Shown here: positions 1 to 64,000 of the stretch, in pieces | How the letters are laid out: the number at the start of each line of letters is the position of its first letter | Numbering within the stretch: position 1 is the first letter of the stretch | NCBI GenBank assembly: GCA_964035545.1 | Contig: CAXIUT010000103.1 | Location: 558,001 to 622,000, forward strand | DNA from: Bugula neritina | Lineage: Eukaryota; Animalia; Bryozoa | Reading direction: 5' to 3' | Length of the DNA stretch: 64,000 nucleotides | Notes under the pieces: model-generated | The model's input: only the letters and a program-made list of their open reading frames with translations | The model's database searches: none | Told to the model about the DNA's origin: nothing | Position numbers and translations under genes: made by a program

Positions 1-278
1 GTTGAAAATATGACTATGAAACATAACCCTTCAATTTCATTGCACCAGCACCAGTTGCAAGATAGGTGTGTTGGGAGTTATCTTTCCCAAAATTTTGTTC
101 TTTGTGTTTATACGAAGAAGACACAGGCTAATATTAGTTTTGTTATTTGCAAGAGTTTTTCTGTCTGATTGTCCATCAGCAAAAGTTTGGCCTTGCAGTT
201 ATTATGGAAATACCAGTGATGCTGGAAGACCTTTGCATTGTACACCCGCTTTTACTATTGAATTTAGATGTTTTATTT

Positions 279-309
279 TCCCATCCCCTCTCCTGCCCCC
301 CCTGTCCCC
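279..309 (-). other. G-quadruplex consensus in every satellite monomer (first copy shown)
   Basis: The minus strand reads GGGG-aca-G(6-9)-caggaga-GGGG-at-GGG, which fits the four-G-tract consensus. Confidence 0.6.
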
Positions 310-3300
310 TCTAACAACCAGCAATCCTGACTCATGTGAATTGTGTTATTGTTCTAGAGTTGGCCCATGGGCCTACAGTATACGATTTGAAGCTTTATAG
401 TTTACAGGCAGTGGAGATGAGTCACTGCTAAAACCCATTTTGTTAGTAGACTATATTGCTCTTCAATCATCAGTTTTCATATTAAAAGAGAAAGCTCATC
501 TGCAGCGCCATTTCACAGTGTTATATTTTGCTAGAGCAAAAACTAATTTTAGATGCCTTTGCAAACATATGAGAAATAAATGAGTCATTCCATGAAAAGA
601 GGTGTTTGCAGCAATTGTCCACTTTTGATTTACAAGCGGCATGGAAACTTTTGTAGTTTTAAATAATATCTCCAAACTCATCACTTGCATGTGTTTAGAT
701 ACTTGATAAATTTTTTTATGCAAAACTTGATGCCTGCTTCAAAGACACCAGTGCTTAATTACTGTGTTAACTGTATTGGCATGTTGCCATGAGATATTTG
801 GTAATATTTCGCATCACAACAAACTCTTCAGAAAGTTAAGAAAATCAGTCTAGAAAGTTAATGAAATAAACCTACCAGAAAGAGTAAGCCAGATGTAACA
901 AGTAGATCCAAAACAATTAGTTGATTAACAATTGAAGTTGAAATCTCCATGTAGTCAACACTTTAGTCCTAATGTCAAATGCAAACGCCTGCAATCAAAC
1001 TGTGTAGACTTCATGAGCTGGTTAGCTGACAGGACTCATTAAAGTTCTAAACTCTTGTGTGTATAGTGATGCCCATCTTGAACTAGAGAGGGCTGACTGA
1101 AGACTGCTACTTTGTGAAAATTGACAATGCATATTATTATTATTCATTGTTGAGATTCACGACTGCCATAAACAATGATAAAATATTCATTGTTGGTACT
1201 ACTGAGTAGAATAAAATATAATATAATATTATTTTCTGGACAAATAAATAATATCAAATGCATATTATAACTTACCATAAATCTACAGTGCTTCACATCT
1301 TCACTTTTTTCTGCAATGTTATTTCTTTGCAGTTAGAAGTACTAGTTGAAAATATGACTATGAAACATAACCCTTCAATTTCATTGCACCAGCACCAGTT
1401 GCAAGATAGGTGTGTTGGGAGTTATCTTTCCCAAAATTTTGTTCTTTGTGTTTATACGAAGCAGACACAGGCTAATATTAGTTTTGTTATTTGCAAGAGT
1501 TTTTCTGTCTGATTGTCCATCAGCAAAAGTTTGGCCTTGCAGTTATTATGGAAATACCAGTGATGCTGGAAGACCTTTGCATTGTACACCCGCTTTTACT
1601 ATTGAATTTAGATGTTTTATTTTCCCATCCCCTCTCCTGCCCCCCCTGTCCCCTCTAACAACCAGCAATCCTGACTCATGTGAATTGTGTTATTGTTCTA
1701 GAGTTGGCCCATGGGCCTACAGTATACGATTTGAAGCTTTATAGTTTACAGGCAGTGGAGATGAGTCACTGCTAAAACCCATTTTGTTAGTAGACTATAT
1801 TGCTCTTCAATCATCAGTTTTCATATTAAAAGAGAAAGCTCATCTGCAGCGCCATTTCACAGTGTTATATTTTGCTAGAGCAAAAACTAATTTTAGATGC
1901 CTTTGCAAACATATGAGAAATAAATGAGTCATTCCATGAAAAGAGGTGTTTGCAGCAATTGTCCACTTTTGATTTACAAGCGGCATGGAAAATTTTGTAG
2001 TTTTAAATAATATCTCCAAACTCATCACTTGCATGTGTTTAGATACTTGATAAATTTTTTTATGCAAAACTTGATGCCTGCTTCAAAGACACCAGTGCTT
2101 AATTACTGTGTTAACTGTATTGGCATGTTGCCATGAGATATTTGGTAATACTTCGCATCACAACAAACTCTTCAGAAAGTTAAGAAAATCAGTCTAGAAA
2201 GTTAATGAAATAAACCTACCAGAAAGAGTAAGCCAGATGTAACAAGTAGATCCAAAACAATTAGTTGATTAACAATTGAAGTTGAAATCTCCATGTAGTC
2301 AACACTTTAGTCCTAATGTCAAATGCAAACGCCTGCAATCAAACTGTGTAGACTTCATGAGCTGGTTAGCTGACAGGGCTCATTAAAGTTCTTAACTCTT
2401 GTGTGTATAGTGATGCCCATCTTGAACTAGAGAGGGCTGACTGAAGACTGCTACTTTGTGAAAATTGACAATGCATATTATTATTATTCATTGTTGAGAT
2501 TCACGACTGCCATAAACAATGATAAAATATTCATTGTTGGTACTACTGAGTAGAATAAAATATAATATAATATTATTTTCTGGACAAATAAATAATATCA
2601 AATGCATATTATAACTTACCATAAATCTACTGTGCTTCACATCTTCACTTTTTTCTGCAATGTTATTTCTTTGCAGTTAGAAGTACTAGTTGAAAATATG
2701 ACTATGAAACATAACCCTTCAATTTCATTGCACCAGCACCAGTTGCAAGATAGGTGTGTTGGGAGTTATCTTTCCCAAAATTTTGTTCTTTGTGTTTATA
2801 CGAAGCAGACACAGGCTAATATTAGTTTTGTTATTTGCAAGAGTTTTTCTGTCTGATTGTCCATCAGCAAAAGTTTGGCCTTGCAGTTATTATGGAAATA
2901 CCAGTGATGCTGGAAGACCTTTGCATTGTACACCCGCTTTTACTATTGAATTTAGATGTTTTATTTTCCCATCCCCTCTCCTGCCCCCCCTGTCCCCTCT
3001 AACAACCAGCAATCCTGACTCATGTGAATTGTGTTATTGTGCTAGAGTTGGCCCATGGGCCTACAGTATACGATTTGAAGCTTTATAGTTTACAGGCAGT
3101 GTAGATGAGTCACTGCTAAAACCCATTTTGTTAGTAGACTATATTGCTCTTCAATCATCAGTTTTCATATTAAAAGAGAAAGCTCATCTGCAGCGCCATT
3201 TCACAGTGTTTTATTTTGCTAGAGCAATAACTAATTTTAGATGCCTTTGCAAACATATGAGAAATAAATGAGTGATTCCATGAAAAGAGGTGTTTGCAGC

Positions 3301-6300
3301 AATTGTCCACTTTTGATTTACAAGCGGCATGGAAACTTTTGTAGTTTTAAATAATATCTCCAAACTCATCACTTGCATGTGTTTAGATACTTGATAATTT
3401 TTTTTATGCAAAACTTGATGCCTGCTTCAAAGACACCAGTGCTTAATTACTGTGTTAACTGTATTGGCATGTTGCCATGAGATATTTGGTAATATTTCGC
3501 ATCACAACAAACTCTTCAGAAAGTTAAGAAAATCAGTCTAGAAAGTTAATGAAATAAACCTACCAGAAAGAGTAAGCCAGATGTAACAAGTAGATCCAAA
3601 ACAATTAGTTGATTAACAATTGAAGTTGAAATCTCCATGTAGTCAACACTTTAGTCCTAGTGTCAAATGCAAACGCCTGCAATCAAACTGTGTAGACTTC
3701 ATGAGCTGGTTAGCTGACAGGACTCATTAAAGTTCTTAACTCTTGTGTGTATAGTGATGCCCATCTTGAACTAGAGAGGGCTGACTGAAGACTGCTACTT
3801 TGTGAAAATTGACAATGCATATTATTATTATTCATTGTTGAGATTCACGACTGCCATAAACAATGATAAAATATTCATTGTTGGTACTACTGAGTAGAAT
3901 AAAATATAATATAATATTATTTTCTGGACAAATAAATAATATCAAATGCATATTATAACTTACCATAAATCTACAGTGCTTCACATCTTCACTTTTTTCT
4001 GCAATGTTATTTCTTTGCAGTTAGAAGTACTAGTTGAAAATATGACTATGAAACATAACCCTTCAATTTTATTGCACCAGCACCAGTTGCAAGATAGGTG
4101 TGTTGGGAGTTATCTTTCCCAAAATTTTGTTCTTTGTGTTTATACGAAGCAGACACAGGCTAATATTAGTTTTGTTATTTGCAAGAGTTTTTCTGTCTGA
4201 TTGTCCATCAGCAAAAGTTTGGCCTTGCAGTTATTATGGAAATACCAGTGATGCTGGAAGACCTTTGCATTGTACACCCGCTTTTACTATTGAATTTAGA
4301 TGTTTTATTTTCCCATCCCCTCTCCTGCCCCCCCTGTCCCCTCTAACAACCAGCAATCCTGACTCATGTGAAATGTGTTATTGTGCTAGAGTTGGCCCAT
4401 GGGCCTACAGTATACGATTTGAAGCTTTATAGTTTACAGGCAGTGGAGATGAGTCACTGCTAAAACCCATTTTGTTAGTAGACTATATTGCTCTTCAATC
4501 ATCAGTTTTCATATTAAAAGAGAAAGCTCATCTGCAGCGCCATTTCACAGTGTTTTATTTTGCTAGAGCAATAACTAATTTTAGATGCCTTTGCAAACAT
4601 ATGAGAAATAAATGAGTGATTCTATGAAAAGAGGTGTTTGCAGCAATTGTCCACTTTTGATTTACAAGCGGCATGGAAACTTTTGTAGTTTTAAATAATA
4701 TCTCCAAACTCATCACTTGCATGTGTTTATAGACTTGATAAATTTTTTTATGCAAACCTTGATGCCTGCTTCAAAGACACCAGTGCATAATTACTGTGTT
4801 AACTGTATTGGCACGTTGCCATGAGATATTTGGTAATATTTCGCATCACAACAAACTCTTCAGAAAGTTAAGAAAATCAGTCTAGAAAGTTAATGAAATA
4901 AACCTACCAGAAAGAGTAAGCCAGATGTAACAAGTAGATCCAAAACAAGTTGATTAACAATTGAAGTTGAAATCTCCATGTAGTCAACACTTTAGTCCTA
5001 ATGTCAAATGCAAACGCCTGCAATCAAACTGTGTAGACTTCATGAGCTGGTTAGCTGACAGGACTCATTAAAGTTCTTAACTCTTGTGTGTATAGTGATG
5101 CCCATCTTGAACTAGAGAGGGCTGACTGAAGACTGCTACTTTGTCAAAATTGACAATGCATATTATTATTATTCATTGTTGAGATTCACGACTGCCATAA
5201 ACAATGATAAAATATTCATTGTTGGTACTACTGAGTAGAATAAAATATAATATAATATTATTTTCTGGACAAATAAATAATATCAAATGCATATTATAAC
5301 TTACCATAAATCTACAGTGCTTCACATCTTCACTTTTTTCTGCAATGTTATTTCTTTGCAGTTAGAAGTACTAGTTGAAAATATGACTATGAAACATAAC
5401 CCTTCAATTTCATTGCACCAGCACCAGTTGCAAGATAGGTGTGTTGGGAGTTATCTTTCCCAAAATTTTGTTCTTTGTGTTTATACGAAGCAGACACAGG
5501 CTAATATTAGTTTTGTTATTTGCAAGAGTTTTTCTGTCTGATTGTCCATCAGCAAAAGTTTGGCCTTGCAGTTATTATGGAAATACCAGTGATGCTGGAA
5601 GACCTTTGCATTGTACACCCGCTTTTACTATTGAATTTAGATGTTTTATTTTCCCATCCCCTCTCCTGCCCCCCCTGTCCCCTCTAACAACCAGCAATCC
5701 TGACTCATGTGAATTGTGTTATTGTTCTAGAGTTGGCCCATGGGCCTACAGTATACGATTTGAAGCTTTATAGTTTACAGGCAGTGGAGATGAGTCACTG
5801 CTAAAACCCATTTTGTTAGTAGACTATATTGCTCTTCAATCATCAGTTTTCATATTAAAAGAGAAAGCTCATCTGCAGCGCCATTTCACAGTGTTATATT
5901 TTGCTAGAGCAAAAACTAATTTTAGATGCCTTTGCAAACATATGAGAAATAAATGAGTCATTCCATGAAAAGAGGTGTTTGCAGCAATTGTCCACTTTTG
6001 ATTTACAAGCGGCATGGAAAATTTTGTAGTTTTAAATAATATCTCCAAACTCATCACTTGCATGTGTTTAGATACTTGATAAATTTTTTTATGCAAAACT
6101 TGATGCCTGCTTCAAAGACACCAGTGCTTAATTACTGTGTTAACTGTATTGGCATGTTGCCATGAGATATTTGGTAATACTTCGCATCACAACAAACTCT
6201 TCAGAAAGTTAAGAAAATCAGTCTAGAAAGTTAATGAAATAAACCTACCAGAAAGAGTAAGCCAGATGTAACAAGTAGATCCAAAACAATTAGTTGATTA

Positions 6301-9300
6301 ACAATTGAAGTTGAAATCTCCATGTAGTCAACACTTTAGTCCTAATGTCAAATGCAAACGCCTGCAATCAAACTGTGTAGACTTCATGAGCTGGTTAGCT
6401 GACAGGGCTCATTAAAGTTCTTAACTCTTGTGTGTATAGTGATGCCCATCTTGAACTAGAGAGGGCTGACTGAAGACTGCTACTTTGTGAAAATTGACAA
6501 TGCATATTATTATTATTCATTGTTGAGATTCACGACTGCCATAAACAATGATAAAATATTCATTGTTGGTACTACTGAGTAGAATAAAATATAATATAAT
6601 ATTATTTTCTGGACAAATAAATAATATCAAATGCATATTATAACTTACCATAAATCTACTGTGCTTCACATCTTCACTTTTTTCTGCAATGTTATTTCTT
6701 TGCAGTTAGAAGTACTAGTTGAAAATATGACTATGAAACATAACCCTTCAATTTCATTGCACCAGCACCAGTTGCAAGATAGGTGTGTTGGGAGTTATCT
6801 TTCCCAAAATTTTGTTCTTTGTGTTTATACGAAGCAGACACAGGCTAATATTAGTTTTGTTATTTGCAAGAGTTTTTCTGTCTGATTGTCCATCAGCAAA
6901 AGTTTGGCCTTGCAGTTATTATGGAAATACCAGTGATGCTGGAAGACCTTTGCATTGTACACCCGCTTTTACTATTGAATTTAGATGTTTTATTTTCCCA
7001 TCCCCTCTCCTGCCCCCCCTGTCCCCTCTAACAACCAGCAATCCTGACTCATGTGAATTGTGTTATTGTGCTAGAGTTGGCCCATGGGCCTACAGTATAC
7101 GATTTGAAGCTTTATAGTTTACAGGCAGTGTAGATGAGTCACTGCTAAAACCCATTTTGTTAGTAGACTATATTGCTCTTCAATCATCAGTTTTCATATT
7201 AAAAGAGAAAGCTCATCTGCAGCGCCATTTCACAGTGTTTTATTTTGCTAGAGCAATAACTAATTTTAGATGCCTTTGCAAACATATGAGAAATAAATGA
7301 GTGATTCCATGAAAAGAGGTGTTTGCAGCAATTGTCCACTTTTGATTTACAAGCGGCATGGAAACTTTTGTAGTTTTAAATAATATCTCCAAACTCATCA
7401 CTTGCATGTGTTTAGATACTTGATAAATTTTTTTATGCAAAACTTGATGCCTGCTTCAAAGACACCAGTGCTTAATTACTGTGTTAACTGTATTGGCATG
7501 TTGCCATGAGATATTTGGTAATATTTCGCATCACAACAAACTCTTCAGAAAGTTAAGAAAATCAGTCTAGAAAGTTAATGAAATAAACCTACCAGAAAGA
7601 GTAAGCCAGATGTAACAAGTAGATCCAAAACAAGTTGATTAACAATTGAAGTTGAAATCTCCATGTAGTCAACACTTTAGTCCTAATGTCAAATGCAAAC
7701 GCCTGCAATCAAACTGTGTAGACTTCATGAGCTGGTTAGCTGACAGGACTCATTAAAGTTCTTAACTCTTGTGTGTATAGTGATGCCCATCTTGAACTAG
7801 AGAGGGCTGACTGAAGACTGCTACTTTGTCAAAATTGACAATGCATATTATTATTATTCATTGTTGAGATTCACGACTGCCATAAACAATGATAAAATAT
7901 TCATTGTTGGTACTACTGAGTAGAATAAAATATAATATAATATTATTTTCTGGACAAATAAATAATATCAAATGCATATTATAACTTACCATAAATCTAC
8001 AGTGCTTCACATCTTCACTTTTTTCTGCAATGTTATTTCTTTGCAGTTAGAAGTACTAGTTGAAAATATGACTATGAAACATAACCCTTCAATTTCATTG
8101 CACCAGCACCAGTTGCAAGATAGGTGTGTTGGGAGTTATCTTTCCCAAAATTTTGTTCTTTGTGTTTATACGAAGCAGACACAGGCTAATATTAGTTTTG
8201 TTATTTGCAAGAGTTTTTCTGTCTGATTGTCCATCAGCAAAAGTTTGGCCTTGCAGTTATTATGGAAATACCAGTGATGCTGGAAGACCTTTGCATTGTA
8301 CACCCGCTTTTACTATTGAATTTAGATGTTTTATTTTCCCATCCCCTCTCCTGCCCCCCCTGTCCCCTCTAACAACCAGCAATCCTGACTCATGTGAATT
8401 GTGTTATTGTTCTAGAGTTGGCCCATGGGCCTACAGTATACGATTTGAAGCTTTATAGTTTACAGGCAGTGGAGATGAGTCACTGCTAAAACCCATTTTG
8501 TTAGTAGACTATATTGCTCTTCAATCATCAGTTTTCATATTAAAAGAGAAAGCTCATCTGCAGCGCCATTTCACAGTGTTATATTTTGCTAGAGCAAAAA
8601 CTAATTTTAGATGCCTTTGCAAACATATGAGAAATAAATGAGTCATTCCATGAAAAGAGGTGTTTGCAGCAATTGTCCACTTTTGATTTACAAGCGGCAT
8701 GGAAAATTTTGTAGTTTTAAATAATATCTCCAAACTCATCACTTGCATGTGTTTAGATACTTGATAAATTTTTTTATGCAAAACTTGATGCCTGCTTCAA
8801 AGACACCAGTGCTTAATTACTGTGTTAACTGTATTGGCATGTTGCCATGAGATATTTGGTAATACTTCGCATCACAACAAACTCTTCAGAAAGTTAAGAA
8901 AATCAGTCTAGAAAGTTAATGAAATAAACCTACCAGAAAGAGTAAGCCAGATGTAACAAGTAGATCCAAAACAATTAGTTGATTAACAATTGAAGTTGAA
9001 ATCTCCATGTAGTCAACACTTTAGTCCTAATGTCAAATGCAAACGCCTGCAATCAAACTGTGTAGACTTCATGAGCTGGTTAGCTGACAGGGCTCATTAA
9101 AGTTCTTAACTCTTGTGTGTATAGTGATGCCCATCTTGAACTAGAGAGGGCTGACTGAAGACTGCTACTTTGTGAAAATTGACAATGCATATTATTATTA
9201 TTCATTGTTGAGATTCACGACTGCCATAAACAATGATAAAATATTCATTGTTGGTACTACTGAGTAGAATAAAATATAATATAATATTATTTTCTGGACA

Positions 9301-12300
9301 AATAAATAATATCAAATGCATATTATAACTTACCATAAATCTACTGTGCTTCACATCTTCACTTTTTTCTGCAATGTTATTTCTTTGCAGTTAGAAGTAC
9401 TAGTTGAAAATATGACTATGAAACATAACCCTTCAATTTCATTGCACCAGCACCAGTTGCAAGATAGGTGTGTTGGGAGTTATCTTTCCCAAAATTTTGT
9501 TCTTTGTGTTTATACGAAGCAGACACAGGCTAATATTAGTTTTGTTATTTGCAAGAGTTTTTCTGTCTGATTGTCCATCAGCAAAAGTTTGGCCTTGCAG
9601 TTATTATGGAAATACCAGTGATGCTGGAAGACCTTTGCATTGTACACCCGCTTTTACTATTGAATTTAGATGTTTTATTTTCCCATCCCCTCTCCTGCCC
9701 CCCCTGTCCCCTCTAACAACCAGCAATCCTGACTCATGTGAATTGTGTTATTGTGCTAGAGTTGGCCCATGGGCCTACAGTATACGATTTGAAGCTTTAT
9801 AGTTTACAGGCAGTGTAGATGAGTCACTGCTAAAACCCATTTTGTTAGTAGACTATATTGCTCTTCAATCATCAGTTTTCATATTAAAAGAGAAAGCTCA
9901 TCTGCAGCGCCATTTCACAGTGTTTTATTTTGCTAGAGCAATAACTAATTTTAGATGCCTTTGCAAACATATGAGAAATAAATGAGTGATTCCATGAAAA
10001 GAGGTGTTTGCAGCAATTGTCCACTTTTGATTTACAAGCGGCATGGAAACTTTTGTAGTTTTAAATAATATCTCCAAACTCATCACTTGCATGTGTTTAG
10101 ATACTTGATAAATTTTTTTATGCAAAACTTGATGCCTGCTTCAAAGACACCAGTGCTTAATTACTGTGTTAACTGTATTGGCATGTTGCCATGAGATATT
10201 TGGTAATATTTCGCATCACAACAAACTCTTCAGAAAGTTAAGAAAATCAGTCTAGAAAGTTAATGAAATAAACCTACCAGAAAGAGTAAGCCAGATGTAA
10301 CAAGTAGATCCAAAACAATTAGTTGATTAACAATTGAAGTTGAAATCTCCATGTAGTCAACACTTTAGTCCTAGTGTCAAATGCAAACGCCTGCAATCAA
10401 ACTGTGTAGACTTCATGAGCTGGTTAGCTGACAGGACTCATTAAAGTTCTTAACTCTTGTGTGTATAGTGATGCCCATCTTGAACTAGAGAGGGCTGACT
10501 GAAGACTGCTACTTTGTGAAAATTGACAATGCATATTATTATTATTCATTGTTGAGATTCACGACTGCCATAAACAATGATAAAATATTCATTGTTGGTA
10601 CTACTGAGTAGAATAAAATATAATATAATATTATTTTCTGGACAAATAAATAATATCAAATGCATATTATAACTTACCATAAATCTACAGTGCTTCACAT
10701 CTTCACTTTTTTCTGCAATGTTATTTCTTTGCAGTTAGAAGTACTAGTTGAAAATATGACTATGAAACATAACCCTTCAATTTCATTGCACCAGCACCAG
10801 TTGCAAGATAGGTGTGTTGGGAGTTATCTTTCCCAAAATTTTGTTCTTTGTGTTTATACGAAGCAGACACAGGCTAATATTAGTTTTGTTATTTGCAAGA
10901 GTTTTTCTGTCTGATTGTCCATCAGCAAAAGTTTGGCCTTGCAGTTATTATGGAAATACCAGTGATGCTGGAAGACCTTTGCATTGTACACCCGCTTTAC
11001 TATTGAATTTAGATGTTTTATTTTCCCATCCCCTCTCCTGCCCCCCCTGTCCCCTCTAACAACCAGCAATCCTGACTCATGTGAAATGTGTTATTGTGCT
11101 AGAGTTGGCCCATGGGCCTACAGTATACGATTTGAAGCTTTATAGTTTACAGGCAGTGGAGATGAGTCACTGCTAAAACCCATTTTGTTAGTAGACTATA
11201 TTGCTCTTCAATCATCAGTTTTCATATTAAAAGAGAAAGCTCATCTGCAGCGCCATTTCACAGTGTTTTATTTTGCTAGAGCAATAACTAATTTTAGATG
11301 CCTTTGCAAACATATGAGAAATAAATGAGTGATTCTATGAAAAGAGGTGTTTGCAGCAATTGTCCACTTTTGATTTACAAGCGGCATGGAAACTTTTGTA
11401 GTTTTAAATAATATCTCCAAACTCATCACTTGCATGTGTTTATAGACTTGATAAATTTTTTTATGCAAACCTTGATGCCTGCTTCAAAGACACCAGTGCA
11501 TAATTACTGTGTTAACTGTATTGGCACGTTGCCATGAGATATTTGGTAATATTTCGCATCACAACAAACTCTTCAGAAAGTTAAGAAAATCAGTCTAGAA
11601 AGTTAATGAAATAAACCTACCAGAAAGAGTAAGCCAGATGTAACAAGTAGATCCAAAACAAGTTGATTAACAATTGAAGTTGAAATCTCCATGTAGTCAA
11701 CACTTTAGTCCTAATGTCAAATGCAAACGTCTGCAATCAAACTGTGTAGACTTCATGAGCTGGTTAGCTGAAAGGACTCATTAAAGTTCTTAACTCTTGT
11801 GTGTATAGTGATGCCCATCTTGAACTAGAGAGGGCTGACTGAAGACTGCTACTTTGTGAAAATTGACAATGCATATTATTATTATTCATTGTTGAGATTC
11901 ACGACTGCCATAAACAATGATAAAATATTCATTGTTGGTACTACTGAGTAGAATAAAATATAATATAATATTATTTTCTGGACAAATAAATAATATCAAA
12001 TGCATATTATAACTTACCATAAATCTACAGTGCTTCACATCTTCACTTTTTTCTGCAATGTTATTTCTTTGCAGTTAGAAGTACTAGTTGAAAATATGAC
12101 TATGAAACATAACCCTTCAATTTCATTGCACCAGCACCAGTTGCAAGATAGGTGTGTTGGGAGTTATCTTTCCCAAAATTTTGTTCTTTGTGTTTATACG
12201 AAGCAGACACAGGCTAATATTAGTTTTGTTATTTGCAAGAGTTTTTCTGTCTGATTGTCCATCAGCAAAAGTTTGGCCTTGCAGTTATTATGGAAATACC

Positions 12301-15300
12301 AGTGATGCTGGAAGACCTTTGCATTGTACACCCGCTTTTACTATTGAATTTAGATGTTTTATTTTCCCATCCCCTCTCCTGCCCCCCCTGTCCCCTCTAA
12401 CAACCAGCAATCCTGACTCATGTGAATTGTGTTATTGTTCTAGAGTTGGCCCATGGGCCTACAGTATACGATTTGAAGCTTTATAGTTTACAGGCAGTGG
12501 AGATGAGTCACTGCTAAAACCCATTTTGTTAGTAGACTATATTGCTCTTCAATCATCAGTTTTCATATTAAAAGAGAAAGCTCATCTGCAGCGCCATTTC
12601 ACAGTGTTTTATTTTGCTAGAGCAATAACTAATTTTAGATGCCTTTGCAAACATATGAGAAATAAATGAGTGATTCTATGAAAAGAGGTGTTTGCAGCAA
12701 TTGTCCACTTTTGATTTACAAGCGGCATGGAAACTTTTGTAGTTTTAAATAATATCTCCAAACTCATCACTTGCATGTGTTTATAGACTTGATAAATTTT
12801 TTTATGCAAAACTTGATGCCTGCTTCAAAGACACCAGTGCTTAATTACTGTGTTAACTGTATTGGCACGTTGCCATGAGATATTTCGTAATATTTCGCAT
12901 CACAACAAACTCTTCAGAAAGTTAAGAAAATCAGTCTAGAAAGTTAATGAAATAAACCTACCAGAAAGAGTAAGCCAGATGTAACAAGTAGATCCAAAAC
13001 AAGTTGATTAACAATTGAAGTTGAAATCTCCATGTAGTCAACACTTTAGTCCTAATGTCAAATGCAAACGTCTGCAATCAAACTGTGTAGACTTCATGAG
13101 CTGGTTAGCTGAAAGGACTCATTAAAGTTCTTAACTCTTGTGTGTATAGTGATGCCCATCTTGAACTAGAGAGGGCTGACTGAAGACTGCTACTTTGTGA
13201 AAATTGACAATGCATATTATTATTATTCATTGTTGAGATTCACGACTGCCATAAACAATGATAAAATATTCATTGTTGGTACTACTGAGTAGAATAAAAT
13301 ATAATATAATATTATTTTCTGGACAAATAAATAATATCAAATGCATATTATAACTTACCATAAATCTACTGTGCTTCACATCTTCACTTTTTTCTGCAAT
13401 GTTATTTCTTTGCAGTTAGAAGTACTAGTTGAAAATATGACTATGAAACATAACCCTTCAATTTCATTGCACCAGCACCAGTTGCAAGATAGGTGTGTTG
13501 GGAGTTATCTTTCCCAAAATTTTGTTCTTTGTGTTTATACGAAGCAGACACAGGCTAATATTAGTTTTGTTATTTGCAAGAGTTTTTCTGTCTGATTGTC
13601 CATCAGCAAAAGTTTGGCCTTGCAGTTATTATGGAAATACCAGTGATGCTGGAAGACCTTTGCATTGTACACCCGCTTTTACTATTGAATTTAGATGTTT
13701 TATTTTCCCATCCCCTCTCCTGCCCCCCCTGTCCCCTCTAACAACCAGCAATCCTGACTCATGTGAATTGTGTTATTGTGCTAGAGTTGGCCCATGGGCC
13801 TACAGTATACGATTTGAAGCTTTATAGTTTACAGGCAGTGGAGATGAGTCACTGCTAAAACCCATTTTGTTAGTAGACTATATTGCTCTTCAATCGTCAG
13901 TTTTCATATTAAAAGAGAAAGCTCATCTGCAGCGCCATTTCACAGTGTTTTATTTTGCTAGAGCAATAACTAATTTTAGATGCCTTTGCAAACATATGAG
14001 AAATAAATGAGTGATTCTATGAAAAGAGATGTTTGCAGCAATTGTCCACTTTTGATTTACAAGCGGCATGGAAACTTTTGTAGTTTTAAATAATATCTCC
14101 AAACTCATCACTTGCATGTGTTTATAGACTTGATAAATTTTTTTATGCAAACCTTGATGCCTGCTTCAAAGACACCAGTGCTTAATTACTGTGTTAACTG
14201 TATTGGCACGTTGCCATGAGATATTTCGTAATATTTCGCATCACAACAAACTCTTCAGAAAGTTAAGAAAATCAGTCTAGAAAGTTAATGAAATAAACCT
14301 ACCAGAAAGAGTAAGCCAGATGTAACAAGTAGATCCAAAACAAGTTGATTAACAATTGAAGTTGAAATCTCCATGTAGTCAACACTTTAGTCCTAATGTC
14401 AAATGCAAACGTCTGCAATCAAACTGTGTAGACTTCATGAGCTGGTTAGCTGAAAGGACTCATTAAAGTTCTTAACTCTTGTGTGTATAGTGATGCCCAT
14501 CTTGAACTAGAGAGGGCTGACTGAAGACTGCTACTTTGTGAAAATTGACAATGCATATTATTATTATTCATTGTTGAGATTCACGACTGCCATAAACAAT
14601 GATAAAATATTCATTGTTGGTACTACTGAGTAGAATAAAATATAATATAATATTATTTTCTGGACAAATAAATAATATCAAATGCATATTATAACTTACC
14701 ATAAATCTACAGTGCTTCACATCTTCACCTTTTTCTGCAATGTTGATTCTTTGCAGTTAGAAGTACTAGTTGAAAATATGACTATGAAACATAACCCTTC
14801 AATTTCATTGCACCAGCACCAGTTGCAAGATAGGTGTGTTGGGAGTTATCTTTCCCAAAATTTTGTTCTTGGTGTTTATACGAAGCAGACACAGGCTAAT
14901 ATTAGTTTTGTTATTTGTAAGAGTTTTTCTGTCTGATTGTCCATCAGCAAAAGTTTGGCCTTGCAGTTATTATGGAAATACCAGTGATGCTGGAAGACCT
15001 TTGCATTGTACACCCGCCTTTACTATTGAATTTAGATGTTTTATTTTCCCATCCCCTCTCCTGCCCCCCTGTCCCCTCTAACAACCAGCAATCCTGACTC
15101 ATGTGAATTGTGTTATTGTTCTAGAGTTGGCCCATGGGCCTACAGTATACGATTTGAAGCTTTATAGTTTACAGGCAGTGGAGATGAGTCACTGCTAAAA
15201 CCCATTTTGTTAGTAGACTATATTGCTCTTCAATCATCAGTTTTCATATTAAAAGAGAAAGCTCATCTGCAGCGCCATTTCACAGTGTTATATTTTGCTA

Positions 15301-18300
15301 GAGCAAAAACTAATTTTAGATGCCTTTGCAAACATATGAGAAATAAATGAGTCATTCCATGAAAAGAGGTGTTTGCAGCAATTGTCCACTTTTGATTTAC
15401 AAGCGGCATGGAAACTTTTGTAGTTTTAAATAATATCTCCAAACTCATCACTTGCATGTGTTTAGATACTTGATAAATTTTTTTATGCAAAACTTGATGC
15501 CTGCTTCAAAGACACCAGTGCTTAATTACTGTGTTAACTGTATTGGCATGTTGCCATGAGATATTTGGTAATATTTCGCATCACAACAAACTCTTCAGAA
15601 AGTTAAGAAAATCAGTCTAGAAAGTTAATGAAATAAACCTACCAGAAAGAGTAAGCCAGATGTAACAAGTAGATCCAAAACAATTACTTGATTAACAATT
15701 GAAGTTGAAATCTCCATGTAGTCAACACTTTAGTCCTAATGTCAAATGCAAACGCCTGCAATCAAACTGTGTAGACTTCATGAGCTGGTTAGCTGACAGG
15801 ACTCATTAAAGTTCTTAACTCTTGTGTGTATAGTGATGCCCATCTTGAACTAGAGAGGGCTGACTGAAGACTGCTACTTTGTGAAAATTGACAATGCATA
15901 TTATTATTATTCATTGTTGAGATTCACGACTGCCATAAACAATGATAAAATATTCATTGTTGGTACTACTGAGTAGAATAAAATATAATATAATATTATT
16001 TTCTGGACAAATAAATAATATCAAATGCATATTATAACTTACCATAAATCTACAGTGCTTCACATCTTCACTTTTTTCTGCAATGTTATTTCTTTGCAGT
16101 TAGAAGTACTAGTTGAAAATATGACTATGAAACATAACCCTTCAATTTCATTGCACCAGCACCAGTTGCAAGATAGGTGTGTTGGGAGTTATCTTTCCCA
16201 AAATTTTGTTCTTTGTGTTTATACGAAGAAGACACAGGCTAATATTAGTTTTGTTATTTGCAAGAGTTTTTCTGTCTGATTGTCCATCAGCAAAAGTTTG
16301 GCCTTGCAGTTATTATGGAAATACCAGTGATGCTGGAAGACCTTTGCATTGTACACCCGCTTTTACTATTGAATTTAGATGTTTTATTTTCCAATCCCCT
16401 CTCCTGCCCCCCCTGTCCCCTCTAACAACCAGCAATCCTGACTCATGTGAATTGTGTTATTGTTCTAGAGTTGGCCCATGGGCCTACAGTATACGATTTG
16501 AAGCTTTATAGTTTACAGGCAGTGGAGATGAGTCACTGCTAAAACCCATTTTGTTAGTAGACTATATTGCTCTTCAATCGTCAGTTTTCATATTAAAAGA
16601 GAAAGCTCATCTGCAGCGCCATTTCACAGTGTTTTATTTTGCTAGAGCAAAAACTAATTTTAGATGCCTTTGCAAACATATGAGAAATAAATGAGTCATT
16701 CCATGAAAAGAGGTGTTTGCAGCAATTGTCCACTTTTGATTTACAAGCGGCATGGAAACTTTTGTAGTTTTAAATAATATCTCCAAACTCATCACTTGCA
16801 TGTGTTTAGATACTTGATAAATTTTTTTATGCAAAACTTGATGCCTGCTTCAAAGACACCAGTGCTTAATTACTGTGTTAACTGTATTGGCATGTTGCCA
16901 TGAGATATTTGGTAATATTTCGCATCACAACAAACTCTTCAGAAAGTTAAGAAAATCAGTCTAGAAAGTTAATGAAATAAACCTACCAGAAAGAGTAAGC
17001 CAGATGTAACAAGTAGATCCAAAACAATTAGTTGATTAACAATTGAAGTTGAAATCTCCATGTAGTCAACACTTTAGTCCTAATGTCAAATGCAAACGCC
17101 TGCAATCAAACTGTGTAGACTTCATGAGCTGGTTAGCTGACAGGACTCATTAAAGTTCTAAACTCTTGTGTGTATAGTGATGCCCATCTTGAACTAGAGA
17201 GGGCTGACTGAAGACTGCTACTTTGTGAAAATTGACAATGCATATTATTATTATTCATTGTTGAGATTCACGACTGCCATAAACAATGATAAAATATTCA
17301 TTGTTGGTACTACTGAGTAGAATAAAATATAATATAATATTATTTTCTGGACAAATAAATAATATCAAATGCATATTATAACTTACCATAAATCTACAGT
17401 GCTTCACATCTTCACTTTTTTCTGCAATGTTATTTCTTTGCAGTTAGAAGTACTAGTTGAAAATATGACTATGAAACATAACCCTTCAATTTCATTGCAC
17501 CAGCACCAGTTGCAAGATAGGTGTGTTGGGAGTTATCTTTCCCAAAATTTTGTTCTTTGTGTTTATACGAAGCAGACACAGGCTAATATTAGTTTTGTTA
17601 TTTGCAAGAGTTTTTCTGTCTGATTGTCCATCAGCAAAAGTTTGGCCTTGCAGTTATTATGGAAATACCAGTGATGCTGGAAGACCTTTGCATTGTACAC
17701 CCGCTTTTACTATTGAATTTAGATGTTTTATTTTCCCATCCCCTCTCCTGCCCCCCCTGTCCCCTCTAACAACCAGCAATCCTGACTCATGTGAATTGTG
17801 TTATTGTTCTAGAGTTGGCCCATGGGCCTACAGTATACGATTTGAAGCTTTATAGTTTACAGGCAGTGGAGATGAGTCACTGCTAAAACCCATTTTGTTA
17901 GTAGACTATATTGCTCTTCAATCATCAGTTTTCATATTAAAAGAGAAAGCTCATCTGCAGCGCCATTTCACAGTGTTATATTTTGCTAGAGCAAAAACTA
18001 ATTTTAGATGCCTTTGCAAACATATGAGAAATAAATGAGTCATTCCATGAAAAGAGGTGTTTGCAGCAATTGTCCACTTTTGATTTACAAGCGGCATGGA
18101 AACTTTTGTACTTTTAAATAATATCTCCAAACTCATCACTTGCATGTGTTTAGATACTTGATAAATTTTTTTATGCAAAACTTGATGCCTGCTTCAAAGA
18201 CACCAGTGCTTAATTACTGTGTTAACTGTATTGGCATGTTGCCATCAGATATTTGGTAATATTTCGCATCACAACAAACTCTTCAGAAAGTTAAGAAAAT

Positions 18301-21300
18301 CAGTCTAGAAAGTTAATGAAATAAACCTACCAGAAAGAGTAAGCCAGATGTAACAAGTAGATCCAAAACAATTAGTTGATTAACAATTGAAGTTGAAATC
18401 TCCATGTAGTCAACACTTTAGTCCTAATGTCAAATGCAAACGCCTGCAATCAAACTGTGTAGACTTCATGAGCTGGTTAGCTGACAGGACTCATTAAAGT
18501 TCTTAACTCTTGTGTGTATAGTGATGCCCATCTTGAACTAGAGAGGGCTGACTGAAGACTGCTACTTTGTGAAAATTGACAATGCATATTATTATTATTC
18601 ATTGTTGAGATTCACGACTGCCATAAACAATGATAAAATATTCATTGTTGGTACTACTGAGTAGAATAAAATATAATATAATATTATTTTCTGGACAAAT
18701 AAATAATATCAAATGCATATTATAACTTACCATAAATCTACTGTGCTTCACATCTTCACTTTTTTCTGCAATGTTATTTCTTTGCAGTTAGAAGTACTAG
18801 TTGAAAATATGACTATGAAACATAACCCTTCAATTTCATTGCACCAGCACCAGTTGCAAGATAGGTGTGTTGGGAGTTATCTTTCCCAAAATTTTGTTCT
18901 TTGTGTTTATACGAAGCAGACACAGGCTAATATTAGTTTTGTTATTTGCAAGAGTTTTTCTGTCTGATTGTCCATCAGCAAAAGTTTGGCCTTGCAGTTA
19001 TTATGGAAATACCAGTGATGCTGGAAGACCTTTGCATTGTACACCCGCTTTTACTATTGAATTTAGATGTTTTATTTTCCCATCCCCTCTCCTGCCCCCC
19101 CTGTCCCCTCTAACAACCAGCAATCCTGACTCATGTGAATTGTGTTATTGTTCTAGAGTTGGCCCATGGGCCTACAGTATACGATTTGAAGCTTTATAGT
19201 TTACAGGCAGTGGAGATGAGTCACTGCTAAAACCCATTTTGTTAGTAGACTATATTGCTCTTCAATCATCAGTTTTCATATTAAAAGAGAAAGCTCATCT
19301 GCAGCGCCATTTCACAGTGTTATATTTTGCTAGAGCAAAAACTAATTTTAGATGCCTTTGCAAACATATGAGAAATAAATGAGTCATTCCATGAAAAGAG
19401 GTGTTTGCAGCAATTGTCCACTTTTGATTTACAAGCGGCATGGAAACTTTTGTACTTTTAAATAATATCTCCAAACTCATCACTTGCATGTGTTTAGATA
19501 CTTGATAAATTTTTTTATGCAAAACTTGATGCCTGCTTCAAAGACACCAGTGCTTAATTACTGTGTTAACTGTATTGGCATGTTGTCATGAGATATTTGG
19601 TAATATTTCGCATCACAACAAACTCTTCAGAAAGTTAAGAAAATCAGTCTAGAAAGTTAATGAAATAAACCTACCAGAAAGAGTAAGCCAGATGTAACAA
19701 GTAGATCCAAAACAATTAGTTGATTAACAATTGAAGTTGAAATCTCCATGTAGTCAACACTTTAGTCCTAATGTCAAATGCAAACGCCTGCAATCAAACT
19801 GTGTAGACTTCATGAGCTGGTTAGCTGACAGGACTCATTAAAGTTCTTAACTCTTGTGTGTATAGTGATGCCCATCTTGAACTAGAGAGGGCTGACTGAA
19901 GACTGCTACTTTGTGAAAATTGACAATGCATATTATTATTATTCATTGTTGAGATTCACGACTGCCATAAACAATGATAAAATATTCATTGTTGGTACTA
20001 CTGAGTAGAATAAAATATAATATAATATTATTTTCTGGACAAATAAATAATATCAAATGCATATTATAACTTACCATAAATCTACTGTGCTTCACATCTT
20101 CACTTTTTTCTGCAATGTTATTTCTTTGCAGTTAGAAGTACTAGTTGAAAATATGACTATGAAACATAACCCTTCAATTTCATTGCACCAGCACCAGTTG
20201 CAAGATAGGTGTGTTGGGAGTTATCTTTCCCAAAATTTTGTTCTTTGTGTTTATACGAAGCAGACACAGGCTAATATTAGTTTTGTTATTTGCAAGAGTT
20301 TTTCTGTCTGATTGTCCATCAGCAAAAGTTTGGCCTTGCAGTTATTATGGAAATACCAGTGATGCTGGAAGACCTTTGCATTGTACACCCGCTTTTACTA
20401 TTGAATTTAGATGTTTTATTTTCCCATCCCCTCTCCTGCCCCCCCTGTCCCCTCTAACAACCAGCAATCCTGACTCATGTGAATTGTGTTATTGTGCTAG
20501 AGTTGGCCCATGGGCCTACAGTATACGATTTGAAGCTTTATAGTTTACAGGCAGTGGAGATGAGTCACTGCTAAAACCCATTTTGTTAGTAGACTATATT
20601 GCTCTTCAATCGTCAGTTTTCATATTAAAAGAGAAAGCTCATCTGCAGCGCCATTTCACAGTGTTTTATTTTGCTAGAGCAATAACTAATTTTAGATGCC
20701 TTTGCAAACATATGAGAAATAAATGAGTGATTCTATGAAAAGAGATGTTTGCAGCAATTGTCCACTTTTGATTTACAAGCGGCATGGAAACTTTTGTAGT
20801 TTTAAATAATATCTCCAAACTCATCACTTGCATGTGTTTATAGACTTGATAAATTTTTTTATGCAAACCTTGATGCCTGCTTCAAAGACACCAGTGCTTA
20901 ATTACTGTGTTAACTGTATTGGCACGTTGCCATGAGATATTTCGTAATATTTCGCATCACAACAAACTCTTCAGAAAGTTAAGAAAATCAGTCTAGAAAG
21001 TTAATGAAATAAACCTACCAGAAAGAGTAAGCCAGATGTAACAAGTAGATCCAAAACAAGTTGATTAACAATTGAAGTTGAAATCTCCATGTAGTCAACA
21101 CTTTAGTCCTAATGTCAAATGCAAACGTCTGCAATCAAACTGTGTAGACTTCATGAGCTGGTTAGCTGAAAGGACTCATTAAAGTTCTTAACTCTTGTGT
21201 GTATAGTGATGCCCATCTTGAACTAGAGAGGGCTGACTGAAGACTGCTACTTTGTGAAAATTGACAATGCATATTATTATTATTCATTGTTGAGATTCAC

Positions 21301-24300
21301 GACTGCCATAAACAATGATAAAATATTCATTGTTGGTACTACTGAGTAGAATAAAATATAATATAATATTATTTTCTGGACAAATAAATAATATCAAATG
21401 CATATTATAACTTACCATAAATCTACAGTGCTTCACATCTTCACCTTTTTCTGCAATGTTGATTCTTTGCAGTTAGAAGTACTAGTTGAAAATATGACTA
21501 TGAAACATAACCCTTCAATTTCATTGCACCAGCACCAGTTGCAAGATAGGTGTGTTGGGAGTTATCTTTCCCAAAATTTTGTTCTTGGTGTTTATACGAA
21601 GCAGACACAGGCTAATATTAGTTTTGTTATTTGTAAGAGTTTTTCTGTCTGATTGTCCATCAGCAAAAGTTTGGCCTTGCAGTTATTATGGAAATACCAG
21701 TGATGCTGGAAGACCTTTGCATTGTACACCCGCCTTTACTATTGAATTTAGATGTTTTATTTTCCCATCCCCTCTCCTGCCCCCCTGTCCCCTCTAACAA
21801 CCAGCAATCCTGACTCATGTGAATTGTGTTATTGTTCTAGAGTTGGCCCATGGGCCTACAGTATACGATTTGAAGCTTTATAGTTTACAGGCAGTGGAGA
21901 TGAGTCACTGCTAAAACCCATTTTGTTAGTAGACTATATTGCTCTTCAATCATCAGTTTTCATATTAAAAGAGAAAGCTCATCTGCAGCGCCATTTCACA
22001 GTGTTATATTTTGCTAGAGCAAAAACTAATTTTAGATGCCTTTGCAAACATATGAGAAATAAATGAGTCATTCCATGAAAAGAGGTGTTTGCAGCAATTG
22101 TCCACTTTTGATTTACAAGCGGCATGGAAACTTTTGTAGTTTTAAATAATATCTCCAAACTCATCACTTGCATGTGTTTAGATACTTGATAAATTTTTTT
22201 ATGCAAAACTTGATGCCTGCTTCAAAGACACCAGTGCTTAATTACTGTGTTAACTGTATTGGCATGTTGCCATGAGATATTTGGTAATATTTCGCATCAC
22301 AACAAACTCTTCAGAAAGTTAAGAAAATCAGTCTAGAAAGTTAATGAAATAAACCTACCAGAAAGAGTAAGCCAGATGTAACAAGTAGATCCAAAACAAT
22401 TACTTGATTAACAATTGAAGTTGAAATCTCCATGTAGTCAACACTTTAGTCCTAATGTCAAATGCAAACGCCTGCAATCAAACTGTGTAGACTTCATGAG
22501 CTGGTTAGCTGACAGGACTCATTAAAGTTCTTAACTCTTGTGTGTATAGTGATGCCCATCTTGAACTAGAGAGGGCTGACTGAAGACTGCTACTTTGTGA
22601 AAATTGACAATGCATATTATTATTATTCATTGTTGAGATTCACGACTGCCATAAACAATGATAAAATATTCATTGTTGGTACTACTGAGTAGAATAAAAT
22701 ATAATATAATATTATTTTCTGGACAAATAAATAATATCAAATGCATATTATAACTTACCATAAATCTACAGTGCTTCACATCTTCACTTTTTTCTGCAAT
22801 GTTATTTCTTTGCAGTTAGAAGTACTAGTTGAAAATATGACTATGAAACATAACCCTTCAATTTCATTGCACCAGCACCAGTTGCAAGATAGGTGTGTTG
22901 GGAGTTATCTTTCCCAAAATTTTGTTCTTTGTGTTTATACGAAGAAGACACAGGCTAATATTAGTTTTGTTATTTGCAAGAGTTTTTCTGTCTGATTGTC
23001 CATCAGCAAAAGTTTGGCCTTGCAGTTATTATGGAAATACCAGTGATGCTGGAAGACCTTTGCATTGTACACCCGCTTTTACTATTGAATTTAGATGTTT
23101 TATTTTCCAATCCCCTCTCCTGCCCCCCCTGTCCCCTCTAACAACCAGCAATCCTGACTCATGTGAATTGTGTTATTGTTCTAGAGTTGGCCCATGGGCC
23201 TACAGTATACGATTTGAAGCTTTATAGTTTACAGGCAGTGGAGATGAGTCACTGCTAAAACCCATTTTGTTAGTAGACTATATTGCTCTTCAATCGTCAG
23301 TTTTCATATTAAAAGAGAAAGCTCATCTGCAGCGCCATTTCACAGTGTTTTATTTTGCTAGAGCAAAAACTAATTTTAGATGCCTTTGCAAACATATGAG
23401 AAATAAATGAGTCATTCCATGAAAAGAGGTGTTTGCAGCAATTGTCCACTTTTGATTTACAAGCGGCATGGAAACTTTTGTAGTTTTAAATAATATCTCC
23501 AAACTCATCACTTGCATGTGTTTAGATACTTGATAAATTTTTTTATGCAAAACTTGATGCCTGCTTCAAAGACACCAGTGCTTAATTACTGTGTTAACTG
23601 TATTGGCATGTTGCCATGAGATATTTGGTAATATTTCGCATCACAACAAACTCTTCAGAAAGTTAAGAAAATCAGTCTAGAAAGTTAATGAAATAAACCT
23701 ACCAGAAAGAGTAAGCCAGATGTAACAAGTAGATCCAAAACAATTAGTTGATTAACAATTGAAGTTGAAATCTCCATGTAGTCAACACTTTAGTCCTAAT
23801 GTCAAATGCAAACGCCTGCAATCAAACTGTGTAGACTTCATGAGCTGGTTAGCTGACAGGACTCATTAAAGTTCTAAACTCTTGTGTGTATAGTGATGCC
23901 CATCTTGAACTAGAGAGGGCTGACTGAAGACTGCTACTTTGTGAAAATTGACAATGCATATTATTATTATTCATTGTTGAGATTCACGACTGCCATAAAC
24001 AATGATAAAATATTCATTGTTGGTACTACTGAGTAGAATAAAATATAATATAATATTATTTTCTGGACAAATAAATAATATCAAATGCATATTATAACTT
24101 ACCATAAATCCACAGTGCTTCACATCTTCACTTTTTTCTGCAATGTTATTTCTTTGCAGTTAGAAGTACTAGTTGAAAATATGACTATGAAACATAACCC
24201 TTCAATTTCATTGCACCAGCACCAGTTGCAAGATAGGTGTGTTGGGAGTTATCTTTCCCAAAATTTTGTTCTTTGTGTTTATACGAAGCAGACACAGGCT

Positions 24301-27300
24301 AATATTAGTTTTGTTATTTGCAAGAGTTTTTCTGTCTGATTGTCCATCAGCAAAAGTTTGGCCTTGCAGTTATTATGGAAATACCAGTGATGCTGGAAGA
24401 CCTTTGCATTGTACACCCGCTTTTACTATTGAATTTAGATGTTTTATTTTCCCATCCCCTCTCCTGCCCCCCCTGTCCCCTCTAACAACCAGCAATCCTG
24501 ACTCATGTGAATTGTGTTATTGTTCTAGAGTTGGCCCATGGGCCTACAGTATACGATTTGAAGCTTTATAGTTTACAGGCAGTGGAGATGAGTCACTGCT
24601 AAAACCCATTTTGTTAGTAGACTATATTGCTCTTCAATCATCAGTTTTCATATTAAAAGAGAAAGCTCATCTGCAGCGCCATTTCACAGTGTTATATTTT
24701 GCTAGAGCAAAAACTAATTTTAGATGCCTTTGCAAACATATGAGAAATAAATGAGTCATTCCATGAAAAGAGGTGTTTGCAGCAATTGTCCACTTTTGAT
24801 TTACAAGCGGCATGGAAACTTTTGTACTTTTAAATAATATCTCCAAACTCATCACTTGCATGTGTTTAGATACTTGATAAATTTTTTTATGCAAAACTTG
24901 ATGCCTGCTTCAAAGACACCAGTGCTTAATTACTGTGTTAACTGTATTGGCATGTTGCCATGAGATATTTGGTAATATTTCGCATCACAACAAACTCTTC
25001 AGAAAGTTAAGAAAATCAGTCTAGAAAGTTAATGAAATAAACCTACCAGAAAGAGTAAGCCAGATGTAACAAGTAGATCCAAAACAATTAGTTGATTAAC
25101 AATTGAAGTTGAAATCTCCATGTAGTCAACACTTTAGTCCTAATGTCAAATGCAAACGCCTGCAATCAAACTGTGTAGACTTCATGAGCTGGTTAGCTGA
25201 CAGGACTCATTAAAGTTCTTAACTCTTGTGTGTATAGTGATGCCCATCTTGAACTAGAGAGGGCTGACTGAAGACTGCTACTTTGTGAAAATTGACAATG
25301 CATATTATTATTATTCATTGTTGAGATTCACGACTGCCATAAACAATGATAAAATATTCATTGTTGGTACTACTGAGTAGAATAAAATATAATATAATAT
25401 TATTTTCTGGACAAATAAATAATATCAAATGCATATTATAACTTACCATAAATCTACTGTGCTTCACATCTTCACTTTTTTCTGCAATGTTATTTCTTTG
25501 CAGTTAGAAGTACTAGTTGAAAATATGACTATGAAACATAACCCTTCAATTTCATTGCACCAGCACCAGTTGCAAGATAGGTGTGTTGGGAGTTATCTTT
25601 CCCAAAATTTTGTTCTTTGTGTTTATACGAAGCAGACACAGGCTAATATTAGTTTTGTTATTTGCAAGAGTTTTTCTGTCTGATTGTCCATCAGCAAAAG
25701 TTTGGCCTTGCAGTTATTATGGAAATACCAGTGATGCTGGAAGACCTTTGCATTGTACACCCGCTTTTACTATTGAATTTAGATGTTTTATTTTCCCATC
25801 CCCTCTCCTGCCCCCCCTGTCCCCTCTAACAACCAGCAATCCTGACTCATGTGAATTGTGTTATTGTGCTAGAGTTGGCCCATGGGCCTACAGTATACGA
25901 TTTGAAGCTTTATAGTTTACAGGCAGTGGAGATGAGTCACTGCTAAAACCCATTTTGTTAGTAGACTATATTGCTCTTCAATCGTCAGTTTTCATATTAA
26001 AAGAGAAAGCTCATCTGCAGCGCCATTTCACAGTGTTTTATTTTGCTAGAGCAATAACTAATTTTAGATGCCTTTGCAAACATATGAGAAATAAATGAGT
26101 GATTCTATGAAAAGAGATGTTTGCAGCAATTGTCCACTTTTGATTTACAAGCGGCATGGAAACTTTTGTAGTTTTAAATAATATCTCCAAACTCATCACT
26201 TGCATGTGTTTATAGACTTGATAAATTTTTTTATGCAAACCTTGATGCCTGCTTCAAAGACACCAGTGCTTAATTACTGTGTTAACTGTATTGGCACGTT
26301 GCCATGAGATATTTCGTAATATTTCGCATCACAACAAACTCTTCAGAAAGTTAAGAAAATCAGTCTAGAAAGTTAATGAAATAAACCTACCAGAAAGAGT
26401 AAGCCAGATGTAACAAGTAGATCCAAAACAAGTTGATTAACAATTGAAGTTGAAATCTCCATGTAGTCAACACTTTAGTCCTAATGTCAAATGCAAACGT
26501 CTGCAATCAAACTGTGTAGACTTCATGAGCTGGTTAGCTGAAAGGACTCATTAAAGTTCTTAACTCTTGTGTGTATAGTGATGCCCATCTTGAACTAGAG
26601 AGGGCTGACTGAAGACTGCTACTTTGTGAAAATTGACAATGCATATTATTATTATTCATTGTTGAGATTCACGACTGCCATAAACAATGATAAAATATTC
26701 ATTGTTGGTACTACTGAGTAGAATAAAATATAATATAATATTATTTTCTGGACAAATAAATAATATCAAATGCATATTATAACTTACCATAAATCTACAG
26801 TGCTTCACATCTTCACCTTTTTCTGCAATGTTGATTCTTTGCAGTTAGAAGTACTAGTTGAAAATATGACTATGAAACATAACCCTTCAATTTCATTGCA
26901 CCAGCACCAGTTGCAAGATAGGTGTGTTGGGAGTTATCTTTCCCAAAATTTTGTTCTTGGTGTTTATACGAAGCAGACACAGGCTAATATTAGTTTTGTT
27001 ATTTGTAAGAGTTTTTCTGTCTGATTGTCCATCAGCAAAAGTTTGGCCTTGCAGTTATTATGGAAATACCAGTGATGCTGGAAGACCTTTGCATTGTACA
27101 CCCGCCTTTACTATTGAATTTAGATGTTTTATTTTCCCATCCCCTCTCCTGCCCCCCTGTCCCCTCTAACAACCAGCAATCCTGACTCATGTGAATTGTG
27201 TTATTGTTCTAGAGTTGGCCCATGGGCCTACAGTATACGATTTGAAGCTTTATAGTTTACAGGCAGTGGAGATGAGTCACTGCTAAAACCCATTTTGTTA

Positions 27301-30300
27301 GTAGACTATATTGCTCTTCAATCATCAGTTTTCATATTAAAAGAGAAAGCTCATCTGCAGCGCCATTTCACAGTGTTATATTTTGCTAGAGCAAAAACTA
27401 ATTTTAGATGCCTTTGCAAACATATGAGAAATAAATGAGTCATTTCATGAAAAGAGGTGTTTGCAGCAATTGTCCACTTTTGATTTACAAGCGGCATGGA
27501 AACTTTTGTAGTTTTAAATAATATCTCCAAACTCATCACTTGCATGTGTTTAGATACTTGATAAATTTTTTTATGCAAAACTTGATGCCTGCTTCAAAGA
27601 CACCAGTGCTTAATTACTGTGTTAACTGTATTGGCATGTTGCCATGAGATATTTGGTAATATTTCGCATCACAACAAACTCTTCAGAAAGTTAAGAAAAT
27701 CAGACTAGAAAGTTAATGAAATAAACCTACCAGAAAGAGTAAGCCAGATGTAACAAGTAGATCCAAAACAATTAGTTGATTAACAATTGAAGTTGAAATC
27801 TCCATGTAGTCAACACTTTAGTCCTAATGTCAAATGCAAACGCCTGCAATCAAACTGTGTAGACTTCATGAGCTGGTTAGCTGACAGGACTCATTAAAGT
27901 TCTTAACTCTTGTGTGTATAGTGATGCCCATCTTGAACTAGAGAGGGCTGACTGAAGACTGCTACTTTGTGAAAATTGACAATGCATATTATTATTATTC
28001 ATTGTTGAGATTCACGACTGCCATAAACAATGATAAAATATTCATTGTTGGTACTACTGAGTAGAATAAAATATAATATAATATTATTTTCTGGACAAAT
28101 AAATAATATCAAATGCATATTATAACTTACCATAAATCTACAGTGCTTCACATCTTCACCTTTTTCTGCAATGTTGATTCTTTGCAGTTAGAAGTACTAG
28201 TTGAAAATATGACTATGAAACATAACCCTTCAATTTCATTGCACCAGCACCAGTTGCAAGATAGGTGTGTTGGGAGTTATCTTTCCCAAAATTTTGTTCT
28301 TGGTGTTTATACGAAGCAGACACAGGCTAATATTAGTTTTGTTATTTGTAAGAGTTTTTCTGTCTGATTGTCCATCAGCAAAAGTTTGGCCTTGCAGTTA
28401 TTATGGAAATACCAGTGATGCTGGAAGACCTTTGCATTGTACACCCGCTTTTACTATTGAATTTAGATGTTTTATTTTCCCATCCCCTCTCCTGCCCCCC
28501 CTGTCCCCTCTAACAACCAGCAATCCTGACTCATGTGAATTGTGTTATTGTTCTAGAGTTGGCCCATGGGCCTACAGTATACGATTTGAAGCTTTATAGT
28601 TTACAGGCAGTGGAGATGAGTCACTGCTAAAACCCATTTTGTTAGTAGACTATATTGCTCTTCAATCATCAGTTTTCATATTAAAAGAGAAAGCTCATCT
28701 GCAGCGCCATTTCACAGTGTTTTATTTTGCTAGAGCAATAACTAATTTTAGATGCCTTTGCAAACATATGAGAAATAAATGAGTGATTCTATGAAAAGAG
28801 GTGTTTGCAGCAATTGTCCACTTTTGATTTACAAGCGGCATGGAAACTTTTGTAGTTTTAAATAATATCTCCAAACTCATCACTTGCATGTGTTTATAGA
28901 CTTGATAAATTTTTTTATGCAAAACTTGATGCCTGCTTCAAAGACACCAGTGCTTAATTACTGTGTTAACTGTATTGGCACGTTGCCATGAGATATTTGG
29001 TAATATTTCGCATCACAACAAACTCTTCAGAAAGTTAAGAAAATCAGTCTAGAATGTTAATGAAATAAACCTACCAGAAAGAGTAAGCCAGATGTAACAA
29101 GTAGATCCAAAACAAGTTGATTAACAATTGAAGTTGAAATCTCCATGTAGTCAACACTTTAGTCCTAATGTCAAATGCAAACGTCTGCAATCAAACTGTG
29201 TAGACTTCATGAGCTGGTTAGCTGAAAGGACTCATTAAAGTTCTTAACTCTTGTGTGTATAGTGATGCCCATCTTGAACTAGAGAGGGCTGACTGAAGAC
29301 TGCTACTTTGTGAAAATTGACAATGCATATTATTATTATTCATTGTTGAGATTCACGACTGCCATAAACAATGATAAAATATTCATTGTTGGTACTACTG
29401 AGTAGAATAAAATATAATATAATATTATTTTCTGGACAAATAAATAATATCAAATGCATATTATAACTTACCATAAATCTACAGTGCTTCACATCTTCAC
29501 TTTTTTCTGCAATGTTATTTCTTTGCAGTTAGAAGTACTAGTTGAAAATATGACTATGAAACATAACCCTTCAATTTCATTGCACCAGCACCAGTTGCAA
29601 GATAGGTGTGTTGGGAGTTATCTTTCCCAAAATTTTGTTCTTTGTGTTTATACGAAGCAGACACAGGCTAATATTAGTTTTGTTATTTGCAAGAGTTTTT
29701 CTGTCTGATTGTCCATCAGCAAAAGTTTGGCCTTGCAGTTATTATGGAAATACCAGTGATGCTGGAAGAACTTTGCATTGTACACCCGCTTTTACTATTG
29801 AATTTAGATGTTTTATTTTCCCATCCCCTCTCCTGCCCCCCCCCTGTCCCCTCTAACAACCAGCAATCCTGACTCATGTGAATTGTGTTATTGTTCTAGA
29901 GTTGGCCCATGGGCCTACAGTATACGATTTGAAGCTTTATAGTTTACAGGCAGTGGAGATGAGTCACTGCTAAAACCCATTTTGTTAGTAGACTATATTG
30001 CTCTTCAATCATCAGTTTTCATATTAAAAGAGAAAGCTCATCTGCAGCGCCATTTCACAGTGTTTTATTTTGCTAGAGCAATAACTAATTTTAGATGCCT
30101 TTGCAAACATATGAGAAATAAATGAGTGATTCTATGAAAAGAGGTGTTTGCAGCAATTGTCCACTTTTGATTTACAAGCGGCATGGAAACTTTTGTAGTT
30201 TTAAATAATATCTCCAAACTCATCACTTGCATGTGTTTATAGACTTGATAAATTTTTTTATGCAAAACTTGATGCCTGCTTCAAAGACACCAGTGCTTAA

Positions 30301-33300
30301 TTACTGTGTTAACTGTATTGGCACGTTGCCATGAGATATTTCGTAATATTTCGCATCACAACAAACTCTTCAGAAAGTTAAGAAAATCAGTCTAGAAAGT
30401 TAATGAAATAAACCTACCAGAAAGAGTAAGCCAGATGTAACAAGTAGATCCAAAACAAGTTGATTAACAATTGAAGTTGAAATCTCCATGTAGTCAACAC
30501 TTTAGTCCTAATGTCAAATGCAAACGCCTGCAATCAAACTGTGTAGACTTCATGAGCTGGTTAGCTGACAGGACTCATTAAAGTTCTTAACTCTTGTGTG
30601 TATAGTGATGCCCATCTTGAACTAGAGAGGGCTGACTGAAGACTGCTACTTTGTGAAAATTGACAATGCATATTATTATTATTCATTGTTGAGATTCACG
30701 ACTGCCATAAACAATGATAAAATATTCATTGTTGGTACTACTGAGTAGAATAAAATATAATATAATATTATTTTCTGGACAAATAAATAATATCAAATGC
30801 ATATTATAACTTACCATAAATCTACAGTGCTTCACATCTTCACCTTTTTCTGCAATGTTGATTCTTTGCAGTTAGAAGTACTAGTTGAAAATATGACTAT
30901 GAAACATAACCCTTCAATTTCATTGCACCAGCACCAGTTGCAAGATAGGTGTGTTGGGAGTTATCTTTCCCAAAATTTTGTTCTTGGTGTTTATACGAAG
31001 CAGACACAGGCTAATATTAGTTTTGTTATTTGTAAGAGTTTTTCTGTCTGATTGTCCATCAGCAAAAGTTTGGCCTTGCAGTTATTATGGAAATACCAGT
31101 GATGCTGGAAGACCTTTGCATTGTACACCCGCTTTTACTATTGAATTTAGATGTTTTATTTTCCCATCCCCTCTCCTGCCCCCCTGTCCCCTCTAACAAC
31201 CAGCAATTCTGACTCATGTGAATTGTGTTATTGTTCTAGAGTTGGCCCATGGGCCTACAGTATACGATTTGAAGCTTTATAGTTTACAGGCAGTGGAGAT
31301 GAGTCACTGCTAAAACCCATTTTGTTAGTAGACTATATTGCTCTTCAATCATCAGTTTTCATATTAAAAGAGAAAGCTCATCTGCAGCGCCATTTCACAG
31401 TGTTTTATTTTGCTAGAGCAATAACTAATTTTAGATGCCTTTGCAAACATATGAGAAATAAATGAGTGATTCTATGAAAAGAGGTGTTTGCAGCAATTGT
31501 CCACTTTTGATTTACAAGCGGCATGGAAACTTTTGTAGTTTTAAATAATATCTCCAAACTCATCACTTGCATGTGTTTATAGACTTGATAAATTTTTTTA
31601 TGCAAAACTTGATGCCTGCTTCAAAGACACCAGTGCTTAATTACTGTGTTAACTGTATTGGCACGTTGCCATGAGATATTTGGTAATATTTCGCATCACA
31701 ACAAACTTTTCAGAAAGTTTAGAAAATCAGTCTAGAAAGTTAATGAAATAAACCTACCAGAAAGAGTAAGCCAGATGTAACAAGTAGATCCAAAACAAGT
31801 TGATTAACAATTGAAGTTGAAATCTCCATGTAGTCAACACTTTAGTCCTAATGTCAAATGCAAACGCCTGCAATCAAACTGTGTAGACTTCATGAGCTGG
31901 TTAGCTGACAGGACTCATTAAAGTTCTTAACTCTTGTGTGTATAGTGATGCCCATCTTGAACTAGAGAGGGCTGACTGAAGACTGCTACTTTGTGAAAAT
32001 TGACAATGCATATTATTATTATTCATTGTTGAGATTCACGACTGCCATAAACAATGATAAAATATTCATTGTTGGTACTACTGAGTAGAATAAAATATAA
32101 TATAATATTATTTTCTGGACAAATAAATAATATCAAATGCATATTATAACTTACCATAAATCTACAGTGCTTCACATCTTCACCTTTTTCTGCAATGTTG
32201 ATTCTTTGCAGTTAGAAGTACTAGTTGAAAATATGACTATGAAACATAACCCTTCAATTTCATTGCACCAGCACCAGTTGCAAGATAGGTGTGTTGGGAG
32301 TTATCTTTCCCAAAATTTTGTTCTTGGTGTTTATACGAAGTAGACACAGGCTAATATTAGTTTTGTTATTTGTAAGAGTTTTTCTGTCTGATTGTCCATC
32401 AGCAAAAGTTTGGCCTTGCAGTTATTATGGAAATACCAGTGATGCTGGAAGACCTTTGCATTGTACACCCGCTTTTACTATTGAATTTAGATGTTTTATT
32501 TTCCCATCCCCTCTCCTGCCCCCCCCTGTCCCCTCTAACAACCAGTAATTCTGACTCATGTGAATTGTGTTATTGTTCTAGAGTTGGCCCATGGGCCTAC
32601 AGTATACGATTTGAAGCTTTATAGTTTACAGGCAGTGGAGATGAGTCACTGCTAAAACCCATTTTGTTAGTAGACTATATTGCTCTTCAATCATCAGTTT
32701 TCATATTAAAAGAGAAAGCTCATCTGCAGCGCCATTTCACAGTGTTTTATTTTGCTAGAGCAATAACTAATTTTAGATGCCTTTGCAAACATATGAGAAA
32801 TAAATGAGTGATTCTATGAAAAGAGGTGTTTGCAGCAATTGTCCACTTTTGATTTACAAGCGGCATGGAAACTTTTGTAGTTTTAAATAATATCTCCAAA
32901 CTCATCACTTGCATGTGTTTATAGACTTGATAAATTTTTTTATGCAAACCTTGATGCCTGCTTCAAAGACACCAGTGCTTAATTACTGTGTTAACTGTAT
33001 TGGCACGTTGCCATGAGATATTTCGTAATATTTCGCATCACAACAAACTCTTCAGAAAGTTAAGAAAATCAGTCTAGAAAGTTAATGAAATAAACCTACC
33101 AGAAAGAGTAAGCCAGATGTAACAAGTAGATCCAAAACAAGTTGATTAACAATTGAAGTTGAAATCTCCATGTAGTCAACACTTTAGTCCTAATGTCAAA
33201 TGCAAACGCCTGCAATCAAACTGTGTAGACTTCATGAGCTGGTTAGCTGACAGGACTCATTAAAGTTCTTAACTCTTGTGTGTATAGTGATGCCCATCTT

Positions 33301-36300
33301 GAACTAGAGAGGGCTGACTGAAGACTGCTACTTTGTGAAAATTGACAATGCATATTATTATTATTCATTGTTGAGATTCACGACTGCCATAAACAATGAT
33401 AAAATATTCATTGTTGGTACTACTGAGTAGAATAAAATATAATATAATATTATTTTCTGGACAAATAAATAATATCAAATGCATATTATAACTTACCATA
33501 AATCTACAGTGCTTCACATCTTCACCTTTTTCTGCAATGTTGATTCTTTGCAGTTAGAAGTACTAGTTGAAAATATGACTATGAAACATAACCCTTCAAT
33601 TTCATTGCACCAGCACCAGTTGCAAGATAGGTGTGTTGGGAGTTATCTTTCCCAAAATTTTGTTCTTGGTGTTTATACGAAGCAGACACAGGCTAATATT
33701 AGTTTTGTTATTTGTAAGAGTTTTTCTGTCTGATTGTCCATCAGCAAAAGTTTGGCCTTGCAGTTATTATGGAAATACCAGTGATGCTGGAAGACCTTTG
33801 CATTGTACACCCGCTTTTACTATTGAATTTAGATGTTTTATTTTCCCATCCCCTCTCCTGCCCCCCCCTGTCCCCTCTAACAACCAGCAATTCTGACTCA
33901 TGTGAATTGTGTTATTGTTCTAGAGTTGGCCCATGGGCCTACAGTATACGATTTGAAGCTTTATAGTTTACAGGCAGTGGAGATGAGTCACTGCTAAAAC
34001 CCATTTTGTTAGTAGACTATATTGCTCTTCAATCATCAGTTTTCATATTAAAAGAGAAAGCTCATCTGCAGCGCCATTTCACAGTGTTTTATTTTGCTAG
34101 AGCAATAACTAATTTTAGATGCCTTTGCAAACATATGAGAAATAAATGAGTGATTCTATGAAAAGAGGTGTTTGCAGCAATTGTCCACTTTTGATTTACA
34201 AGCGGCATGGAAACTTTTGTAGTTTTAAATAATATCTCCAAACTCATCACTTGCATGTGTTTATAGACTTGATAAATTTTTTTATGCAAAACTTGATGCC
34301 TGCTTCAAAGACACCAGTGCTTAATTACTGTGTTAACTGTATTGGCACGTTGCCATGAGATATTTCGTAATATTTCGCATCACAACAAACTCTTCAGAAA
34401 GTTAAGAAAATCAGTCTAGAAAGTTAATGAAATAAACCTACCAGAAAGAGTAAGCCAGATGTAACAAGTAGATCCAAAACAAGTTGATTAACAATTGAAG
34501 TTGAAATCTCCATGTAGTCAACACTTTAGTCCTAATGTCAAATGCAAACGTCTGCAATCAAACTGTGTAGACTTCATGAGCTGGTTAGCTGAAAGGACTC
34601 ATTAAAGTTCTTAACTCTTGTGTGTATAGTGATGCCCATCTTGAACTAGAGAGGGCTGACTGAAGACTGCTACTTTGTGAAAATTGACAATGCATATTAT
34701 TATTATTCATTGTTGAGATTCACGACTGCCATAAACAATGATAAAATATTCATTGTTGGTACTACTGAGTAGAATAAAATATAATATAATATTATTTTCT
34801 GGACAAATAAATAATATCAAATGCATATTATAACTTACCATAAATCTACAGTGCTTCACATCTTCACCTTTTTCTGCAATGTTGATTCTTTGCAGTTAGA
34901 AGTACTAGTTGAAAATATGACTATGAAACATAACCCTTCAATTTCATTGCACCAGCACCAGTTGCAAGATAGGTGTGTTGGGAGTTATCTTTCCCAAAAT
35001 TTTGTTCTTTGTGTTTATACGAAGCAGACACAGGCTAATATTAGTTTTGTTATTTGTAAGAGTTTTTCTGTCTGATTGTCCATCAGCAAAAGTTTGGCCT
35101 TGCAGTTATTATGGAAATACCAGTGATGCTGGAAGACCTTTGCATTGTACACCCGCTTTTACTATTGAATTTAGATGTTTTATTTTCCCATCCCCTCTCC
35201 TGCCCCCCTGTCCCCTCTAACAACCAGCAATCCTGACTCATGTGAATTGTGTTATTGTTCTAGAGTTGGCCCATGGGCCTACAGTATACGATTTGAAGCT
35301 TTATAGTTTACAGGCAGTGGAGATGAGTCACTGCTAAAACCCATTTTGTTAGTAGACTATATTGCTCTTCAATCATCAGTTTTCATATTAAAAGAGAAAG
35401 CTCATCTGCAGCGCCATTTCACAGTGTTTTATTTTGCTAGAGCAATAACTAATTTTAGATGCCTTTGCAAACATATGAGAAATAAATGAGTGATTCTATG
35501 AAAAGAGGTGTTTGCAGCAATTGTCCACTTTTGATTTACAAGCGGCATGGAAACTTTTGTAGTTTTAAATAATATCTCCAAACTCATCACTTGCATGTGT
35601 TTATAGACTTGATAAATTTTTTTATGCAAAACTTGATGCCTGCTTCAAAGACACCAGTGCTTAATTACTGTGTTAACTGTATTGGCACGTTGCCATGAGA
35701 TATTTGGTAATATTTCGCATCACAACAAACTCTTCAGAAAGTTAAGAAAATCAGTCTAGAAAGTTAATGAAATAAACCTACCAGAAAGAGTAAGCCAGAT
35801 GTAACAAGTAGATCCAAAACAAGTTGATTAACAATTGAAGTTGAAATCTCCATGTAGTCAACACTTTAGTCCTAATGTCAAATGCAAACGTCTGCAATCA
35901 AACTGTGTAGACTTCATGAGCTGGTTAGCTGAAAGGACTCATTAAAGTTCTTAACTCTTGTGTGTATAGTGATGCCCATCTTGAACTAGAGAGGGCTGAC
36001 TGAAGACTGCTACTTTGTGAAAATTGACAATGCATATTATTATTATTCATTGTTTAGATTCACGACTGCCATAAACAATGATAAAATATTCATTGTTGGT
36101 ACTACTGAGTAGAATAAAATATAATATAATATTATTTTCTGGACAAATAAATAATATCAAATGCATATTATAACTTACCATAAATCTACAGTGCTTCACA
36201 TCTTCACCTTTTTCTGCAATGTTGATTCTTTGCAGTTAGAAGTACTAGTTGAAAATATGACTATGAAACATAACCCTTCAATTTCATTGCACCAGCACCA

Positions 36301-39300
36301 GTTGCAAGATAGGTGTGTTGGGAGTTATCTTTCCCAAAATTTTGTTCTTTGTGTTTATACGAAGCAGACACAGGCTAATATTAGTTTTGTTATTTGTAAG
36401 AGTTTTTCTGTCTGATTGTCCATCAGCAAAAGTTTGGCCTTGCAGTTATTATGGAAATACCAGTGATGCTGGAAGACCTTTGCATTGTACACCCGCTTTT
36501 ACTATTGAATTTAGATGTTTTATTTTCCCATCCCCTCTCCTGCCCCCCTGTCCCCTCTAACAACCAGCAATCCTGACTCATGTGAATTGTGTTATTGTTC
36601 TAGAGTTGGCCCATGGGCCTACAGTATACGATTTGAAGCTTTATAGTTTACAGGCAGTGGAGATGAGTCACTGCTAAAACCCATTTTGTTAGTAGACTAT
36701 ATTGCTCTTCAATCATCAGTTTTCATATTAAAAGAGAAAGCTCATCTGCAGCGCCATTTCACAGTGTTTTATTTTGCTAGAGCAATAACTAATTTTAGAT
36801 GCCTTTGCAAACATATGAGAAATAAATGAGTGATTCTATGAAAAGAGGTGTTTGCAGCAATTGTCCACTTTTGATTTACAAGCGGCATGGAAACTTTTGT
36901 AGTTTTAAATAATATCTCCAAACTCATCACTTGCATGTGTTTATAGACTTGATAAATTTTTTTATGCAAAACTTGATGCCTGCTTCAAAGACACCAGTGC
37001 TTAATTACTGTGTTAACTGTATTGGCACGTTGCCATGAGATATTTCGTAATATTTCGCATCACAACAAACTCTTCAGAAAGTTAAGAAAATCAGTCTAGA
37101 AAGTTAATGAAATAAACCTACCAGAAAGAGTAAGCCAGATGTAACAAGTAGATCCAAAACAAGTTGATTAACAATTGAAGTTGAAATCTCCATGTAGTCA
37201 ACACTTTAGTCCTAATGTCAAATGCAAACGTCTGCAATCAAACTGTGTAGACTTCATGAGCTGGTTAGCTGAAAGGACTCATTAAAGTTCTTAACTCTTG
37301 TGTGTATAGTGATGCCCATCTTGAACTAGAGAGGGCTGACTGAAGACTGCTACTTTGTGAAAATTGACAATGCATATTATTATTATTCATTGTTTAGATT
37401 CACGACTGCCATAAACAATGATAAAATATTCATTGTTGGTACTACTGAGTAGAATAAAATATAATATAATATTATTTTCTGGACAAATAAATAATATCAA
37501 ATGCATATTATAACTTACCATAAATCTACAGTGCTTCACATCTTCACTTTTTTCTGCAATGTTATTTCTTTGCAGTTAGAAGTACTAGTTGAAAATATGA
37601 CTATGAAACATAACCCTTCAATTTCATTGCACCAGCACCAGTTGCAAGATAGGTGTGTTGGGAGTTATCTTTCCCAAAATTTTGTTCTTTGTGTTTATAC
37701 GAAGCAGACACAGGCTAATATTAGTTTTGTTATTTGCAAGAGTTTTTCTGTCTGATTGTCCATCAGCAAAAGTTTGGCCTTGCAGTTATTATGGAAATAC
37801 CAGTGATGCTGGAAGACCTTTGCATTGTACACCCGCTTTTACTATTGAATTTAGATGTTTTATTTTCCCATCCCCTCTCCTGCCCCCCTGTCCCCTCTAA
37901 CAACCAGCAATCCTGACTCATGTGAATTGTGTTATTGTTCTAGAGTTGGCCCATGGGCCTACAGTATACGATTTGAAGCTTTATAGTTTACAGGCAGTGG
38001 AGATGAGTCACTGCTAAAACCCATTTTGTTAGTAGACTATATTGCTCTTCAATCATCAGTTTTCATATTAAAAGAGAAAGCTCATCTGCAGCGCCATTTC
38101 ACAGTGTTTTATTTTGCTAGAGCAATAACTAATTTTAGATGCCTTTGCAAACATATGAGAAATAAATGAGTGATTCTATGAAAAGAGGTGTTTGCAGCAA
38201 TTGTCCACTTTTGATTTTTAAGCGGCATGGAAACTTTTGTAGTTTTAAATAATATCTCCAAACTCATCACTTGCATGTGTTTATAGACTTGATAAATTTT
38301 TTTATGCAAAACTTGATGCCTGCTTCAAAGACACCAGTGCTTAATTACTGTGTTAACTGTATTGGCACGTTGCCATGAGATATTTGGTAATATTTCGCAT
38401 CACAACAAACTCTTCAGAAAGTTAAGAAAATCAGTCTAGAAAGTTAATGAAATAAACCTACCAGAAAGAGTAAGCCAGATGTAACAAGTAGATCCAAAAC
38501 AAGTTGATTAACAATTGAAGTTGAAATCTCCATGTAGTCAACACTTTAGTCCTAATGTCAAATGCAAACGTCTGCAATCAAACTGTGTAGACTTCATGAG
38601 CTGGTTAGCTGAAAGGACTCATTAAAGTTCTTAACTCTTGTGTGTATAGTGATGCCCATCTTGAACTAGAGAGGGCTGACTGAAGACTGCTACTTTGTGA
38701 AAATTGACAATGCATATTATTATTATTCATTGTTGAGATTCACGACTGCCATAAACAATGATAAAATATTCATTGTTGGTAGTACTGAGTAGAATAAAAT
38801 ATAATATAATATTATTTTCTGGACAAATAAATAATATCAAATGCATATTATAACTTACCATAAATCTACAGTGCTTCACATCTTCACCTTTTTCTGCAAT
38901 GTTGATTCTTTGCAGTTAGAAGTACTAGTTGAAAATATGACTATGAAACATAACCCTTCAATTTCATTGCACCAGCACCAGTTGCAAGATAGGTGTGTTG
39001 GGAGTTATCTTTCCCAAAATTTTGTTCTTTGTGTTTATACGAAGCAGACACAGGCTAATATTAGTTTTGTTATTTGCAAGAGTTTTTCTGTCTGATTGTC
39101 CATCAGCAAAAGTTTGGCCTTGCAGTTATTATGGAAATACCAGTGATGCTGGAAGACCTTTGCATTGTACACCCGCTTTTACTATTGAATTTAGATGTTT
39201 TATTTTCCCATCCCCTCTCCTGCCCCCCTGTCCCCTCTAACAACCAGCAATCCTGACTCATGTGAATTGTGTTATTGTTCTAGAGTTGGCCCATGGGCCT

Positions 39301-42300
39301 ACAGTATACGATTTGAAGCTTTATAGTTTACAGGCAGTGGAGATGAGTCACTGCTAAAACCCATTTTGTTAGTAGACTATATTGCTCTTCAATCATCAGT
39401 TTTCATATTAAAAGAGAAAGCTCATCTGCAGCGCCATTTCACAGTGTTTTATTTTGCTAGAGCAATAACTAATTTTAGATGCCTTTGCAAACATATGAGA
39501 AATAAATGAGTGATTCTATGAAAAGAGGTGTTTGCAGCAATTGTCCACTTTTGATTTACAAGCGGCATGGAAACTTTTGTAGTTTTAAATAATATCTCCA
39601 AACTCATCACTTGCATGTGTTTATAGACTTGATAAATTTTTTTATGCAAAACTTGATGCCTGCTTCAAAGACACCAGTGCTTAATTACTGTGTTAACTGT
39701 ATTGGCACGTTGCCATGAGATATTTGGTAATATTTCGCATCACAACAAACTCTTCAGAAAGTTAAGAAAATCAGTCTAGAAAGTTAATGAAATAAACCTA
39801 CCAGAAAGAGTAAGCCAGATGTAACAAGTAGATCCAAAACAAGTTGATTAACAATTGAAGTTGAAATCTCCATGTAGTCAACACTTTAGTCCTAATGTCA
39901 AATGCAAACGTCTGCAATCAAACTGTGTAGACTTCATGAGCTGGTTAGCTGAAAGGACTCATTAAAGTTCTTAACTCTTGTGTGTATAGTGATGCCCATC
40001 TTGAACTAGAGAGGGCTGACTGAAGACTGCTACTTTGTGAAAATTGACAATGCATATTATTATTATTCATTGTTTAGATTCACGACTGCCATAAACAATG
40101 ATAAAATATTCATTGTTGGTACTACTGAGTAGAATAAAATATAATATAATATTATTTTCTGGACAAATAAATAATATCAAATGCATATTATAACTTACCA
40201 TAAATCTACAGTGCTTCACATCTTCACCTTTTTCTGCAATGTTGATTCTTTGCAGTTAGAAGTACTAGTTGAAAATATGACTATGAAACATAACCCTTCA
40301 ATTTCATTGCACCAGCACCAGTTGCAAGATAGGTGTGTTGGGAGTTATCTTTCCCAAAATTTTGTTCTTGGTGTTTATACGAAGCAGACACAGGCTAATA
40401 TTAGTTTTGTTATTTGTAAGAGTTTTTCTGTCTGATTGTCCATCAGCAAAAGTTTGGCCTTGCAGTTATTATGGAAATACCAGTGATGCTGGAAGACCTT
40501 TGCATTGTACACCCGCTTTTACTATTGAATTTAGATGTTTTATTTTCCCATCCCCTCTCCTGCCCCCCCCCTGTCCCCTCTAACAACCAGCAATTCTGAC
40601 TCATGTGAATTGTGTTATTGTTCTAGAGTTGGCCCATGGGCCTACAGTATACGATTTGAAGCTTTATAGTTTACAGGCAGTGGAGATGAGTCACTGCTAA
40701 AACCCATTTTGTTAGTAGACTATATTGCTCTTCAATCATCAGTTTTCATATTAAAAGAGAAAGCTCATCTGCAGCGCCATTTCACAGTGTTTTATTTTGC
40801 TAGAGCAATAACTAATTTTAGATGCCTTTGCAAACATATGAGAAATAAATGAGTGATTCTATGAAAAGAGGTGTTTGCAGCAATTGTCCACTTTTGATTT
40901 ACAAGCGGCATGGAAACTTTTGTAGTTTTAAATAATATCTCCAAACTCATCACTTGCATGTGTTTATAGACTTGATAAATTTTTTTATGCAAAACTTGAT
41001 GCCTGCTTCAAAGACACCAGTGCTTAATTACTGTGTTAACTGTATTGGCACGTTGCCATGAGATATTTCGTAATATTTCGCATCACAACAAACTCTTCAG
41101 AAAGTTAAGAAAATCAGTCTAGAAAGTTAATGAAATAAACCTACCAGAAAGAGTAAGCCAGATGTAACAAGTAGATCCAAAACAAGTTGATTAACAATTG
41201 AAGTTGAAATCTCCATGTAGTCAACACTTTAGTCCTAATGTCAAATGCAAACGCCTGCAATCAAACTGTGTAGACTTCATGAGCTGGTTAGCTGAAAGGA
41301 CTCATTAAAGTTCTTAACTCTTGTGTGTATAGTGATGCCCATCTTGAACTAGAGAGGGCTGACTGAAGACTGCTACTTTGTGAAAATTGACAATGCATAT
41401 ATTATTATTATTCATTGTTGAGATTCACGACTGCCATAAACAATGATAAAATATTCATTGTTGGTACTACTGAGTAGAATAAAATATAATATAATATTAT
41501 TTTCTGGACAAATAAATAATATCAAATGCATATTATAACTTACCATAAATCTACAGTGCTTCACATCTTCACCTTTTTCTGCAATGTTGATTCTTTGCAG
41601 TTAGAAGTACTAGTTGAAAATATGACTATGAAACATAACCCTTCAATTTCATTGCACCAGCACCAGTTGCAAGATAGGTGTGTTGGGAGTTATCTTTCCC
41701 AAAATTTTGTTCTTTGTGTTTATACGAAGCAGACACAGGCTAATATTAGTTTTGTTATTTGTAAGAGTTTTTCTGTCTGATTGTCCATCAGCAAAAGTTT
41801 GGCCTTGCAGTTATTATGGAAATACCAGTGATGCTGGAAGACCTTTGCATTGTACACCCGCTTTTACTATTGAATTTAGATGTTTTATTTTCCCATCCCC
41901 TCTCCTGCCCCCCTGTCCCCTCTAACAACCAGCAATCCTGACTCATGTGAATTGTGTTATTGTTCTAGAGTTGGCCCATGGGCCTACAGTATACGATTTG
42001 AAGCTTTATAGTTTACAGGCAGTGGAGATGAGTCACTGCTAAAACCCATTTTGTTAGTAGACTATATTGCTCTTCAATCATCAGTTTTCATATTAAAAGA
42101 GAAAGCTCATCTGCAGCGCCATTTCACAGTGTTTTATTTTGCTAGAGCAATAACTAATTTTAGATGCCTTTGCAAACATATGAGAAATAAATGAGTGATT
42201 CTATGAAAAGAGGTGTTTGCAGCAATTGTCCACTTTTGATTTACAAGCGGCATGGAAACTTTTGTAGTTTTAAATAATATCTCCAAACTCATCACTTGCA

Positions 42301-43145
42301 TGTGTTTATAGACTTGATAAATTTTTTTATGCAAAACTTGATGCCTGCTTCAAAGACACCAGTGCTTAATTACTGTGTTAACTGTATTGGCACGTTGCCA
42401 TGAGATATTTGGTAATATTTCGCATCACAACAAACTCTTCAGAAAGTTAAGAAAATCAGTCTAGAAAGTTAATGAAATAAACCTACCAGAAAGAGTAAGC
42501 CAGATGTAACAAGTAGATCCAAAACAAGTTGATTAACAATTGAAGTTGAAATCTCCATGTAGTCAACACTTTAGTCCTAATGTCAAATGCAAACGTCTGC
42601 AATCAAACTGTGTAGACTTCATGAGCTGGTTAGCTGAAAGGACTCATTAAAGTTCTTAACTCTTGTGTGTATAGTGATGCCCATCTTGAACTAGAGAGGG
42701 CTGACTGAAGACTGCTACTTTGTGAAAATTGACAATGCATATTATTATTATTCATTGTTTAGATTCACGACTGCCATAAACAATGATAAAATATTCATTG
42801 TTGGTACTACTGAGTAGAATAAAATATAATATAATATTATTTTCTGGACAAATAAATAATATCAAATGCATATTATAACTTACCATAAATCTACAGTGCT
42901 TCACATCTTCACTTTTTTCTGCAATGTTATTTCTTTGCAGTTAGAAGTACTAGTTGAAAATATGACTATGAAACATAACCCTTCAATTTCATTGCACCAG
43001 CACCAGTTGCAAGATAGGTGTGTTGGGAGTTATCTTTCCCAAAATTTTGTTCTTTGTGTTTATACGAAGCAGACACAGGCTAATATTAGTTTTGTTATTT
43101 GCAAGAGTTTTTCTGTCTGATTGTCCATCAGCAAAAGTTTGGCCT

Positions 43146-43152
43146 TGCAGTT
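43146..43152 (+). repeat. Left target-site duplication copy, (T)GCAGTT
   Basis: ggcctTGCAGTT|gcagtatatc. Uninterrupted monomers contain ccttgcagttattatgg only once. Confidence 0.9.
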
Positions 43153-43191
43153 GCAGTATATCTATTATCCTATACCACTATAGAAGTCGTA
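43153..43191 (+). repeat. Left terminus: degenerate TIR with subterminal palindrome TACCACT-N5-AGTCGTA
   Basis: Left cagtatatctattatcctataccactatagaagtcg aligns without gaps to the reverse complement of the right end, cagtgattcacacggcttttacgactgtcagggtcg (19/36). Confidence 0.7.
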
Positions 43192-43284
43192 GAGAACTTC
43201 GGGTCAATCAGTGGTAATGGGATTTGTATTACATTATATAGATTTCGTCAACGATCCTAGCCTAATGAGGCGCAATTGAAATAA

Positions 43285-43335
43285 GTAATTGATTGGCTGG
43301 AGGTACAACCAGTTCAACTTCATTGGTTAGGCAAC
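43285..43335 (+). promoter_or_regulatory. Paired reverse CCAAT boxes near the left end of the element (putative promoter)
   Basis: tgattggctgg (43290-43300) and cattggttag (43321-43330), about 30 bp apart. Motif evidence only. Confidence 0.35.
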
Positions 43336-44896
43336 GATCGTAACAACTAAAACAAGTGGTGGATACAGTTAGGGTTGACATTAAAACACGGCAATTTCTA
43401 GCAGTAATTTGCATTCTAAATCAATTTTTTCATGCAAAAGGTTTAAGAAGCTAGGAGTTATGAGAAAGAATAATATAATGTAATAATTTTGATTGAAAAG
43501 CTTTAACAAATGCAGGTCTGAATTTTTATTTAAATCCGCTCCTTTGAGACTTTGTTCTAAACAAAGGATATTAATTACTGTAGCTATTAGATAAGAATTT
43601 AGTCTTGTAAGTATTTTGAAAGCATAATTGTCTTCTCACTCAATTTCAGCTCATATTATAAATTTATCAATCTTCATTATAAAGACATAATTGTCTTCTC
43701 ATTAAATAATAGTCTATTACAACTTTATTGCTACCATAATATAATATCATTTTGTAAAATGTTTTTATTTTCATAGCATTTTTTGCTTAGTATTATAAAA
43801 TTTTATGCTGCATTGTATATAGCCTACATATGCATATAATGAGCTGCATGTAGTAGACGAAAAGAAATATCGCAATTATATAAAAGATGTAGAAATTATT
43901 TGTAGAATATAAACAAATGCAAAATAATTTAACAAACATATAACTTTACGAACCTCAGCATTTAAATTTAGTTTGCGGCAAGAATAATTTTTTGCTTGTA
44001 AAAAATTAAGTAAAAGATACCAACAATTTTGTTTCTTGTTTTTAATGTTATATTTGTTAACATTTTAGATGTGCCTGTATTACACTATATTGAGTTCTGA
44101 TTATTTTGGTTTAACATTGTAAATAACATATTGTGCAGTATATACAAAATGAGCACATATATAAAACATATACTCATAGTGAAAGTATAAGTTCTAGTTT
44201 TTTTTGCAAATTCATGCATACTATTTGAAATATATGCATACAACTTGGTGTTTCTGATTTGTACATGAACAATTTTATTGCTAAATGCTAAGTAATTATT
44301 TAAATTTTTCTACAACAAATTCGTCGACATGTTTTATATATACCATCTTTTAGCAAACACTTGCAACATTCCCATGCAATTACATATAACTGTAGCTATA
44401 GTAAGCTGTTCATAAAATAGCAACTATTATGAGTGCTGCATTTTTACACACACACTCACACATGCACACACACATGAAGAAAAGCAAGCATATAGTTTAC
44501 TGTCATGAGTTACTTGCAAAAATAAGTTGAAATATATGTTGAAGACTTCATACATTAATACAAATGGTATACTCTCAGACATGAGAGGAGCGACATAGTG
44601 CACATGCTCTTAGGAGTTGCATTATCACCTTCTTTCTTGGTGTCATCAAAAATATGGCATTGAAAGAAGACAATCACTGCTTTGGGGTTTACATATTTGT
44701 ATTCCTTTTAAAACGTAGTTAAAAATATATATACATATTTTCTAACTTGAAAAAATGCTCTATGTAGCTGCTTATATTTTAAAAAAAATTTTAGGTAGCA
44801 AAAGTAAGGAATTTTTGACATATTTACTGCAGGGGTGTGATAAACAAATGGACATAACATGCTTGTTTTAAAGCTAAAATATGATGTAACAGAATT

Positions 44897-44899
<3 letters not shown>

Positions 44900-44964
<65 letters not shown>
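44900..44964. repeat. (TA)n microsatellite, about 32 units
   Basis: Uninterrupted tatatata run. Confidence 0.98.
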
Positions 44965-44967
<3 letters not shown>

Positions 44968-45400
44968 ATATACATAATGAATGTCATTTCACTATATAAC
45001 AAGAAGAAATAGGCTGCTATTTTTACACTTCTGTGCAGTAATTTAAAAGCTTTGATAGCTTAACCTTCTTCATCTGGATAACAAATTTTAGCGTGGGGTG
45101 CGGGTTAATAAAAATGTAATCACAAGAACATGTACATAACTTAATTTCTCCATTATTGCACCAACTATCAATATTTACTTAATAACTAAACCCTATATTT
45201 AGCCCAGTGTTCAGTATCTAACTAATATGTATGTACTATATACACTGTCCACCTGTTGAGTGTTATTTAAAAAGTGAAAGAAATTCTACAACTATAGTCA
45301 TATTTGACCCATCACTATTATTACACATATCAATGTGTAAAATTAGTAAAAATAATTTAGTGGAAGTATTTGACAAGAATGCAAGATTGCAAAAAATTTA

Positions 45401-45472
45401 GCTAACTGCGAGGATTGAACCCATACCCAATGAGTGCAAAGGAAACGCGGTTTACCACGAAGCCAATGCATC
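45401..45472 (-). mobile_element. tRNA-derived SINE-like head with Pol III A and B boxes
   Basis: Minus strand TGGCTTCGTGG (A box, 45455-45465) and GGGTTCAATCC (B box, 45412-45422) at tRNA-like spacing. The acceptor and anticodon stems do not pair, so it is not a functional tRNA. Confidence 0.55.
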
Positions 45473-47471
45473 ACCTTAGGAAGAATGCCAATACATAAGG
45501 GATTATACTATAATGATATAAACAACAGCTAGAAAAATGAGTGGGTTATATTCCATCAGGGTGTTTACTAGCAGTGGATTGCCATCTTGTTTTAAAATTG
45601 GCCTATGACTCTGTTGCTACTTGCAAAGGTATCTTGATTAAATAAACCAACGGTTAAAAATAAACTGTAGTTTGTATATTATTACTAAGGCACAGCCAGC
45701 GGTCAGAGCTATGGTATATAAATATACACTGATGTACTAGGACCTAGGTAATAGATTGACAAGTCAAATTATCTTTTATAGGTAAACACACTTTGGTTTG
45801 AGAAAACATGCATGCAGCCTTAATTTTAGGTTTACGTCCGCAAATCATGAAAAGATCTAAACTAATATTAGAGGTAAATTTTAAAAATTAAATTAATTTT
45901 ACTTATTTTTACAATAACAAATTTTTTGGAGAAAATAAGTTGCTTCCTTTTTGTTGCAATGATATTCAACTTGCTTGAGCTATGGCCATCAGTGATGAAA
46001 TTTGAAACCCTGATTGTTTTGAGATAACTTTGTGACTTGTTATACATTTTTGCATATCTTTACCAACATATTACTTGATTCATGATAGTTTTCACATTGC
46101 AATTTATGGCATCAGTTGAGACTTGCACTCTGACAAAATATTAACAAAGCCAAACATATGGCCACACTACAGTGAAAGCTGGTTGGTTATATTAATTGTG
46201 GCTGCACTAGTCATGGTCCTAGCAGTTGGCCTACCATGGTATTGCCAGGTGCGAGCAAGCTTACAAGCATTTATATAGCTATAGCTAAACTGATAAGCTT
46301 ACAAAACATGTTGGCTAACATTATGCAGTTCACAATAGGCATATGGAAAACAAAGATGGTCAAAGGGTAATGATATTGTGGTTGACATAATATGTTAACT
46401 ATAAATAGTTCACGAATGCAGTTCCATTAGGCCTACTGGATTACCACTTATTTGCACTAACAGAATGTGTTACAAACGGGCCAGCAGGCAACTAAACCGT
46501 GTAATGCACAACTATTGACGTTATGCTATGTCATTATGCTCTGAAGTACGTTCTGTCATGGCTGAAAGTCACACTACTCTACACTTGCAGTAGCAATTCG
46601 TTTACTACTTCCATCACCAACACTTGCATTTTTATAGGGGCCAAATTCCTGTACCAAATGGTGTGCTATTCTTTCAAAACAGAGTACTATAAATATTATT
46701 TTGCTCATAGATTTTAGCAGACAAAGAATTTATACTAAAGACTACCCTATAGAAATTCTATTTAAGAAAAAACTTCAATCCTAAAATACTACCTATTGAC
46801 TTATACAGCTGAACAGAAAAAGAAGTAACCGCAGTTCGAGTATTTAGCATATCTGAGCCACAATTCAAAAATAAATAGAAGCATAGCACATGTGCATAGT
46901 TAATATCATATTATAATAGTTCATATAGTTTGTTTGCCTTTGACAGCATATTGAATATAATTTCTCTACTTGGCTGTAGGTAAGCCCTGCAGTTTTTGTT
47001 TTTATCTTAATTTACAATGAAAGAATAACTTGAAAAATGCAACCAAAAACTTATTATTGAAAAAAGGCTTTTAACTACTCTGCTAACTATGGCTTTTAAT
47101 TGTCAATAAATGACCCTTTTAATCTAACTATTGCATGGTGCTGAGACGACTGATAATTATGTGTAAAAATGTGTGCAGGTGGGATTAATTAGCTGAGAAA
47201 CTTTATTAACCTAAGCTCTTAAACTACAAGAGCGTTGATTAGGGGTGCATGGTAAAACGAAAGTTATTTCACTGCTTTTCCTCTATAAAACTGAAGCCTT
47301 TCCAAATATATTTTTATTGCACCAGCTGGTACAATCTAAAAATAAAACCAAGCTGAACAATCAAATTAAAAGAATAGGCGTTTTATATCTTAACTTGTTG
47401 AAATGGTGCAGTAAAATTTGTTTGTTGCCTTTTAGGTAAATATTCACCAGGGCTGACATTGACTTCTTTAT

Positions 47472-47632
47472 CACTGCGTTTCCATGACTTCGCATAATGC
47501 GAATGAATTCTGTACGGATTATTTGCGGTTTGTGGTTTGCATTAACTTATAGTTGCGTTTCATCGGATGTAACTGTTCCCATTAGCCGAATGAAAAAATC
47601 CATTCGCATAATGCGATAATGGAAACGCAGTG
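47472..47632. mobile_element. Small MITE (161 bp) with TIRs of about 32 bp
   Basis: cactgcgtttccatgacttcgcataatgcgaatg ... cattcgcataatgcgataatggaaacgcagtg. Confidence 0.8.
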
Positions 47633-47769
47633 TACTTCGCTTCTATGACTGAGCATTTTGTGAATTTGTAGTTGCAGTAACTCATCAGTTGTGGTGTCCT
47701 TCGTTATGTAATTAGTTCCATGAGGTGATGAGAAATCCATTTCGGAATGAGAATGATGAATTGCAGTGC
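47633..47769. mobile_element. Older diverged tandem copy of the same small MITE
   Basis: Start acttcgcttctatgactgagcattttgtgaat resembles actgcgtttccatgacttcgcataatgcgaat. End gaaatccatttcggaatgagaatgatgaattgcagtg resembles aaaatccattcgcataatgcgataatggaaacgcagtg. Confidence 0.55.
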
Positions 47770-48360
47770 ATGTAGGCTGCAGCTTCCAATTTTCTTAAAT
47801 CAACCATTAGGCTATGTGTACAAAAAAAGGCAAAATACTTTGCTGTGGCCAACAGTCTGAAAAATACCAGCTAGCACTGAATAAAGCACAATAAGTATAG
47901 CTTATTTGCAATGCAATGTTGAGTTTTAGAAAGGTCTCAAGTTAGTGTTATTTCCTCACCACTCATGTGGAAAATTTACCAATACTCCCTATTGCTAAGA
48001 CTTTGTGCTATGCATCTAATTACTAAGGTGTGAGTTTTTAGAACCAATACTAGAATGTAACTCCTTGCGATTATGTGGGAGAGAGATGACATATTTGTTG
48101 TCAGTCAATATATATTGTAGGCTTGCCTATTACAGAGCTCAAGCCTAGCTCTTTACAATAAAAAGTACAAAGGTATGAAAGAACAATAGTATGACAACAG
48201 AACCATGCGGTATCGTAACAATCAGGATGCAAATCATCTTGATTATATAGCTAGATGCTTTTCTTCTCTAACGTAGATGTTCTTGTCAATAGTGAAGCTG
48301 CACTTAAACTCAAATGGCCACTTTCTTTTAGACCTGTAAAAGCAAAATATATTTCAACAG

Positions 48361-49511
48361 TCAAACTAAATAAGTTGAGGCGATGGTTTCATTGAAGTGA
48401 CACATAGCAACAGAGTATGCAAAACAGGGGTAGAAAAAGAAATAGGGTAAGGCTCCATCAAGAAGACGCCAACAAAATTGAAAATGCTGATATAAAATGT
48501 GCATTTGACTGACAATGTCTTTTGGCAATAAATTATGACTGCAGACAGCCCCTAGTTCTTAGTACCTAGAGGATCAATTAGGTTTCATGGAGATGAGTTG
48601 TGCTACATAAGCAATGAGGGTAACTAGTCAATATTCTGAATGCCCATTGCTCCGAAGGTCCATTAGTCCGAAAATTAGTACACACAGGCATCCTCAATGA
48701 GAATATCATTAATTTCACTCACAATTCAGTTTAAGTTCTAGCTATGTTATTGCTCTGTGGGTGGCATGTGTGTTGCCTACTTGCTACATCATCTATCAAC
48801 ATGATTATGCGTACGGTACATTATTAATTACAGGCTTGCGAGGTGACAGGCTAATGAATAGCTTGGTGTGTACTTTGTTTATGGAGCAGCCATAATGGAA
48901 TGTTGATAAACGATACAGCCCTTATTGATCATAGTGTAATCTCAGGCTAAACAATCACAAATAGGCAACACGCATGCCACCCACAGATCAATAATATAGC
49001 AAGAACTTAAACTGAATTGTGAGTGATATTAATGATATTCTCAGTGAGGATGCCTGTGTGTACTAATTTTCGGACTAATGGACCTTCGGAGCAATGGGCC
49101 TTCGGAATATTGCTTCGTTCCCAGAAATGAAGGGATCTGAGACAGGGCGGCAGTAAATGCAGTAACTATATTTGTGGGAAAGAGAAGGCTGGAATAATAT
49201 GGGCACCTATGCAGCAGAGAACAATAAAACAAGAAGGGAATCAGCTACATCAGTGTGAAACTCCAGAGAAAGGGAGCAAGACCAAAACATTTAAACATGG
49301 GGGTTAAAAATCAAAAGAGATCATAGATTAGTGCAGAACACTGCGACCTAAAAGAATACAGTGAAGAATAGGAGGATGGCAAAATTAAGTAAAACAATGA
49401 GTATGAGAGTGACACCACTTGTGAAGCCGAAGTTCTATTTCTTTTAATTAATTGGTGAAAAAATATAATAGCAACTTTTATGACAGTCTTGTAGATTGGC
49501 TGTGTGATGAG
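48361..49511 (+). pseudogene. Possible relic of a second, convergent element gene (PHD-like RWFH and Ulp1/C48 protease-like WLCDE motifs), interrupted by a MITE
   Basis: Acceptor tttcaacag, then KLNKLRRWFH*S. A purine-rich, coding-like tract follows and ends in KYNSNFYDSLVDWLCDE|gtgact, resembling the Ulp1 WLxDEVI motif. No catalytic His/Cys motifs were found. Confidence 0.35.
48618..49122. mobile_element. MITE / foldback element with arms of about 165 bp and a spacer of about 175 bp
   Basis: 48618-48783 is the near-perfect reverse complement of 48958-49122 (e.g. tccgaaggtccattagtccgaaaattagtacacacaggcatcctca vs tgaggatgcctgtgtgtactaattttcggactaatggaccttcgga). It has GGG...CCC ends and 15-bp subterminal repeats. 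No clear TSD. Confidence 0.85.
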
Positions 49512-49615
49512 GTGACTTGAATACAGCAGCCATGAGTAAAACCTGGCTGCAAATTAAAGCAGAAGGTGAACATTTTATGTATAATATAAGAGATATATTC
49601 AAAAATTGAAATTAC

Positions 49616-49701
49616 CATAAAAACTGTAGTCCTTGTCTGATAGTCAAAATAAATTGGCTGCCATCCATAATTTCATCATTCATAATTTCATCTTGATTAC
49701 A
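49616..49701 (-). pseudogene. Probable downstream exon of the transposase pseudogene
   Basis: Acceptor ttttgttttgcag, donor gtaatt, open frame CNQDEIMNDEIMDGSQFILTIRQGLQFL. Confidence 0.35.
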
Positions 49702-50478
49702 CTGCAAAACAAAATGAAGTATTTTGTTGATCACATGTATGAGTTTGAAATGAACTATGGTAACAAATATTAACATAATATTTCCTTGCATTTAGTGCAT
49801 TTTTTAGTTAAGTAACTAGTCTGAATACTTCACATTGCAGTTTAATTTTCTAAACCAAACATACATTGATGAGCCTGAACTGAACAAGTGTTAGGTCAGC
49901 TTGACTAAAATATAACCATAAATACCATCAATATAAATTAGGGGTTTGTTGATTAAAATATAGTAAAGTAACAGAGTAAAATTAAAACAACCCTGAACAA
50001 TAGCGTAGTAAAAGTGTACATTCAGGACTCCACACTTGAGGAGTATAGGAGAATGACAAAAATCAAGTTCAACCATATGAAAAACTAGGAAACATACTGA
50101 CATCATGTCCAAATATTCTTCCAACTGTCAAACATTTTAAACACTTAAGAAGAAAAATACCTCAAAATTGTGTGCATTATTTTTAGGTCTTCAAAGTTAA
50201 TGCTTGTTCATGAAGATAAAGAAAAAAACTGAGAAACTGATTATTCATGTAAAAGTAAATGTAATAATTTGACTATGTTCTGTAGTAAAAAAATTATGAT
50301 GACTTCTTTTTCTAATATGTGTAAAGAGATAATATACTAGGTAAGCAATGCAGGGCTTTTTAATCATTTAAATTTGTGCTCAAAGTATATTATATTACCA
50401 CTAAGCCTTAAGATATGCAATTTATTTTTAGATCATCTGTTATCATAATAGACTTTTAATTTTGTACAAATGATTTAC

Positions 50479-50569
50479 CTGGACAAGCAAAACAAAGTCT
50501 TTCCATTACATCTTCTATGTCAGCATTTTTCAGCTTCACCACAACAGCCATCGAGTAGTTCATTTTAAA
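50479..50569 (-). pseudogene. Probable downstream exon of the transposase pseudogene
   Basis: Acceptor ctttttag, donor gtaaat, open frame FKMNYSMAVVVKLKNADIEDVMERLCFACP. No diagnostic motif. Confidence 0.4.
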
Positions 50570-51292
50570 CTAAAAAGAAATAATTAATTTAGGAAATACA
50601 ATGATTGCCTATGTAAAAAGTGACAATGTATGCACGTATGGCATCTGAAGCCACATTTAACTAACTATTCAACTTGCTAATATCATTTTTAAATACGTTT
50701 TTGAAAATGGAATTAAGACAGTTATGAAAAAAAATTGATAACAATAAGAATATATGTTGAATTAGGTAATCATAGGTAGCAACTATAATAATCATAGTGA
50801 AAGAAATAATTTCGAAGGGTGATGAAGTAATTCAACAGAATAAAAACTATGATGTGACTTTTAATTGTCACAATAAGAACTTTGGACAAAAAAAAACTTT
50901 GCAGGCTTTGAGTTATATATAAATAAAACCCTTTGGAATTTTTTGAAAAATAGTCTTACGAGACATAATAATACATAGTTAAGTTTTAGATTTTTACAAC
51001 ACACTATGACTCATAATTAGTTAATAAAATATTCTTTTGTAACTGCATAGTGCATATAACATCTATTTGAATCAATTTGATGGAGTTTGTGAAATTTCTT
51101 GTTTGAAAATTACAAAAACTGGCGGCATGTTCGAGTTGTTGAAAATAGCAAAAAACAAGTAGTAAACAAAGTTAAATAACATTTGCAAAACCTTATACAA
51201 TGTGCTGTTAAATGCTTGGACAGATACTATCTTGAATAAGATTAATGCAAGCTTAAAAAAACTTTAAAGTTGAAAGGCATATATTTTGTTAC

Positions 51293-51518
51293 CATCATAA
51301 TTCATATGCTGTGTAATCAAGCCACATCTTGAGATATAAATATTTTTCTGCTCCGTGGTCTCTTCAGTACTTAGACCTATGCCTTGCCACACTCTACCAC
51401 TGCACTTAGCCTTCAATCATAAATCACGATGACATGCAGTGTAAATGTTGCAGCTGTGGCCTGGTGAATAAGGATATTTTCCAACCACAATTTTTAACAA
51501 AACAAAACAAGTTCTCAC
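51293..51518 (-). pseudogene. KDZ transposase pseudo-exon containing the GxGLxxGExxE motif region
   Basis: ttttttag|...VVGKYPY / RPQLQHLHCM / AKCSGRVWQGIGLSTEETTEQKNIYISRCGLITQHMNYD|gtaac. Matches the family pattern SGR..GxGLxxGExxEQxNxxLSR...TxxM. The HAxxH motif is absent and GE has become EE. Confidence 0.85.
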
Positions 51519-52032
51519 CTAAAAAACTAGAAATCAAATATAAAGAAAAATAATTGATTTTTAGTTTGATTATATGGTTTAAACCTGCATTTGCATAGGG
51601 GTAGTTGAAGTCTAAACATTCACCAGATTCGCATACATTATTTTCAATATTTCATGTTACCTAAAACTAAAATATATCTAATACTAAAACATCTATTAAA
51701 GTGTAGTAACTGACATGTTCAAATGTGTGCCTTAGCGAACATCACACTCAAAAAGTAATCGTGAGAGGAAACAAGCTTTGCTTGCATTTTAGAAGTCAAG
51801 AGAAGTACCGTCACCTTACATTGGTAGCAACAGATTGTGTACCAAGAAATTGTTTCTAAAACTCCACAAAAATATAATTAAAACGTTGAAGATTCTACAG
51901 GCAAAAAGTTCTGAATAGATTTTTATAAGCAGAGGACAAATTAAATTTTGCAAATAATTTCAAGCACAAATAGTCACTAAACAAACTTTATATGCATATA
52001 AATAAAAGCCAGCAATACATTAATTAACTTAC

Positions 52033-52158
52033 TTGCATTATATAAGGATAAGCACAGATCTCCCTCTCTCCATATCCAATGCCTTACATATAAGTGCCTG
52101 AAACCGTCTTTGCAGCTTTCCATTCAATTCCTCCACAGTGGTCACCAACTGAAATATT
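52033..52158 (-). pseudogene. KDZ transposase pseudo-exon (CG..WxAA and M..GE..AYP motifs)
   Basis: ttttcag|NISVGDHCGGIEWKAAKTVSGTYM*, then KALDMERG / EICAYPYIMQ|gtaagt. The intervening DxxG..CRHG segment expected in the family is missing and there is a 1-nt frameshift. Confidence 0.8.
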
Positions 52159-52639
52159 CTGAAAAATTAAATAATAATTTAACGTACCCATACAATTCTT
52201 ACTTGTTTGCTCATATTGAAAACAAAAAAAATGAAAAAATAAAACAAGACATGTGACCATCGAACAATAGTTGGTAAATAGTATTGTACTGTAAATCATA
52301 CGCAATCATTATCAAGAGTCTATAAAAATCATTCCAAACAGATAACTTTTAAGTTGTAGTCAGCAGCTCATATGAACAGAGTTGTCATTGTGAACATTTC
52401 AATAATGAAAAGGATATTTATATTCCCATTGAACTTAAATACCCATATTATAAGTACATCTAATAACGCAGCAAACTCCCTTTTAAAATCACATTAATAT
52501 AGCATCAGCAAAAGAACACTAAATGGCAAAAGCAGTTTGAAAACCAATTTCAGATTGAAAATTTAATTGATCAAATATTGCTTTTTTATTTAGATTAAGA
52601 CTCATTGCGGTAAACAAGCAAGAAAACTTTGTGATATGG

Positions 52640-52900
52640 ATAAGAAAGGTTTTAAAACAAAAGCCATGATTTTCAAAAAGTCTGCACCACACTTAAAATC
52701 AACACCATCCTAGATGCTACACCAGAGCAACGAATAATTAAAACAGTATACCTTGGAGAGTTAATAACTGATATTGCATGGTTAAAATGAACAAGAAATA
52801 AAGAGAAGAAATGAACTGGCAAAAAATGCTTTCCAGGATATTTCTTAAGTATATTGACATTAGAAAAATCAAAATACAAACACGAGAGAAATTACTATGC
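52640..52900 (+). mobile_element. Degenerate RTE-like LINE reverse-transcriptase fragment, inside a transposase intron
   Basis: KTKAMIFKK ... YLGELITD ... EQEIKRRNELAKNAFQDIS* / RKIKIQTREKLLC matches the KTKxM..YLG..EIKRRIxxAKxAF..LxxRKIxxxTR pattern, with frameshifts. Confidence 0.8.
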
Positions 52901-54039
52901 AAAAAATTCTTCCCCATATAACAAGCAGATATTATTAGTTATTTATCAGTAATGCATCTACTAGGCATAGACTCACAAGGTTTCATAGTTGATTGTAAGA
53001 ACAAGGTCGGCAAAGGTTTTTGGATGTTGCAATAAAGATAAAACTCAAACCTTAGTGTGTTAGGATAAATGAGCAAAGACTCTACCTATGCTACCAGAAG
53101 CAGCAACTGGTCCCAAAAAGTGGAGTAAAACTTTACACTTTTAATGATGATGTTTTATGATCATTATTATTAAAAAAATGTATATCATACTGATAAAACT
53201 ATAGCGGTAAATGTGAAACATATAATTCATATCAATATTCACACCGTATAAGAGTATTTACTTAAAATGGCTTATTCATTTGGAATTGTAACAATACTCA
53301 CAAGTAACAGAACACGTACCAATAAAATAACAATCACTGTAAAAAATGAGTATTTAACACCATAAAAACCTAAAGCATTGATACTTGTGGTACATCTAGT
53401 ACTAAAGCACTTACAGACTTACAGTGGTAGTCTGTTATCACTAAATCTAATGATTTTCACAGTTCTCAATCAAGGTATTAGACACCATAACTACTAGTGG
53501 GCCTACTACTACTACTAGTACTAGTAACTAGAGTACTACTACTACTAGTACTACTACTGTACTAGTAGTAATAATAATTTATATCAAAAATGAGCACATT
53601 GTGATTGTTTTACTAATAATATTCTCAACCTAATAGCAATAGTACCAACCTGATCCGTAATGGGTTTTCCTGAAGAATGGAACTAGATTGTAATTACCGA
53701 CATGTGTATACATACTAAATTAGTCTCTAATAATATATTATTATGAAATTTATGATTATCGCCCCATTTGCGGAGTAGTCAGGCCGAGTTTATTATGAAC
53801 ACAAGAGTCGAGTAAATTTGCGCAGATAAATTACTGGCCACCATGATAGACCAGACCTGTTTTGACCGAATATCGGTTCTACTTGAACACTAGAATCGCC
53901 CCCAAGGTCCAATGCCTAATTGAGTCCGCGGCTCCTTTGGTCAAATGACCCAAAGATTCAATTTCAATTTTGAATACCATAGGCGTGCTCAAACTTATAG
54001 TTATAGGCTAGGGCATATGCATGGTTATTATTGGAAAAT

Positions 54040-55000
54040 AGATTAATAATTAGTAATACTAATACTAATAGTAATACGAATGCACTAATGGTAATAGTTA
54101 TAATGTCACGATTAGACTTTACATTTGCTCTTACTCTTAGTCTTAGTTATAATGATAATCATATTTATAAACATGAATATCGCTCTCACTCTGACTCACA
54201 CTCTAACTCTAAGTCTAAGTCTATCAGCATCACTATCAGTATCACTACCAATATGAATATAGCTATAACTATAAGTATTACTCAATCAGTTTCACTATGA
54301 CTATGATAAAATCATAAAATGATAAATAATCCACTAATACTTAGTGATAACAGTTACTGATTAGAGTGATCTTAAATTAGTAATCAGTATAGCTGTGAGT
54401 ATAACTCACTGTAGTACTCTTAATCATAATCATAATGGTAGTGGTATGAGTATCACTATCAGTATGGGATCAACTAATACTAATAGTAATACTGTAAAGT
54501 GTAATACTAATACTAATACAGTATTACTAATAGTAATAGTATCAAATCGAAATTAATCAATAGTAAATATAGTTATACTTAAACTTAAAGACTTATACTT
54601 ATAGTAGTAATAGTTATACTTATAGTATTAGAACCTTATACTATGTCTATAGTCTATGACGGCATGACATACCCATAAATGGTGATGTCTAAGTCCTACT
54701 TCAAAGTAGCAGTTAAACTTAAAGTTTGATATTCTACTCTGTATAACCGAGACTGACTATCATACACCTTACATGTCATGCTGAGTATCATTATGATTAT
54801 CACTTGAGGTTTATGAGTATCACTTTCAGTAAGATAATCATACTATGACTATGAGTTATACTTATAGTCACACCCCGATACCCATACTTCTACTTCTAGT
54901 GATCTACTCTTACTCCTAGTTCTACGGGCAAGGCTACTCACTCATACTCATAGTCATAGTAACTGATAGTGGTGTAACCTAAACTAATACTATAACCAAT
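54040..55000. repeat. Degenerate 3/6-bp periodic low-complexity region
   Basis: Arrays such as agtaatactaatactaatagtaat, actctaagtctaagtctatcagcatcactatcagtatcact and agttatacttatagt. Confidence 0.75.
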
Positions 55001-56649
55001 GCCAAAAGACAAGGTAAAGCTAAAATTAAAAATAGAAACCAAAGGGTCATAAATCATATATGTAATGGTGTTTTAGTTTATGATTGTTTATGTTCATTTT
55101 ATGTTTATTCTACCAAGTACCAACTCATCAGTCACTTAGTTTTATAGTGATAATTATACTTACACTTATAGCCTACACCCTATAGCTTATTTAATTTTGA
55201 CTCTACCTTGCCCTTTGGCAGTGATTTAGTTTTAATTAAATTGTTATATTTAATGTTTTTCATGAACTTTATGAAATTTTATTGATAAGATATCATATAG
55301 TAATAGTGATAATTGTATCATAATGATGATATTGATATATAAAACATTATGACCATCAATGTATCACTGTGAATGTAATAATTTTTATATAAGTAAATTA
55401 ATTTACTATTAAATAAAACTTGCGCAAGTTTATAGTTGGCATCCCTGTGAGAAACCCCTGATGGGAAAGGTTTTTTGTTAAATGGGGCTAAGCAATTATT
55501 TGGTTGGAGCATAGGAGTAATTATGACTGGATGCTTTTCCTAACAAATGACAGTAATGAAAAATTGAATATGATTGTTATCTAATCATTATGTAAGGTTA
55601 ACCTTTATGTTAGGAATCTCAATAGCACGAGCATACAATTCAATCATCGCCATGTTGGCTGTGATTTTCTTAATCATACTTATTAAGCTTGCAGTTTTTG
55701 ATATTTGATAGATATAGTATTCATAATAATAGTCACTTAAATTTGATGGTAATATTGATCAATAAATTTTAAGTACACTGACTAAATCTAATGATTAGTG
55801 GTAATGAAACTAACGACACTCAAACTGATTTGCCTCAAGACTGAACTATGTTTTCTAAGTGATGACAGACTAAGATTAAGTTTAATAATAGGGCAGTAGT
55901 ACATGTAACTAAAAGTATAAGCTAAAGTATACAACCATAAGTGAGTAACCATGATGTTATCTCGACCAACGCAATCTCAATACCAATACCTGATTTATTG
56001 AAAATGTTACTATATATTTGAGTATGAGTATGTAACTGTATTAATATGATAAAACTTATACAGTTATGCACATAGTGCTAGTGAAAGTATCTCAAACCGT
56101 TGCAAAATCCAACTTTATTCAAAACTTTGCTACAAATACTTGAGTTTTTATTTTAAGGTTGATCATAAAAAGTTAAAATTATTGTGAATAAATTAATTTT
56201 AACTGTTCATTTTACTTCAACATTATCTTTTAATTTAATAAAGTTTTAATGAATATTAATTTATTTATTTTTCAACAAGTCACTGTTTTAATTAATATAG
56301 GTATAAGTTTAGGTATCTAATAACTTTAACCATCATTATATTCATCATTTTTAATTTGTATGCCAATTGCTAAATTATAATACCTATACTGATATCACCA
56401 CTGTTGAATTATTTTTCTTATTCACCTATGTTTGTAATACGGTTATTGCTTGTTAGTTAGTAGCATATATAACAACTATAGTAATAGCTATAACTACAAG
56501 CATATTTAATATGCTAAGGTATATTGAGAGATTGTCATAAATATCTCAGTGATCATATACATGACACCCTTAGCATTCATGTCTTGAACATCTAGCCATA
56601 GCTCCCTTTATATTGTTTCCAGTGTTGAATGCCCATCCTGCAAGAATGC

Positions 56650-57085
56650 TTTGCCTCCATTTGAGAGGTGGTAAATTGATTGGATTTTATGTAAAATTCC
56701 TTAAGCTCTTGTTTCAGGACATCCTCAAACCTTAGATATAAGTTCTTCTAGCTGGATGAGTTCCTTTTGATATTAATGCATGCAATCGAGTGCGGCGGAT
56801 GAGATACTTTGGCATGTTGACCAGCCCAGTGAAGACAGAAGAAATTCAGTTTTGAAGAAAGAGAATCCGAGTCTGTGATTTCAAATACATCTTCATTTAT
56901 CATTTTATCTTCCCAGATTTTACTCAACATGCATCTTAAACTCCAGGTATGAAAAGTGCTGAGCTTTGATTCTTGCAGTCCACATGTTGCCCATGTTTTT
57001 GATCCACAAGGAAGAATGCTGAGAACACCAACTGCGTAGACTTTTCTTTTGGCGTGAATATTAGGGTGGTTGTTTGTCCATATTT
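56650..57085 (-). mobile_element. Degenerate RTE-clade LINE fragment (region C-terminal to the RT core), inside a transposase intron
   Basis: WTNNHPNIHAKRKVYAVGVLSILPCGSKTWATCGLQESKLSTFHTWSLRCMLSKIWEDKMINEDVFEIT...LHWAGQ...LRFEDVLKQELK matches the RTE pattern KxxVYxxxVLSxLLYGSETW..FHxxCLRxILxIxWxDKVxNxEV..LRWAGH..RFKDxLKxDLK. Confidence 0.85.
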
Positions 57086-57840
57086 GCTAGTTCACAAAGT
57101 GGAATTATTTTGGTATTTGTCATATCCTGCAGAGCCCATTTAAATGTTTGAGCAGAAAAAGTAAAAATAAATATTTTGCAGTGTGTTTACTGTTTTGATG
57201 ATGGTTTTAGGGAAACATCTAGATTTACCATTCATGTACTTGTGACAGGCCTGTGTTTCAGCGATTATAGGAGAGTATAATTTTTCTTTAATAGAAATTG
57301 AGTCATGCAAGGGAAGCTGGTTTCCTTACTTTATTAAGCAAAATTTGCTATCACAACAACAGAAGTGTTGCTAGCCTTGATTTGGAAACATTTTATATTT
57401 ATAACTCTGAAGCCTATTTTGAGACATTTGGCTGCATGTTGGATAGATTGCATAGCATCTTTACTTGCGCTAATACTTAGAAGCATTTACTTGGTTTTCC
57501 TATAGTTTTATTTTGAATGTTTTTATGATATATTGCAGAACTGTGGGTTCATTCTACTTGTAAGTATATTCCATAGGTCTAACTCAAACCCTGTGAATTT
57601 TCAAGTTAATATGGCAAGCTATGATGAAAGAAATGCTAAACTAGACAGGTAATAGAAAAGAAAGTCCGATAACTTTTTTAATTGTAATTTAAATTACTTA
57701 GCTTGCATTACTCAACAGTATGGTAGCAGTGGTAGAACCAGCAGCAGCAGCAGCAGGAGTAGATTATAGTATAGTAGTATTGATAAAATGATTGATAGAT
57801 TAGAACTGTAATTTTGAATATTAAAAATATGACAATGCCA

Positions 57841-57930
57841 CTGTGCGCCATAAATTTCTTGTTGGCCATTAAAATCAGCCATTAAATCAGTTTTCTTTTG
57901 GCTAGAACAAGCACTGCTGCCTGGACATAG
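57841..57930 (-). pseudogene. KDZ transposase pseudo-exon around the CPAC...DGNxKL motif (first catalytic Asp region)
   Basis: Reads CPGSSACSSQKKTDLMADFNG, then frameshifted NKK(L)WR, consistent with a decayed CPAC-x-DGNxKLxR motif. Confidence 0.5.
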
Positions 57931-58569
57931 TAATATATTATATGTATGGACTGTATGTTAATTATATGTAGAGGAATTATTTTTGCTAGCTTTAATAAAA
58001 AACCCTGCTCGTTTCTCATATTATTGTATTGTCAGTTTCAGCAATTTCAGGCCAGATAAATTTAAATTATACCTTGCAAATTTTAGGCCTGTTCCAGTCT
58101 ACCTGTCAACACATTTGTTTGATCTAATCTAATTATGATGGCCTTCCAAGCAATGTAGTTAGCAAAAGTGAGAGAACTAATATTGCTTTTTCAGCCTATA
58201 TTATGTTTGAAACCAGTAAAATAATAGAAATCATGAAACTAGTAATAGGCAATCCTATAATGCTGTTTAATAAACTTATTTGCGCTGTTACTTTAGTGAT
58301 TTCGACGCTGTTTTATAAATTATTAGCAATCTTTTAAAAATGAATAAATATACATTTTCTTTTAGTATGTCACCAATTGGAATATTTTGACCTGTATACC
58401 TATCTAGTGGAGGTGTTAATTTGTAAACATATTGGTTTTACCAAGATCAGTGATTAAAGCAGTTGCTGAAAGCCAAAATAAAATGCTAACTAAAGTTCAT
58501 ATCTAGTGGGCTACAATTTGCCAACTTCTATAAAGCATATAATAGCTAGTAATTGTTTCTATGCTGTAC

Positions 58570-58807
58570 CACTTGACGGTCTGTTCTCTTTTACCTTACT
58601 CTATATTATGCTGTATAAATTCTAGCACACCTATCTGGTTTTTAATCATTTCTTGCACCATATGCCAATAATTTTTACGTAGATGCATACAATCGGACAG
58701 CTGGATAGCCTGGCTATTGTGGAGAAGCATCATAACCACCTGCTTGGTGTTGGAGCTGAGTGCATATCAAGGTGGGTAGCACAACTTCTTAGTTCATAAG
58801 TAGCAGC
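58570..58807 (-). pseudogene. KDZ transposase pseudo-exon, N-terminal cysteine-cluster (CxC3-like) region
   Basis: Manual translation gives VVLPTLICTQ...Q*PGYPAVRLY and, in another frame, WHMVQEMIKNQIGVLEFIQHNIE*GKRE. This resembles the LPxxxC..GYWP..W/F..G.S..F segment of animal KDZ proteins. Confidence 0.5.
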
Positions 58808-58944
58808 CTAGTTTTTTAAAAGGTTTGACTATATTAAAATATAAACATTTTGTTATTGCACTAATACAATGATAAAAATATGAGCAAACAGTTTCCAATA
58901 TAACTTGCTGCTGGTAAGATTTACAGTATTTGTAGTAGAAACAA

Positions 58945-59152
58945 TATTAGTAGTGGTAAAAGTAGTAGTAGCAGTAGTAGTAGTAGCAGTAGTAGTAGTA
59001 GCAGCAGTAGTAGCAGTAGTAGAAGTAGTAGCAGCAGCAGCAGTAGTAGAAGTAGTAGTAGCAGTAGCACTAGTAGTAGTAGTAGTAGCAGTAGTATAGT
59101 AGTATAGTAGTAGAAGTAATAATAATAAAATAATAGAATTATTAGTAGTAGT
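58945..59152. repeat. (TAG/CAG)n trinucleotide microsatellite
   Basis: Runs such as agtagtagtagcagtagtag. They explain the poly-T/V/L ORFs in the track. Shorter related tracts lie near 53503-53570 and 57717-57780. Confidence 0.95.
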
Positions 59153-60063
59153 GGTGAAGTTGTTTTTGGTTCTGACGTTAGTACTGTTAGCGGTAGAGAT
59201 GGTGTTGGTAGAAATAGGATTAGTGGTTGTGCACTCATAGTTGAAGGCATAAAGCATAAACCAGAATTGAATACATATATAACATAGATATGATATGAGT
59301 TCTTATTTATATTGATTTACTATCTTGCATGAACATGGCATTTTCGCTATCAACATTAGTGTTTGTATTATACACTTTCACTAAACAAGCTTGTTAAATT
59401 TATAAAAAATTATGTAGGTGATGACTGTTGCATATCTGTGTTTAATTTTAAAAATATCATGTTGCATAATTATTTTTTAGGTGTCTGGTGAGCGGACGAC
59501 TTCATTTTCGGCTGCTTCATGGCACCTTTATTTTCGGAAAAGATGTAACCACTTGTAAAATCAGTTTTTTTATGGTGAACTTAACAATATAATGTTTAAC
59601 AAAATTCTTTCTTGGTTAAAAATAAAGGTATACCGTCTTTGGCTTTCTGTTATTTCTATATTGTGTTCTTCTGTTGCTATGTGTAATTGATGAGATGACT
59701 CCAAACTCTTGCACATCCGCCACAATAAAGTAGATAATTTTGCTATGGGCATCAAGATTTTGTTATAAGTAGATATAGTTTTGCAATGATAGTGTTGATG
59801 CTGCAGCAGGTAACATTCTAGTAGGATAAACCAAACAGAATTTAAGCTAAAACATTCTAAAAAAATACAGCATCGCTTGAGCCACCTTGCCTTCTCTCTT
59901 TTCTAGGCAAAAGTTGTTAGCTAAATAAGGAAAAGACAAATTAATGATTTCTGTGAGAGTTGTCTACTACAAAAATTACTTAGCAGATCATCATTAGTAA
60001 CCATAACAACACGTACATGTTTACAGCACTCATGTGCTCTCTTTGTTCTGATTCGTCAACAGT

Positions 60064-60180
60064 AGCGCCCTAGACAGTCGATGTTATCGCACGAAAATAT
60101 ATTGTTTATTGCGGCTAATATCGCGAAATGGCAAAATGAGGATCGACCCTGACAGTCGTAAAAGCCGTGTGAATCACTGT
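60064..60180 (-). repeat. Right terminus: degenerate TIR with two copies of a CGMCC-N5-AGTCG motif, CpG-rich
   Basis: atcgacc-ctgac-agtcgta (60142-60160) and agcgccc-tagac-agtcgat (60064-60082). There are 11 CpGs in 60051-60180 against a CpG-poor background. Confidence 0.7.
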
Positions 60181-60186
60181 GCAGTT
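60180..60186 (+). repeat. Right target-site duplication copy, (T)GCAGTT
   Basis: gaatcactgTGCAGTTattatgg, matching the left copy exactly over 7 bp. Confidence 0.9.
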
Positions 60187-63100
60187 ATTATGGAAATACC
60201 AGTGATGCTGGAAGACCTTTGCATTGTACACCCGCTTTTACTATTGAATTTAGATGTTTTATTTTCCCATCCCCTCTCCTGCCCCCCTGTCCCCTCTAAC
60301 AACCAGCAATCCTGACTCATGTGAATTGTGTTATTGTTCTAGAGTTGGCCCATGGGCCTACAGTATACGATTTGAATCTTTATAGTTTACAGGCAGTGGA
60401 GATGAGTCACTGCTAAAACCCATTTTGTTAGTAGACTATATTGCTCTTCAATCATCAGTTTTCATATTAAAAGAGAAAGCTCATCTGCAGCGCCATTTCA
60501 CAGTGTTTTATTTTGCTAGAGCAATAACTAATTTTAGATGCCTTTGCAAACATATGAGAAATAAATGAGTGATTCTATGAAAAGAGGTGTTTGCAGCAAT
60601 TGTCCACTTTTGATTTTTAAGCGGCATGGAAACTTTTGTAGTTTTAAATAATATCTCCAAACTCATCACTTGCATGTGTTTATAGACTTGATAAATTTTT
60701 TTATGCAAAACTTGATGCCTGCTTCAAAGACACCAGTGCTTAATTACTGTGTTAACTGTATTGGCACGTTGCCATGAGATATTTGGTAATATTTCGCATC
60801 ACAACAAACTCTTCAGAAAGTTAAGAAAATCAGTCTAGAAAGTTAATGAAATAAACCTACCAGAAAGAGTAAGCCAGATGTAACAAGTAGATCCAAAACA
60901 AGTTGATTAACAATTGAAGTTGAAATCTCCATGTAGTCAACACTTTAGTCCTAATGTCAAATGCAAACGTCTGCAATCAAACTGTGTAGACTTCATGAGC
61001 TGGTTAGCTGAAAGGACTCATTAAAGTTCTTAACTCTTGTGTGTATAGTGATGCCCATCTTGAACTAGAGAGGGCTGACTGAAGACTGCTACTTTGTGAA
61101 AATTGACAATGCATATTATTATTATTCATTGTTGAGATTCACGACTGCCATAAACAATGATAAAATATTCATTGTTGGTAGTACTGAGTAGAATAAAATA
61201 TAATATAATATTATTTTCTGGACAAATAAATAATATCAAATGCATATTATAACTTACCATAAATCTACAGTGCTTCACATCTTCACCTTTTTCTGCAATG
61301 TTGATTCTTTGCAGTTAGAAGTACTAGTTGAAAATATGACTATGAAACATAACCCTTCAATTTCATTGCACCAGCACCAGTTGCAAGATAGGTGTGTTGG
61401 GAGTTATCTTTCCCAAAATTTTGTTCTTTGTGTTTATACGAAGCAGACACAGGCTAATATTAGTTTTGTTATTTGCAAGAGTTTTTCTGTCTGATTGTCC
61501 ATCAGCAAAAGTTTGGCCTTGCAGTTATTATGGAAATACCAGTGATGCTGGAAGACCTTTGCATTGTACACCCGCTTTTACTATTGAATTTAGATGTTTT
61601 ATTTTCCCATCCCCTCTCCTGCCCCCCTGTCCCCTCTAACAACCAGCAATCCTGACTCATGTGAATTGTGTTATTGTTCTAGAGTTGGCCCATGGGCCTA
61701 CAGTATACGATTTGAAGCTTTATAGTTTACAGGCAGTGGAGATGAGTCACTGCTAAAACCCATTTTGTTAGTAGACTATATTGCTCTTCAATCATCAGTT
61801 TTCATATTAAAAGAGAAAGCTCATCTGCAGCGCCATTTCACAGTGTTTTATTTTGCTAGAGCAATAACTAATTTTAGATGCCTTTGCAAACATATGAGAA
61901 ATAAATGAGTGATTCTATGAAAAGAGGTGTTTGCAGCAATTGTCCACTTTTGATTTACAAGCGGCATGGAAACTTTTGTAGTTTTAAATAATATCTCCAA
62001 ACTCATCACTTGCATGTGTTTATAGACTTGATAAATTTTTTTATGCAAAACTTGATGCCTGCTTCAAAGACACCAGTGCTTAATTACTGTGTTAACTGTA
62101 TTGGCACGTTGCCATGAGATATTTGGTAATATTTCGCATCACAACAAACTCTTCAGAAAGTTAAGAAAATCAGTCTAGAAAGTTAATGAAATAAACCTAC
62201 CAGAAAGAGTAAGCCAGATGTAACAAGTAGATCCAAAACAAGTTGATTAACAATTGAAGTTGAAATCTCCATGTAGTCAACACTTTAGTCCTAATGTCAA
62301 ATGCAAACGTCTGCAATCAAACTGTGTAGACTTCATGAGCTGGTTAGCTGAAAGGACTCATTAAAGTTCTTAACTCTTGTGTGTATAGTGATGCCCATCT
62401 TGAACTAGAGAGGGCTGACTGAAGACTGCTACTTTGTGAAAATTGACAATGCATATTATTATTATTCATTGTTTAGATTCACGACTGCCATAAACAATGA
62501 TAAAATATTCATTGTTGGTACTACTGAGTAGAATAAAATATAATATAATATTATTTTCTGGACAAATAAATAATATCAAATGCATATTATAACTTACCAT
62601 AAATCTACAGTGCTTCACATCTTCACTTTTTTCTGCAATGTTATTTCTTTGCAGTTAGAAGTACTAGTTGAAAATATGACTATGAAACATAACCCTTCAA
62701 TTTCATTGCACCAGCACCAGTTGCAAGATAGGTGTGTTGGGAGTTATCTTTCCCAAAATTTTGTTCTTTGTGTTTATACGAAGCAGACACAGGCTAATAT
62801 TAGTTTTGTTATTTGCAAGAGTTTTTCTGTCTGATTGTCCATCAGCAAAAGTTTGGCCTTGCAGTTATTATGGAAATACCAGTGATGCTGGAAGACCTTT
62901 GCATTGTACACCCGCTTTTACTATTGAATTTAGATGTTTTATTTTCCCATCCCCTCTCCTGCCCCCCTGTCCCCTCTAACAACCAGCAATCCTGACTCAT
63001 GTGAATTGTGTTATTGTTCTAGAGTTGGCCCATGGGCCTACAGTATACGATTTGAAGCTTTATAGTTTACAGGCAGTGGAGATGAGTCACTGCTAAAACC

Positions 63101-64000
63101 CATTTTGTTAGTAGACTATATTGCTCTTCAATCATCAGTTTTCATATTAAAAGAGAAAGCTCATCTGCAGCGCCATTTCACAGTGTTTTATTTTGCTAGA
63201 GCAATAACTAATTTTAGATGCCTTTGCAAACATATGAGAAATAAATGAGTGATTCTATGAAAAGAGGTGTTTGCAGCAACTGTCCACTTTTGATTTTTAA
63301 GCGGCATGGAAACTTTTGTAGTTTTAAATAATATCTCCAAACTCATCACTTGCATGTGTTTATAGACTTGATAAATTTTTTTATGCAAAACTTGATGCCT
63401 GCTTCAAAGACACCAGTGCTTAATTACTGTGTTAACTGTATTGGCACGTTGCCATGAGATATTTGGTAATATTTCGCATCACAACAAACTCTTCAGAAAG
63501 TTAAGAAAATCAGTCTAGAAAGTTAATGAAATAAACCTACCAGAAAGAGTAAGCCAGATGTAACAAGTAGATCCAAAACAAGTTGATTAACAATTGAAGT
63601 TGAAATCTCCATGTAGTCAACACTTTAGTCCTAATGTCAAATGCAAACGTCTGCAATCAAACTGTGTAGACTTCATGAGCTGGTTAGCTGAAAGGACTCA
63701 TTAAAGTTCTTAACTCTTGTGTGTATAGTGATGCCCATCTTGAACTAGAGAGGGCTGACTGAAGACTGCTACTTTGTGAAAATTGACAATGCATATTATT
63801 ATTATTCATTGTTTAGATTCACGACTGCCATAAACAATGATAAAATATTCATTGTTGGTACTACTGAGTAGAATAAAATATAATATAATATTATTTTCTG
63901 GACAAATAAATAATATCAAATGCATATTATAACTTACCATAAATCTACAGTGCTTCACATCTTCACTTTTTTCTGCAATGTTATTTCTTTGCAGTTAGAA
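60181..64000. repeat. Same macrosatellite, right arm (about 2.9 monomers, continues beyond window end)
   Basis: Resumes at gcagttattatggaaatacc in the same orientation and phase where the left arm stopped. Marker ORF at 61240 and 62580 (period 1340). Confidence 0.99.

Follow-up and report, generated by a model that had tools for sequence, protein, structure and literature searches.

A macrosatellite array with a single interruption

The window, that is, the whole stretch of 64,000 nucleotides analysed here, consists of a satellite whose 1340-1345-nt monomers share 98.3-100% identity (BLAST with the monomer at 37501-38840) and which is interrupted only once. The 500-nt period limit of Tandem Repeats Finder puts a 1340-nt period outside its reach, so the repeat was analysed by BLAST and by a k-mer offset count, which gave a period of 1340-1344 nt over the 64-kb window. 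The interruption is an insert of 17,026 nt at 43154-60179, which splits one monomer in two. Rfam, tRNA and ORF checks found nothing, and exact look-ups of nine other ORFs, including the commonest satellite ORF and one running across the right junction, were unsuccessful. The array and the surroundings of the insert comprise the following features:

1..42865, plus strand: macrosatellite array, non-coding, one partial and 31 whole monomers of 1340-1345 nt (k-mer period, BLAST)
36161..40180, plus strand: empty paralogous block of three monomers (36161, 37501, 38841), with 1, 1 and 0 differences from the insert-bearing block
41526..43145, plus strand: left flank, monomer 41526 and the first 280 nt of the interrupted monomer
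43146..43153, plus strand: left copy of the target duplication, TGCAGTTG, first 7 nt perfect, the eighth being G against A in all 34 intact sites
43154..60179, unstranded: inserted element, 17,026 nt, 5'-CAGTAT...ATCACTG-3', without terminal inverted repeat and without coding capacity
60180..60187, plus strand: right copy of the target duplication, TGCAGTTA
60188..62579, plus strand: right flank, the remainder of the interrupted monomer (with a private T at 60377) and monomer 61240

The insert is bordered by a target duplication, TGCAGTT, which is perfect over 7 bp or reaches 8 bp with one mismatch, and the corresponding empty site, TGCAGTTA, is found at 37781-37788 within the empty three-monomer block. 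This block lies 5.4 kb upstream of the insert-bearing one and differs from it at only 2 positions in 4,020 nt: monomer 61240 equals 38841 exactly, monomer 41526 departs from 36161 by one base, and the rejoined interrupted monomer shows one difference from 37501-38840 (60377), or two when G43153 is counted. Of the two parts of the interrupted monomer, the left one (42866-43152) matches 37501-37787 at 100% identity, and the right part (60180-61239) has 1 mismatch in 1060, T instead of G at 60377. As the original prediction had stated, rare variants of monomer 37501 recur in the interrupted monomer: TT at alignment columns 720-721, confined to that monomer, the interrupted one and monomer 62580, and G at column 1289, which occurs in monomer 37501 and the interrupted monomer and in no other. 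Its count of a single private change was right about 60377, while G43153 adds a second possible one; since the homology of a copy in another sample (run X4, below) begins at 43154, G43153 lies outside the element. Ten other monomers, 37501 included, have exactly the same left 287 nt as the interrupted one, so that diagnostic value is confined to the right half.

Ends, contents and relatives of the insert

The target duplication and the exact ends demonstrate that the insert was integrated by a transposase-like cut. The termini, 5'-CA..TG-3', are sharp, with the start at 43154 fixed by an X4 contig. No terminal inverted repeat was detected, the two ends aligning with a score of 18, below the mean of shuffled controls (20.7); the ends have only CAGT in common and contain no inverted repeat of even 10 nt. 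Spaced palindromes were also considered as end signals and received no support beyond single occurrences, in keeping with the k-mers common to both ends, which are at chance level only and thus leave that idea unsupported. Within the insert, in which no ORF exceeds 149 stop-free codons, the following features were distinguished:

43154..43183, plus strand: left terminal 30 nt, the entire left end kept in a miniature derivative
48619..49122, unstranded: nested inverted repeat of foldback or MITE-like type, its 165-nt arms complementary at 92%, present in contig L001 too
51267..52493, minus strand: putative KDZ transposase relic, with by-eye motifs in KDZ order, negative in every search
52305..52308, unstranded: site of 1,172 extra nt in L001 (containing the word 'TRHG'), either lost from the window copy or gained by L001
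53005..53341, unstranded: 337 nt of the window copy missing from L001
56500..57086, minus strand: possible 5'-truncated, frameshifted LINE ORF2 C-terminal remnant (..FH..LRC.L.KIW.D...NE.V.....L.W.G..), by eye only
60007..60179, plus strand: right terminal 173 nt, retained by the miniature derivative, CpG-rich, containing CGAC-N7-GTCG

The insert and its flanks had been read correctly from the letters in the original prediction; the decayed KDZ transposase and the decayed LINEs reported inside it could not be recovered. What there is of the former consists of by-eye motifs on the minus strand, FNGNI at ~52430, a GER-like word at ~52100, FVKNCGW at ~51500 and GIGLSTEETTEQ...TQHM at 51390-51300. 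Pfam assigned none of 29 pieces of this region (20 aa or longer, E values up to 10 admitted) to the KDZ family, and none of 22 pieces of the extra 1,172 nt of L001; phmmer of 51427-51651 (minus strand) against 1.84 billion representatives gave 5 matches, all to unrelated repeat proteins (WD40, PKD, LRR_5, Chlamydia PMP); two relic pieces had no usable match in the ESM atlas; and word searches with a KDZ-relic piece and with the LINE piece yielded nothing. For the LINE remnant, Pfam, word-search and PDB searches were all negative. Over the whole insert, 98 pieces of at least 45 aa contained 0 Pfam matches to a transposase, a reverse transcriptase or a chromodomain, the same three were missing from 10 chosen pieces as well as from the 29 and the 22 pieces above, and about 125 pieces gave no transposase or reverse-transcriptase match; neither a CxC-type zinc-chelating or SWIM domain nor a hAT transposase or dimerisation domain was matched in the insert. 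One Pfam match, AA_permease_2 (E 3.8e-4 among 98 pieces), is probably due to chance.

Copies of the insert were present in other samples. In run X4, one copy, ~3-4% diverged over the left 1.7 kb compared, has a match starting exactly at 43154 beside non-satellite DNA, and a second copy has a different non-satellite flank at its left end and a 257-nt internal deletion. The identical left end is therefore found at a satellite site here and next to two non-satellite flanks in X4, making this exact end common to different loci. Run X2 contains a miniature form of ~200 nt that joins 43183 to 60007; its contig departs from the element after 43183, and the onward sequence matches only 60007-60026. 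Six or more substitutions in 1,737 nt are private to the window copy when it is set against all four runs. Two JGI metagenome contigs, L001 and L002, span 44703-54541; over about 9,500 nt they show 18 substitutions (99.8% identity), and like the window copy they are ORF-less. Exact scans of the JGI contigs for both termini returned 0 matches.

Probable movement in trans and the question of superfamily

The insert lacks a functional transposase gene and is accompanied by deletion derivatives (the form with the 257-nt deletion and the ~200-nt miniature), as is typical of non-autonomous elements. We consider it fairly probable that it is a non-autonomous copy, devoid of genes, from a cut-and-paste DNA transposon family in a bryozoan lineage, moved in trans and probably of KDZ type. 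Without genes the insert could not have supplied its own enzyme, so the enzyme of another element must presumably have moved it. Copies so similar at different sites imply that the element was already gene-less at its last move and hence travelled in trans; divergence as slight as 0.2% or ~3-4% cannot have erased a transposase gene, which suggests that the family was dead when it spread. In the mechanism that we propose, the family would have been without a working transposase gene before the present copies diverged, a transposase encoded elsewhere would recognise the two short ends of the element, of which 30 nt on the left and at most 173 nt on the right may suffice for persistence in the miniature derivative, and this enzyme would have cut TGCAGTT(A) in one 1.34-kb monomer with a stagger of 7-8 bp and joined the 17-kb element there. 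The original prediction that a defective element was moved in trans is supported by its lack of genes, the target duplication, the exact ends, the low-divergence copies, including one at another site, and the deletion derivatives; the best evidence for it lies in these copies and derivatives and not in the flank argument on which the prediction had relied.

In itself, trans movement of a dead DNA transposon belongs to textbook biology and is ordinary for a non-autonomous element. Like Ds of the Ac/Ds system and MITEs, the insert is a defective copy that has kept its ends, would depend on a transposase made elsewhere and is found alongside deletion or miniature derivatives; unlike them, it has a full size of 17 kb and is apparently decayed rather than simply deleted. 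To our knowledge, descriptions of KDZ-type transposons from animals are scant, and no case of defective KDZ copies mobilised in trans has been documented. In Cryptococcus, only intact KDZ copies were seen moving, with no mobilisation of clearly non-autonomous ones (PMC12810828).

The superfamily is probably KDZ (Zisupton/Kyakuja-like), as judged from the end structure and weak motifs only. Target duplications measure 7 bp in Kyakuja and 8 bp in Zisupton, Dileera and the Cryptococcus elements KDZ1-3 and KDZx1, and some KDZ elements, 6-11 kb in size, have CA..TG ends without inverted repeats (PMC12730594, PMC11343200). The duplication at the insert, 7 or 8 bp, agrees with Kyakuja or with Zisupton/Dileera, respectively, and its termini, CAGTAT to CACTG, are of the 5'-CA..TG-3' form. 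Being without an inverted repeat, the insert fits the repeat-less KDZ type (Kyakuja, KDZx1) and not classical Zisupton. With the fungal elements Kyakuja and KDZx1 it shares the 7-bp or 8-bp duplication, the CA..TG tips, the lack of inverted repeats and the large size (PMC12730594, PMC11343200); those elements, however, measure 6-11 kb and have a gene for a KDZ transposase that carries a CxC zinc domain, whereas the insert is a domain-less 17-kb element of an animal. Zisupton (fish and other eukaryotes) and Dileera are likewise similar in their 8-bp duplication (PMC12730594), in cut-and-paste movement and in their occurrence in animals, although terminal inverted repeats are described for Zisupton and the insert has none. 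Neither the KDZ transposase catalytic domain (Pfam KDZ family) nor a remnant of it was found in the insert, a result with which KDZ membership of a non-autonomous copy is compatible.

That the same movement in trans involved hAT or another family with 8-bp duplications, rather than KDZ, is possible if unlikely. hAT elements produce 8-bp duplications and have the tip consensus YARNG and short inverted repeats of 5-27 bp. The right tip of the insert, CAGTG, conforms to this consensus, and the failure of every search to find a KDZ domain points the same way; yet the searches were just as negative for hAT and other transposase domains, nor are there inverted repeats of 5-27 bp, and ends with only CAGT in common are unusual for hAT and known for Kyakuja and KDZx1 (PMC12730594, PMC11343200). 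The 7-bp reading of the duplication has its counterpart in the hAT7 families (PMC12730594). Within 1.2 kb of a single strand, the by-eye motifs follow one another as in KDZ transposases, which again argues for KDZ rather than for hAT.

Age of the insertion

The original prediction further held that the insertion is young and postdates a recent duplication within the array. The flanking blocks, with 2 differences in 4,020 nt against 5-25 per 1,340 nt between typical pairs of monomers, agree with this, and integration most likely followed the local duplication or conversion that would have made blocks 36161-40180 and 41526...62579 near-identical. Youth is nevertheless a weak conclusion, since satellites homogenise and the right half alone is diagnostic; it presumes that there was no gene conversion in a visibly homogenising array. 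The array is subject to concerted evolution: several monomer sets are identical, and 5-monomer blocks have been duplicated with 0 differences. Flank identity is for this reason not a clock, and as a caution of method, the identity of satellite flanks should be regarded as a poor clock for insertions.

It is therefore worth weighing, unlikely as we hold it, that the insertion is old, with gene conversion or unequal exchange keeping the monomer parts alike in tracts that end at the 17-kb heterology, and with the copy number of the element in the array raised by segmental duplication instead of new transposition, so that no recent transposase activity is needed. The rapid turnover seen in the identical monomer sets and difference-free block duplications would allow it, and the left 287 nt are uninformative here. 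The private G43153 touches the junction, where conversion reaches least, and the other private change (60377) lies ~190 nt into the right half; if the duplication is read as 8 bp, its mismatch would hardly be expected at the age implied by 0.05% divergence; and the 6 private substitutions in 1,737 nt of the window copy are not clearly above the 2 in 1,340 nt of the split monomer. An old insertion would, however, require the insertion itself and no fewer than two in-register conversions, both with the same block as donor and both sparing the element, against one duplication and one insertion; the G at column 1289, unique to the pair formed by monomer 37501 and the interrupted one, and the identity of 61240 and 38841 fit one block duplication, and the arrival of a gene-less element at other loci would be left unexplained. 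Transposons carried in satellite higher-order repeats offer a comparison, in that a single insertion in a homogenising array may be copied with its flanking monomers; unlike them, the insert occurs once in the window, with an empty paralogous block 5.4 kb away.

Capture of a 17-kb piece of genomic DNA at a staggered double-strand break during repair, for which the lack of inverted repeats and genes and the likeness of the left end to the target (GCAGT, possibly microhomology) might speak, is highly improbable, given that base-exactly the same left end adjoins unrelated DNA in another sample, that internally deleted and miniature forms retain both tips, and that several near-identical and 3-4% diverged copies exist.

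Returning to movement in trans, an intact partner with the same ends, if found, would give this family a clean pairing of autonomous and non-autonomous members and mark out the minimal ends needed by a transposon without inverted repeats. The most far-reaching version, in which giant KDZ-type transposons without inverted repeats are active in the bryozoan now, move full-length 17-kb dead copies in trans and prefer satellite arrays, seems to us quite doubtful. Strict targeting of the word TGCAGTTA is itself unlikely, the X4 copy following TCACAATA.

A well-delimited transposon copy in a macrosatellite monomer

The insert that splits one monomer of the window's macrosatellite (period 1340-1345 nt across the window, from k-mer offsets) is a well-delimited, gene-less 17-kb copy of a DNA transposon. 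When the monomer at 37501-38840 was used as a BLAST query against the window, it recovered 31 more whole copies (98.3-99.8% identity), one split copy and, at both window ends, partial copies; the satellite is non-coding, Rfam, tRNA and meaningful ORF matches all being absent. The two parts of the split monomer (42866-43152 and 60180-61239) overlap at monomer positions 281-287, TGCAGTT, which is the target duplication, to be read either as 8 bp with one mismatch or as 7 bp plus one extra base. Public-run contigs were compared over window 42700-44890, and a contig of X4, a run under the same organism label from another sample, matches the window from exactly 43154, preceded by 333 nt of unrelated non-satellite DNA; the element therefore spans 43154-60179.

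The element, a short derivative and the extent of a near-identical copy (window coordinates)
43154-60179: inserted element, 17,026 nt, 5'-CAGTAT...ATCACTG-3', left end set by the X4 contig
43154-43183 joined to 60007-60179: miniature derivative, from a contig of run X2
44703-48193: metagenome contig L002
48112-54541: metagenome contig L001

CAGT is all that the two element ends have in common: an inverted repeat between the terminal 400 nt is not supported, the local alignment scoring below shuffled controls, and k-mers common to both ends are at chance level. CpG per 100 nt reaches 2.7 and 4.0 in the terminal 300 nt (43154-43453 and 59880-60179), against 1.0 in the whole element and 0.7 in the satellite; CpG-rich ends would be expected if selection acts on the ends only.

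Related copies and movement in trans

The insert belongs to a multi-site transposon family and is not a one-off. Near-identical copies, anticipated in the original prediction, came to light over 44703-54541 in L001 and L002 (JGI metagenome 3300003318), which were recovered by exact-ORF look-up. What separates them from the window is 18 substitutions in ~9,500 nt (0.19%), microsatellite-length changes and two large segments without family match, namely 1,172 nt extra in L001 (L001:1902-3073, at window 52305/8) and 337 nt missing from it (window 53005-53341). Both contigs are as stop-ridden as the window copy. The window copy and L001 share a nested foldback or MITE-like structure at 48619-49122 (L001:6271-6754), whose 165-nt arms are 92% complementary and enclose a 174-nt loop.

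More distant copies, with ~3-4% substitutions over the left 1.7 kb compared, were found in X4 and in two further public runs, X2 and X3; one contig among them carries 41 substitutions plus 15 gaps over 1,050 nt. Since these three runs have no depth over satellite 42848-43143, their copies lie outside this satellite. A second X4 contig has a different flank and lacks 257 nt internally (43211 to 43469), and an X2 contig follows the element as far as 43183 and then runs into 20 nt unique in the window to 60007-60026, a miniature derivative of ~200 nt made of the two ends only. A contig break at 43184 suggests that miniature forms are present in X1, a run probably from the source species, too. Depth in X1 is ~1,400-1,580 for contigs of window type only, ~600-750 for contigs with X4-type letters and ~1,900 for shared contigs, so both subfamilies are present, roughly 2:1. 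At 43445, 43546, 44065, 44373, 44685 and 44785 the window letter is private, X1-X4 agreeing on another base (L002 likewise at 44785), through either true mutations of the window copy or assembly errors.

As the original prediction proposed, the element was most likely moved by a transposase encoded elsewhere, for which copy divergence is a stronger argument than the flanks from which the proposal was drawn. Copies 0.2% and 3-4% divergent occupy different sites and share their terminal base, and such low divergence cannot wreck a working gene of several kb (a stop every dozen codons, no domain signal), so the common ancestor would already have been gene-less; it would still have reached new sites. 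The find is of modest interest, as another gene-less DNA transposon copy, most likely trans-mobilised, of a multi-site family.

Coding capacity and KDZ affinity

The longest ATG ORF of the element (134 aa) lies within a trinucleotide repeat, stop-free stretches reach 149 aa at most, and 111 stop-free pieces measure 45 aa or more, about twice the number predicted from base composition. Transposase, reverse transcriptase, chromodomain and zinc domain were all absent from Pfam searches of 98 of the 111 pieces at E up to 0.1. One of the 98 pieces in 43153-60179 gave a single weak match to AA_permease_2 (E 3.8e-4), probably by chance, though a captured gene fragment is conceivable. The decayed LINEs said to lie inside the element come down to 56500-57086 (minus strand), which resembles the conserved tail found in many LINE ORF2 proteins, with stops and a frameshift; Pfam, word and PDB searches of it were negative, and a LINE remnant there is plausible but unproven.

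A decayed KDZ transposase within the element likewise gained no significant support. Weak KDZ-like words were picked out by eye on the minus strand (FNGNI at ~52430, a GER-like word at ~52100, FVKNCGW at ~51500, GIGLSTEETTEQ and then TQHM at 51390-51300), in the order expected in KDZ transposases, judging by fungal KDZ proteins. Only this common order, judged by eye after looking, adds weight; in 34,000 codons, chance alone should produce tens of matches to four of the eight fixed positions of one such motif. Pfam (E up to 10) returned nothing related for 29 pieces of this relic region, the ESM atlas no usable match, phmmer with a 75-aa piece against 1.84 billion representatives repeat proteins only, and a word search nothing. 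As for the supposed loss of a CRHG segment, the 1,172 nt found in L001 and absent from the window end in a 'TRHG' word, which fits; 22 pieces of this extra segment gave nothing related in Pfam at E up to 10.

Element structure is a better argument for KDZ than these weak words. Duplications of 8 bp (or 7 bp) also accompany hAT elements, with CAGNG-like tips. Kyakuja makes 7-bp duplications and has CA..TG ends without inverted repeats, and Zisupton and Dileera make 8-bp duplications (PMC12730594); Cryptococcus KDZ1-3 and KDZx1, 6-11 kb long and mobile in the laboratory, make 8-bp duplications, KDZx1 having no inverted repeats (PMC11343200). We regard a KDZ-type element as the somewhat better bet, although membership is not established.

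Age of the insertion

Against m37501 (monomers are named by window start), the split monomer shows 100% identity in its left part, 42866-43152, and one mismatch in 1060 in its right part, 60180-61239 (BLAST). Ten other monomers, m37501 included, have exactly the same left 287 nt, so the diagnostic power is all in the right half, and only there is the predicted match informative. When all 34 monomers are aligned with MAFFT, typical pairs show 5-25 differences; the split monomer differs once from m37501, m61240 not at all from m38841, and m41526 once from m36161 and not at all from m34821; the empty block 36161-37501-38841 and the occupied block 41526-split monomer-61240 thus show 2 differences in 4,020 nt. 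The rare variants claimed for the split monomer and m37501 are real, TT at columns 720-721 being confined to these two and m62580, and G at column 1289 to these two. T60377 is the sole private change of the rejoined monomer, as predicted, G43153 aside; since all 34 intact target sites read TTGCAGTTATTATG and the left junction, unlike them, reads TGCAGTTG, G43153 may be a second.

The most economical history is one duplication or conversion of a three-monomer block followed by one insertion, and we lean towards an insertion after the last local duplication. The array is, however, visibly homogenising, and flank identity therefore dates the last homogenisation and not the insertion, so that the predicted youth is plausible but not secure. 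An old insertion whose flanks were homogenised later seems rather unlikely, requiring two in-register conversions that both halted at the insert, of which only the right-hand one needs specificity; identical monomers and five-monomer blocks repeated without difference favour it, as does the mismatch that the 8-bp reading places right at the junction.

Array turnover proceeds in multi-monomer blocks: m1258, m5287 and m7972 show no difference, nor do m13341, m20057 and m25429, m14682 and m21398, or m16025 and m22741. A higher-order duplication of five monomers (13341-26769; 6,716 nt) has zero differences. Additionally, 42700-42847 is very deep in X4, X2 and X3, the runs with zero contig depth over 42848-43143; samples or sibling lineages that have the transposon family in common differ in their satellite.

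Follow-up and report, generated by a model that had tools for sequence, protein, structure and literature searches.

A 17-kb non-autonomous KDZ-superfamily transposon with an 8-bp target-site duplication in a Bugula neritina macrosatellite

The window analysed here, a 64,000-nt stretch of the Bugula neritina genome, contains a macrosatellite array that is interrupted by a single block of 17,026 bp (positions 43154-60179) with the tips 5'-CAGTA...CACTG-3'. We consider it highly probable (about 0.88) that this block is a non-autonomous member of the KDZ superfamily which belongs to the animal CxC3-KDZ clade, carries a target-site duplication (TSD) of 8 bp like those of Zisupton and Dileera, and was mobilised in trans. 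The case is built on the junctions with the satellite, on at least 35 paired copies (17-32 kb) in the 216-Mb genome, and on five longer copies which carry a gene model for a CxC3-KDZ transposase. Features of the window are collected in Table 1.

Table 1. Features of the window (. = no strand given; E7-E15, exons of the long-copy gene model)
Position	Strand	Feature	Basis
1..43145	+	macrosatellite array, ~32 monomers	k-mer spacing, monomer comparison
43146..43153	.	left 8-bp TSD copy TGCAGTTG; final base unlike empty-site TGCAGTTA	empty-site comparison
43154..60179	+	transposon copy, 17,026 bp, subfamily A, tips CAGTATATC...GAATCACTG; transposase remnant on minus strand	junctions, family ends
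43154..44749	+	left-end region, ~93% identical to 26-32 kb autonomous-type copies	DNA comparison
48619..49122	.	nested MITE-like insert; its inverted arms measure 165 nt and are 92% complementary	inverted-repeat analysis
49672..51141	-	weaker colinear remnants of E10, E11 and E15 (51103-51141, 50465-50548, 49672-49725)	tblastn
51267..51416	-	KDZ exon remnant, still open (SGR..G.GLS.EE..EQ.N..SR), 60% identical to E9, with direct matches to annotated animal KDZ proteins	tblastn
51677..51793	-	decayed KDZ exon (..LSVMFAKAHI*TCQ), in-frame stop within conserved HAKAH..C motif, 59% identical to E8	tblastn
52027..52152	-	decayed KDZ exon (CG..WKAA ... GE..AYPY), 18-aa gap and in-frame stop, 38% identical to E7	tblastn
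52598..60179	+	right 7.6 kb, 94-96% identical in blocks to autonomous-type copies	DNA comparison
56751..57086	-	112-aa open fragment	28-35% related to >100 genomic ORFs of ~1,000-1,100 aa; no Pfam match
58906..59103		trinucleotide-repeat tract within right 7.6 kb	
60173..60174	+	two neighbouring substitutions private to this copy, 6-7 nt from right tip (GAATCACTG)	right-end comparison
60180..60187	.	right 8-bp TSD copy TGCAGTTA	empty-site comparison
60188..64000	+	same macrosatellite resumes, orientation and phase unchanged	k-mer spacing, monomer comparison

The satellite has a period of 1,340-1,344 bp, which exceeds the 500-bp limit of TRF and was therefore measured by k-mer spacing across the 64,000-nt window. 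Satellite sequence occupies positions 1-43152 and 60181-64000, and the intervening block is devoid of satellite k-mers. The unoccupied site reads ...GGCCTTGCAGTTATTATGG... in 34 of 34 intact monomers, and the split monomer reads ...CCTTGCAGTT / GCAGTATATC...ATCACTGT / GCAGTTATTATGG, with slashes at the breaks. Marker spacing over the insert is 18,374 bp, equal to 17,026 + 8 + 1,340, and therefore zero satellite bases were lost. The initial annotation had proposed that a unique block of 17,028 bp split one monomer with nothing lost; the split and the lossless insertion stand, and the length becomes 17,026 bp because each limit lies one base further in. With that single-base correction per end, its claim that both termini could be fixed to within 1 bp is sound, and about 34 intact monomers serve as the pre-insertion reference for which it had counted about 30. 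Its exact 6-bp TSD (GCAGTT) does not survive comparison with other copies of the element: the true duplication is 8 bp long and imperfect (7/8), with GCAGTT as its inner portion. No convincing ORF was found in the satellite monomer, and an Rfam search of satellite and element matched no family; the idea that a multicopy RNA gene had been the insertion target was abandoned on these two grounds. Among metagenome contigs, neither the left junction nor the element tip found a match.

The limits of the element were set where they are because 30 other copies all begin with CAGTATATC and finish ...CACTG. The two window TSD copies, TGCAGTTG and TGCAGTTA, agree at seven of eight bases and the sole mismatch adjoins the left end. 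Across the family, the duplication is an exact 8-mer in 26 of 31 paired copies compared, differing in sequence from pair to pair, and is 7 bp long in only one of the 31. At the right tip, 28 other ends examined carry GATGCACTG and one older copy carries GATGGGCTG. The TSD mismatch and the two private tip changes of the window copy may stem from faulty repair, from mutations after insertion or from errors in polishing the assembly. The inverted match between the tips is limited to CAGT(A/G)(T/C)ATC, that is CAGT plus three of the five following bases, and a search for longer terminal inverted repeats (TIRs) or subterminal repeats found nothing past 4-9 bp. The element thus ends in CAGT...ACTG and is essentially without a TIR.

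Family copies were located using the 600-bp element ends as genome queries, a search for paired ends and TSDs of the kind that the initial annotation had recommended, which yielded the at least 35 pairs and 26 exact duplications given above. The copies fall into three structurally distinct subfamilies with common ends: the first 70 bp are nearly identical across all copies, and the 17-kb and long copies have virtually the same sequence over the terminal 70 bp at either end. Subfamily A, to which the window copy belongs, comprises 17 copies that are 99.9% alike. One of these lies inverted in the same array, 17 kb away, with its own site, TSD and orientation. The window copy appears to be a very recent insertion, as initially annotated, because it differs from this sibling at only 3 of 17,026 bp. 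Copies are also clustered in the genome, with 6 neighbour pairs less than 120 kb apart against 0.8 expected (P ~1e-4). From the near-identity of the copies we infer that the family has been active.

Each of the five long copies (26-32 kb) carries a gene modelled with 17 exons and 785 aa, in which a CxC3 cysteine cluster precedes a KDZ transposase domain. Three colinear exons match Pfam KDZ (PF18758) at 30.5, 22.7 and 21.1 bits over profile positions 55-106, 119-165 and 165-205. On its own, the CxC3 exon reaches 24.6 bits (E 2.3e-5), slightly below the Pfam cut-off of 26.6 bits, and model residues from about 163 onwards align with the CxC3 regions of P0080 (64 bits) and P0114 (37 bits). In a genome-wide KDZ profile scan, matches fall inside the long copies and other KDZ frames exist too; the equivalent CxC3 scan gave one unrelated match and did not list the long copies, in which the exon-level scan did detect the cluster. 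The model is open from its ATG at C8:3,606,063 to TAA. Exons E2-E14 are open with intact GT/AG splice sites in all five long copies (for E15 the comparison covered four of them, and for the first three exons a single copy), and exact TSDs flank four of the five. Spliced RNA-like contigs from two studies cover the gene, with GT..AG joints that preserve the frame; the underlying runs were guessed to be RNA, a reading which the GT..AG joined forms support, and 9 of the 16 introns in the model are inferred rather than read from RNA. Alignments of 300-600 aa connect the model with annotated CxC3-KDZ proteins from fishes, a starfish and a jellyfish, with E values down to 1e-57 against Pfam-positive KDZ proteins, and the model retains every animal CxC3-KDZ motif checked (DGN, D..C.Y.P, HAKAH..C and GE..EQ). 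Pfam scans were run exon by exon, and short exons may hide weak domains. The other open pieces of a long copy showed a weak zinc ribbon only, so that no cargo gene was identified. The 26-32 kb copies are described here as putative autonomous elements, whose gene is apparently intact and transcribed.

The window copy shares with these long copies only 1.6 kb at its left and 7.6 kb at its right, the counterpart of the latter lying upstream of the transposase ATG. Between them are minus-strand gene remnants, of which the segments at 52152-52027, 51793-51677 and 51416-51267 are colinear with long-copy KDZ exons (tblastn, the three E values being, from best to weakest, 1e-14, 4e-10 and 2e-7) and match annotated animal KDZ proteins (E 6e-5); the E9-like exon among them occurs in 17 copies. 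The Pfam search of the window exons that had been set beforehand as the test was negative, hmmscan of the exons taken singly returning no KDZ or CxC match at E<=10. The homology is visible only through the intact genes of the family and through tblastn with real KDZ proteins. Those comparisons bear out the KDZ motifs that the initial annotation had read on the minus strand, and its assignment to the KDZ superfamily is upheld by the KDZ and CxC3 matches and the protein alignments of the long copies. Judged from the coding remnants, the KDZ homology of the window copy is real and its domain is broken. The largest ORF is at most 134 aa, and comparison with the long-copy exons showed that the CxC3 and DGN exons are absent. 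The description as a giant, non-autonomous element also holds at 17,026 bp: the copy keeps the family ends and its transposase gene is dead, because the surviving remnants are decayed, with two in-frame stops and a gap of 18 aa, and lack both of those exons.

The window copy is a mosaic rather than a simple deletion derivative of the autonomous element: in protein, its gene remnant is no more than 38-60% identical to the gene of the long copies, whereas in DNA the flanks that it has in common with them match at 93-96%. Recombination seems to have given rise to the non-autonomous subfamilies, by linking the flanks of an active lineage to the dead genes of an older one. The arms of the nested MITE-like insert are found genome-wide as paired inverted ends of a different element family, and the 112-aa open fragment is probably a retroelement piece carried inside subfamilies A and C.

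The divergence of the remnant implies that its ancestor was of a different lineage, and this raises the question of whether a transposase other than that of the 26-32 kb copies moved the element. Another KDZ lineage (intronless 451-aa KDZ frames, C4, C5, C8) or a source lost from the assembly could have done so, and the further KDZ frames of the genome give this idea some substance. Against it, the assembly holds no closer intact relative of the remnant, and the long copies share both their terminal 70 bp and their 8-bp TSD pattern with the 17-kb elements. We therefore regard a different mover as unlikely.

Two further explanations place the insertion outside the KDZ superfamily or outside transposition. 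Elements of the hAT superfamily also make 8-bp TSDs and have CAG-type tips, features that the window copy displays; but no family member has transposase-like coding sequence other than CxC3-KDZ, the scanned pieces of the window copy and a long copy (open pieces of at least 44 aa) contain no hAT, BED or dimerisation domain, and there is no TIR past 4-9 bp, so that a hAT identity is very improbable. An artefact of the assembly, or a segmental insertion that had nothing to do with transposition, deserves thought in a satellite array, which is difficult to assemble. However, the flanks restore one whole monomer of 1,340 bp together with a duplication of 8 bp, the length usual in the family, thirty other copies end at identical bases with a TSD of their own, and the sibling in the same array differs in site, TSD and orientation. 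This explanation can be given hardly any weight, and a KDZ element mobilised in trans is the reading we retain.

Iyer et al. are said to have defined KDZ in 2014. Taken as a whole, the family has both the KDZ domain and an N-terminal CxC zinc-chelating cluster. Duplications of 8 bp are known for Zisupton, Dileera and the Cryptococcus elements KDZ1-3 and KDZx1, in which TIRs are sometimes absent (PMC12730594; PMC11343200), and are found here as exact 8-mers in 26 of 31 pairs and, at 7/8, in the window copy. Like Zisupton and Dileera, these are large animal elements with a multi-exon gene in which a CxC cluster precedes the Pfam KDZ domain (Bohne et al., 2012; Repbase Zisupton; PMC12730594). They differ in having no appreciable TIR, a CxC3 cluster and no SWIM domain found. 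The TIRs of Zisupton sensu stricto are thus lacking, as is its canonical CxC4 + KDZ + SWIM architecture (PMC11343200): exon-wise Pfam searches gave CxC3 and KDZ, with neither SWIM nor CxC4, and the closest database relatives of the 785-aa model are CxC3 + KDZ proteins. Kyakuja elements, known from families in Agaricomycotina fungi, make 7-bp TSDs and often carry TET/JBP genes (PMC12730594). The 5'-CA..TG-3' termini without TIRs and the KDZ transposase resemble Kyakuja, but the 8-bp TSD does not, so the family is not assigned to that group; TET/JBP genes were not seen here either.

The Cryptococcus elements KDZ1-3 and KDZx1 are 6.4-10.9 kb long, have CxC1 or CxC4 clusters and have been shown experimentally to move (PMC11343200), a result in favour of the mechanism proposed below. 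They too are large, with 8-bp TSDs and extra non-transposase sequence, and KDZx1 also lacks TIRs; in contrast, the present family has an animal host, a CxC3 cluster, two to three times the size (17-32 kb versus ~6-11 kb for characterised fungal elements) and abundant non-autonomous mosaic derivatives. KDZ1, moreover, has a TIR of 236 bp. The CxC3 + KDZ architecture and motifs recur in proteins of Patiria miniata (XP_038071093.1), Mugilogobius chulae (KAK7901625.1) and Coilia grayii (KAL2102430.1) and in EukProt models of Sanderia malayensis; over 300-600 aa, the identity between such animal CxC3-KDZ proteins and the 785-aa model is 27-35%. Those records are bare, uncharacterised gene models, with no element ends in what was retrieved, whereas ends and TSD are defined here. 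The Zisupton-like elements of Pristionchus resemble the family in their invertebrate host, in a KDZ gene of several exons and in a recent burst in copy number. For them, TIRs were seen but no TSDs could be identified (PMC9297572), whereas the present family has clear TSDs and almost no TIR. The family is a new member of a known transposon category, with well-defined ends, and the category itself is not new.

A mechanism consistent with these comparisons would begin with recognition by the 785-aa transposase of the long copies of the near-identical terminal sequences of the 17-kb elements, which it would then excise or copy. Insertion after a staggered 8-bp cut, followed by gap repair, would create the TSD. 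Subfamily A was probably amplified very recently in this way, in trans, its copies tending to land close to their source. The window copy and the inverted sibling at a distance of 17 kb would then be two separate products of that activity. We propose only tentatively, at slightly less than even odds, that the family is currently active, through an expressed 785-aa CxC3-KDZ transposase that moves near-TIR-less segments of 17-32 kb, mostly over short distances.

KDZ/Zisupton transposases are widespread in animals. The experiments on KDZ mobility that we found in the literature concern Cryptococcus (PMC11343200). The Bugula neritina genome offers a complete and internally consistent KDZ system. 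Its ends are exact, 26 of its 8-bp TSDs are clean, and about 34 unoccupied monomers serve as references for the window copy. Five copies carry a transposase gene that is apparently intact and transcribed, and three structurally different subfamilies have the ends in common. The near-identical copies imply very recent movement of units of 17-32 kb. With these assets, one can test directly which ends KDZ transposition requires and up to what size it works. If the family is indeed active now, its members would rank among the largest animal cut-and-paste elements whose ends are defined, and would provide a natural starting point for the biochemistry of KDZ transposition or for the transfer of very large cargo.

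The window carries a very young, non-autonomous 17-kb transposon of the KDZ superfamily with precise ends and an 8-bp TSD, and autonomous relatives in the same genome appear to be intact and transcribed. The finding given in the initial annotation is real, and its interpretation was correct. Self-distances between k-mers show that the tandem repeat has a period of 1,340-1,344 bp; positions 1-43152 and 60181-64000 are satellite and the 17 kb between them lack any repeated k-mer. The array was missed by TRF because the longest period of that program is 500 bp. Neither a convincing ORF nor an Rfam family was found in the satellite monomer. The sequence GGCCTTGCAGTTATTATGG is present at the insertion place in all 34 intact monomers, and in the interrupted monomer the insert is preceded by CCTTGCAGTT and followed by GCAGTTATTATGG. 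From marker to marker across it the distance is 18,374, equal to 17,026 + 8 + 1,340, so zero satellite bases were lost, in agreement with the earlier description of a block splitting one monomer with the satellite sequence complete. This complete monomer and the family-typical TSD length argue strongly against a misassembly of the insertion.

A genome-wide search with the terminal ends, as had been proposed, defined the limits of the element. Each 600-bp end occurs ~35-40 times in the 216-Mb assembly, with left and right ends paired 17-32 kb apart. We compared both junctions for 30 further copies (31 pairs with the window copy), and a perfect 8-bp direct repeat, differing from copy to copy, flanks 26 of the 31. 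The element starts with CAGTATATC and ends with GATGCACTG in all copies apart from an older one whose tip has diverged. These ends and 8-bp repeats in other copies place the window element at 43154-60179 (17,026 bp), with TGCAGTTG as the left and TGCAGTTA as the right TSD; the empty site is TGCAGTTA, so the single mismatch lies in the left TSD copy, adjoining the element. Judged by the 30 other copies, the boundaries first proposed extended one base too far at either end, and the supposedly exact 6-bp TSD, GCAGTT, is the inner part of an 8-mer with one mismatch. The tips have only CAGT(A/G)(T/C)ATC in common, and no longer inverted repeat or subterminal repeat was found at the element ends. 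Across the family the TSDs are rich in A and T, and show a weak G excess at position 1 and a weak pyrimidine excess at position 8. Paired copies at C7:12121254-12147361 and C6:2324863-2344269 (C numbers denote assembly contigs; the window is C112:558001-622000) have no matching TSD, and may reflect inter-copy recombination or deletions beside an end.

That the insertion is fresh, as originally claimed, is borne out by a second copy of the same subfamily (A, 17 copies) in the same array, from which the window copy differs at 3 of 17,026 positions. This sibling (C112:635623-652649) begins 13.6 kb past the window end, and is inverted, 17.4 kb downstream and 13 monomers away; its TSD, GGAAATAC, is offset in monomer phase by only 12 bp from the site that the window copy entered, and satellite orientation is unchanged on all sides of both copies. 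Another copy, on C5, shows 99.9% identity. Of the three differences from the sibling, two are neighbouring changes that are private to the window copy and lie 6-7 nt inside its right end, which reads GAATCACTG as opposed to GATGCACTG in 28 other right ends compared. With the left TSD mismatch, the private changes of the window copy thus sit at its ends; they may come from repair errors at integration, from later mutation or from polishing error. Neighbouring copies no more than 120 kb apart form 6 pairs against 0.8 expected (P ~1e-4), and since the TSDs of clustered copies differ these are separate insertions; the clustering fits local reinsertion. Pairs or triplets within 120 kb were seen on C2, C7, C8, C9 and C112.

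Scanning all six frames of the genome with Pfam KDZ (PF18758) gave short exon matches, all within five family members of 26-32 kb (the long copies), one of which (C8:3598894-3625026) was assembled. Its exon-sized open pieces yield three colinear KDZ matches of 30.5, 22.7 and 21.1 bits (profile positions 55-106, 119-165 and 165-205), and one open piece upstream matches CxC3 (24.6 bits). Two studies of this organism supply RNA-like contigs with seven joints across the gene, the RNA nature of the underlying runs being a guess; six are GT..AG, the seventh is GT..AG after a one-base shift, and frame is kept in all seven. The other introns can be placed at good GT..AG sites. The resulting model has 17 exons and 785 aa with no stop, from an ATG at C8:3606063 to a TAA ending at C8:3613351. 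In all five long copies E2-E14 lack stops, keep their splice sites and are 99.4-100% identical, and E15 is intact in all four that yielded its sequence; one long copy was assessed for the three exons preceding E2. At C8:3609072-3609945 (2073-2946 of L078, a stretch of this copy), unspliced contigs from a 'symbiont metagenome' RNA-seq run span KDZ exon/intron borders at a depth of ~200-330; they show 4-5% mismatches and then pass into unrelated sequence, which points to a chimeric transcript or to a related copy that is highly represented. The same unspliced form also occurs in one of the organism's own runs.

A phmmer search of a protein library with one long-copy exon returned proteins 600-1,000 aa long from animals, namely teleosts, the starfish Patiria and the jellyfish Sanderia; eight of ten scanned carry CxC3 followed by KDZ (Pfam), and two KDZ without a CxC3 match. 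The 785-aa model is 27-35% identical to these relatives over 300-600 residues (E down to 1e-57) and retains all checked motifs conserved among them: C..C...VDGN.KLY, CG..W.AA, GE.FAYP, D(V/I).C.Y.P, LSVMHAKAH..C and G.G..GE..EQ..S.LSR. Given the open gene model, the CxC3-KDZ relatives and the retained motifs, it is plausible that the long copies are autonomous and belong to a CxC3-KDZ clade of animals. A separate KDZ lineage of intronless open frames (Pfam KDZ, 38 bits) resides in the same genome.

The window copy is non-autonomous and mosaic. DNA in common with the long copies is confined to 1.6 kb at its left end (93%) and to blocks within 7.6 kb at its right end (94-96%); in the long copies the shared right part ends ~50 bp upstream of the transposase ATG. 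Searches with long-copy exons recovered transposase remnants with only 38-60% protein identity to the long-copy gene; an 18-aa gap and a stop interrupt one of them, another has a stop within the HAKAH..C motif, and tblastn found no trace of the CxC3 and DGN exons in the window copy. Annotated animal KDZ proteins match window exon 51291-51407 directly (E 6e-5), which together with the colinear remnants upholds the KDZ homology first ascribed to the minus-strand exons; the Pfam test proposed for it returned no match on single window exons. Arms of the MITE-like insert recur genome-wide as inverted pairs 2-9 kb apart, which marks them as termini of a different DNA-transposon family that is nested in subfamily A. 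The open fragment on the minus strand, found in subfamilies A and C and absent from the long copies, is 28-35% identical to >100 long genomic ORFs of ~1,000-1,100 aa and is probably a retroelement piece. The trinucleotide tract differs in length between subfamilies, with several frames open (poly-Ser, poly-Thr, poly-Leu or poly-Val).

Features of the window copy and related KDZ loci (window positions unless a contig or stretch is named; L069, stretch of the long copy on C8)
Feature	Position	Strand	Detail
E7 remnant	52152-52027	minus	tblastn, colinear
E8 remnant	51793-51677	minus	tblastn, colinear
E9 remnant	51416-51267	minus	tblastn, colinear
E10 remnant	51141-51103	minus	tblastn, colinear
E11 remnant	50548-50465	minus	tblastn, colinear
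E15 remnant	49725-49672	minus	tblastn, colinear
MITE-like insert	48619-49122		165-nt inverted arms
Open fragment	56751-57086	minus	112 aa
Imperfect GTA/GCA trinucleotide repeat tract	58906-59103; L069:958-1606		shared upstream region
Intronless KDZ frames (L001-L005)	C4:11721561; C4:11728328; C5:10985459; C8:6196648		451 aa

The dead KDZ exon of the window copy is present in the 17 copies of subfamily A; beyond these, related sequence occurs only in the five long copies (60%) and, more weakly, at two loci. A third subfamily (e.g. C8:1850865-1868321) shares the right part, is only 79% identical in the left 600 bp, and retains exon remnants from the N-terminal part alone, among them CxC3 at 71%. 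Because the flanks are ~5% diverged and the gene remnants far more, we infer that the non-autonomous elements are recombinants, which would join flanks of the active lineage to dead genes of an older one.

The Bugula family agrees with the KDZ superfamily in its domains, its tips and the length of its TSD. TSDs of 8 bp are known for Zisupton and Dileera, and Kyakuja has 7-bp TSDs and CA..TG tips without TIRs (PMC12730594). In Cryptococcus, mobility is experimentally established for KDZ1-3 and KDZx1, elements of 6.4-10.9 kb with 8-bp TSDs and CxC1 or CxC4, and KDZx1 has no TIRs (PMC11343200); in Pristionchus, multi-exon Zisupton-like genes were described, with no TSDs detected (PMC9297572). A hAT assignment, which would also account for 8-bp TSDs, was rejected: the scanned open pieces of the window copy and the long copy contain no hAT domain, and KDZ is the only transposase that the family has. 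Canonical Zisupton combines CxC4 with SWIM, whereas the Bugula elements have CxC3, nearly lack TIRs and measure 17-32 kb; because these features set the two apart, we file the family in the animal CxC3-KDZ clade of the KDZ superfamily, outside Zisupton sensu stricto. The element type was already known and the Bugula family adds a member; its main value is as a clean system in which to study KDZ transposition of very large DNA.
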